NCBI GenBank assembly: GCA_051362555.1
Contig: CM120642.1
Coordinates: 1,984,001-2,048,000, forward strand
Length of the DNA: 64,000 bases
Source: Lingula anatina
Lineage: Eukaryota; Animalia; Brachiopoda
Direction: 5' to 3'
The notes beneath the pieces are model-generated. The model saw nothing but the letters and a program-made list of their open reading frames with translations. It was not told the origin of the DNA and did no database searches. Shown piece after piece: positions 1 to 64,000 of the stretch (position 1 is the first letter of the stretch; every line of letters starts with the position of its first letter). Both the position numbers and the translations under genes were made by a program.

Positions 1-25
1 CTGACAGTCCTAAAACTTCCCTTAC

Positions 26-2371
26 CGTCCACCCATCTCCATTGACTGTGAACCAATCCAATCCAATAATACCGGGGCCCACTGTTATTGTTTAGTCTAT
101 TTTCCAAGTTTTTCTGCACTGTGTCGTTGTCTATCTTCAGAAGTTTTCCTCCAGCTTCTTTGCATAACCTATGACCTTCAAGCCAGGTCACCATTTCAGA
201 TTGGATACTGATAAAAACACATGCGCCACCCTTTATATCTGTCCATCTGCTGTTGTTTTGAATCCACTGGAAACTATGATGACCTTTACATAATTCGCTT
301 TTCTGGTCTGGAAATGTAGGACTTAGTCTGTATGTAAAGCAGAGTATTTGCACTTTCAAGAAAGAAACATTCTGTTTTAACGTAAAAAGTTAATAAATCA
401 ATAAAGTTTATATGAATAAATATACAGAGTTAACAATACTGATATACCATTGGCTTTTTCAGTCTATTTTTCTTGCATTATATAAACAGAAGTTTCACGT
501 TCAAGCACATATGTGGACTTAAAACTAAATATCGCAGTTCTCTTTTGCTTCTAATTAAGTATCCCAGGACGGCAGCTTTACCTGCTTCACAGATGACACC
601 AGATTCCTGTGTCTGTAAGTATTCTCTGTCCACCCAAGGGAACTTGACTTGGGTGTTATCAACCCTCATTAGAGCTACTGCAGGCTGGAACTTTTGTCCA
701 TGATATGTATCTGGTTGTTGTGCTATACCAGAAGATTGACCTCTCCAGTGCGTATATGTTGTTGCTGAAAAAGAGATGCGTTTACACTGCCGTTAAATGC
801 CATCACTACAAGTGCTTGTGGCAGGGTGGGGGATTTACTTGATCAGTGTCTTGGATAAGGGTACACCCAAATGCATGTTTATTGCAGAATCTAGTGCGTG
901 TGAAGAATGTGCATGGTACCGCGGAGAGAAAGAGAGAGGGGGGTCATGACAATCAATTTCCTAAACATACCATGTAACGTTCCCTCTTGATCTATCCACA
1001 TCCAGTCTGTTAAATTCACCTCCTTGCCACCCAGCCAAACCTCTGATGATGTCAGTTTATGTAGAAATATTTGGGTGTCATTGTCTTTAACCACAGCCAG
1101 TCTACCGTTGCAAGTATTCTTACAATGTTCCATGGCGCTCTGCCACATCGTTGCGTTAGTGTTCACAAAGTAACATTTTCCATTATGATAACCTGAAAGA
1201 CAACACAAACATGTACATGTATGACCTACTACTCCCTTTCAAAAGCGTCAAACGTTTGCTCACCCATTGTTTGTAAATCGACTAAACTCGTATTTACTTC
1301 AAATATATACGGTATATTGTTAGATATAAACCTTTTACGCTTCGAGCATCGGCAGCATTTTTAATGTAGGCTGTCATTGCGGAATTATAAAAGTGAAAGT
1401 ATATCGCTGACTCAAAGAATGACTTACGTTACTTAAATCTGGAAACAGGATATCCAGCAAAATCATAGAAACTGTAGGTGTCCGAAGAGGCAACCCCACA
1501 AACGAAATTTGTGCAAAATTGTTTGTAAATAATAACTTTTGCTGACTCGTCACATCATAGTTTTTAGTATGATGAGTCTTATTGAATATTTGATATATAT
1601 ATTTTTTTATCCCTAAGGCCATAACATTTATTACAGGCAAGAATTTGTTACATTGTTATTGTTATTAAAATGGTTAGGATAGTGGAGTTAAATAATAAAA
1701 GCGGCCTTGTTTGGCCAAATCACGAACAATCAATTTTCTTTGTTGCCTTCTTTCTTGTTGTGAATGGGACTATAAAAGTTTATGGCACACTTGGATGAAC
1801 TGCAATTACGTTCCCTCTGTGAGAGGTGGTATATGTGTTGTACTGGTTTTACAGGCCCAGATTAGCCGTATTACTGCTCAGGTAAGGAGGTTTTCACCTG
1901 GGCGTGGTACGTGGTTAGAATATGAAGACTTGTCAAGAATGGGTTAAAGGTTTACATGAGAAGTAGAGTACTTTTGAAGACTCTTGTTTGACTAAAATAC
2001 AGCCCCACCCACCCATGTGTACACCTTTGTGGCTGCTGTAGTTTACTAGTTTGATATCAAATTGATGTAGTTTGATATAAAATTAGTGATTATTTAAGAA
2101 CGTTAATATTTAGGCCCTATACTCGCACCTTGTATCATGGTCACGTTAAAGCTCACACACTCAGCTGAGCACACGAGGTGTAGGAGACAAAAGAAAAGAG
2201 TTATATACAAGGTCTTCACTCCCAAGTTACACCATAGTTCAATGTATTCTACTTACTGCTTCCTGCTACATTACAGCCCTGTACACTACCCAGGAGTGGG
2301 AGAACGATCATCAGCATAGACAATATTGTTATTGTACAGCCAGCCATGTTACATAAAGTTACTCCTGCCAT
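26..2371 (-). CDS. C-type lectin receptor paralogue A (5' part; gene continues beyond window start)
   Basis: GT-AG exons 2371-2257 (signal peptide MAGVTLCNMAGCTITILSMLMIVLPLLGSVQG), 1192-971, 764-582, 307-26, all phase 1 and in frame. CTLD motifs CYF..W..A..C...GRLA, WLGG, QPD, ICE; second CTLD with C.FIS..W.EG..C...GGKL, YWIGL. Exon-for-exon paralogue of genes B and C. Confidence 0.88.
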
Positions 2372-3433
2372 CTTGTGTCCGTCTACACCTGTATATCAAG
2401 TCATGGTCCTCATGATTTTCTCTTCCGCCTTCCAACACTGACTCACTTAAATCAGGATAAACAGCAAGCATTACGTACTTTTCTTCCTTCTCTTTTTGTG
2501 TATATAAATGCAGAGCGAGTGGATAAAAGACTAACAAAACACCTCTGCGTACTTTTTCTATGCGCGAATTCAATACGTACTCACTCAGGTGTCGGAGGGG
2601 GCTATGATATACTTTATTGACGATTTGCAATATAGGTTAACCTAAATATGAGGTTACTTTAACAATGGCGAGTCAGGGTGAGTTCGTGTTGAAACTACAA
2701 ATTAACAACGGATCTGTGAAAAGAAGCTAAATCACGTTTAGAATGATGACTGTTACAAGTGATAAAACACCACCTGAAGATTTCTGTTGGAATTCCTGCT
2801 CCGTCAGTTCAAGTTCACACCCACAGTCGTACGCACGCACGGACGCGCACGCGCACGCGCACGAATCTCGAATATTTGTTGAAATGTCACGATGTCGTCG
2901 ACAAACAGTGTATGGAATCTGTTCATCTTGGCGTGAAGGGACCTGATCCATGACCTGTGACGTGACTATTTCTGCAGCCGCAATATAGGTTACTCTAATA
3001 CAGGGTCACTTTAATAATGTTAAATCGAACCGTGCTCGCCTTAATAGGTCGAGATCTACTTCAAATCGCGGACAGGAGCTTTAGCATACGTGGAAGTTAT
3101 TATTACTAGTTTTAAAAAATACCACCTGGAAATTTCTTTTGGAGTTCCTTTTCTGTCCGTGGTGTAGGGCTCTTCCTGGGCCGGGATGATCCCATTTTTA
3201 AAGATAATTTATCATCGATACTTATAAATAACCATGCATGAAATCAGATTTCTTATGTCACTATTATGGGCCCACTCAGAACAATTTGATCCACGGATTT
3301 ACTGATCCGAGAATCAAATATGGCCAACCAATTTAAAACAATGCCGCATAATCCCCTCATGTATTCCCCGCCTCCCACAAGCCCCGTCCTAGCAGGGGCA
3401 CAGCAATTTAATCTCCACTGGCATAATTCACTA

Positions 3434-3587
3434 TGGCCGCATTCAGAACAGCGCACTAACTAGTCCACAGGTCAAATATGGCCGACTCACGTGAATACTC
3501 CCCCACGGAGAATCTATCCAGTGTCTATTAGCGGATAAGACGGTAAGCTTTTAAGTGGGTCGCCATATTTGTTCTGAATGCAGCCTA
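3434..3587. mobile_element. Small MITE
   Basis: Inverted termini GGCCGCATTCAGAACA / TGTTCTGAATGCAGCC. Confidence 0.5.
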
Positions 3588-3649
3588 TTATGCTGATGTT
3601 TGCCTTGTTCCCTACCCCTGATAATGAAAGTACGTGGTATATGTTTCCA

Positions 3650-5310
3650 TGGTCTGATGATGTTTATCAGCAATAGCCAAGACCCAAGTTGTGGCTAAGA
3701 TAATTGTTGAGATGGGGGCCCTGAGGGCGATCACCAGTTCAATTGACAATGTGGCGAAGTGCGGGGATATGCGATGGTTATACCCATCATGATATCTAGT
3801 TTCACTACCAAGTCTAAGGCAGTTAACGAAGCAAATGAATCGGGCCGTTTGAAAATTTAAAAACGATTTATTGAGGAAATTTACATTATTTTGACTGAAC
3901 GGTAATTGTGAAGCCAATATAAAACGTCGTGCAAAGTATGTAGAATATGATAGGAAAGTTAGCTGTAGTTGATATGGTTTACATATAGTGTTTAAGCAAA
4001 CAAATAAAACCCAGGCAGCAAAGGCTGTCAACTGTTAAACAGCAGATAAGAAGGAACGATGTAATTTTTCTTCAGTCAACAGAAAAAAATCATGCATAGC
4101 CTTGAGATAATATTGAGATTTAAAAAAATTTTTCCTCCAATATTTCGATGTCTAGCAGGACATCCTCATCAGGGAATAAGGCTATCCAGAAGAACAGGGG
4201 CCAGTCTCAACAAAATGATGATGCCATCTTCCCTGACCTCTACCTCCCTTTCCTAAGACAAGAGGTGGGTGGGGTGCAAGTATACCTCCTGAATAGCACC
4301 TGGATAGCCTCTATCCCTGAAGAAGATGTCCTGCTAGACATCGAAATATTGGAGGTAAAAATCAATTAAAAATAAAAAACCGCAATATTTGCTGTTGACT
4401 GAAGAAAAATTACATCATTCTTATAACATAACTCAGCCGATGAAATTCTTCTCAGTTAAGAAGGCTGTTAAACAATAAAACACCCATCGGGCTGATAGGT
4501 TATATCACAGAAAATTTGAAGCCTTACAGAGTTTTTGCTTCCCAGATACATGTATCGCAGCAATATGTTTATGAAAAAGCGAAATAATAATTATAAAAAT
4601 AAAAACAATTAAAACAGCAGACCTAATTCTAAGTCATTTCACGTTATACATAGAGGAGTAGTGAAAAATATCTGTTTATGAAAATTAAAGAAAACGATGA
4701 ACGAGAAATACCGAAAAGGCGTAACAATACAAATGAATGATGGTTAAAAAATACACGAAAAATACTTTCAAAAGATTGTAAAATATTACAGAGAAAAGTC
4801 GTTAGGTTATTATAAATAAATAAAAGCACTCTTCGTGATCAAACAAACAGAAATAAAACATTGTTCTCCGCGAGTCCAAACAAACAGAAATAAAACATTG
4901 TTTTACGGGAGTCTGATCGTGTATCGATTGCAAAGGATCTCGTACTCGTAGTGCTGATTTTCATGAGGAAAATGTTAGTCTGGCTCAAAAAATAATTTGC
5001 TGTCTTGTTATGTTGATTGTTATGTACTTATGCAGCCAGCTGCTTACATCCGTGCAAATCATTTCCATCCATCTCTTTTGTATATGCTATTGTATGAACA
5101 TTTTTGTTTTGGCGATTTTTTTCTTTGTTTCTTTCTTTCTTTTTGTGATATGAGTTGGAGATGTCTTTCTTCCTCATTTATCCAACTATCACTGGCTTTA
5201 TCGCCAGACGGAGGTTCATATCCTACTTAAGCGCCGTGGACTGCAGGGGATCGTGGATATCTTCTATATTAAAGTAGGTGCCAAGCCTCTGTGCTCAATC
5301 ACCGTTTACT
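3650..5310. repeat. Duplicated 3'/intergenic segment of the lectin array (paralogous to ~9840-11160)
   Basis: Long colinear similarity, e.g. CAGCAATAGCCAAGACCCAA..., CACCCATCGGGCTGATAGGTTATATCACAGAAAA; the repeat period is ~6 kb. Confidence 0.85.
4053..4456. mobile_element. Palindromic MITE-like insertion
   Basis: Long inverted arms (GATGTAATTTTTCTTCAGTCAACAG / CTGTTGACTGAAGAAAAATTACATC; CCAATATTTCGATGTCTAGCAGGACATC / GATGTCCTGCTAGACATCGAAATATTGG). Absent at the paralogous site ~10180; TAAGAAGG duplicated at the ends. Confidence 0.7.
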
Positions 5311-5315
5311 TGTTA

Positions 5316-8300
5316 TTAACTTGCCTCAGTTGTATTACCGATAACGTCGCCGTTTCTGCCTGCAATATTGGGGAAATTTGTATAAACGGCATCGTTGCCA
5401 TTTATACCTTCTAACATTGGGTTATCGTAAGTGCCGTCAACTGATTCTGCTTGTGATGATGCTTGTTCGTCTTGTGTATCAGGAGATGCTGTATTATGTA
5501 CCAATTCCTGGTAAAAAGGGTCACTTTGTCTTCTTAGTCTTTCGTAATTCATACCGCATTCTACTGCAACAATATCGTCGTAAATCCCGTTAAGCCTGGC
5601 GGTATAGTCATCAGAGGCTTTAGTGATGTGTTCCAAAGGTTTTCTTGAAAGAAAATTTGAAAAATATCTCAAATCTGCATTAAAAATAAACAGTTAGTAA
5701 ACATAGCAGTTATAAAAGACGTCTGAGAATTTGAAATTCTACATAACACATTTCGACACTGTTCATTGAGTTTTTTAAATATGAAAAATGCCTCAAAGTT
5801 ATGTTATTAGGATGTCAGAATTTAATTTAAAAAAACCCCAAACACTAACCTTTTATGCTTAGGAGTTTAGATGGATTCACTAAAATATGGTTACTCTACT
5901 TATACGAGCCACAGGTAAGATACAGAGAAGTACACATCTTACCTTCTCCAAATAACGACGCCGGCAAAAGCTAAAATGGTCACTATTGGAATTCCGCTAA
6001 GTGTAACTACTACTATTAAACCTGAAATAGATAGTTAATTTATTTCAGTTATGTATTGAAAGGGGGGGGGGGGGGGGTTCTTGATGCATACGCTGTACTG
6101 AATAGTAATTTTTCTGTTCAGATACTATTTTAAGGACTGTTGCGAAAATACTAGATATATTTGAGCTGTTGCATGTATATAATAAATAAATAAATAACTC
6201 GTTTTGATATGTAAGCTTGGCTTATATTGAGCCTACTTATAGAAATAAAGACGTGACAGAAAAGTTACAAACAAAAATCTCTTACACGAAAGTATACATC
6301 ATTATCTTTCAACAAATTAAGATCCCGTGTAATTTGGCGATAAAAACAAAATTGCTGAATTTTCCAAAATACCCCTTTTTTGTTATATAGAGCTTAAAGC
6401 ACATTTTATGCGTTAAAGGCGTGAAGTATCACTCGTACCTGCGCCCCATCCTACTGGCACCGTCCCACTTACTGATGCCGTCATATTTACTTCATCGCTC
6501 TTGATGGTGGTTATTACTAAAAGACCATCTGGAATATGATTTAGCATACAGTGAGCTTTATTTGAGAAAGAAAGGCCTGCAAATGCTTAAAACAGCGCCT
6601 ATTTTTCATTCATCATTTAAATGTTTAAGCAAAATTTGATAAGTATGATGCAAATGCCTACATCTACATGTATTTTTATTATATTACCTGTCGCTGGTGG
6701 ATTGACTACAACAATGGTGGTGGAAGGCCCATTTGGCATAGTGGCATCTGTAATAGTTGAAAGTAGTTAAAACGTGGTTTGCTTTATTGCAGCACCACAC
6801 TTTTTAAATCTTCAGAAACAACAGTGCCAGATGACCTTGAGCTATTCTTTAGGCTTGAAACGACAGAGTGAGGCCGGGTGGATTTTGTCAACGTTTCCTT
6901 TACAAAACAACAACGGTGATATTAATAATAAGAGGCAACGGATCTCATGTATCCGTACCTCTTCCTGCCCCATACCTTGTTACTGGTGATTGAATCGCAA
7001 AAATCATTTAATTAATCTTCAATGTCTACTTTGTACGTGTTTAAATGAGTAGAAAAATTGAAAAATTAAAATATATCAATATCCTTGAATCTAAAATCCG
7101 TTGCATTAGTAATTCGGGATAACTGCTCAACTGCAAAACGCGCTGTCCATCTTTTTACAGCTATTTCAGATTCCAGTTTTATTTCATTTCTCAGAATGCA
7201 TTTTTTACTTCTATCCGAGTACTTAGATAAGTTTAAATTGCAGGATAATGACCTACCTAGTGGATATTCACAGATATATGGCAGTGTCTCGCTGCAATCT
7301 TTCATCAACCAGCTTCTGGTGACGTCACTTGCAGCTCCTTCCAGTGCAAGACACGCTGGTCCTGCTTGATATGGTGGATACATGATCGGTCTCCAAAACA
7401 TCAGGTTAATGGGGCCATCTGTCGTAATACCATATATATACACATTAATATAATTCATCTTTATTTAGGATGTTAAAATGTGACAGAGACTCACTGGTGT
7501 TCGTTTACATTAAAACAAAAATGTAAATCCCTTGTCACACTGGGCTTACGTTCGCTTGGAAAACGTTTTTTCTGCCCACTCTCACAATCTTCAAAGGAGT
7601 GGCTTTGGCAAGATTTTTAAAATAGTTAATTTCAAATTCATACGTCCGTGCTAATGAACTTAAAGTATATCTAATATTCGACTATTTGACATAAAAAAAA
7701 TAAAAGTAATAAACGAATATCTACTAGAAAATAAAGAACGACATGAAATGAAGTAGATGGGGTTCCATCTACAGATAAAATGGCTAAGAAGCATTCATTT
7801 TTTATTTCCGCACTGCTGGCCTTCATGTGCACTTACCGTGCACCCATCTCCATTCACTGTGAACCAATCCGATCCAATAATACCGCGGCCCACTGTTATT
7901 GTTTAGCCTATTTTCCACGTTTTTCTGCACTGTGTCGTTGTCTATCTTAAGAAGTTTTCCTCCAGCCTCTCTGCATAACCTATGACCCTCAAACCAGGTG
8001 ACTCTTTCAGGTTGAACACTGATGAAAATACATGCCTCGTCCTTTATGTCTGTCCATCTACTGTTGTTTTGAACCCAGTGGAAACTATGTTTACCTTGGC
8101 ATACTTGGCTTTTCTGGTCTGGAAATGTAGATATAATTAAGGCAGGATATACGCCCATGATCACATCAAAGAAAACATTTTTGTTTAATTTTTTTTTGCT
8201 CGTATACCTGTACTACTAAGTAAGAAAGGACCATTACACATGTTTTGCCTATTCTGCTGTGCATTTTAGAAATCGGATCCATCAGTGACTCGAAATTAAA

Positions 8301-9240
8301 AATTGGTAATTTCATTTTTCATCATGAATTAAATAGGCCCTATGCCACAGTGGCAGCATTACCTGCTTCACAAATGACACCAGATTCCTGTGTCTGTAAG
8401 TATTCTCTGTCCAGCCAAGGAAACCTCTCTGTCGTGTTTCTCAACCTCATTAGAGCTACTGCAGGCTGGAACTTGAGTCCATTATTGGTATCTGGTTGTT
8501 GTCCTATATAAGGAAATGCCCGTGGGCCGCTCCAGTGTGTATATGTTGTTGCTGAAGAAGATATGTAAAGTTTCAGACAGGTAATTGCGAGCAAAAAGTC
8601 AGAATCAAAGAGAGAGGGTGTAAAGGGGAGATAGAATGGGTAGTAGATTTCATGAAAATTAATTTCCTATACATACCAGCTAACGCACCCTCCTGGTCTA
8701 TCCACATCCAGTCTGTTAAATTCACCTCCTTGCCGCCCAGCCAAACCTTTGATGATGTCAGTTTATGCAGAAATATTTGAGTGTCTCTGTCCCTGATGAC
8801 AGCCAATCTACCGTTGCAAATATTGTTACAATGATCCAAGGCATTATGCCACATCATTCCTTCAGTGTTCACAAAGTAACATGTTCCATTACGACAACCT
8901 GAAAGGCATCACGTTTATCAAGACATACAGCGTGACTGCACCAGGAACCTCAAAACTAAGTTTTTACTATCTATCTCTGTTTATTGCCATGTTTATCGAG
9001 CACCTGTTTTAGGACACACTTTTATTTAGCACACTGCTTTAGCAAGGAGAAGGCTTGTATCCAAGAAGACACCCATGTTTCACAACAAAACTGAAGGAGC
9101 TAGAAACTACTTGCGCTGTACTTACTGCTTCCTGCTACATTACAACTCTTTACACTTTCCAGGAGTAGCATTACCATCAGCAGCACGGGCAACGTTGTCA
9201 CTGTATAGCCAACCTTGTGACATAAAGTTACTCCTGCCAT
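5316..9240 (-). CDS. C-type lectin receptor paralogue B: type I membrane protein, SP-CTLD-CTLD-S/T/P stalk-TM-tyrosine-motif tail (~521 aa)
   Basis: Exons 9240-9126, 8898-8677, 8551-8363, 8118-7837, 7418-7257, 6747-6688, 6528-6439, 6021-5943 (TM GLIVVVTLSGIPIVTILAFAGVVIWR), inferred 8-nt micro-exon 5857-5850, and 5674-5316. Total 1566 nt, open frame. Tail has YDDI, YERL, YQEL, YDNP, YTNF. Confidence 0.85.
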
Positions 9241-9301
9241 CTTGAGTTCGGCCACAACAGAGCCCAGGTATTCATGATTTTTTTCTTTCACCCCCAATGA
9301 A

Positions 9302-9308
9302 TGACTCA
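9302..9308. promoter_or_regulatory. Conserved TGACTCA (AP-1-like) site ~60-75 nt upstream of the lectin ATG (also 2439-2445, 15229-15235)
   Basis: Exact heptamer kept at the same position in all three paralogues; it also reads as a GTGAGT donor on minus. Confidence 0.35.
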
Positions 9309-10940
9309 CCTGAATCAGAATAAACATCAAGCACTGCCTTCTTTTCTTCTTTTATTTGTATTTCGGTTGTAAAAACGTAATAAATCACTTCCGCATATTT
9401 CCTCTGTGGACGATCACAGTACGTGTTGTTTCAGGTGTACGGGGTGCCTCCATGTATAACGAGGATACACGTAGGTGACACTTTATAGTAAGAGTATTGC
9501 TTTAATAATGAAAACCAAATCGTATTCATCTTAATATTGGACAGAAGCATGATTATCTTTGGTAATAGCTTGTTACAAACGGTGAAAATCTACAATTTGA
9601 ACATCTTTTTTGGAGCCTCTCTATTTTAATGTCGTCTAAAATAATTAATGCCATCCGTTAATCCTAGCACAAAGAGACTTAACCTATGTATTATGACGTA
9701 CTTTTGGAGTCTCTCTCTCAACTCTCTCTTATGTACCATACATGCTCTATCGCACGCTATGCCTCTCTTACATGTACACACATACACACATCACAAACAT
9801 CACAAACATCAATTAATTTTTAATGACATGTAAAACAATGAATCAGCAATAGCCAAGACCCAATTTGTGGCTAAGATAATCGTGGTAATCGGGGCCCTGT
9901 GGGCGATCACCAGTTTAATTGACAGTGTGTCGAAGTGCGGGGAAATGCGATGGTTATGCCCATCAATAGCATCTGGTTACACTACCAAGTCTTACAAAGT
10001 TAACGAAGCAAATGTATCGGGTCGTTTGAAATTTTAAAAACGATTTATCTATTGAGGAAATTGTGAAACCAATATTAAACTTCGTGCAAAATATGTAGTT
10101 GATATGGTTTACATATAGTGTTTAACCAAACAAATAAAACTCAGGCAGCAAAGGCAGTCAGCTGTTTAACAACAGATAAGAAGGCTGTTAAACAATGGAG
10201 CACCCATCGGGCTGATAGGTTATATCACAGAAAAATTGAAGCTATACAGAATTTTATGCTTCCCAGCTATATGTATGGCAGCATGTTTATGAAAAAGCAA
10301 AATAATAATTATAAAAATAAAAGCAATTAAAACAGCAGACCTAATTCCGAAGCATTTTACGTTATACATAGAGTAGTAGTGAAAAAGATCTGTTTATGAA
10401 AATAAAAGAAAACGATGAACGGGAAATGTCGAAAAGGCGCAACAATATAAATGAATGATGATTAAAAATACACAAAAATACTTCCAAAGATTGTAAAACA
10501 TCACAGAGAAAAGTTGTGAGATTATCATGAATAAATAAAATTACTCTGCGTTAACCACAAACAAAAATAAAACATTGTTATACGGAAGTCCGACCGTGAA
10601 TTAATTGCATAGCATCTCCTACTAATATTGCTGATTTTCATGTGGAAAATGTTAAGTATGGCTCAAAAACAATTTGCTGCTCTGCTTACACCCGTACAAA
10701 TTATTTTCAGTCATCTCTGTTGTATCACAAATGATTTTAAATCATCTCTATTGTATCACCTATGTATCAACTTTCTTGTTATTGTCTATAATTACTTCCT
10801 TTTTTTCTTTCTTTCTTTTTGTGATATGAGGTGGATATGTCTTTTCTTCTTCATTTATCTCACTACCAGTGGCTTTATCGCTAGACAGAGGTTCATATCC
10901 TAGTAAGTGCCGAGGGGGGCGTGGAGATCTTCTATATTAT

Positions 10941-11110
10941 CAGGGGCGGATCCAGAGATATTTTGTGACAGTCAGTCTTCCAAATTATCTTTGTTGACCC
11001 ATTCTCCATTTTTGACCGTCTTCTGAGAGAAAAATTTGATACTCGTCAATGTAACTTGAAAATCTGACCGTCTTCTGGAAGACCCAGAAGACGGCCTCAA
11101 TCCGCCCCTG
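10941..11110. mobile_element. MITE (CAGGGGCGGAT...ATCCGCCCCTG)
   Basis: TIRs with ATTAT duplicated on both sides; absent from the paralogous 3' region of gene B (~5270). Confidence 0.75.
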
Positions 11111-11181
11111 ATTATAGTAGGTGCCAAATCTCTGTGCGAAATCTTCGATTACTTGTGAATCGCTTGCACCAGTTGCAGGGC

Positions 11182-14100
11182 TTAGACGTCGCCGTTTGTG
11201 TCTGCGACAATGGGGAAATTTGTATAAACAGCATCATTGCCATTTGTACCTTGAAACATGGGGTTATCGTAAGTGACGTCATTGATGTCAACGGATTCTG
11301 ATTGTGATGACGCTTGTTCGTGTTGTGAGTCGGGAGATGCCGTATTATTGACCAATCCCTGGTAACAAGGGTCACTTTGTCTTCTTAGTCTTTCGTAATT
11401 CATACCGCCTTCTACCGCAACGGTATCGTAGTAAGTCCCGTTAATGTTGTCGGCATGGTCAACAGAGGCTTTGGTGGTGTGTTTCCAAGGTTTCCTTGAA
11501 ACAAAATTTTAACATCGTTTAAATCTGTATAAACCAAATAAACGTTAAGTAAGCATAGCAGTTGAAAGCCATCTACGAATTTGACATTCTATACAACACA
11601 TTTCGACGCTGTTCCAAGGGATTGTTTGAATATTAAATCCAAAAATGCCTTAAAGGTACGAAATTAGGATGAGGCAGAGTTCTATTAAAAACCAAAACAC
11701 TAACCTTTTATGCTTAGGAGTTTAAATAATAATGATGCATTCACTAAGGGCTGATTACTGTAATTATACAACGTACAGGTATATCACAAAGGTACTTGCT
11801 TACTTCCTACAAAGAACGACGCCGGCAATAATTAAAATGGTCACTATTGAACATCCGCCAAGTGTTACTTCTACTATTAAAGCTGAAATAGATAGTTAAT
11901 TTATTTCATTTCATGTATTGGGGGGGGGGGGGGGGGGGTCCTTGGTATACTGAATAGCCAATAGAAAGGTCTGGAAATGCTTGAAACAACGTCATTTTTT
12001 ATTCATCGTTTTAATGTAAAAGCAAAATTTAATGGGAGGTATGATGCACTTTTTGTAATATTACCTGTCACTGCTGGATTGCCTGTGACAATCTTGGTGG
12101 AAGGCTCACTTGGCATAGTGGCAGCTATAAAGTATATAGGTACAAAGTAGTTAAAACTAGGTTTGCCGAATCACTCTGGGAAGTGAAATTCCCCAAATTT
12201 TCTAAATCGTCAGAGACAATATAATTAGATTAGATATTCTTAAGACTTGTAACGACAGAGTGAGGCAACGTGGACTAAGTCAACGTTTCTAGTCAACAGA
12301 ACAACGGGAGTGATATTAATAATAAAAAATCCGTCGCATTCGTAATTCGGGGTAACTGATCAACAGCAAAACGCGCTGTCCATCTTTTTGTATATATATT
12401 TTAGATTTCAGTTTTGTTTCATTCCTCAGAATGCATTTTTCGCATTTTATCTCAGAATTTAGATAAGTTTAAATTGCAGGATAATGACCTACCTAGTGGA
12501 TATTCACAGATATATGGCAGTGTCTCGCTGCAATCTTTCATCACCCAACTTCTGGTGACGTCACTTGCAGCTCCTTCCAGTGCAAGACACGACAGTCCTC
12601 CGTGATATTTTTTGTTCATCATTTTAATGTAAAAAAAATTAATTAAAAGTATGATGCACATTCCAATATCTTCATGTATTTTTGTAATATTACCTGTCAC
12701 TGGAGGATTGACTATAGCAATCGTGGTGGAAGGCCCACTTGGCATAGTGGCAGCTATATAAAGTAAAATGATTCAAATTAGGTAAAACGCGATTTGCTTA
12801 CTCACTGCGGGAATTGTCAGAGACAACACTATTATATGAGCTACTCTTTAGGCCTGGAACGACAAAGACAGAGTAAGGCAATGTGGATTTTGTCAACATT
12901 TCATTCACAAAACAACAACAGTGATAATAATAAAATTCTCCTTCTGCACCATACTTTGTTACTATTACTTTATCGGTATTAGTGGTGGCTGTATCTCAAT
13001 ATAACATTTAAGATCAAGGTCTACCTTGTACGTGTTTGAACGTGTGGGTAGATTGAAAAGTAATTAAACGTTAAAGTTTATTAATATCCTTCAATCTATA
13101 TTCCGTTGCATTAGTAATTCGGGATAATTGATCAACAGCAAAAAACGCCCTGTCCACCCTTTCGGCTATATTTCAGGATTTATTTTATTACCCAGAATGC
13201 ATTTTCAATTGTATCTGAGAATTTAGATAAGTTTGAATTGCAGGATAATGACCTACCTAGTGGAAATTCACAGATATACGGCAGTGTCTCACTGCAATCT
13301 TTCATCAACCAGCTTCTGGTGACGTCACTTGCATTCCCTTCCAGTGCAAGACACGCTGGTCCTCTGTGATGTGGTGGATACATGATTGGTCTCCAAAACA
13401 TCAGGTTAATGGGGTCATCTGTTGTAATAGCATAAACATTTATACAATTATATATTTCATCTTTATTTAGAATGTTAAAATGTGGATGAGACTCACTGGC
13501 GATCATCTTGAATTACATGTGTAAGTGAAAATATAAAGCCATTGTAACACTGGACTTACGACCGCTTGGAAAAGTTTTTCTGCCCCTCTTGCTTTATTCA
13601 AAGGTGGGGGCTTAAACACGATTTAATAATTGATTTCAAATTCATACATCATGTATATGAACTTTAGATATATTTAATATTAGACACGTCTATTAGACAT
13701 ACACCAAAGTAAACTAATAAACAATTATCTACAAGAAAACAGAAAATGGCCAGAAAATATTCATCTTCAATATTCTCACTGCTAGCCTACATAAATACGC
13801 TTCCCTTACCGTCCACCCATCTCCATACACTGTGAACCAATCCGATCCAATAATACCGCGGTCCACTGTTATTGTTTAGCTTATTTTCCAATTTGTTCTG
13901 CACTGTGTCGTTGTCTATCTTAATAAGTTTTCCTCCAGTTTCTCTGCATAACCTATGACCTTCAAACCAGGTGACTGTTTCAGATGGAACACTGATGAAA
14001 ATACATGCCTCGTCCTTTATGTCTGTCCACCTGCTGTTGTTCTGAACCCAGTGGAAACTGTGATTACCTTTGCACACTTGGCTTTCTGGTCTGGAAATGT

Positions 14101-15168
14101 AGCTATAATTAACACATGATATGTACACATCACATAAAAGAAAATATTTTTGTTTAACTATTTTTGCTCGTATACGTAATATTAAAGGATCATTACACAC
14201 GTTTCGATTATTATGCTGGATATTTTAGAAATCAGATCTATCAGCGACTCGAAATTAAAATTGGATAATTTCATTTTTCATGAATTAAATAGGTCCTATG
14301 TCACAGTGGCAGATTTACCTGCTTCACAAATAACACCAGATTCCTGTTTCTGCAAGTAGTCTTTGTCCACCCATGGAAACGTGTCTATAGCTACGAAGTT
14401 ACCCGCCCTCATTAGAGCTACTGCAGGCTGGTACTTAAATCCATTATTGGTATCTGGTTGTTGTCCTATATTAGGAGATGTCTGTGGGCCGCTCCAGTGT
14501 GTATATGTTGTTGCTGAAAAAGAGATGTAAATGTATAGACTGGTGATTGCGAGCAAAAAGTCAAAACCAAAGAAAGAGTGCGTAATGGAGAAAAAGTTTG
14601 GTGGATTTCGTAAAAATATTTTACTATACATACCAGTTAACGCACCCTCCTGGTCTATCCACATCCAGTCTGTTAAATTCACCTCCTTGCCACCCAACCA
14701 AACCTCTGATGATGTCAGTTTATGCAGAAATATTTGGGTGTTATTGTCCTTAACCACAGCCAGTCTACCGTTGCAAGTATTCTTACAATGTTCCATGGCG
14801 CTCTGCCACATCATTGCTTCAGTGTTCACATAGTAACATGTACCGTTACGACAACCTGAAAGATATCACGTTTACACAGATATACAGCGTTACTGCACCA
14901 GGTACCTCAAAACTAAGTTAATACTATCTATCTCTATTTATTGCCATGTTTACAGAACACCTGTTTTAGGACACAATTTTATTTAGGGCACTGTCTTAGC
15001 AAGGAGAAGGCGTGTGAAGGAGCTAGAAACTACTGCTATTGTGCTGTACTTACTGCTTCTTGCTACATTACAACTGTTTACACTTTCCAGGAGTAGCATT
15101 GCTATCAGCAGCACAGGCAACGTTGTCATTGTATAGCCAGTAGTGTTACACAAAGTTACTCCTGCCAT
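11182..15168 (-). pseudogene. C-type lectin receptor paralogue C, disrupted (pseudogene, or secreted single-CTLD form)
   Basis: Exons 15168-15054, 14855-14634, 14513-14319 intact. Exon 4 (14090-13810) is 281 nt versus 282 in A and B (GGCTTTCTGG vs GGCTTTTCTGG), a frameshift. Then 13418-13257, 12753-12694, duplicated 12124-12065, TM 11882-11804, micro-exon 11712-11705. The last exon from 11524 is 1 nt short and has an in-frame TAA. Confidence 0.75.
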
Positions 15169-15326
15169 GTTGAGTTCGGCTAAATCAGAGTCACGGTATT
15201 CATGATTTTTTCTTCCGCCTCCAAAGAATGACTCACCTGAATCAGAATAAAGATCAAGCACTGGGTACTTTTTTTTCTCTTTTATTTGCTTTGGTGGTAA
15301 AAAACGTAACAAACCAATTCTACGTA

Positions 15327-15613
15327 CAGGGGCGGATCAGGATCATTTGAAGGGTTCCGCGGATGCGAAGCCCCCCCCCCCTCCACACACACACACACAG
15401 ACACACACACAAACACACACACTTGGCGTGGGGTTCGGGCCCCGCTGAATGGCCCCGAAAATGTGTGGTATTTTGGAAGGCGAACGGTGTAATTTGGTAC
15501 GGTTTAGAACTATGATTCAGCTATTCAAATTCTAATTACAAGAGAGGACCAGAAATCGAAGGGGGGGGGGGGGGGTTCAGGACTCCTCTGACTCCCCTCT
15601 TAATCCGCCACTG
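15327..15613. mobile_element. MITE of the same CAGGGGCGGAT type, upstream of gene C
   Basis: CAGGGGCGGATCAGG...TAATCCGCCACTG flanked by TACGTA on both sides; internal C/G runs and (CA)n. Confidence 0.7.
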
Positions 15614-16611
15614 TACGTACTTCCGCTAAGGGCATCACAGTACACTTCCTTTCATGTTTAACGAGGACAGAAGGTGACACTAATAAAAGTACTAGTATTG
15701 CTTCAACAATGAAAACCAAATCGTATTCATCTTAATTTTGGACAGAAGCATGATTATCTTTGGTAATAGCTTATTAAAATCTGTAAAAGTCTACAATTTG
15801 AACATTGAAGCTTACTTTTGGACTCTCTCTCTCTTTTCTCTCTCTAACTGCCATACATGCTCACACTCACACACACACACACACACACACGAATCGCAAA
15901 CATGATCAATTGATTTTTTAATGTCGCCCGAAACAATGAATGCCATCCTTTATCCTGGCGCGTAGATACTTCACCTATGTCCTATATGACTCGTGTTTAA
16001 TGTACCCTCTACCAGGGCGGCTGATAGATTTTTACAGATATTCAGAGATATGTCTCTAGCAAGATAGATGGTCATTTTGACTTTAGCCGTTACGAGGGGA
16101 ATCTTTAACCTTAACATCCAGACGTCATTGTAATCATTTTGACATTTTACTCGTTAACAGTAATATTGTTCATTTCCAATTGGCATTTCATCATCCTCCC
16201 TTTAATAGCAGTAAATGTTGCTTAATCACAGCCCAAGTCAGATTCGATAGAGTAATCAGTTAACATAATTTGTTGGAAGCAATTTCACTGCTGTTTTGTT
16301 CTTCCTAAAAACGACCGTTTCCGAATAGGATTATTGTCGAGTTTTTTTTTTTTTTTTTTTTTTTGGGGGGGGGGGGGGGGTGGGGGGTGGAGGGGGGCAA
16401 AGAGTGCGCTTGGGGTTGATGCCGAACGACTACAGTTAAAAAGTAAGTTCGATGAAAATGTCTAGAATAGGTACTCTATAACGTAACCACTTTGCCTTCA
16501 AATTCTTTAATTACGATCTGCTACAGAATCATAATATATGATTAAATTGGATTTAAATGACAACTTTCGTCTCTCAAACTGAAGTTCTGTTTCGTGTATA
16601 AAGTGTATATC

Positions 16612-18245
16612 TTAACGAGACTGGTGGGGCAGCTGCATGAAGTTGGACAGTCCGGGAACAATTTTGACCAATAATTCCCAAACGCTCACAATGATTCCTT
16701 GTTTAACGCAGAGGGAGAGCGTCTTGAAAAGTTGAAGGGTGTCAGAAGCTCTGAAATGAAAACAATTAAATGAAATTCTCCGTGTAAGCATTTTTTGTAT
16801 AATATATAAACCTTTGTCAAACTTGAGGCATTACCAAACAATTGTCATGTTGGTCTAAGTCAACGTATCGATACATTACTAGCATTCACATTCTATTTTA
16901 TTATGGTTGCAGCAGTGAGAGGCAATACAAACAAGTGTGGGTCGCTTGAACACGCACTTGTACAATTACATACAATCAAAGATAATTGGGGGATAATTTG
17001 TAGATAAACATGAGCTTACAGCGAACGTTTTCGACTTACGTACCCATATACGTGTCTCATGGCGCTGATTGCGTTAGTCTTCACGGCAGTGCAGAAACCA
17101 TAATTCAGATTACATTTCGGGTGTTCCTTCTCACCAAACTGCTCCAATGCAAAACACTGGTTGGTATCAGCGTTGTATTTGGGGAGAAATTTCCGCATCA
17201 AACACTTGATTGATTCGTTGACAAACCTTTTCCCCTGTGCAATAAAAGAATATACACACAAACACATGAAGAAGAGACAGTTTTATTTCATTAAAAAGTA
17301 GGCCTTATTTTTTAAAAACATTTAATGTGTTGAAATTTCTCATAAATGAAAATGTACAATGTTTGGCAAAAGTGTATATTAGAACAACAGTTTTTAAACA
17401 AAGCATACATTCATGTTTTGCAGATGTAATGCAACAGAGACAATTAAGATTTACATTTACCTGCAAATCATGAAAAAAATCAGTAGTGTTAAAATTTCTA
17501 AAATTTTGCTAAGAATAGAAATTAATAAACTATGAGACAAAAGCATTAATCACTACACGCTTGAGACTGGTGGGACATGATTATAAGATACTTTTGCAAT
17601 CATTTATAATCCAAACCTCATCATCAAATTTGGCGTAGTTCTGTCGTAAGTTTTCACAGTATCTCTTAGCGCTCTTCTCCTGGAAATTATGTGACCCACT
17701 GCAGCGCCATCTATCTATAAAACAGTTCCAGTACTCGCAGATGCCTTCCTTGGCCATCTGCTTACACTCGTCCGAAACATCTTGAAGGAATTCAAAAAAT
17801 GATTTAGAATGAATTTGAACGTACTTAGGTATTATACAAATTCTTCACCTCAGGATTTCCTAATTCTTTTTGTACAATCTGAAATCCCACTAACATTTAA
17901 ATGGAATACAATCCTAAAAAAATTGCAAAGGCGGAAATCCAAATGCACAGTTCTCTTTTATTTATTTATTTATTTATTTATTTATTACCACCTCAAGGAT
18001 GACAGATGTAAAAAGTACTTACATGTACATAGAATCATACACACAAAACATATTAGAAACTCATAATCAAATCGTTTTAATATACAAAATAAGATTGACG
18101 GATGCTTAAATGCACGCATGAGCGTTCAAGATTGTGTACCTTCGGCCGGTAGGATGTCCGGACTTGGTCCGAAGAGAAAATGACCATTCACTTCACTGAA
18201 GGCGATTGAAAACAAACACAGGAGTAGCAGGTACTTGGAAGTCAT
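16612..18245 (-). CDS. STC: Stanniocalcin-family secreted protein (199 aa, 4 exons)
   Basis: Exons 18245-18140 (signal peptide MTSKYLLLLCLFSIAFSEVNG), 17780-17617, 17234-17044, 16750-16612 = 600 nt open frame. AKFDDE|GKRFVNESIKC matches stanniocalcin AKFDTQ|GKAFVKESLKC (recalled). Ten mature Cys in stanniocalcin spacing. Confidence 0.85.
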
Positions 18246-19452
18246 CTTTGCTGTATTTGTACTGATGCCGGTTCTGACTATGTACAGTGCCGTTAACTAA
18301 AACCTATTATATCAGCGTGTAAAACATAAACGGATGTTTCTAAGCCAATCTAGGTACCCCGGTAATTGCACTCACTTCTACTAAATCAATACCCGTCATT
18401 ATATAATCCATAAGCCAATTACTTACTACCGCGAGCTTCATGCTTTGACGCGTTTAGTGCTTGCTATAGACGCTGCACTTATCTTCTACGTCAAATAAAC
18501 AAACACGGTACTAAATATCAACGTAATATATTGCAGGCCGAGGCAATTATACTGTGTCCTAATTTCAGTGTCTTAACATCATGACCCCTATTTCAACCAT
18601 TTTACTTGAATTGAAAATACAGGGAATACAAGTAACCATACATTTGGCTTAGTCAAATGAAGCAAAGACTGGTAGAGCTATTTAAGTTATTATTAATAGT
18701 TGATGGGTGTTATCGAATTGTTAACAAATTTATGTGTATTATTGGCTTTGGAACTCAATGTTGATAGTTTGGTGGTCGATAATTCCTGTAAAATTCAAAG
18801 AGACACCTGAACAATTTGCTGATCGAAATCTGCATACAAATTCGATATAAAAATTAGAGACTATGGTTAAAGTTTTTTAATTCTAATAATAACGATGCTA
18901 TACCAATACTTATGCCAGCTGTTGAAAAAAAACATTGTGACCTTTGATGACGCATTCTTGTTGACAGAACATGAATACAGTTAAGACTCAGTTAATGAAC
19001 CAAGCATTAATTTTGCGTAAGATATATCAGTTAATAACGGATTAGATGCACACACTTTAGGTGGTCCCCAGTAAGTTATGTTGATATTTTTAGATCAATT
19101 GCACTTAGCTTTTTCTTTATTCTCTTTATGTCTTCCCTTTTATTGGCCCGTGTTCATTTGATTATTAAGAAGGGCGTGTATGAATTACTTAATCTCTGAT
19201 TGATGTGTGCTTGTAATGTCAACAATAGAATCAGGTTTGTCAATGGATATTCATGTCGGTGTATTGAATACATTGATTAGTTCTCCAAGAACGCACATAA
19301 ATTGGTTAATTATTTATTTACCATTCTAAAGGATGTTGACAAAGACTCCCCATTGTAGAAAAGTGGATGAATTTGTTCTCTTACTTAGCTTGGCATTATT
19401 TAAGCACACATGTCCCATGAACAAGCACAGTTTGAGGAAAACATCCGACAAT

Positions 19453-22400
19453 ATGTGTAGAGTGCTCTTTGCAGTTTTCTGTGTTTTGGTTTGCCTATCT
19501 TTCAATGTCCACGCGGCAACCGTCACACTTTGTGGCGGCAATGTAGTAGATGTCCAGGCAACGGGAATTCAACAAGTTTTTACAAATTACTCAACCTTGA
19601 CGACGGTTTTGGACAGCGTAGACGCGCGGTCCAATTTGGAATGTATCACTAAATGTTCCCAGAATGGTCACTGCGCTGCGGTTGTATTCAGAGAGAGAGA
19701 CCAGAGCTGTGACCTGTTAGATAGTCAGCAGGACGTCACCCAATACTCGTCATCTGAGAAAACAGGAATATTGGTCTCCAATGTGGACATCGTGCTGGTG
19801 AGTGACCACATAAAAGTTCCCCGTGTGTTGTCATCGGAAAAGATCGTGCCTGTTTGTAGTGATTTTGTCTTAATCTTAGTGATCACAGCAAAGGCGCTTC
19901 TGTTTGCTATTTAAATAGTTGCAAAAACGTAAAAGGTAATTTCTCATTTTTATTTTCATTATTAACGACGCTTGATGTAGTGGTACATGTATTCTTGGTG
20001 TAATGATATAATTGGATGTGTTATGTTTGAGTCATTTCTTTAAAAACTTCACGTGAATAATGATGACGGAAAGAAGTACATCAAATTATTTCAAGTAACA
20101 GTAGGCATTTTTCTGTAAAGATTCGGTGCAATATTTCATCGTGTGGTTTAAATAGCTTTTTAAATTTAATTTGATTGAACAACATTGAGGTCATGTGTCT
20201 ACCTTTGTAGTTGGAAAGAGACAAATTTTCACAACCCTTTTTGCTTGTCTTTATTTTAACTGTTTTTGCTGTTCGTTATGTAACGTACATGTAGACAATT
20301 TTGACTTTTCTGGACTCGGGCTCATGTCACTTCCCTGGGACGGAAAATATATGGGTATGACTTTGTTTTTTAGCGAGACAAAAACCTTGAAATCACAAAG
20401 CCAATGTTACCAGCCGCAAATAATAGATAAAATATGATTACGCTATGGTAATGGGTTAACTTTTTTCCTAAATTCGCGTTTCACAGTACCCCGGTCACGC
20501 AATATCACGATTTCTGGTTTAACTTTTGGTTCCAGTTTTGTTTTTTTTAGTTTGCAAGAGCACATATCACTACGAGTCACAAGGCTCTGCAAATCTCTAT
20601 AAAATTTTTTCACATTTTTTCAATAAAATGTGAGCGCAGGCTTTCCTCCTATGCTCGTCAGTCTCCATCACTTAAAAACATAATGTTCGATCAAAATCTG
20701 AGGTCAAAATCTGAGATACCGCATCTTTCAAATCCTAATGTCAAAAAACAGTAGAGTTACAAATGTATACATGAGTTATGAGCACGAAGAAAATTGTAGG
20801 GGAAGCCAGGAGAATATGTAAAAAAACTTTTTTTTTGGGGGGGGGGGGAGGGGGAGGGGGTACAAAATGATTTAAACACCACAAGATCAAGCAAGCAGTG
20901 CAGATCTACATCGCGTATCTTTATTCTTGCAAAAACCCAGTTCCCAGACCAAGCGAAGTGGAAGTATCACATTATTGATCTGCTCTTTATCAAGTATTCA
21001 TGATGAAAATAACTGACATAATACGAGATTGCATAATAACCCCAATCAGCGAGAACCGATAGATCAGTAAACAAACAATAAACGCTTATCGAATTCTAAT
21101 ATTCTTTGCCATGGCATGCACTATATATATATATATTGAATTAGTTACCTTATTTCGAAACAATTTAAATGAAAGATAATTATGTTTTAAGAAAGCTGGG
21201 TTATACGAGTATTTTGTTTGCCTTAAGACAAAAAATAAATTCTTTCTAAAAATATCGGCCTTTACTTTCACATATCTTGGTGTCTGAAGGACAGCAATGC
21301 ACTCTTCCTTTACCTTCCTAAGAACCACGCGTCATAAAGTAGACAATGCAATTTTATTTTTACAGAAGATACCGGAATTTAGTATTGAAAACGATTCATA
21401 ACATTTTTGTCTGTAGTTCCTAAGCATTAATTGTACTCAGTACTGTGTAGTGTAATATCAATGCTTGTGATTCACAAATGTATTATAACTGAAGTTGATC
21501 AAAAGGTATACATTTCGTTTCAAACCAAAAGCTATTGCAAGGTACACCAAAAAGGTAAAAATTGATTAATAAAAATTAATCATTAAAATGCATTTGGGAC
21601 ACATCCGTCAAAACAAATGAAGGAGAACAAAAAGGAGGAGGGATGCCAAGAATTGATTGGTACTCTTTATATTATTATTCGTGCTCTATGTATAGAGATA
21701 CATGTTTGTCCCTGACATATCTCCGTTAGAATCAATTGTGTCACAATCTGGACATCTTTTATCTCTTATTTAGGCGGAAGGGGTGCCTGCACAGCCAACA
21801 TCCCTGACAAATACATTGGTGAATTGCCGTCAGGTCAAACAGTCGGTTACTGGATCATTACGGGGCCATTCCCAGACCCTATCGAACTAACTGTTGATCG
21901 ATCTGTCCCTAAGGGGATTCTCGCTAAATTGCAATCAACTTTAGCGGCTTAGATGTCTGTCACGCCTACTGAGGCTGCTAGGGGGTAGTTAATTATCGTT
22001 TAGCAGCTTCAGTAGGCAAGCCAGACATCTAAGCCGCGTAAGGTGAAAGCAACTTAGCGAGAAACCCCTTGGAGATGGATCGATCCTGTTAGATCTATCT
22101 AGGTATGGGAACCCAGTCTAAGATCTGTTTGGATCTGAATGGTGTAGTGCGCTGTTACATAGTTATTGAGGGTCGTAGTCGTTTTACCCTGATTTCAGAC
22201 CAACTTTAAAACTTAAATTATCAAAATTGAAAATAAAAAAAAAGATCACGAAATTTGCAGAATTTGGTTCTAACTTAGCTGTTTCTATATATTTCCCGTT
22301 ACAGTCAAACCCGCTCCGCACCGACCAGTCAAGTGGCACTGCCGTGTGTTCAGAATGGCCGTGTACGGATACTTCTCGCTGCCGTGAGGATTGCACCAGC

Positions 22401-22875
22401 GGAGAGGCCGTCTGTTTGGGTGAGAATACTTTTCACCATATTGGGAGGGGATGGGAGTTGTTGCATTTATTCCATGTCAGTAAAGAGTTTGTCGCCTGTT
22501 AGGGAAAACCTGTTGAATCAGGGAATGATAAAGAATTTTTTAAAACTACGATTGTCTTGCATATTGTGGTTTGATTCCTGCTAATCTAAAGTATATTGAA
22601 CAATGTTTTGAAAGTTTCTACCGTAAGTAAGCCCAAGAGGCCCGTTTTTTCCCAGCCTGTGGTATATTCAACATAGTATGTCATAAAATTCAAAATATAG
22701 CAACAAGAGCTAAGTGCTGATAGCCATAATTTGTGAATCTATTAGGAAATACGAAAGATTGTGACGAAGCACCGGTGACCAATATTCATTACGAAGGTTA
22801 TCCGAGCAGCTTTGGAGGCGTAAACGGCGACGGCCCGGTAAGGAATGTTGGGGGGGGGGGGGGGGGGCTGATGTT

Positions 22876-22918
<43 letters not shown>

Positions 22919-25900
22919 ATGTGTGTGTGTGTATGTGTCCAATCATTGCATAAATTCGAAGATTGTCCATTAATGGGTGCCTTTCAGTCATAATTATTTC
23001 GATCAGAAAAACAAAAAATTGTCAGCATACTTAAAAGGAAGAGGAGATCGTTTCCGTGGAATTGTGTTTTCATTGTTTTGAGTCAAGGGATGATTTCGTC
23101 GAAAATGATTAACCTTTACATCTATTTGCCTTCCAGAGCTACACATATGTAAAGCAACAGTCCAGCACCGGGCTTCGAATTTCCTACAGTGGAACAATCC
23201 GCGCCGCCATAGCGTGCAACGGTTGTGCCACTGGATTCTACTTCAAGATTAACGGGGCAGAATGTTCCAACCCAGGCACCATTGAATTTGTGGAGTATCA
23301 TGCCTCACGCAGAGACAAGCACGAGCACGGATCATGTAATTATATATAGTCATGTTAGAAATCATGTTTTTGTATTATCGACGGGATTGTTTCTCGGAAA
23401 TCTTGTTGCCTGCATGTAACAACTGCTCTTAAAATATGACGTTATGTCATTATGGACATTTTTTATGTGTGCTTGTGTTTGAAACTTTGAGTTAAGATCA
23501 GTAAAAAGTAGAAAATTGGTGATGAGGTCAAAATTTCACAAATAGCTTTTACCCAGAATATCCAAAAAAAAAAAAACAGAACATACAACATTGAATGTCC
23601 AAAAAAGATATAGGACGCCATCTGCGGAAATTCAGTATCAAAAATCGAAAAGCCAACATACACTTGATTTTAATTCGAAATTAATCTGCAATTGCTAAAA
23701 TACTTTTTCTGGGACCTACTGCATATCGAATAATAACCATTAAATTGTGTTGGGACACTTGGAAAAAAATGTTTAACCGTCTCAAACCTTTAGGTCCACT
23801 TAAGGTGTGTTTCCCGTCTGATTTCGGCTTACTTGGCACAGGAAACCAGATGACTGCTGACAAATAAAATCAATTGCTATAGTATAGGGTACATCACAGG
23901 AACCAGATTTGTATTCTATAGTGAGCTAAAAAAACTTATCATCATCATCAGACGTCCCGCTGAGATGAGTGATTATAAAACAGGTCAATGCAACTTGGTT
24001 AGCAATGCAACTTTAGAAACTCCACTGATTAGAAATATGTCAATTTTGAGTGTGGGCGATGTTCTGTTTTAACGCATTTTTTTTCTATATTTTCTCAAAG
24101 TCTCTGGTATTTGCTGGGGAATTGCTGCAGGTACTCTCACCATACAGATACACATCCGAGACCGGGGTGGTGGGGCGGACGCTCACATGGGATGGAACTC
24201 ATACGGGTATTTCGCATTTGAGGAGATAGGACCAACCGGCACTGGTAAATTAAGCTGAATATGACCGTGCTCGTTATTGTCATTATATGTGTTTTCAATA
24301 TAATTCTTGATTCAATTTTGGTTATTGTAAGAAACAGTATGTTTCTTTCTAGAGAAATCAGCCATAGATGCCAACACACAAACGTGCGCTCGCGGTAATA
24401 ACTCTTATGAATTACTCTTATTTTTTCTTCAGGGTCATGTGATTCATATACTTTGTTCAACGTTAAAGAGTTTACCCTCCACCAGGAGATTTCAACACGA
24501 GATGAAAATGCATACATGGTATGTAAAGATTCAGCGTTGATTTTCTAGAGGATGCAAATATAAAGCCAATTTATAATAATACATATGCCAAATATACGCA
24601 CATGAAGTCAAATCTTTGCCAATACATACGATTAAATGCCACCATACACTTTCAAATAGCAAACTTCAAGGGAATATCAAAAATTTTCAGTGGTTTTCGT
24701 TTCATATTTCTGAAAAAATGACATGTATTTAGATATATACTTTTATCGTCTTCGCCAAACCGCATTTGAATTATTGTGCTATTGCGCGCGCAGCAGGAAT
24801 GCGTCATATATTGCTACGTCATTTGGCGGCCTTTTACGAACTACATGGACAGAGAAGGTCAAGTTTACGACCAGAAATTTAAATAAAATGTGCTTTTTCA
24901 GTTTTTATGGCTGATCGAGTGATTAATTTTGATTATGTTTTGGCATATGGACTTAATTTAAGTCGTATAAGAAACCGTAGTAGTAGCAGTGATTTATAAG
25001 TCTCACAGGGAAACTACGCTCACTTCATACGTTAGTATATAGAATGATTCTATAGAACGTATAAGGCGACATTTTAAACAAAATAACGGTTGGTAAGAAC
25101 ATCATGTTTATATTTATATTTATATACTGTGCTTAAATTATAGACGGAAACCTACACAAAGCGGGCGTCGGACACTAGTGTAGCAGTGTTCTTTACTGGC
25201 ACGCTTCACGAGTATGGAAATGGTCACTGCGCAAGATGGTACTTTAAGTTTAATGGGAATGAGTGCTCAAATCCGGGGATAATCGACGCATTCATATATA
25301 ACAACGGCGATAACAATCCACACACCTACAGGACATTTGAGTGTAAGCACAGTCATTTTAGTTGAAACTCGAAACAAACTTAGACAAGTGAAAATTCTGT
25401 TTAATTATCGTCTTTTCGGGTAGTTAATGCGTGCGAAGTACCTAATTAAATAGTCTCATCTCTATATTTTACGAAAAAAGATATTTAAACCTAGGACCAA
25501 TCAAACTAAAATCATGTATTCGATGGATCTTATTTTGAACATAATCAGCTTTTAAGTTAAAAGTTGCCAAACAGTTGCAGATTTAGTAGCAAGAGAATTT
25601 TTTTCCACACGTGTCACCAACGAAGTCTGTTTGTGTTGAAATAAGTGAATAAGTTGTATTAAGAGCATTAACTGAAAAGTGTATATAACTGGAAGGTAGG
25701 TGGAGAAGGGGGCATTTTTCATAACTCACAGTTATCATAAATTAAATGCGATTCTTTGACATCGAAACATTCTGAATTTTAACACCTTAAGTAAACCTAT
25801 ATGATAGTGCCACTATACAATCAGATCATTTGTCATTAGCCACAGATTATATTAAATACTAATTATAGATATTATTGCTTTCAGTTTCTGGAATCTGTAA

Positions 25901-28160
25901 CGGTTTTTCGGCCGGAGACGTTACAATAAGCCTACATACAGGGAGTTGTAGCTGGACGGGTGGCCAACATAGCCCTACGACCGGCTGGACCACCATTTCT
26001 AGAATAAGAGTGGAAGAGACTAGACTTGGCGTTGACGTCAGCGCTCGTAAGTATAGATGTGGCTGCGCTTCCAGTGTGATAACCGCACACAGCATAGGAC
26101 ATACAGTAATATGGCATATGATTGTTATGGGACATATTACCGCTATAGACCAGTATAGTAGCGATTATTTCATTGAAACAAGTAAAATGTCACGAAAGGG
26201 TTTCTCAACATTAGGACCCCAATAAGGCCAAGATCATTTCCTACCTGAATCCGCCCATGGCAAAGTCTACTTTTTGACCAAAATCCAAAAGGCCAAAGAG
26301 GGTATTCAAATGCAATCGAAAGTTTGCACCTTAATAACTTAGATCCTTCATTTCGAATAAAGAAAGGTATGGTCAGCCAGTGAAATAATTTGGAACCCTT
26401 AAGAAGTCAAGGTCACTCAAAATGTCAAAGTGAACCTCAAAATAAGAGTAAAGGCGCTGAGCATACTTTATTTTCACGAAAATGCAATTTTGTAACTTTT
26501 CTACAGGTAGCTCCTACTAAGTACCGCATTCAAATGACCACCTTTTGAATGTCTTAATAAGGTATTAAATTAAAATTAAAAGTACGAAATCAAAGGACAA
26601 TAGTTTGTTAATCATCGGAGGTCAAGATCATATTGGGAAATAATCTGGGCTCTATCCCCCCCCCCCAAGTGGACTAGAATCAGTCAAAAAAGAACTTAAT
26701 TATTATTTTTCCAACCTCAGACACTTATTTACTGGACTATTAGCAGCAAAATGTAGTATACTTTAGTACTTTGGTTGGTTACATTTCACAACGGATTTAT
26801 TGGTTGCTCCTTCTCTATTATATACTTGCATTTAACCATTAATGAATAAAACTAAAACTGAGTTTTTATGTGGAGACGTTCTGAAAAGCAAGTTTTGTGA
26901 GATACGTCATTGATTTGGCTACATGTGTATGCTGAAATGATTGCTTTTGTTTCAGTGGTGGGAACATCCGGCATTTCGGCTCTTAGGCTCCCCGTCTTCA
27001 ATCGCCAGTACTGGTGGTACCCTGTGATGAATTTTGATTCGGAAAGGACAACGGTCAAAGTAATTTTTTTGTCAATACTGGGACAAATACATGAATGAAA
27101 GCACTTGTTTTTTAGATCAAAATAAATTAGTGTTTTACTTAGTCGACTTAATTTGTTAAGAATGTTAAACTATCTTGATTGTACGTTAAGTGATATATTT
27201 TACAAGCAAAACCACACTAATTTTGTTTACTTTATTCCGTGCCACTCTTGAACTTCCCCAGATTGGTAGGTTAAAGCTTTAAGCGCTAAGTTGGCACCGT
27301 TATGACTGGAATGGGTGCCGGCTAAAAACTGTAGTCCTATCTCCATTGCTTTGTGCTTACCCGTACTAATCATATGGAGCCCGGACTTTCATTCCTAGGA
27401 CTTCCATTCCTGTTATACCGGTGCTAACCATACGAGACCCCGGACATCCATTCCTAAGACTACCATTCCTGTCACACTGGTCTTGTTTTGACTGATGTCA
27501 CACTTGGGATGTTATCATACCTTGGTCCATGACTCTTTGGAGATTTTGTTATGGAATGGTTTTATTTCAGAGTGAGACATATAGCAAGAAGTCTGCTCTT
27601 ACTGCTCTGAGAGTCCTATGGAATGGAGACACCCGTCAGTGGAACAACGGCCAATGTGCCCGGTGGTACTTTACATTTAACGGCACAGAGTGCAGCAATC
27701 CAGGCACCATAGAAAGTGTTAAATACGCCTACTACTATGATGCAAGCTCTGTCAATTTACATAGCCCATTCACAGGTATATTGGAACTATAACTTACCTT
27801 AGACTGAACAATGAGAGTTAGACCTTGATGTAACAAAAATGTGATATTTCAGCACTTTTTACAGAGAAGGTTAATTTCGCTTGTATTGGTAAACGAGTCT
27901 TTACATCAATATCTTTTCTCTCCCCCACCCCCCTTGCTGTCACGGGCGCGCGGGCCTGAGCGCACATAGACACAAACAAAGTTTTAATTCATTAACCATT
28001 CATTTCAGTACAAGGGACATGTGTGGGTCTGCCAGCTGGGGACATCACTTTGAATTTTGCCGTGTCTCATTGTTCTGGATACAGTGGGGAAAACGCCTTC
28101 ACCGCCTGGGGGAGTGCAAGCAATATGATGGCAGAAGAAATTTTCCTGGACACCTACTGA
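19453..28160 (+). CDS. Gene D: secreted PAN/apple + EGF-like + 3x CTHRC1 C-terminal-domain protein (600 aa, no collagen repeat)
   Basis: Exons 19453-19797, 22305-22419, 22746-22837, 23137-23335, 24101-24244, 24433-24518, 25144-25342, 25885-26046, 26956-27059, 27571-27775, 28009-28160 = 1803 nt, open, all GT-AG. PAN signature ARSNLECITKC..C.AVVF....CDLL. CTHRC1-like motif ALRVLWNG..CARWYFTFNGTECSNPGTIE..H..F.V.G.C.G...GDI recurs three times, with variation. Confidence 0.88.
21869..22111. mobile_element. Fully palindromic MITE in intron 1 of gene D
   Basis: About 110-bp imperfect inverted arms (e.g. GCGGCTTAGATGTCTG / CAGACATCTAAGCCGC; CTACTGAGGCTGCTA / TAGCAGCTTCAGTAG); absent from gene E. 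Confidence 0.75.
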
Positions 28161-28996
28161 TATACAAGTCTGTAACAAGGCATAAATTAAACATCGACGC
28201 CTTTGTACCTTCATAAAAGAATGTTTTTGCAGTACTTTTCATTACTTTTTGTTTTCGTTTTTATGTATGTGACGCTGTAACAGAAATGAAATGTTTCTTA
28301 TTGCATGTTTGCGTTATTGATTTGCTTCTGTATTCTAAACCCGATTAAGCCAACCATTAACTGAATTGATGCACTTACTAGTTACCGTATCGCAATCAAT
28401 AAACTTGCATTTCGTATCTAGGTTTCGTAACTGTGCATAATTTCATTTTTAACTTTAATTTTAATTTTTAACAGCATGTTTGTCAATAAACAATGTTTTA
28501 TTTTTAACAGCGTAAAGGGACCAATAAAGACGTGAGAGATAATTGCCGAAATGTGACTTAAAACACTCGCTCGTTGAGTTGATTTTGTGTGAAATTATTT
28601 GCATATTTCATTTAAACAGGTTGCTAAAAGGTTAATACCCTTTTGGACAAGACAAGTTACCAAGGGGGTGGTTTATCGGTACCGACATACCTCTTACACA
28701 TTTCTCTTTAAAGATATTCTATATAAGATGTAAGTTTTTTTTACACCAAAATATATTTTTACCTTTTAAACTGAATTCTTCTATATCAAATGGCAACTCA
28801 AAGCACCATATTTATATCGGTAAAACGCAGCATCGCACAAGCTGTATTTGCGTACATTACCGCTATCCGTCCGCTGACAATTTACTGTCACGCATGCGCC
28901 ATAAACTTCGCCTCTGTTGCTTCTGTTTTGCATACGGTTATTAAAGCGCTCACACTCCGTAAACCAGGCACAGTTTGGAGATGAACCCCCGACAAT

Positions 28997-31900
28997 ATGT
29001 GGAATACGTTGATTGCCGTTTACTGTCTTATGGTAGCGGCTTGTCTATTTCTTGACGTTTATGCGGCAACCGTCAAACTTTGTGGCGGCAATTTAGATGT
29101 CCAGGCACGGGGTATTCAACAAGTTTTTACAGATTTCACAACTGTGACGCAGGTTTTGGACAGTGTAGATGCACGTTCCAATTTGGAATGCATCACTAAA
29201 TGTTCCCAAAATGATTATTGTGCAGCGGTTGTATTCAGAGAGCGAGATCGGCGCTGTGACCTGTTAGATAGTCAGCAGGACGTCACCCAATACTCGTCAC
29301 CTGAAAAGACAGGCGTATGGGTTTCCAATCTGGACATCGTACTGGTGAGTGATGACATAAAAGTTCCTTTTTTTATTCGTTCAGTATCACATTTAGAGAT
29401 CACATGTGAGCAAAGGCATTTTTATTTGCTATTTGAATGGCTCCACGCACGGAAAAGTCATCTCTCCTCATCCATTTTAGAAAAAAAACCTTGAAACATG
29501 GGGCATTACTTATGTAGGAAAGATAAATATGTTCGCCTCCTGTTAAGTATCCAATATAACAACCGACCCAAAATCAAGTCGTTTGAAAAAACGATGATGT
29601 ATTTTTTTCATTTTTATGACCATAAAATCTTATTTGTTTTCCATTTTGGAAACTCACACGTTTAATATGCCTTTAAAGTGACATGACAGTCCGCCCTGCC
29701 TTACGGAGAAAAGTATCCAGTCTAATGAAAATGAGATAGATTATACGATCAGTGAGCAAAGATAGGTCAGGAAACAAACAATGAAAGCTTCGGATTGCAA
29801 TATTCTTTGCCGCGACATTTAATCTTATGAATGATTTACCTGCTTTACAAACTCTTAATATGAAAACGATTTTGAATTTCAACAAAGTGAATATAAAGGT
29901 GGAATAGTTTTTTCTATTTTCTTTTGTGTAAAGTAAAAATATTTTTGTTTCTCTTTATGCTAAAATGATGTCGTAAATATTAAGGTGCCTTGGGGGCAGA
30001 TTTATTCTTCTGGTGCAGGCTCACAGTCTTTTTTATCGTTCATAAAAGACAAAAAAATATTCTGTGATATTTTGATTTTACAGTAGTATGAATGCATTGG
30101 TTGAACATAGATTCTAATGATCAAAAAGCACCACTTTGTTATCAGTGTTTGTCACTGTAAGCAAAATACAAAGCTCCAAAGAAAAACAAAACGAACAGAG
30201 GAATCCCATTAAATTAATGCCGTCATTCTTGTAATACGCTTATGCTGAAATACATTGTAAAAATCACGATATAAAACATTGCTTCTATAAAGCTTGAATT
30301 TGAATGAGAAGCACTGTTTACTAAACAAAAACTATTGGATGACACAACAAAATCAATAGAAAAATAATCATTGAAAACAAATTAGGGGCAAATCCTTCTA
30401 AATGATCACGGAGCGATATCAAATAAAATGAGGAATATACTAATAATTGATCCTTACTTTTTATCCTCTTTGTGCTTTAATGGTATTGATAAATTTACCG
30501 TGGATATCATCAACCTGTTATGGTTACCTCCAGCTGTTGTTCATCGTTAAGACCAGAAGTAGTAAAACGAAACAGTTTCCTGTTCTTATAAGTTTTTATA
30601 AAAATATAAAACACTTCCCAAAAAGGTCAATTAGAGATAAACATTAAGTGCAGTGTCCAACGGAAGACGCTGAAGCGCCATTTTGGGGAAAAAATACCGT
30701 TTTTGGTTTTGGGATTTGAAAAGAAGCCTGTTTACATAAGTAACAATGTAGTGAAGCAAATGTGTAGTGAAGCCGTTGTAAGCAATAGTATTAGTAAATT
30801 CACGTGGATATCATCAACCTGTGATTGTTACCCTCGGGTATTGTTCATACTTGAGCCATCAATCCAAAAGCGGAAAATGGAGTGTAAAGGTTTTGTTGTC
30901 TGTGAACAGAGAAATATATATAATTCTATTCGGCTGAGCGAAGTGAATAAGAATGGAATTATTTTCTCCTAGTGTATGTATTTATTGTCTTAGTTTTGCT
31001 ATTGGTAAGAATTGTGGGTAAGTTACGATAGTTGTTCATTCGACCAGTTCTAAAGGCTCAGGTAACGTCTGAGTTGGAAAGCTTAAAGAGTGAAGTACAC
31101 GGTTCTTCTGACAAAGTTAAGAAGATTAAGTCCGAAATTTCTACCAAGCGGCGTCAAGAAGGCAACCGTATTCAATTTGAATTCAACACCTCAGGGCCGT
31201 GTTTTATCGCCATGCTTACATATATAGCCTGTTCACATATGTTTGTGTGAGCAACCATTAAAGCACATCTATTATAAAGTTAACTGATTATACAACATTC
31301 ATAGGGCTGATTAGTGATAACCACGAGACCAAATGCAGACGTAATATTGAATCAGTGGTTGAATGGTGTTACAATTTTTACCTTGTTCTGAATATTGGGA
31401 ATAAATGGTAGTAGAATTAAGAAAGAATAAGAATGAAAATAAGCCTGTTTACATATGTAGCCCTGTAGTTAAGCAAAAGTGAGATTTTACATGGCTTGGA
31501 GTTGATCTTAATTGCATCTTGACATGGAATTAATACATACACAAACAGCTTAGATAAACGAGACAAAGAGTTTACTTTAAAAGGGATTAAACAAGAAACC
31601 GATTAGTTTTATTTAACTTTAGACGATGTTTTAACTTTTGCTATGACAGTATGGTATGTGCCTGCCACAGAGGAGGACATTAGTAAATAAGGTGGACTTG
31701 CCGAGACCTGCAGAAGAAATGTGAGGGTTGGATCTCCCCTCTCTTAAAATATTGTTTTATGGAAAGGGTGGCCTCTAAACCCGAATAAAATATGAACGAC
31801 ACTATTCACCCTGCTAATAAACTTTTAAAATTTATCCCAAGAAAATGTAGACTTAAAACTTTAAGAAGGAGCTTTTATGCAGCTGCTACATATTTTTATT

Positions 31901-33600
31901 AATAAACAATTACTCTAAACCGTATTTGCGTTACAGATATTATTTCATTCATTTTTATTTTATTTGTTTGATCTTTTTTTAAACCCGAGATGGTAAGATT
32001 AATTTTTGCTTAAAGACCTTGTGAAAGAGGTAATCACTTTAATTTGGGAGCAGTTTTATTCCTCTGATACAAGCTCCCAATTTTCTTTTAATGTCCATAA
32101 AATAGACATAAGGAATTCAACAATAGATATAAGATTGAAATCATCTATAACATTTTGCGATAGTTTCATTGTACTTCTTCGTTTGTAAGCTTTGCTTGGA
32201 GAGAGATTTCAATGTGTTTGATTCACAAATGTATCATAATGAGCAAAAGGGAAACATTTCACGCTATAAAGCACACACACACACACACACACGTTTTTGT
32301 CCATCAAAGCCATTAAAATGCATTATTAATTTATTCTAGAGTAGTGCATGAGACCGAGACGAGAACATTTTATCTCTGTAATTGGAAGCAAAATACAAAG
32401 CTTCAACGATAAACAAAAGAACAGAAATTTCATTAAATTAATGGTTTCTTGATTACGCTCAAATACATTGTAAAATAATCAAAACATTGTATTCACTTCA
32501 CAAAGCTTTAAAATGGAAATGAGAAGGATTGTATTAACGCCCAAAACTATAGGAACACACTATAAATGACTTAAATATATCAATTAGAATACATTACTGA
32601 CAAATCCTTCTAAGCTAATGAACAAGATCAAATAAAACGTGTTAAACCACTAATTGATTGTTACTTTTTATCCACTTTGTGCTTTATAGCCCATAAGGTG
32701 TACCCTGATGTCGTTTGATAAAAATCATACATAATATTTTGCGATGTTCTGATTGAAGCACATAGTTTGTATGCATTGCTTAAATAGAGATTGTGTTTGA
32801 TTCACAAATGTATCATATTAATCAAAAGGGAAACATTTCATTTCACGCTATAAAGCTCACACACACACGTTTTTGTCCATCAAAGCCTTTTTTTAGACAA
32901 ATTTAAAATGCACTGCTCGGTAATTCTATTGCAGTGCGTGATACTGAGACATGAACACTTCATCGCTAATGTTTGTCATTGGAAGCAAAATACAAAGCTG
33001 TAACCATAAACAAAACATAAATTTCATTGAATTAATGGCTTCTTGATGTAGTGTGTTTACTCTCGAAAACACTAAAAAATCAAAACATTGTATGCCTCCT
33101 ACAAAGCTTTAATGTGTAAAAGAAAAGCACTGTATTAACGCCCAAAATAATTTGAAGGCACACTGACAAAGAAATATATCATTAGGATGCCTTAGTGACA
33201 AATTCCTCTAAACTAATGAGCAAGACCATTTAAATGTGTAAAACAACTAATTGATAGTTACTTTTTATCATCTTTGTGCCATATGGTTTATAAGATGTCC
33301 CCGATGTCGTTTCAGACCATTTTCAAAATTGCGAGTGTAGTTTATGTTTAAAGATCTCTTAATGAATAGTAAATATTACGGCCTATTGGGAGAAGGTTTA
33401 TTCCACTGATTCAGTCTTGCAATCTTCTTTTTATGTCCATAAAATAGACAATGGGATTTTAATAAGAGATATAAGATAAGGTTATCCATAAAATATTTTG
33501 AGATGTTTTGAATGTAGTTTGTATGCATTGCTTGAAGAGAGATTGCAATAAGTTTGATCACAAATGTATCAAAAGGGAAACATTTCATTTCACGCTTTAA

Positions 33601-33641
<41 letters not shown>

Positions 33642-36600
33642 TTTTGTCTGTCAAAGCCATTTTGTTGACACAAATCTAAAATGCAGTGTTAGGTTATTCT
33701 ATTGCAGTGCGTGAGACCGAGACGTGAACATTTTATCACCAATGTTTGTCACTGAAAGAAAATACGAAGCTTCAACGATAAACAAAAGAACAAAAATTCC
33801 ATTAAATTAATGGTTTCTTGATATAGCATGATTGCGCTCAAATACTTTGTAAAAAGTCAAAACATTGTATTCACTTCACAAAGCTTTAAAATAAAAATGA
33901 GAAGGATTGTATTTACGCCCAACACTATAGGAACACACTATAAATGACTTAAATATATCATTAAAATACATAAGTGACAAATCCTTCTAAGCTAATGAAC
34001 GAGATCAAATTAAAAGTGATAAACCACTAATTGATTGTTACTTTTTATCCACTCTGTGCTTTATAGCCCATAAGGTGTCCCCTGACGTCGTTTCAAACCA
34101 TTTCAGACCATTTAAAAAAATTTAGAGTGTTGTTAAATTTTAAAGATCTTGCGAAAAAGGTCTATAATAAAATAATTAATACGTAAATATTATGGTGATT
34201 TGAGAGCAAATTAATTTTTCTGGCCAAAAGGGAAACATTTCATTTCACGCTTTAAAGCACATTCATACACACGCACGCACACAAGTTTTTGTTTAGCAAG
34301 GCCATTTTGTTGAGACAAACCTAAATTGCATTGTTCATTTATTCTAGAGCAGTGCGTAAGATCGAAACGAGAACACTTTATTGCCAATGTTTGTCATTGG
34401 TAGCAAAATACAAAGCTTCAACAATTAACAAATGAACAGAAATTTCATTAAATTAATGGCATCGCTGTTGTTGTATGTTTAAGCTGAAATATACTGTTAA
34501 AAATCAAAACATTGTATTGACTTCTACAAAGCTTTAATGTGAAAAGGAGAAGCACTGTATTAAACAATTGGAAGACACACACACACACACACAAGGACTT
34601 AAATATATCATTAGAAAACATTAGTCACAAATCCCATTAAACAAATGAATGAGTTCAAATAAAAAGTGTAAAACCACTTATTGATTGTTACTTTTTCTAC
34701 TCTTTATGCTATAGAGCCCATCAGGTGTCCTTCGATATCGTTTCAGGCCATTTCTAATTTGTATGCATTGCTTGAAGAGAAAATTCAATGTGTTTGATTC
34801 ACAAATGTATCATTATGATCAGATGGGTAACGTTTTATTTCACGCTATATAGCGCGCGCACACAGACACAATTTTTTTGTTTACCAAAGTCATTTTGTTG
34901 AGACAAATCTAAAATGCATTATTAATTTATTCTAGAGTAGTGCATGAGACCGAGACGAGAACATTTTATCTCCAATGTTTGTCATTGGAAGCAAAATACA
35001 AAGCTTCAACGATAAACAAAAGAACAGAAATTTCATTAAATTAATGGTTTCTTGCTATAGTATGATTGCGCTCAAATACGTTGTAATAAGTCAAAACATT
35101 GTATTCACTTCACAAAGCTTTAAAATGGAAATGAGAAGGATTGTATTAACGCCCAAATCTATAGAAACACACTATAAATGACTTAAATATATCATTAAAA
35201 TACATTAGTTACGAATCCTTCTAAGCTAATGAACGAGATCAAATTAAACGTGTTAAACCACTAATTGATTGTTACTTTTTAATCTCTGTGTGCTATATAA
35301 TCCAGAAGGAGTCCCTCGATATCATTTCAAACTATTTCAAACCATTAAAAAAATTTAAGTGCAGTTTATGTTTAAAGATCTTGCGAAAAAAAGTCTACAA
35401 TAATACAATAATTTGTCGTAAACATTACGGTGTTTTGAGAGCAGATTTATTCCTCTGGTACAGGGTTGCATTCTTTTTTGAAGTTAATAAAACAGACAAA
35501 GGGATTTTAATAATAGATTCAAAATTAAATTATCCATAATATTTTGCGATGTTTTGATTGTTGCACATAGTTTGTTTGCATTGCTTGAAGAGATTTCAAT
35601 GTGCTTGTTTCACAAATGTATCATATTGATCAAAAGGGAAACATTTCATTTCACGCTATAAAGCGCGCGCACACATATAAGCTTTTGTCCATCAAAGCCA
35701 TTTTGTTGAGAAAAATCTAAAGTGGATTTTTAAATTTATTTTAGAGTAGTGCATGAGACCGAGACGAGAACATTTATTGCCAATGTTTGTCACTGGTAGC
35801 AAAATACAAAGCTTCAACTATAAACAAAAGAACAGAAATTTCATTAAATTAATGGCATCACTGTTGTTGTATGTTTAAGCTAAAATACACTGTAAAAAAT
35901 CAAAACATTGTATTGACTTCTACAAAGTTGTAATGTGAAAAGAAGCACAGTATTTAACAATTGGAAGACACACACACACACACACACAAACACACACAAT
36001 GACTTAAATATATCATTAGAAAACATAAGTGACAAATCCTTCTAATCAAATGAATGAGTTTAAATAAAAAGTGTAAAACCACTAATTGATTGATACTTTT
36101 TCTCCTCTTTATGCTAAAGAGCCCATCAGCTGTCCCTCGATATCGTGTCAGGCCATTTCTGATTTGTATGCGTTGCTTGAAGAGAGATTTCAATGTGTTT
36201 GATTCACAAATGTATCATTATGATCAGATAGATAACGTTTTATTTCACGCTATAAAGCGTGCGCACACAATTTTTTTGCTTACCAAAGCCATTTTGTTGA
36301 GACAAATCTAAAATGCATTATTAATTTATTCTAGAGTAGTGCATGAGACCGAGACGAGAACATTTTATCGCCAATGTTTGTCGTTGGAAGCAAAATACAA
36401 AGCTTCAACGATAAACAAAAGAACAGAAATGTCATCAAAGGTTTTGCTTCATACCGTCGGAATGGCCTTAGCGGAGTGTATTCTGCAGAAAACATGCCCA
36501 ACTAACGATATCTTTATCCAAATACACGAAGTAAAAGCTCATTTTGTAAATTTTGGACTCTAAAAAACGTCCTTTTTGCTTAGCCTGCGAGTTAATGAGC

Positions 36601-39600
36601 TACGTGGTCACGTGGTCCGATGACGACAATCATGCCACCCGGCGGAGCTGTCATACTCAGCTGCACTGTCTACCTGTAAGATGACTTTTCTGGCTTCTGA
36701 TAAAAGTTTATATTCATTTAAATATCTTACCCGAGGGGTCTAAATCCTCGTGAAGCTGTGTAAAACCATTTCCCGTCTATTCAATTCTTTAACAAGCATT
36801 TAATTATGGTTATCCCAAGCTGTGTAAAACACTGCATTTGAATCACTTAAGGGTACTGTTGATTATTCCATATGAGGTCCATGTTATTTGTGAAATTCAA
36901 TTTATTTTATTAACTGACACCCCGTCTTGCATACTTTTATTAAACTGAAGTAAACAATGCCTGTTATCTTTACAAGTCCTATCTTAATCATCCATCTAAC
37001 TGGAACTTCTTTTACCTCTTAATTAGAGGTTTAAATGGCATTCAATTCTCCTGTAGCCTTTGTCTTGCGAGTATCGAACGCACTCTCGCTGGCGATATTT
37101 ATCTCAGGTAAAAATCTACCTGTGCGTTAGTTTCAAAGAGCAGCTCCCGCAGACCTGGGGGTACTAGATCAAATCTGAACCCCAGGTTTATTGATGAGCT
37201 AGAGAAACAAAGGAAGAATTTTTCCTACATAGCTTCATAGGAATTTTAACACGGACTTGATCCAGCTTAAACCTCCAAACTAACAGGGTGATATTGGCAA
37301 TTTTCACAAAAAAATAATAAAACTATATTTCAGTTAGCCTCCTTTTATATAAATATACCGCTCTGGGTAAATTAGAATATTTATTAAATCGCGAGAATAT
37401 TTTTGACTTAAATGATTTTATTATTAATGGAAATTAAGCTACTATATGTGGTGCATTTGCTGTGATTACGCTGTCCTTCATGTTTTGTGTTAGTCTACAT
37501 TTTGCTGTACGTTGGAATTTTTAAAAATCTGTGCGTACAATTTTTGCAGGTCTGGTTACGCCCCTGTTATGTGATGAAAGTCTAAATTTGGCAATTAGTT
37601 CCTTAGCTTATATCTTAATAGAATTGCAGTGTAAAATTTTCAACAAGATGTTGGTGCAATAGCCCTTTACTCTTTGTGGATATTTTCCCGTCAAAGTTTG
37701 TCTAAAATTATTTTTCAAGCTTTACTGTTTCAAGGACAGTATAAAGTTATCTGACATATTTTCGTGAAAACTTAATGACAAGCCAAGTGTCTCCAGTTCA
37801 TTCCGTGCTCAATTTTACCCAAGCAAATTTTTTTCTTGAGTAGATCTTTATAGCACGCTGTTATAATACAATTTTTCGAAGAGGGGATTTAAATCAATTA
37901 AAAAATATTGTAGCTTCATACTTAAAAGAATTGGGTATCTCGCGCTTTTCATAATGTACTAAGTTATGTACAATGAACTAAGTTATCAGTAGTGCTCTTT
38001 TTTACACCCAACATTTATTTTTGAAATCCGTATGTGCCTTTCAGTATATCCCCTACCAGGTTAAATCTCCATGCATAATTAAAAATATACAAACGTACGT
38101 AAAACTGCACATTTAGTAAACACATTAAAGTAATGATTTTTTTCCATGCTACTAGAAGCAAACAATGCTCTTTTACCTTGATCTGCTTCATGTTTTTGGG
38201 TTTGACAATTAAGCTAACAAATTTGCAAAAAGTTTTACGTACAAACGCAGAACTTGCGTTTCAAGTTATAAAATGATAAATCATTTAAATTATTTAATAT
38301 TTCAGATGAAATAACCTTCAGAAACAAATCCTCAAAGCATAAACGAATTAGGATTACAAACCATTTTATTACAGCAGTTCCCATTTTTTCTTGAATAAAC
38401 CGCTCTTTTTCCTGTATTTCCTCAACACGTTTTTGTGTTTGAACTCAATTGTTTAAATATTGATATTTAACGTCATTTACAAATACCAATAAAATAACCC
38501 CATGAAATAAATGAGATATATTGAAAAATATGAAAGCCCACCAAGACGAGTTTGATACATGTTATTACCTGGCTTGGGAAGTGCAGCGGTGCATAATTAA
38601 CAGGTTTTGTTGTTAACGAGCTCTTGGTCAACTACAATGCATTTAAAGCCTCGGTCACAACCGGCCGCACGGGCTCTTACGGGCTGTTTGCGTCCAAATT
38701 TTGTGCAGAATCTCACGTCCCACGCAAGGCCTTCTTACGCAATTTCGAGTTCGCGGACAGCCCGTAAGCACCTACGGAGGATGTTGGACATGTCCAAAAG
38801 ATTCTACGAATAGCATGCGAACAGCGAGGCCGCAAGCGTAACTTGCTCCCTTCGCACGGAGTTAGCAAGAGAGACGCGCGTTGTGCAAGACGCACGTCGC
38901 AAGCAATGAAGGAGCAAGTGCCCTTTGCTAGTTGAGTGCCCTTTGCGCCCTTTGCGCCCTCACGAACAAAGTCGAAAGCACACCGGAAATGCGTCGCACT
39001 TGCGTCACCCCAACGCCTGGTGTATAAAAGGCGTGCTCACGACGCACGCTCGTGTCTTTACAATGAATGTCGACTTTGTAACGTGAACAACAATTTTCAA
39101 AATTTTCAAATTTTTGCTCAGTTTAGCTTCTAATATGCCTCCAAAAGGCAAGAGAAAGAAGCTTACATAGTAGAAAAAAGCGAGGAAGAAGAAAGAAGAG
39201 GAGAACAGGAAGCAAAACTGACGTACGCCGTCAATACGTCACCACAAACGTGTGAGGCAAGTGTCAGGCAAAATTGACCCAAAAGGGCACTACTTTCGCC
39301 GTGCGTTGCATTCCCTTCGTAAGTGGTAAGTGTGTGCCACGTACACAGTAAGCAAGACAAACTCAAGAAATGAGCATCATTTCCACGACCACCGCTCCTT
39401 GCAGCTAACGTCCCAGCCTGAAAGGACATCTCATGTGGCCCTTGCGACTCGCAAGGCAGACTTTCCTCTTCCTCTACGACCTTCACGGCCTCCGCAACCC
39501 CCAAAAATCGCAGGGGACGTACGATCCTGAAATTCGTGCGTCCGGTTGTGACCGAGGCTTTAAATGCATCAGCAATTAGTAAGCTTGCCAACTGATGACA

Positions 39601-42600
39601 GTTAATCTGAAAGACTATCAGCTTTTGATATGATCTAAACCACCTGATGTGACCATGATTTCGAGCATCGCAACTATTGTCATCAAAGTTAGTAAGTAAG
39701 TCACGGAAGACCGTCACAGACAAAGAAAAGATTGTCAACGAGTGCTGCAATTTTGGTGAATCCCACGGCAACACACTGGCAACACACTGAACTCCGTTCA
39801 ACACAAACTTCTCTGCCTGTATGCACCATGCAGCTCAGTTGAGTCTCATAGGCCTTTATCCTCATTGTCGTCACAGTACCACGTGACCCATATCTGTTGC
39901 TTCATTTATGCATATTGAGATGAGGTTTACTAAAACGCTTTTTTTTTCTACTAATAGATTGTTTTTATAATTTTTAAATGGCGGGGATCGATTAAAACAT
40001 ACCTCTAGTGTAAAGATTGAGTGCTGAATCCTCAGAATCCGAGAAATGGATTTTTATGTGTCTCAAATCCTTTAAATTAATGGTTTCTTGATATAGCATG
40101 ATTACGCTCAAATACATTGTAAAAAGTCAAAACATTGTATTGACTTTTACAAAGCTTGAGAATGAAAATGAGAAGGATTGTATTAAGGCCCAAAACTATA
40201 GGGACACACTATAAATGACTTAAATATATCATTAGAATACATTAGTGACAAATCCTTCTAAGCTAATGAACGAGATCAAATAAAACGTGATAAACCACTA
40301 ACTGATTGTTACTTTTTATCCACTTTGTGCTTTATAGCCCATAAGGTGTCCCCTGATATCGTTTCAAACCATTTAAAAAAATTGTGAGTGTAGTTGATGT
40401 TTAAAGATCTTGCGAAAAAAGTCTACAATAATGCAATAATTTGTCATAAACATTACGGTGTTTTGAGAGCAGATTTATTCCTCTGGTACAGGGTCGCATT
40501 CTTTTTTGACGTTCATAAAATAGACAAAGGGATTTTAATAATAGATGCAAGATTAAAATTATCCATAATATTTTGCAATGTTTTGATTGTTGCACATAGT
40601 TTGTATGCATTGCTTGAAAAGAGATTTCAGTGTGTTTGAATCACAAATGTATCATATTGATCAAAAGGGAAACATTTCATTTCAAGGTTTAATGTGAAAA
40701 GGAAAAGCACTGTTCAGCAGATGGAAGACACACACACACAATGACTTAAATATATCATTAGAATACATTAGTGACAAATCCTTCTAAGCTAATGTACAAG
40801 ATCAAATAAAACGTGTTTAACCACTAATTGGTTGCTACTTTTTATCCACTTTGTGCTTTGTAGCCCATAAGGTGTCCCTCGATAGCGTTTGAAACCATTT
40901 CAAAAAATTGCGAGTGCAGTTTATGTTTAAAGATCTTGCGAAAAAGTCTGCAATAATACAATATTTTGTCGTAAACATTACGGTGTTTTGAGAGCAGATT
41001 TATTCCTCTAGTACAGGATCGCAATCTGTTTGACGCCCATAAAATAGACAATGGAATTTTAATAATAGGTGCAAGATTAAAATTATCCATAATATTTTGG
41101 GATGTTTTGGTTGTTGCACGTAGTTTGTATCCATTGCTTGAAAAGAGATTTCAATGTGTTTGATTCACAAATGTTTCATATTGATCAAAAGGGCAACATT
41201 TAATTTCATGCTATAAAGCGCGCGCACACACACACCTTTTTGTCCATCCAAGCCTTTTTTTAGACAAATCTAAAATGCATTGCTAGGTAATTCTATTGCT
41301 GTGCGTACGACTGAGACATGAACACTTCAAAGCTTTAACAAAGCTTTAACCATAAACAAAACAGAAATTTCTTTGAATTAATGGCTTCTTGATGTAGTAT
41401 GCTTACAGTACTCTCGAAAACAAGGTAAAAAAAATCAAAACATTGTGTTGACCCCTACAAAGCTTTAATGTGAAAAAGAAAAGCACTGTATTAACTCAAA
41501 ATAACTGGAAGGCACACTTACAAAAATATATCATTAGGATGCCTTAATGACAAATTCCTCTAAACTAATGAGCAGGACCATTTAAATGTGTAAAACAACT
41601 AATTGATAGTTACTTTTTATCCTCTTCGTGCCATATTGTTTATAAGATGTCCCCGATGTCGTTTCAGACCATTTTCAAAATTGCGAGCGTAGTTTATGTT
41701 TAAAGATCTCTAAATAAATAGTAAATATGACGGCGTTTTGGAAGAAGGTTTATTCCATTGATTCAATCTTCTTGTCCATAAAATAGACAATTGTTAAAAC
41801 AAAGAACAGAAATTTTATTAAATTAATGGCATCACTGTTGTTGTATGATTACGCTAAAATGCACTGTAAAAAATCAAAACATTGTATTAACTTCTACGAA
41901 GCTTTAATACGAAAATGAAAAGGATTGTTTTAACGCCGAAAACAATTGGAAGGCACATCTACAAAAAAAATTGCTTAAAAACATCAGTGGAATCCCTAAG
42001 TGACAAATCCTTCTAATCAAATGAACGAGATCAATAAAAAGTGTAAAACCACTAATTGATTGTTACTTTTTCACCTCTTTGTGCCATAAGGTCTGTAGGC
42101 TAAGGTGTCCCCGATGTGGTTACAAACCATTTCCAAAATTGCGAGTGTAGTTTATGTTTAAAGATCTTGTGAAAAAAGTGTGCAATAATACAATAACATA
42201 TCGTAAATTTTACGGCGTTTTTGGAGCAGATATATTCCTCTGGTACAGGCTCCAATTGTCTTTTAATGTACATAAAGAAGTCATTGGGATTTTTATAAGA
42301 GATACGAGCTTAAAATTATCCATAAAATATTGTGAGATGTTTTGATTGTAGTTTGTATGCATTGCTTGAAGCGAAATCTCAATGTTTGTTATTCTCAATT
42401 GTATCATAATTGTATTTAGCGCTATATAAAGCACACACATGCGCACGAGCCTGTCTTTGTCCCTCAAAGCCATTTTGATGAGACATATCTGAAATGCTCT
42501 GGTAGGTTGTTCTAGATCAGTGCGTGAGATCCAGAAATTAACACAGCAAAGACACTGGTTTGTTGCCAATGTTTGTCATTGTAGGCAGAATACAAAGTTG

Positions 42601-43810
42601 CAAAGATAGACAAAAGAATAGAGAATCTCATTAATTTAACACCTTCATTGTTGCAGTAATATTTAGCTCAAATATATTGTGAAAAAATCATGCTCAATAA
42701 CGTATTTGTTTCCACAAAGCTTAAATTTGAAAACGAGTAGCACTGTTTTCACAACAAAAAACTATTGGATGGCACACCAAAATTGACTTAAGTCAATCAT
42801 TAACATACATTAGGGTACATATATATATATATATGGTGCAGACCCAGTGTGTTTTTGTTTGGGGGATAGGTCTTTATTGATGATGCCCTTATATTGACAG
42901 TCTCATCAAATAATTGTTCGTTTTATTTAAATCAGAATAATGATGACATTCATAATTGAAATGATAATTATCTTCAATCACAGAGCAGATTCGGATAATG
43001 CACTGAAATAAAAACCGAACTGATATGAAAACACTGAAATGTTCAGTGAATTGAAATCTTCACTGAAATCTGTCTATACAATCCTGAGCGTAATTGTATC
43101 TTCACCTCTAAACGTATAACTCTGTCTGACTGTTTAGATAACGGTTAATTCATGTGCAACAATTGATTTAACTTAATGCTGCCGTTTTGTCGAATGCAAA
43201 ATTGCGTAAGTCATTTCCGTTTGCATTGTTTATTAATAACAGCGGTCAAGGACACAAGAGAGGGTGCGCCAATTAGATTGCTCCCACTCATCACATCATA
43301 CATATACCATATTGGCCTGGAATGTGAAGTTAATGGATCCAAAAGAAATTACTTTGGATCATTTGTGGTTCTTTTTAATATTTTACGCTACCAAAAAATG
43401 GAATAGCATGCTCATTTCTAAACGGACTCCTGGACTAATATGAAAAGATATACTTATGTTTGTCGCAAATATGACGGATTGTCTTTCCTAGAATCAATTG
43501 TGTCACCAACTGGACATAATTTAGGCGGAAAAGGTGCCTGTACAGCCCACACGCCTGACATATTAACTCGTAATTGTGAATTATGACAATTCAAACTTTA
43601 AAAATCGCACAAAATTTGCGCAAAATTCTATCAATTATTTTGTTTCGCTCAGTTTTTTCTATATTTCCTGTTACAGTCAAATCCGCTCCGCTCCGACCAG
43701 TCAAGTAGAATTGCTGTGTGTAAAACATGGCCGTGCACGGAGAACACTCGCTGCCGTGAAGATTGCACCAGCGGAGAGGCTGTCTGTTTGGGTGAGAATT
43801 ACTTTTCACC

Positions 43811-43852
<42 letters not shown>

Positions 43853-46800
43853 GTTTATTGAGCACTTAATGATGTGAATACATGTGCAGGCTCTCTAGAC
43901 TACAATATTTACACAATATATATGGATATACAATTATATATGTTTACGTATGTAGTATGTTAAATAACACGTGTTGATGCAATTTATGCTATAATATTAA
44001 TTAATTAAGCTATTCACAGCATTATTGACAGTAAGTGGCTGTGATATACTAGATTTCAGGTGAAATATGTATTTTAACAGCAGTCTTTACAAATTCTGCT
44101 ATTACTTTGAGACTTTTATAACAGGGTGGATTAAGGAGAATTGACAATATCTGATCACTGTCATCTATACCCACTACACTGATTTTCAGTAGTTCATCAT
44201 GCATATTGGAAAGGGAGGGAAGTTGTTGTATTTATTCCATGTTGGTAACCGTAGTGAGGCATTGGGTTTCCATTAAATAGTGTGTTTTGCATGACCCTTC
44301 TAGAGCAACTCCTGTTGAATCAATAAATGATAAAGAGAAATTAAGTTGGTTGGACTGGGCTTACGACTTGCATCTTCTGCCAACCGATGCAATCTGAAGT
44401 ACTGAACAGTTTTTTAAACTTACTACGTGAACCTAAAGCGAGGAGGAACGATTTTTTTTTTTGCTCAAATGGAGCCACCAATCGATCCATGAAGGTATAG
44501 TGTATACAACATATTGTGCTTTAAATATCAAAATAGCAACAAGAACAAAGAACTAATGGGTATAATTTGTAATTTCATTAGGAAGTGGGAAAGATTGCGA
44601 CGAAGCACCGGTGACCAACATTCATTACGAAGGTTACGAGAGCAGCTTTTCAGGCGTAAACGCCAACGGCCCGGTAAGTGTTTGTGTGAACTAAGAGAGC
44701 AAAAAAAGTTCACTCGCTTTGTTTGGTATACAATGGCTAAAGCAAAAATAAAAATGATAAAAAAGAACATAGGAAAAAGAAAGAAACAAAAATTACATTT
44801 AGATCGGGAAAGATCACACACTCCTGCAGACACTCAGTCAGAGATTACTGTAACGGGGCCGGTGCGGTTGTTTGGCGTGTGCGCGGAGGTTCGTAAGAAT
44901 GACACAACAGTCTAGGATAGGTTTCCCTATTAATACAGTTTATTACTTTAACCCGTTACATATACAGGGTCATCTAGCTCAGGTAGGCACAGCGCTACGG
45001 TAAGACAGTGACCCAATCGTTCCCTCGATCCAGGCTCTGGTTGACCCGGCCGTCCTCAGTCCTCAGTCTCCCTCTCGTGCTCTCGGCGTTGCTGGTCACT
45101 CTGACGTCCCTGGGATCGGTCTAGCGTTAGTTCTCCGGTGTTGAAATCGGGACGCCCTTTATACTGAATTTTGAGGGTGAGGTCACTGTTTACCGTGCCT
45201 GATGGTGACAGGATAATTCTCTTTATATAAACAGTTACTAGTTATACTGGCTACTTGGCCTTAAACTTCTATTCTATATTACGCTCGTTGATAAAACAAT
45301 ACTTTCACCCGTAATTGATGATTAATAAACATAATACTGGGCACTTAATATAATATATGTGCGGCCCTTCGAATGTATAACCTTATAAGGCTCGATGGTC
45401 ACATTTGCATCTCCAGTTAAGGTAGCACCGTCCAACACCGACTTTCAAGATAGCTTAAGATTTCTCTGTACCTTTGAGAGATTAAAGGATAATCACTTGG
45501 AATTGCTCTTGCAGAAAATCCGAGATAAAAATAGAGATGACAGCGGTGTGACTAATATATTCACAGGAAGCCAGGTGTGGCATTGGTCTATTACACAGAA
45601 GTTTTAATTACTAAATGTTATGTAAAAGCTCATCTTGCTACCAACTGCGTTACATTACTTTTCTATTGCAGGCTTTCAGACATACTCATAAATGAAGTCA
45701 ACCTGAAATTCAAAATACATAACTTCTGGTACTCTCCATACAATGATGTACTACATTGGCCGTCCGGAAACCTCAGGCCAGCAACCAGTTTGAAAGTTCG
45801 CTAGAATGCTTATATTTAAAAATAAAAATAAAAACAAGGCTGCCATTCAGAAGTTGCCGAAAATTATAAAGGCTATCAGTAATTGCTAAAACTCAAAGAT
45901 TGCCCAAATTAAATCTTAGATTTTCAGTGCGTGTTTTTTCCATTCTTCAACATTTCTTTCTGATAGATAGACACTAGTCCTTATACGCAATTTAAAGTCA
46001 AGGAACGTCGTTTCTGTGAGAGATTGTGTTACCATTGTTCGTCGTCCAGAAATGATTTTGCCAATGTCTCATATCAAGTTCGATATATGTATCTTCCAGA
46101 GCTACACATACGTAAAGCAACAGTCCAGCACCGGGCTTCGAATTTCCTACAGTGGAACAATCCGCGCCGCCACAGGGTGTAACGGTTGTGCCTCTGGTTT
46201 CTACTTCACGATTAACGGGGCAGAATGTTCCAACCCAGGCACCATCGAATTTGTGGAGTACCATGCCTCGCGCCGATACAATGACGGGCACGAATCATGT
46301 AATTATATCTAGTCATAATATAAATTGTTTTAATGCATTATCAGAAAGTGTGTTTCTCGGAGATTTTGTTGTCTGTTAAGAAGTCAAAATGCATCTATCC
46401 TTTAAATGTGAACGTACACTAGTCTTGAATTTTATTAAGTGGAAACGCTACTTAAGAAATGCAATCTTATATGATGTATTTTTCGACCCATTTCAATTTT
46501 TACCGTGGTCGGTGTTCTGTTTTAACGCCATTCTTTTCAATATTTTCTCAGTCTCTGGTATTTGCTGGGGAATTGCTGCAGGTAATGTCACCATACAGAT
46601 ACACATCAGAGACCGGGGTGGCGGGGCGAACGCTAGGATGGGATGGAACTCATACGGGTATTTAGCATCTGAGGAGATAGGACCAACCGGCACTGGTAAA
46701 TTAAGCTGAATATGCACGTTTTCATGATTGTCATAACAGATTTTCAAGTTTGATTCTTGATTCAGCACAACCTTTTTTATTTATTTTTCATGGTAGTGCA

Positions 46801-49800
46801 AGAAAATTTTTTTCTAGCTTTCGTTATTTTCAACACACACTCGCTCGCACGGACGATAATTGCTCTTGTGAAAAGTGCCTAATAAGCATAAATATTAATT
46901 TTTTTCATCAGGGTCATGTGATTCATACACTTTGTTCAACGTTAAAGAGTTTACCCTCCACCAGGAGATTTCAACACGAGATGAAAATGCATACATGGTA
47001 TGTAAAGACTCAGCGTTGTGATTCTAGAAATCGAAGGATGCAAAAATAAAAGCAAATTTATAATAATATAAAATAATAATATATTATTATAATAATACAT
47101 ATGCCAAATATACGCATGAATCATGTTGCTGTCAAAAAAGTTGTTGGTGATGTCAGTATAGGCCTGTGACGACGTTACTGACTTTGACTTACTGGTGGCG
47201 CGAGGTAATAACTAAACAATTCCATGTTTTCCTATATTCTTTATTATCGCTTTCTAACTACGCTGTCTACAGTTTATTCCTCTCCGTTCAACCTCTTACA
47301 TCGTTCTCCCGTCCATTATTCGCTTAAGTACAGTAAGGTCGTGTCAATCAACTAAAGTAACACTACAAAACACTCCCCGCTCTTATTCGCTGCATGCTGT
47401 CACTTACAGGTACTAACGTTACATTATCTCCCGGGGACGATATGCCTGTCCTCAGGCATATTTAAAATCAAAATATACATTATTGAAATAAACTTCCTTA
47501 AACACTGCATTTGTCTTTTACCATAAATTCATGCAAAACAAAACTAAGTACATAGATTTTGCATTATAAACCTACAATAAGATAGAAATGCATTTGACAT
47601 GAAACCCCAAATATAACTTAAAGGAAGATAGATTGGTAAATTTTTATGAAAATACAAATGTTCGTGGATATATTTCGTATTGGCATTTACACCTTTTAAT
47701 GTGCGGCCCAAGAGCAGAGATATTTTTATTTGTTTAAATCTGTTACTCTCTTATTATGGCTCTGACACGTATTCATATGCGGTTTCTCTCTGTCGTTTGT
47801 CATTTTAGATATTGATGGAGTGCACTACGTGAGACAATAGGGCCGATCGCTCCCTGTCCAATGAACAGCAGTCACCACAACGTTGCGACCAGCGCATCGT
47901 TCATGATGAAGTACTTGTTCATCATCATATTTGTCCACACTGTAGCGCTCTCTTTTGATGGCTATAAGAGAAACAATCGTTTTATATCAAACCCAATCCA
48001 CGATTGAACAAAAACAAACCGAAAAATAATTAAGTAAGGATCTTCCTTAATGCATATCATCAGTTTCACGTCTTCATCTTTGCAAAAGCTAAGTACACTG
48101 TACCTGTACCAATAATCGTATAGTTAAATATCAATAACTAATAATTATAAGACCGACAGGCTGAATATAGATATACTTTTCATAAGTCACGTATTTAATA
48201 TTCAGTGCACAATACTTAACATTTTCTTATAACCACATGCAATAACATTTGACGCAAAGTTAACCAATAGAATCTTAAGTTCATTTCCCACAAATGAATA
48301 GTTCCATTTGGTATGGTCCGTTAAATCCTCCATTTTGAATTTTAGCACGAAAGTTCAGTTAGCATATAATGTCAAATCCGTCCTTCTAGACAATGCATAG
48401 CGATTGTCATCTGCCACTCACTGTATATGGATAAACGTCTTATTCGCGTACGTTGGCATACGTGTAGATAAATGTTCACAGTTTCCTGTATATCCACGAA
48501 TGTCCATGTACATCATCATCATCATTTAGAGCCTATAGTGTTCCACTGTTGGACGAAGGCCTCAGCATGCTTTTTCCATTGTTTCCTATCCTGAGCCTCA
48601 GATTTCCAGTTTGGCCAAGGTTTCTTCTTCCAAGACTTCCAGTAGTCATCTAATTCATCCCTCCATCGTTTGACCGGCCTTCCTCTTTTTCTTTGTCCAT
48701 ACCTTGGGGTCCATTCTGTAAGCCTGATTGTCCACCTATTGTCCTTCATTCTTTTGACATGTCCTGCCCACCTCCATTTCATTTCTTTAACTGTGAGCAG
48801 TACGTCCTTAACTTTGGTCTGTTCACGTAACCATACATTCGTTTTCCGCTCTCTTGGATTGATGTTCAACATAATTCTTTCCATCTTTCTCTGAGCTACT
48901 TGTAGCTTGTGTTCCATGGAGGCATTCAGTGCCCAGGTCTCTGAACCATAGGTGATTGCCGGCAGCACACAAGCATTGAACACTTTCTTTTTCAGGCAGG
49001 TAGGAAGGTTGCTCTTGAAGATGTCACTGTGCTTCCCATATGCTGCCCATCCTGCTTTTATCCTTCGTTGGATTTCTTTCTCCAGTGTTCGATCACTAAG
49101 GCTGAACCGTTGCCCAAGGTATATATACTCTTCCACTGCGTCTATCTCTTTGGTGTTGACTTTCACTGTGCAAGGGGTGGTTAGTGGTCCAAACATCACC
49201 TTTGTCTTGCTGGTGTTCATCTTTAGCCCACTTTTTGCGCTTTCATCTGCTAACGCCTGTAGCATTTCTTCGAGGTCTTTTGCATCATCTGCTACTATTA
49301 TGATATCGTCTGCAAACCTAAGGTGATTGAGCCTGGTACCGTCTATGTTTATGCCCTTGTCCTGCCAGTCTAGATCCCTGAATATACGTTCCAATGCTGC
49401 TGTGAACAGTTTAGGAGAGATTGTATCTCCTTGGCGTACACCTTTCATGATCCTGATCTTATTGGTGGTCTTGTGTAGTTTGACTGTTACAGAGCTATCG
49501 GTGTATATGTCTCTGAGGACGTCTATGTATCCATCTTCGATCCCTAGATCTTGCAGGGATGCCAGTATATACTGGGTTTCTACTTAGTCGAAGGCTTTTT
49601 CATAATCAATGAATGCTACACATAGTGGAATGTTATACTCGAGACATTTCTCTTTGAGCTGGTTGACAGTGTGCATATGATCAGTAGTGGTGTACTGGCC
49701 TCTGAAACCTGCTTGTTCCTTTGGCTGCACTTCATCTAGTTGTCTTGTTAGCCTTTCGGTCAATATTTTGGTGTAAATCTTGTACAAATTAGATAGTAGG

Positions 49801-52800
49801 CAGATGGGTTTGTAATTCTTGATGTCTTTCCTATTGCCCTTTTTGAACATTATGATCATGTTGGCGTTCTTCCAAGCTACAGGAATTTTCTTCAGATGTA
49901 AACACTTTGTGAAGAGCCTGGCTAATTCCTGAGATAGGATATCTCCTCCTGCTTTTACCATTTCTGCTTTGATGTTGTCATTTCCTGCTGCCTTTCCGTT
50001 CTTCATTTTCTGGACTGCTGACTCTTTTTTCCAAAATGTTATGTCTGGTAGATCGCATGCCTTTGTTGAGATTTCTATTCCCTTGTTGCTGTCATACAAC
50101 TCTCCATAGAATTCTTCTACTCGTTCTAATATCTGGTCTTGTGTGGTGAGCTCATTTTCATCTTTGTCTAGAAGGGTCAGCATTCTATCCTGCCCTAGTT
50201 GAAAGGATCTCTTTGCTCTTTTCATGCTCTTTCCATTTTCAATGGTCTCTGCTATCTTCTTCATGTTCTGCTTCCTGATGTCTTCCCTTGCCTTCTTCTT
50301 GATGGTCTTATCCAGTTCTGCATATTCGATGTTGTTTCTGATGTCCCTGTTGTTGTTTACCTCCGTTTTCTTCATCATCCGTCTTTTCTTCATGAGAATC
50401 CTCGTTTCTGTTGAGAGCTTAGAGTCCTTCATTTTACTGGCCGGTGCACATTCTAGGATGCACATTCTAGGATGGTGGTCGTTATTCTATCGTTCATTTC
50501 ATCTACTCCATCTTCACCTTCTAGCTCTAGTGCACTGAATCTGTTCGTTAGGAGGATTTGGAACTCGTCTTTCTTTATGACCAGTTGCTCGATACTAGGT
50601 CTCTTTGATGGATTTGACAGGCATTTCTGTCTGTCCTTCCTGACATTGATCCTAATCACTCCCATAACTGCTCTGTGGTCACTACCCGCATCCAGTCTGT
50701 TTAGCACTTTCACATCCGTGAAGATGTTCGGTCTGTTTGTCATGATGTAATCAGTTTCGTTTCTTGTACATCCATCTGGGCTTTGCCATGTCCATCTTCT
50801 TGATATCTTCTTCTTGTAGACGGTATTCATGATCTTCAAGTTATTTGCTGTCGCCCATTCAATCAGTAAGTCTCCTCTTTCATTCCTCTCTCCGCTGCCA
50901 AATTTCCCTGTGGCACGCTCTTGTTCGTCTGACTTTATCCCGATCTTGGCGTTGAAATCACCCATGACTATGTGGTAGTGGCAGTCTGTTGTCAACTGAC
51001 GTTGTACTTCTTCATACAGTTGTTCTACTTCTTCATCTGGTCTGCTTGATGTTGGTGCATATACCTGAATGAGTTTCATTGAGAATATCTGATTCACTTC
51101 GAGCTTGACTGTAGCCACCCTTGCGCTAATTTGCTTTACCTCGATGATGTTCTTAGCACCTTGTGTATCAGAAATCCAACTCCTTGTTGGCCATTTGAAG
51201 CATTTGTATGGTACAATATATGTCCGCTATTCAAGGTAATTAAGCGTTTTTCCGCTCGCCTAATTTCTGACAAGCCTATCACATGCCATTTAACTCCGGT
51301 GTCCTGAAGTTCAGTTTCCAATTAGATTAGTCAAAATCTTAACATTTGCTTGTCACCCTCAAAGGTGCATGCGCACTATCGACGATGTTTGCCACTGCAA
51401 GGGGGTAGTGGGCGAAACAGAAGGGGTATTCTTATGAAAAGAATTATGATTCATCATCTGAAATTACGCAGACTGTACGTCCTGGAGCCTTAAACCGAAA
51501 AAGGTGCAATAATAATTAGCATTGCCTGAAATTAAAGTGAATGCCATTTAAGTGTCATATCCTGTAACAGAAATTAAAAACTCGTTATGATGGATATTAA
51601 AATTACAAGGGTAGGCGAACAACAAAAAATTCATTCGCTGCCTGGCTAACCTGGAAAAATAAACTATTTTATCAATATTGATTAGCACAGCATTTTGTTC
51701 AAGTCAACCACAAAATATTTCCAAATGCACAGTTTTCCATCTTGTCACGGATTTCAACAGTGAAGTGTTGGCATCTCATCAAACATCTCTTCAAACCTGT
51801 AAAATTCTAAGGTCAGTACATACTTCAAATGCAAACAGGAATGAATGTACTTAGCTTAACAAACGCAAGTATAACAAAGTTTAAAAAAAAAAAGAATAAT
51901 GCTTACATTAATTGGGAGTAGCACGTATTGTAAAATATCAAGACATACAAAATATATTCGCCAAACAAACGTTGCATGCTTTTTTATGCACATTCCATTC
52001 ATTTAACAAGTTTACAACCAATTTATATCATCTCTTGTACTCAATACTTACCCTTACTTACGTGAATTCTATGTGAATTCCGATCAGTCATGTCATGAGG
52101 AAAAAACACAGCACCGTCGAACTTCTAAAAGTAACAGTCTAGAAAAACTATGTGTACATTTGTTTAAAGTAACAGGTATGTGTAATTAAGATGAACCTTA
52201 GATACGATATTTAGCTGTATCCAATAGAAATCAAGTCCGCCACATGCTACACCCCCTGAGTCGTCAGTCTTATGACGTATTATTTCGAGTCGCGTCTGTA
52301 TATCAATTTCTTTAGGCATCTTCTAATATGTCGTTACGCCTCTCTCTTTCTCTCTATTTTCTTCCCTGTCACTGGTATGTTATTTGCCTTAATGTACTCC
52401 AATGTGGCCTTATTGAGATTTTCAACGGGCTCCCAAGTATTCTGACTTCGTGGAAATCCTTTCCGCTTAATGAGGTACTGTGTTTCACCGTTTTTCCTCA
52501 CTCGACCTCTTAAGACCTTTCCTACTTCAAATAATTCATCTGTCTGGGACAAATCCGCTTGTCCTCCAGTCTCATTTTCTTGTTGCCCGTCACTTTCTGG
52601 CTCAATCTATTTACATGGACAAGTGTTTTTACTACATGACATGACATTGTCTGACACACGGCTTAATTTCACATTAACAGGTGTCGGCATATCTATGATA
52701 GTGAATGGACCAAGACGTGCTAACTTTTTGGTGCATCCTTTCGGGACAGCTGGATTGTAAACGAATACACGATCGCCTATTTGATATTTCACATCTTGAG

Positions 52801-55800
52801 CTTTCCTATCATACAATCTTTTCATTCTCTCTTTTGCTTGTTCTATATTCTCATGGGCTATCTCTTGGGCGACGCTTAATTTCTTAATCAAATTTTGAAT
52901 GTGGTAGTTCATTGACGGGGATTTTATTACTGGGGACAGAAGAGCTACATCAATTGGTAAACGTGCCTCTTTGCCATATAACAGGAAAAATGGACTCATC
53001 ATAGAGCTTGCGTTTGGTGTAACTCGTATACCCATTAGAGCTGAGTTAACAAATAAATCCCAATCTTTTTGATTCTTTGAAACATAATTTCATAATGTTT
53101 TCATAATCAACCCGTTTAATCTCTCTACCTGACCGTTAGTCATGGGGTGGTACGAACTAGTTTGGATTTTTGACATGTCTGTGTATTTGCATAACTCCAT
53201 CACTATGTCTGAGAGGAAATTACTGCCTCTATCACTTAACAAAGTTTTGGGTACCCCATGCCTGCATATTATCTCATCAAAAAGCAATATTGCAATGGTA
53301 GGTGCTGTAATGTCGGGTACCGGGAATGCTTCTGGCCATCTAGTTAAACTGTCTATGAATGTAACCAAATTCTTATTCCCTCGAACTGGTAGAGGTGTTA
53401 TGCAGTCAACAGACAAAGGTAACAACGGAGCCCTGAAATCTTTTGGAGGGTTTTTCTTTGTCAAGCATTCAACACAAGAACGCACGTAATCGACCACATC
53501 TGCGAACTGACCTTTCCAAAAATACTTCATCCGCAATGCTAAGTATGTTTTCTGAATGCCCCCATGACCGATTGTGATATCATCGTGTAAACTAGACAAA
53601 ACTTTGTACTTCAACTTGTCTGGAATAACAAGCAAATAACCTTCTGAGTGGGGTGATTTCCTTCCTTTGGGGACATAAATATGATGTAAAAAACCGTCTA
53701 TCATCACGTAATCTCCGATTTCTAACAACAAACGTCGAGCTTCTTTACTACCAAGTGGTAGTTCATCTGATGTCAAATACGCCATAATTGACGCAAGGTT
53801 CTTATCTTCACGCTGGAGTTTTAGCAATTCTTCTTTTGAAACAAATGACTGATAATTCTGACATTTTGACAAACGATCTGTGTTCTTTGTCTTCCCTTTA
53901 ATTGCTAAAAGCATTCCACACTTATCTGATCTGTTGTCACTCTTTTTAGAGTTATCGTCAAGTACCTGTCCTGAGATGGGGTCTGACATCTGTATTTTGT
54001 TCAAACACGCGTCACTTGGAATTGAACTCTGCATTGTGTCATAAAGTTTGTCCAAGTCTAATTCTTCATCATCGTTTTCCATGTCGTAAGGGCGGCGGCT
54101 AAGCGCGTCTGCATTCGCGTGGTTTTTTCCTTTTCTGTGTTCAATAGTAAAATTGTAAGGGGACAAAGTCAGTATCCATCGACACAATCTTCCACGCGGT
54201 TGTTTTTGTGACAATAACCATTTAAGGCTATCGTGGTCTGTGATGACTTTGAATTTGGAATGCCTAAGGTAGATATCGAAATATTTTATACCTTGTACAA
54301 CTGCTAATCCTTCCAATTCCGTGATGGGATCATTTTTCTCGTGTCTTTTTAAACCTCTCCCGGCATAAGCGATGACTCTTTCATTACCGTCTTGTATTTG
54401 TGATAGAACCATGCCTAACGCGTGTGAACTCGCGTCGGTGTACATAATAAACGGGAGATTAAAATTGGGATACGCAAGAATTGGAGCAGATGTAAGCGCA
54501 GTGTTCAGGGTATCGAAACTTGTTTGGCATTCTTCAAACCATTTAAATTCTTTCCCCTTTTGTGTAAGAGCTGCCAAAGGTCTAACTAAGCCGGCGTAGC
54601 CTTTTATAAACTTCCGATAGTAATTTGCCAATCCTAAAAATCCGCGGACTTGCTTAACTTTTAAAGGAACTGGGAATTCCCGCACCGCCTTACACTTCAT
54701 AGGGTCAACATGAACCCCGTCTTTGGAGACTATGTACCCTAAATATTTGACTTCTTTTCGTGCAATAAAACATGTAGATGGCTTCAATGTTAAGTTCGCT
54801 TTTCTTAGCCTTTGGAAAACAGTTTCTACATCACGAAGGTGATCTTCAAAAGTGGGACTCGCAACTATAATGTCATCTAAATATAAGAAAAGTGTTTTCC
54901 ATGATAAACCTCGAAACACATTTTCTACCATTCGTGAAAAAGTTGCGCCTGAACTTTTGAGACCCATCGGCATTCTGTTAAATTCAAAAAGACCGGCATG
55001 ACAAACGAATGCACTCATCGGTTTACTTTTTTCTGATAACCCTACTTCCCAATTTCCACTTCGAAGGTCAAACGTTGACATGAATTTCGGTTTAATTGAC
55101 CCCAACGCGTCTATCGTATCGTCAATTCTCGGTAAAGGGTAAACATCGTCTTTTGTAACCGCATTCAGCTTTCTGTAATCAATGCAAAAACGATATGAGC
55201 CATCTGGTTTTTGTACTAAAACAACCGGACTACTCCACGGAGAGACAGATGGTCTTATAATACCTTCTTGTAACATGTTCCCCACCTGTTCTTCTATAAC
55301 CTTCCGATGTTTCGGTGACGTTCGATACATTTGCGAACGAATGGGCATTTGATTTGGGTCCACTCTGATATCATGTTCAATGCCTGGGGTCATTTTCAAA
55401 GGCTCCCCAGGTTGTTTAAATACGTCCGCATATTTCGACAACAAATCAACAAATTCTGCTTTTTGTTCACTAGTGATATCTGAATCACTGAAATCTGCAT
55501 CAGGGACTTCGTTTCTTGTTTCATTCACCGTCGTCGGAGCTATAGTTCTTCCCGGCTTTTCTGTATCGTTTGAAAATTCAGTAATTTTTGTATCTTGGGG
55601 CAAAATTGAAAAATCTACTGACACTTGCCCTTTCAATGTGATTCGTGTGTTATTTGTAGCCACAGCTGTCGTTTTTGTAGATGTTATGATACGTAGTGAT
55701 TTTAGAGTGTCGTGTTTCCGTAATAGGTCGCTATTCACAATTGTAACATATGATCCTGTATCTATCAAAGCACTAATTTTGATTCCATTGATTAGCAATT

Positions 55801-58800
55801 CTACAAAATTGTTTTTCCCTAATTTTATTTCCTTTTCACATAATGATCGAACGGGTGCCCCTAGAAATATGTTGGCAAAATTCACCCCGTTCTTTTCCAA
55901 TTCGTGATTTTTGCTGTTCTAGGTTAAATTTCGGTTCCCATTGTAAAAGTTTTGCGTCCCTCGAGTATTTTGTTGTCGGGAATTTGGAAATGGTCTGCAA
56001 AATTTCTGTATGTGCCCAAATCTGTTGCATTTAAAACAACGGGGCCCCCCTGTAATCTGTTTTTGACGCCGACACGCAGCGTTTGTGTGCCCGTTCCTAC
56101 GACAGTAAGAACAGTACGGTGTTCCCGCAAAGTGTTGTTTTCCTACTTGCTCGCGTCTAATTTCCCGGCGAATGTCATCAATTTGTTTTTCTTGCTGTTT
56201 CATTATTCGCTGGAGATTTTTCTCAATTCCAGAGACAGATGTTACGATCTCCGGCTTTTCGTTTTCAACCGGTATTGATGCAATTGTTTACCCTAATCGT
56301 GCATGATTTTGTGCTTCTTCTACAGGGTTACCACTTAATATGGAATATTTTTTATCATTGTTATTTTTGAGTGCTGATTAATTTTTTTTGGCTTGAGTCA
56401 TTAAAAAAGTATGTCACAGAGTGATAATAACATCCAGTCTTCTGTTGTGAGATATTTTGGTCAATAATATTAAATCTGACATAAGATGCCATTCAAAAGA
56501 AAGGAACACCCCCAGAAAACCATATCAACAGTTTGATGTCAGTATAAACTTTAAGATAAGATATTAAAGAAAATGATAGCCTCCGAACAGTGATATGTTA
56601 CACAGTCAAAGAACTCACTACAGTAAATCATGGAAAGTCAGTAATTGCGGGTATGACCTCCAGCAGCCGCTTGCAGCGACCTCATCCTACATGGCATATC
56701 CTTTGACACGATTTTTAGAGTTTGGGTGGGGATATCATTCCACGCAGTGATATTTGCCTCTCGCAGTTCATCACTGTTTACCGGCCGAGGACCATAGCTA
56801 TTAATTCTGTGAGTTACTTCCGCCCACAGATTTTCAATTGGGCTCATATCTGGAGAGTTTGCAGGCCAGGACAGTTGCTGAACCCATTGGTTTTGAAGAA
56901 AAACAGTGATTCTGCGGCCTCGATGTGGGGTTGCGCAGTCGTCTTGGTACACAAAGTTGTTCCTGAAGATGAATCTTACCAATCGAAGCATTGTTTGCTG
57001 TAGAATGTCTCTGTAGGAATCCTGGATGAGGTTGCCTCCTAAAAAAACGAACTGGTTCTGGGCACCGACATGAAATACTCCCCAAACAGAGACGTTACCA
57101 TCCCCTGCTTGCACCCTAGGCAGTACACAATCATTGTTTTATGCCCCTACTACACGTCGGTGGACACGGATTCGACGATCAACCCTAAAAAATCCATATC
57201 TGGCCTTATCACTGAAAACAACGTGATTCCAGTGTTTTGGCTGCAAACGCACGTGGTCCCCAGCCCTTTGCAGACGTCGCTGTATATGACCTGCTGTTAA
57301 CAGTGGTTTCCCTACTGGCCTTCGTGCAAAATAACCGGCTTGCAGAAACGGGCGTTTCAATGACATTCTGCCTCTCTTTTCTGAGGACACTGGTTGTCTT
57401 TGTACGACCAGCACGGCCTCCACTAAGGAGAAGGCGATCCTGTCTTCTTGGTGTGATACGCGGACACCCAGGTTGAGGTATTGGAGTAGGTGCCCCTGTA
57501 GCAGCATTTCTTTGGAGGACTTCACAAACGGTTACTGATAAATGTTGAATAACCTGGCAATGGCTGTCCGTTTCTGGCCATTTTCTCTGAGAGCAAGAAT
57601 CCCATAGTAAGCTGCGTTGCTTTGCTGTCGTACCATATCTTCACTAAGGTACCTGTCAAGTTTCAGAGCGAACCCTTTGTTGCTTCTCTAAACACGCTCC
57701 AAAGATTGACCAAACCCATGCGTTTTTATACAAGGGCAGAAATTGCCGAAAAGACCACCCCTCACATTTCTGACCACAGAACATGCAACTGCATGCATCA
57801 ATTGTTTCTAGAGTTGTGTGGTAATTAGGTAACACATCTGGCTACACATGGAGTGACACCTCAGCTTTGGATTTAAAGTAGTTAGAGAGAAATTAAATAT
57901 TTTGTAGAAAATTTATTCGCCAAAAAATAATAGTCCATATTAAGTGGTAACCCTGTAAATTAGATGGGTTTTGCGCAATAACAAAACGTTTTATTTCGTT
58001 CCGTAACCCTCTCACGAAATACGCGAGTCTGTCGTCCACACTTTTATTAAGCAGAGAAAAACGGTGTCGCATATCCGCGATGTAAACCTCGATGGATTCA
58101 TTTTCTGCTTGTTTTCTTTCTCCGAGTTCGTGTTCTCTAGTCCATTTTGACGTTTGTCTGTCGAAATTGTTTTGAAATTCAGTTTTAAGAACATCGTAAC
58201 TCGATTTTCTTGCGTCAGACAATTCGGATAGCCATATTTCAGCAGGACCTTTCATGTATAGCATAAAGGCATGCAAATTCCGATCTGGGGAATATTTATT
58301 CAAATTGCAGTAATTTTCGAACCTCGTAAGCCATAACCGGGCGTTTTCTGTTGAAAAGCCAAAGAATGTATCGATATTTGGACCCGCAGAAACGGAAGTT
58401 GGTTTTTCGTTTAATTCTGTAAGTTTTCTCTGAAAGAGGGTCATCTTTACCCATAACATCTAATTTCATGTGAATATCTTCTAACTGGTCTCGAATATCT
58501 AAAAAAATCAAAAGGTTCTTCCTTACCTTTCATTTCTTTTGTTTGTCCGGTAGCCATCTTCTTTTCGAATAGAATACGTTCGCGTCTGGATGTCTGTCTG
58601 GTGACTGGTCCTTCTCTATCTGACATCATTCATATCTAAAGTCTCTTTTTCTTTTTGCATCCTCCACCATATGTGACGACGTAACTGACTTTGACTTACT
58701 GGTGGCGCGAGGTAATAACTAAACAATTCCATGTTTTCCTATATTCTTTATTATCGCTTTCTAACTACGCTGTCTACAGTTTATTCCTCTCCGTTCAACC

Positions 58801-61800
58801 TCTTACATCGTTCTCCCCGTCTACATTACATTCTTCGCTTAAGTACAGTTAGGTCTTGTGAATCAACCAAAGTGACACTACAAAACACTCCCCGCTCTTA
58901 TTCGCTGCATGCTGTCACTTACTAACGTTACAGGCCTACCAATTGCTCAATGGTACTGAAAATGATTTGGTCCAAAATGATCCAATATGCCGGATTTTCA
59001 TACAAAGAGCGTGGTTGAATATCATGTTTATATTTATATACTGTGTTTAAATTATAGACGGAAACCTACACAAAGCGGGCGTCAGACACTAGTTTAGCAG
59101 TGTTCTTTACTGGCACGCTTCGCGAGTATGGAAATGGTCACTGCGCAAGATGGTACTTTAAGTTTAATGGAAATGAGTGCTCAAATCCGGGGATAATCGA
59201 CGCATTCATCTATAACAGTGGAGATAACAATCCACAAACCAGGAGGACATTTGAATGTAAGCATAATCATTTTAGTTGAAACTCAGAACCATTTTTGGAA
59301 ATAAAATTAGTGTTTTTATCATCATTTTGGGTAGTTCATGCTTAAAAAGTACCTAATAAATGGTCTCATTTCTAGTTTTTTTACGAAAAAAAAATTGAAC
59401 CTAGAACCCGACAGACTAAAATCGTGTATTTAATAGTTTGAACGTGAATTAGAAGAAATAGAATTCCTTTTCCACAACAACAACAAAGTATGTGTGTGTT
59501 GAAATAAGTGTATTAGTTGTAATCATAGATGAAATGAAAAGTGTATAGAACTGGAAATGTGATGTTGATCTAGACGTGTAGGCCTATTACTATACTGTAG
59601 AGGGAGGAAGAAGGGGGCGGGGCCTGGAACTGTTCCTAACTCACAGTTATCCAGATAAATCAAATGCGTTATCTCTGGCATCGAAAATGTTGATATTCTT
59701 TTTCAGATTTTACACTTCTTTTTCAGATTTCACACCTAAGTAAACCTTTGTATTGATATATAATGGTGCCACTATTCAATCCGGTCATTTGTCGTTAGCT
59801 ACAGGTGCTTTTCGGTTCACGTTATCGATATTATTGCTTTCAGTTTCTGGAATCTGTAACGGTTTTCCGGCAGGAAACATTACAATAAGTCTACACACAG
59901 GGAGTTGTAGCTGGACGGGTCCCCAACATAGCCCTACGACCGGCTGGACAACTATTTCTAGAATAAGAGTGGAAGAGACGAGACTTGGCTTGGACATCAG
60001 CGCTCGTAAGTATAGATGTCGCTGCGCTTCCAGTGTGATAACCGCAATAGTCCGAAGGTTCATTGGTCCGAATGTTCACTACAGAACCTTCGGACCAATG
60101 AACCCTTGATTAATAAACCGATGAAAATGTTACCTTTTTTCGGACCAATGGACCTTCGGACCAATGAACCTTCGGACTATCGAGACGCCCCCGGGACATA
60201 CAGTTGTATGACATATTATTGTTATGGGACATATTATCGTTATAGACCAGTATAGTAGCAAAGGTGTTTTTAATATATTACAGGACATGGGATGTGGTAT
60301 GGCAAAGGTAGCCTCCCCCCTGTTTAAATGTTATAATACCGTTACTATAAAATGTGTAGACATTCACCAACGACCTATCGTCAACATATTCTAGTTCCCC
60401 TCTGTGTCCTTGTATATACAGTAGCTTCACTGAGTATGTCGGGTCAACCCGTATAATGTAGCACGCAGCCATTCCCTGAGATACGCCACTGATTGGCTAC
60501 ATGCGCATGTTTAACCCTTGCTTTTGTTTCAGTGGTGGGAACATCGGGCATTTCGGCCCTAAGACTCCCCGTCTTCAACCGCCAGTACTGGTGGTACCCT
60601 GCCATTAATTTTGAAACGGAAAAGACAACGATCAAAGTAAGTTTGTTTCTTATCAATATCGGGGCAAATATCTGTGTGAAAAACACTTGTTTTTGTGTCA
60701 AATGTCAAATGGGTCTTGTTTGGCCAACTTGATTTGTTAAAAATTTCAAACCACCTTAGCAGATATATATGTCATAGGCCAGATCCCAATCTAGTCCACT
60801 GCCTAAGTGGCCCAGACCAAATCCCAATTAGGACATTGTCCACATCCCAGTTGTGTCTTTGCATTGTTTTAACAGCATAAGGAGCATGTAATATACAGTT
60901 GAGCTGCCAGTTTGGTCAGGCCCGCAGCCGGGGGGGGGGGGGGGGGGGGGGGGAGGGGGGGGGTTCGGGGGGTTCGAAAGAACCGCCCCTTTTGGTGGGA
61001 AATGGTCCCCGCTGGGTAAAATTTGATGTAAGTTCATGAAGTTTTTATGGAAAAGGTCCACTTTTTCAGAAAAAGAACCCCCCTTTTGAAATTGCTGGCT
61101 ACGGGCCTGTTGGTTGTATACCATGTGTAATTAAATAGGGGATGTCATAGATCAAGGCAAATATTTTGATACTTACAGTTGTGGCAAATGAAATATAGTT
61201 GTATTCATCTGAGGATGATTTTTTAAAGACTGTTGCATAAATATTTAAAGGTAAAGCATTTTAATTTAATACAATATAATAATATCAAAATAGATTGATT
61301 TAAAAATATCCAGTAAAGGAACGTAAATCAAAGGTGTAGCAGCGAAAGCTAACAATGTATCATTTGTATAAATTTTATGACAACCTGTCCATTTTCCCAA
61401 TAGTAAGTGGTCATTTTTATTACAAATGTGGATTTTATCCAAGTGAAAACATATTGAGCTCATAGTACCATTATATGTGTAGTGTTCTATGACATCCCCT
61501 ATTTACTTACATATGCCACACAAACAAACTGGCAGCTCACCTGTAAATTACTTGGCAATTAACATGCTCATTATGCTGTTAAAAGAATGCACGGACGCCT
61601 GCCTTCTTCTGACTGACGTCGCACACGGGATGCTATCATACCTTTGTTCAAAACTATCTGAAGTTAAAATCATGAATGGATTTTATTTCAGAGTGAGACA
61701 TATAGCAAGAAGTCTGCTCTTACTGCTCTGAGAGTCCTATGGAGTGGAGTCACCCGTCAGTTGATCAGGGGCCAATGTGCACGGTGGTACTTCACTTTTA

Positions 61801-62248
61801 ACGGCACCGAGTGCAGCAATCCTGGCACCATAGAAAGTGTCAAATACACCTGGTACTATGATGCAGGAAACGTCGATTTGCACAGCCCATTTACAGGTAT
61901 GTTTGAACCATAACTTACCTTATACTAAATTCACACAATTAGAGTTAGATTGAAGTAACAGAAATGTAATATTCCTTTCAGTACTTTTTCTTTGACGGGT
62001 GAATTTGGCTTGCTTATAGATCAGTACCCCTCCTTCCTGTCACGAGAGTTTGAGCACACATAGACAAAATTTTAATTCAATAACCATTCATTTCAGTACA
62101 AGGGACATGTGTGGGTCTGCCAGCTGGGGACATCACTTTGAATTTTGCCGTGTCTCATTGTTCCTCATACAGTGGGGAGGACGCCTGCACTGGCTGGGGA
62201 ACTGCAAGCAACATGATGGCAGAAGAAATTTTCCTGGACACTTACTAA
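28997..62248 (+). CDS. Gene E: paralogue of gene D (601 aa), introns expanded by repeats and TEs
   Basis: Exons 28997-29344, 43677-43791, 44582-44673, 46100-46298, 46552-46695, 46912-46997, 59058-59256, 59844-60005, 60533-60636, 61692-61896, 62097-62248. Exons 2-11 match gene D in length and phase; no stops or frameshifts found. Confidence 0.85.
31032..31190 (+). mobile_element. Possible fragment of a DIRS/Ngaro-type retroelement ORF1
   Basis: Coiled-coil-like peptide ending EGNRIQFEFN resembles, from memory only, ORF1 of invertebrate tyrosine-recombinase retroelements; no other domains seen. Confidence 0.3.
36439..40071. mobile_element. Non-autonomous TTAA-type DNA element (Kolobok-like) inserted into the array
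   Basis: Interrupts a repeat unit exactly at its TTAA (TCAA|AGGTTTTG ... CAAATCCT|TTAA). Short imperfect TIRs AGG...CCT; no transposase found. Confidence 0.6.
38647..39559. mobile_element. Nested non-autonomous TIR element (~910 bp)
   Basis: TIRs AGCCTCGGTCACAACCGG(C/A)CGCACG at both ends, flanked by TTAA in a palindromic ATGCATTTAAATGCAT site. GC-rich interior with TATAAAAG and a decayed MPPKGKRKK start. Confidence 0.75.
43814..43851. repeat. (AAT)n microsatellite
   Basis: About 12 perfect AAT units directly after exon 2 of gene E. Confidence 0.9.
44849..45654 (-). mobile_element. Solo LTR (~806 bp) in intron 3 of gene E
   Basis: Termini TGTAACG...CGTTACA with 4-bp TSD TTAC on both sides. 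Minus-strand TATA-like GTATAAAAG (~45160) and AATAAA (~44940). Absent from the equivalent intron of gene D. Confidence 0.8.
47165..47423 (-). repeat. 3' LTR of the Gypsy element
   Basis: Direct repeat of 58672-58932 with several substitutions and small indels; preceded by GGCC TSD. Confidence 0.93.
48510..51321 (-). mobile_element. RTE-clade LINE (5'-truncated, decayed) nested in the 3' region of the Gypsy element
   Basis: APE endonuclease (IGLSE, QVYAPT, MGDFNAK, DYIM, SDHR) and RT (GVRQGDTISPKLF, RFADD), RTE-type C-terminus (RGRPVKRW), (TGA)n 3' tail at ~48510-48524. Stop at 49584 and a 14-bp tandem duplication near 50446-50473 break the frame. Confidence 0.92.
52334..55900 (-). pseudogene. 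pol: Gypsy pol: protease, RT, RNase H, integrase, chromodomain (stop at 53090, frameshift near 52600)
   Basis: LIDTGS; YRFCIDYRKLN, YLDD; YTDAS, TDH; GHGG/CxxC, SDRGSNF, NGQVER; GPF; chromodomain FEVGKVL..QYLIKRKGF..NTWEPVENL. Confidence 0.93.
55919..58629 (-). pseudogene. gag: Gypsy gag (frameshifted, interrupted by Tc1)
   Basis: Retrotransposon gag-like WLTRFENYC..MKGPAEIW..LKTEF..FVRGL. Frame resumes across the Tc1 TA site (NPSNL|EEAQNHARL). Two CCHC knuckles, CSYCRRNGHTNAAC and CFKCNRFGHIQKFC. Confidence 0.85.
56323..57955 (-). mobile_element. Tc1/mariner (DD34E) DNA transposon nested in the Gypsy gag
   Basis: ~30-bp TIRs CAGGGTTACCACTTAATATGGA..., TA TSD on both sides. Frameshifted transposase with VVFSD, YQDD-34 aa-E (SPDMSPIENLW), GGHTRNY. 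Confidence 0.93.
58657..58669 (-). other. Primer-binding site, probably tRNA-Ala
   Basis: TGGTGGAGGATGC 2 nt inside the 5' LTR, complementary to a ...GCAUCCUCCACCA 3' end typical of eukaryotic tRNA-Ala. Confidence 0.75.
58672..58932 (-). repeat. 5' LTR of the Gypsy element
   Basis: Direct repeat of 47165-47423; termini TGTAACG...CGTCACA on minus; followed by GGCC TSD on plus. Confidence 0.93.
60044..60192. mobile_element. Short interspersed element with inverted (TCCGAA/TTCGGA) subrepeats (Helentron/HINE-like)
   Basis: ATAGTCCGAAGGTTCATTGGTCCGAA ... TTCGGACCAATGAACCTTCGGACTAT; insertion relative to gene D intron 8. Confidence 0.55.
60917..61108. mobile_element. MITE (CAGGCCCG...CGGGCCTG)
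   Basis: TIRs with TTGGT duplicated on both sides; internal poly-G. Confidence 0.65.
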
Positions 62249-63533
62249 GATATTCGACTGTACCATGAAATACGTTGAACATCGGAACCTTTGGGTCTCT
62301 GTGAACGAGTATTAATTTGCATTACTTTTTTGTTTTCGTGTGCTGCTGTGCGTGACGCTGGAGCAGGTGTGGACTGGCAGTAGAATTAATGACCTTGGCG
62401 TTTTTGATTGTTTACAGTATTTTGTTACTCAGCTTCTGTCTGTTCCTATAATTTTATTAAGTCGAGAGTACATTTGCCATGCCATATCCGTACGGTGCAC
62501 GTATATACTGCCCGTAAATCCCTTTTCGTGCCGCGTAGCCGTGCGAAATCGTACGCATTTACAGTCTCCGTAGCCTCTTCGATTTTGCCAAGCTAGTTTT
62601 TGACAAATTTTGAAAATCGTAAACCCGAGGGCCGTAGCACTATCGAGACGGCATTGCGCAGTTCCGGTATGGGTATTGTTCGGTGGACTTGCGGTGACCG
62701 TGGTGATGGCTGAACATGTTGTTGGTCACTTTCCCTTCCGCCTTTGGTGATTTAAGGAAGCATAACAATAATAAAAAAAACTTGGTGTAATGCACTTTCA
62801 CGAATTTAAAGTTGTGCGTTTCCCCATTCCAACCACATTGGTGCTAAATATCGTAGGGATCTCGTCCGACAACGTATCGATCTTCAAGGAAGCCCCACCG
62901 AAGGCGTACAGCAACTGCACTGGGACTTAAAGGTCGCTTTTCAACCCACAAACCGAGTTTTCCTTTCGTGACTTCAAGGTCATGTTGCCCAAATAGCACG
63001 GGTCGTTACGTACACATAGCGCGTAGTCATTTAAGATGTCTAAAACAGTCGTATACGATTTCATCCGTGGCAAGTGTTATCTAGGCTTTAATTGATGTAC
63101 ATGTAACTGTATAGCTATCAATTGACTTCATTAATATGCATTTCGTATTTATGTCTGGCAAGGGGGTTCGATACGAAAATTTCCTTATCTGCTTAGGAAA
63201 TGCAGAAATGAACTATCTCATCAAAAACCCATGTGAATTTGCAAATTCGAGCTGATGACATCACGGCAGCAATTTTGGGAAGAAAACTAATTTTGATTTC
63301 AAGCAGATCCATTTCATTTGAACATGTATCAAAACCATTTAAAGCCTATTTAATTCTACAAATAAGTAGTAAAATCCAGTACCAGGAAGTTTTCTTGAAA
63401 TGCTTGCTTCAGATTTTATCAATTATAGAAGTCATATCTCTTAAACAATATATATATGGTAAACCGATCAGCATCTGACACGAATTGACAAAGTAGGAAA
63501 ATTTACGATAAACGCTTGGCCTCTTTGGCTCTA

Positions 63534-63734
63534 TTCCCATAGATTTTAGATCGATCTATCCCCGCGGGGAGTCTCACTAGATTATTTTCAGATAATCCGA
63601 CTTAAATGTCCGTCCCGCCTACTACAAGCTGTAAGGGGATAATTAACCTTCGTGTCCGCCCGGCTGACAGCTATTTAGCGTGAACCCCCAGGGAGTTAGG
63701 TCGATCTAAAGTAGGTCGATCTAATCTATGGAAA
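63534..63734. mobile_element. Palindromic MITE related to 21869-22111
   Basis: TTCCCATAGATTTTAGATCGATCTA...TAGGTCGATCTAATCTATGGAAA inverted termini. Confidence 0.55.
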
Positions 63735-64000
63735 TGGGGTGTTTGTGTGAAGTAAGTGAGGGGGGGGGGGGGGCGAAAAAAAAAGATTTTTTGCTATAAA
63801 TTAATTTACTTTTATTGCAGTAATATAATTATTTTACATAGAGGAAAAGGGGAAAGAACTATTTTGTCAAATGTAGGCCTTAATAACGTGTCGAACCCCC
63901 TTAATTGTGCAAAATGTGTTTTATTTTAATTTTGAACTAATTTTTTAAACAGGAATCTGTAATAACAAAATACTTTAATATATTTATTTTTATGTTAATT

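Follow-up and report, generated by a model that had tools for sequence, protein, structure and literature searches.

A collagen-free PAN protein family of Lingula anatina with three CTHRC1 C-terminal domains predicted to pack as a single-chain trimer

Introduction

Two adjacent genes of the brachiopod Lingula anatina raise the question of what three copies of the CTHRC1 C-terminal domain would do in one chain that carries no collagen. Both lie in a window of 64,000 nucleotides (assembly GCA_051362555.1, contig CM120642.1, positions 1,984,001 to 2,048,000), the whole stretch of DNA analysed here. CTHRC1 has been studied heavily in cancer and fibrosis, yet sequence searches of the PDB returned no solved structure of its head, the CTHRC1_C domain. 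Leclere et al. 2020 (PMC7058181) counted only collagen-bearing CTHRC1 genes, 8 of them in Lingula, and mentioned collagen-less CTHRC1-domain proteins of Lingula and Phoronis in a footnote, without description. Our literature search found no description of PAN joined to three CTHRC1_C domains. The arrangement of PAN, a 5-cysteine module and three CTHRC1_C domains thus appears to be previously undescribed, the proteins themselves being already in RefSeq as uncharacterized.

Results

Gene models and transcription

The original prediction of two intact paralogues of 11 exons each is borne out by open frames of 600 and 601 amino acids, with GT..AG borders at 20/20 introns across both models. The features are as follows.

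19453-28160, plus strand: gene A, 11 exons, 600 aa, open frame with ATG at 19453
19453-19797, plus strand: A exon 1, signal-like hydrophobic N-terminus and PAN/apple domain (PAN_1 E 1.2e-07; hydropathy; model matches apple domains, Z ~8)
22305-22419, plus strand: A exon 2, 5-cysteine module, EGF-like by spacing only (sequence; no Pfam match)
22746-24244, plus strand: A exons 3-5 (22746-22837, 23137-23335, 24101-24244), CTHRC1_C domain 1, about residues 162-295 (profile matches)
24433-26046, plus strand: A exons 6-8 (24433-24518, 25144-25342, 25885-26046), CTHRC1_C domain 2, about residues 304-441 (profile matches)
26956-28160, plus strand: A exons 9-11 (26956-27059, 27571-27775, 28009-28160), CTHRC1_C domain 3, about residues 459-597, and stop (profile matches)
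28997-62248, plus strand: gene B, 11 exons, 601 aa, open frame, stop ending at 62248
28997-29344, plus strand: B exon 1, signal-like N-terminus and PAN domain (PAN_1 E 6.2e-07)
43677-43791, plus strand: B exon 2, 5-cysteine module (sequence; RNA reads)
44582-46695, plus strand: B exons 3-5 (44582-44673, 46100-46298, 46552-46695), CTHRC1_C domain 1 (profile matches; RNA reads)
46912-60005, plus strand: B exons 6-8 (46912-46997, 59058-59256, 59844-60005), CTHRC1_C domain 2 (profile matches)
60533-62248, plus strand: B exons 9-11 (60533-60636, 61692-61896, 62097-62248), CTHRC1_C domain 3 and stop (profile matches)

The two proteins are 85% identical, and dN/dS of gene B against gene A is 0.33. 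An independent RefSeq model from Lingula anatina, XP_013419938.1 (LOC106180489, product annotated 'uncharacterized'), agrees with the gene A protein at 597/600 residues without a gap; it is labelled P0299 below and treated as an allele of gene A. Intron 1 of gene B measures 14.3 kb, and intron 6 is 12 kb long and filled with transposons. A candidate 45-nt exon at 21774-21818, which keeps the frame in gene A, was rejected because the corresponding stretch of B contains a stop and the exon is missing from the RefSeq model.

Transcripts were sought in six of nine Lingula raw-read runs chosen by species label, used in two sets (X1, X4, X7 and X8; X2, X7, X8 and X9), with unlabelled tissues and a depth of 1-10 reads per joint in about 11 million reads. 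Exon joints appeared at introns 4, 5 and 6 of gene A and at introns 2, 3, 4 and 5 of gene B; together these cover introns 2-6, with intron 10 covered weakly, and run X4 gave no exon joints. Of the junctions proposed for confirmation by RNA-seq, those across introns 2-6 are therefore joined, whereas at this low depth the reads contained no joint across intron 1, which links PAN to exon 2, and none is listed for introns 7, 8 and 9. Exon 1 of gene B is itself covered by reads in runs X8 and X9, its joint not being listed.

Domain layout

Exon 1 of A and B scores 31.9 and 29.6 bits against PAN_1 (cut-off 21.4), and the expected PAN/apple front end is thus present in both genes. The hydropathy profile, used here in place of a dedicated predictor, peaks at 2.3 at the N-terminus and stays at or below 1.3 elsewhere, consistent with a signal peptide and no membrane anchor. 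As anticipated, Gly-X-Y triplets never occur three or more in a row in either protein, and PF01391 matches neither. The assignment of the three repeats to the CTHRC1 C-terminal domain also holds: PF25815 (CTHRC1_C) matches 12/12 core exons, 10/12 of them singly above the 27-bit cut-off, and P0299 contains three PF25815 stretches totalling 233 bits (cut-off 27). No C1q family profile was listed at E up to 0.1 for the exons of A and B or for P0299.

Two details of the layout needed revision. The repeat does occur in three copies, each a unit of three exons between phase-1 introns, but it starts about 25 residues before the (T/S)Y.K motif from which it had been drawn, in the short exons 3, 6 and 9. 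The putative EGF-like unit does have five cysteines, in exon 2, but matched no EGF profile in the Pfam search; EGF clusters in the Atlas reach only 0.78-0.79.

A predicted three-part head

The AlphaFold model of P0299 (pLDDT 86.2, pTM 0.80) was compared with 48,161 chains. Residues 162-597 aligned best with four engineered single-chain trimers, namely C1q 5hzf (Z 26.1, 337 aligned, rmsd 3.4), adiponectin 4dou (Z 25.9, 336 aligned, rmsd 3.9), Cbln1 5kca (Z 24.4, 346 aligned, rmsd 3.6) and APRIL-BAFF-BAFF 4zch (Z 23.0, 344 aligned, rmsd 3.6), the next best chain reaching Z 8.1. The paralogue P0195, 49% identical (pTM 0.79), retrieved the same four at Z 23.1-26.7 and the next at Z 8.5. Foldseek puts the same entries first for both models, and the matches span all three CTHRC1_C domains. 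The pseudo-three-fold packing foreseen for an AlphaFold model is thus seen in the predictions as whole-head alignment at Z 23-27. The alignments behind the two models, however, overlap in most of their rows, and the predictor may be biased towards a C1q/TNF trimer geometry that it has learned. Alignments A4 and A7 had slipped by one repeat and were kept out of folding. A disulfide between C159 and C301 would probably staple domain 1 to the first linker, since P0046, which has no Cys-rich module, retains both residues.

Weak support came from folding domain 3 as a chain apart from domains 1-2 (score 0.50 vs 0.00 for the best of 3 controls), with at least 88% contact agreement between runs and partner pLDDT of at least 82. 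In the benchmark this mark was reached by 51/78 solved and 2/108 mismatched pairs; the range up to 0.60 held only 5/78 solved pairs, yet every one of the 4 mismatches that passed, and solved structures of similar complexes exist. Single-sequence models from the Atlas have low confidence (pTM 0.57 and 0.45), and their matches span about one domain.

Repeat phylogeny and variation

In a tree of 42 domains, each of D1, D2 and D3 falls on one side of a branch (84/85, 83/87 and 82/50; none starred), and clades made of the domains of single proteins are rejected (p-AU 3e-06 and 4e-10). These 42 rows were taken from the 105 of a quick tree, leaving out sponge, non-animal-like, Branchiostoma and near-duplicate Lingula rows and most single-domain rows. 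The domain at the same position is the best match in 76/105 comparisons, and inter-domain linkers measure 8-9 and 16-17 residues in 9/9 proteins. In addition, unrelated, unnamed proteins with 9, 8 and 5 domains repeat with period three: in P0194, identity is 0.60 at offsets 3 and 6 and 0.36-0.39 at others, and in P0052 it is 0.88 at period three vs 0.51-0.52 otherwise.

Taken together, the modelled structures make it very probable that CTHRC1_C domains 1-3 pack with pseudo-three-fold symmetry within one chain. The proposed in-chain replacement of collagen-driven trimerisation likewise gains support, at the level of models, from two structure predictions, the position-wise tree, the fixed linkers and the period-three repeats. 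Independent beads, or domains that each trimerise across three chains into a stacked rod, the compact model then being a prediction artefact, are improbable: sponge proteins combining collagen with four tandem domains, the weak separate-chain result and the low Atlas pTM would favour them. Against them stand the high pTM of both models, the way the whole head matches single-chain trimers, linkers that are short and constant in length, the period of three seen in collagen-free arrays, and the absence of collagen or another obvious trimerising stalk.

About seven diverged lineages of the family occur in Lingula, a copy number that rests on RefSeq names; identity among paralogues is only 34-49%, and the heads vary between alleles or copies. 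Against RefSeq LOC106180490, gene B has an identical PAN (0/92 differences) and a head differing at 36/294 positions. Among close copies, 47/150 apex-loop sites vary vs 7/99 base-loop sites, the labels deriving from strand order and not from coordinates. In 12 ordinary single-domain CTHRC1 proteins, too, variation is highest in the apex loops (0.38 vs 0.55). Apex dN/dS is 0.47, and no site class showed positive selection, dN/dS being below 1 in every one.

Discussion

Our findings allow us to propose a model in which a collagen-free chain, running from signal peptide through PAN to three diverged CTHRC1_C domains, folds back into one C1q/TNF-type three-part head. A three-exon module would have been triplicated before the family expanded, freeing the head from collagen and inter-chain assembly. 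Each domain position could then have specialised, giving three unequal binding faces, with ligand specificity carried by the loops opposite the termini. PAN would serve as a second adhesion site, and the protein may bridge a target to cell or matrix. The chances are about even that genes A and B encode a secreted single-chain three-domain head that binds sugars or surfaces; given the predicted structure, we lean slightly towards an extracellular recognition or adhesion role. Such a role is favoured by the diverged lineages in Lingula, the variable apex loops, the differing heads behind an identical PAN in gene B and LOC106180490, microbial binding by bivalve three-C1q proteins and the TNF-like lectins among the fold look-alikes. 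The recognition or effector role suggested earlier from the surrounding genes remains tentative. The C-type lectin neighbours are real, but in an animal genome the identity of nearby genes says little, a gene resembling stanniocalcin sits in between, and a family member is listed in a shell proteome.

The same head might instead belong to an extracellular- or shell-matrix component with affinity for collagen or for glycans associated with chitin, helping to organise the organic scaffold, which we regard as rather unlikely though a serious alternative. The PAN model weakly resembles leech anti-platelet protein and saratin (Z 5.2-5.9), both of which bind collagen. Vertebrate CTHRC1 reportedly controls how collagen is deposited (PMC7058181). 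In line with a matrix role, shell protein 19546 (Supplementary Table 25, PMC4595640; 446 aa), from the acid-insoluble fraction, has CTHR1_HUMAN as best match, Pfam PAN_1 and a signal peptide. However, it rests on one unique peptide, is not marked mantle-specific and is not attributable to gene A or B by length and composition. None of the 6 family accessions sought is present in a 2026 Lingula shell proteome, where both PAN proteins stem from different genes.

A signalling ligand or co-factor, whose three unequal grooves would bridge receptors in the manner of TNF-family trimers or of vertebrate CTHRC1 with components of the Wnt/Frizzled or TGF-beta pathways, appears less likely still. Links of CTHRC1 to Wnt/PCP and TGF-beta/BMP are described (PMC7058181), the geometry of the predicted head is that of a TNF ligand, the N-terminal PAN is reminiscent of HGF (Z 6-7), and low read depth is compatible with a ligand. 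Lingula, however, retains its 8 canonical collagen-bearing genes, and the family domains group apart from 11 single-domain CTHRC1 (97/96) in a tree holding no canonical Lingula sequence; divergence among paralogues and head variation among alleles or copies also argue against this role.

Among known systems, the CTHRC1 family (PF25815 plus collagen repeat; PMC7058181) is alike in being secreted and in its C-terminal domain, a predicted C1q-like trimerising jelly roll; A and B differ in having no collagen, three diverged domains per chain vs one, and PAN with a Cys-rich module in front. Bivalve smultiC1q proteins such as HcC1qDC6 (PMC5519582, PMC6835236) are also secreted and collagen-free, mostly with three tandem C1q/TNF-fold domains, and their genes are tandemly duplicated. 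They have gC1q domains instead of CTHRC1_C (6-9% identity in structure alignments) and no PAN. Their PAMP binding is measured, three-C1q-domain members binding LPS and peptidoglycan (PMC5519582), whereas A and B are known here from sequence and predicted structure. The engineered trimers 5HZF/5HKJ, 4DOU, 5KCA and 4ZCH share the three-domain geometry (336-346 residues aligned, rmsd 3.3-3.9), but are laboratory fusions, while the Lingula chain is natural and its structure predicted only. Sponge proteins with collagen and four CTHRC1_C domains (Ephydatia Em0005g62a, Oscarella P0044) likewise carry tandem domains in one secreted chain; they keep collagen and form a separate group in the quick tree, and because their four domains show no periodicity, tandem copies need not come in threes. 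Single-domain look-alikes of the head domains include TNF-like lectins (BC2L-C N-domain, PLTL), along with the Chlamydia Pgp3 and Bacillus BclA C-domains (Z 6-7.6; Atlas 0.87-0.89, lead level); these are bacterial homotrimers with no sequence relationship shown, and similarity of fold does not establish function.

A natural collagen-free single-chain trimer would be a convenient construct for a first structure of the CTHRC1 head and would directly test the 2020 proposal that the CTHRC1 domain is a C1q-like trimer. The family would also illustrate how triplication of an exon module can turn a homotrimer into a heterotrimer with three faces, and provides a candidate for recognition or for the shell matrix in a phylum that has received little study. 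Apparently, triplication of the head module happened more than once. More speculatively, the CTHRC1 head may be an obligate-trimer branch of the C1q/TNF superfamily that was fused into natural single-chain heterotrimers several times, in lophophorates and separately in unnamed microbial-looking proteins of three or nine copies (labelled 'non-animal' from sequence features and tree position); brachiopods and their relatives might then possess a so far overlooked and diversifying family of asymmetric, lectin-like proteins for recognition, a counterpart of the tandem-C1q proteins of bivalves. A search of prokaryote genomes with P0050 found 2 loci only, matching its non-CTHRC1 part. P0051 of Bugula offers no more than a hint: it has two tandem domains and no collagen, and these place within the D1 and D2 groups, but their order is reversed and their branches are long.

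Two collagen-free paralogues carrying three CTHRC1 domains

The original prediction placed two 11-exon paralogues in this region, encoding a PAN domain and three CTHRC1 modules with no Gly-X-Y repeats, and these claims are borne out by splicing models, domain searches and a scan of both proteins:

19453-28160, + strand: gene A, 11 exons, open frame of 600 aa (GT..AG splicing)
28997-62248, + strand: gene B, 11 exons, open frame of 601 aa (GT..AG splicing)

The intron phases of both genes are identical and their products share 85% identity, with a dN/dS of 0.33 over the mature protein. In a six-frame motif scan of the window, the predicted module occurs six times, always on the + strand and across two exons. 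Exon 1 of each gene matches Pfam PAN_1, and 12 of the 12 core exons of genes A and B match CTHRC1_C (PF25815); searches with isolated exons gave no Pfam match for the exon 2 module or three short exons tested. Neither protein contains a Gly-X-Y run or, by hydropathy, a hydrophobic segment beyond the N-terminal one. Since whole-domain CTHRC1_C matches begin in exons 3, 6 and 9, the repeat corresponds to a three-exon unit (92/199/144, 86/199/162 and 104/205/152 bases) with phase-1 introns at the borders, and we infer that the three domains (D1-D3) arose by module triplication. Each gene also has a short, conserved exon-like stretch within its first intron; the frame is open in gene A (21727-21818) and interrupted by a stop in gene B (43489-43570).

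The Lingula anatina RefSeq model P0299 (XP_013419938.1, LOC106180489, 'uncharacterized') aligns gaplessly to gene A and shares 597 of its 600 residues, thus providing an independent check of all ten gene A junctions, including PAN-to-CTHRC1. The closest RefSeq model to gene B, LOC106180490 (449 aa), ends after domain 2. Further Lingula three-domain proteins (P0195, P0003, P0005, P0043 and P0046) are 34-49% identical to gene A, and Logan contributes P0004, with three domains, and P0045, a protein of 611 aa encoded by a contig of 2,632 bases, with PAN as well as the three domains. In a representative protein search 541 matches reached an E of 0.001 or better, single-domain proteins being the majority among the best 150.

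In the available text of Leclere et al. 2020 (PMC7058181), CTHRC1 is defined as collagen plus one C-terminal domain, for which a C1q-like trimer is predicted; eight CTHRC1 genes are counted in Lingula, a footnote mentions collagen-less predicted proteins with the domain in Lingula and Phoronis, and that text describes neither tandem domains nor PAN. In contrast to canonical CTHRC1, genes A and B lack collagen and encode three C-terminal domains instead of one; their products are neither canonical CTHRC1 nor C1q-domain-containing (C1qDC) proteins. We found no description of PAN with three CTHRC1_C domains in the literature searched, which included few subscription papers.

Splicing in RNA reads

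Six of nine Lingula read runs were used, with gene B examined over 28900-47150. GT..AG joints were recovered for gene A introns 4 (5 reads), 5 (14) and 6 (20), and for gene B introns 2 (7 reads), 3 (10), 4 (11) and 5 (17); close to gene A intron 10 lies a 3-read joint carrying B-like letters. The listed joints include none for gene A introns 7-9 or for gene B intron 1 (14.3 kb), although exon 1 of gene B is covered by reads. Most reads match at 90-99% and hence derive from other alleles or copies. Together, these joints show that the exon of the Cys-rich module is connected in RNA with domain 1 and the beginning of domain 2. The expected RNA-seq confirmation was partial: introns 2-6 are joined across both genes, but the PAN junction is absent from the listed joints, and the proposed PAN-to-CTHRC1 connection rests on the RefSeq models and P0045.

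A repeat-like element at 38648-39563, inside the first intron of gene B, is abundant in the reads of three runs, mostly in forms missing some 550-575 internal bases and continuing into other sequence.

A predicted single-chain head

The suggestion that the three in-chain domains form a pseudo-trimer holds up well in prediction. AlphaFold2 models of P0299 (pLDDT 86.2, pTM 0.80; 61 alignment rows, depth about 8-18 over domains 1-2 and about 60 over domain 3) and of the paralogue P0195 (pLDDT 84.8, pTM 0.79) have the same best four among 48,161 solved chains, namely the engineered single-chain forms of the C1q head, adiponectin, Cbln1 and APRIL-BAFF-BAFF, with alignments spanning all three domains. 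P0299 matches these single-chain trimers at Z 23.0-26.1 (336-346 residues, rmsd 3.4-3.9; next chain Z 8.1) and P0195 at Z 23.1-26.7 (next chain 8.5), in agreement with the Foldseek ranking. Weak support comes from modelling domains 1-2 (P0001) and domain 3 (P0008) as two chains: the pair scored 0.50, and the highest of three controls reached 0.00. Most passes at this level are false unless a pairing is already likely, and solved look-alikes may contribute to the score. Two points count against the head: the two AlphaFold runs have most alignment rows in common, and Atlas single-sequence models (pTM 0.57 and 0.45) give matches spanning about one domain each. Sequence searches of the PDB recovered no solved CTHRC1_C domain. 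The products of genes A and B probably act in the manner of a single-chain C1q/TNF head.

One loop of domain 3 in gene B contains an additional cysteine without a partner, C582, encoded in exon 11 (62097-62248) and absent from gene A; it could join two chains.

Evolution of the domain arrays

A careful tree covering 42 domains places D1, D2 and D3 each on one side of a branch with moderate support (84/85, 83/87 and 82/50) and rejects per-protein clades (p-AU 3.4e-06 and 3.8e-10). Identity is 0.40 at the same position versus 0.33 between positions. In 76 of 105 comparisons the closest match shares position, and all 9 proteins have linkers of 8-9 and 16-17 residues. Position-wise grouping and linkers support the predicted head independently of folding, as do the period-three arrays below.

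Outside the Lingula family, collagen-free CTHRC1_C arrays also come in threes or with period three. P0194 has nine collagen-free domains, with identity of 0.60 at offsets 3 and 6 and 0.36-0.39 elsewhere (P0057 belongs to its cluster and is not independent), P0052 reaches 0.88 at offset 3, and the arrays of P0050 and P0158 end with exactly three domains. Because these proteins separate from animal domains in a quick tree, triplets seem to have more than one origin, suggesting that these arrays may be independent single-chain trimers. Counter-examples are sponge proteins with collagen and four aperiodic domains, and a Branchiostoma model in which folate-receptor repeats precede collagen-free single domains. 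Among records with two domains, several are incomplete or ambiguous.

The sponge proteins P0006 (Ephydatia) and P0044 (Oscarella) combine short collagen with a tandem array of four CTHRC1_C domains, and one of them has an FN2 insert; we found no published description of these proteins. P0051 of the bryozoan Bugula neritina, named CTHRC1, has two collagen-free tandem domains, hinting that the family might extend to other lophophorates.

Recognition, matrix or signalling

We favour extracellular recognition or adhesion as the role of both proteins. The family is expanded and diverged in Lingula, variable sites among close copies make up 47/150 in loops opposite the termini versus 7/99 in base loops, and gene B differs from its RefSeq counterpart at 36/294 head positions with PAN identical (gene A differs from its own model at 3/600 residues). 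Bivalve three-C1q proteins, as presented in portions of PMC6835236 and PMC5519582, offer an analogy. This reading is tempered by dN/dS below 1 throughout and by ordinary CTHRC1, where the loops opposite the termini are likewise most variable. The lectin-receptor neighbourhood invoked for recognition was only partly upheld, since C-type lectin receptor-like genes do lie upstream, but on the other strand and beyond a stanniocalcin-like gene:

1-15400, - strand: C-type lectin domain gene in three tandem copies, with a likely membrane segment and a tyrosine-motif tail
~16600-17900, - strand: stanniocalcin-family exons (PF03298, E 1.2e-06 at 17016-17282), separating the lectin cluster from gene A

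A matrix role is one rival to recognition: in the accessible part of Luo et al. 2015 (PMC4595640), gene 19546 (best match CTHR1_HUMAN, PAN_1) is among 65 shell proteins, but by one peptide and without a mantle mark, and 0 of 6 family accessions appear in the accessible part of a 2026 shell proteome (PMC13425148). Signalling is the remaining rival to the recognition role.

Within the lectin cluster, one copy carries additional duplicated lectin exons. Intron 6 of gene B contains a Gypsy-type LTR retrotransposon with chromodomain (47165-58932, - strand, 11.8 kb); its LTRs (47165-47423 and 58672-58932) are 92% alike, and nested in it are a LINE (~48.5-51.3 kb) and a Tc1-like element with inverted ends at 56321-56353 and 57925-57957.
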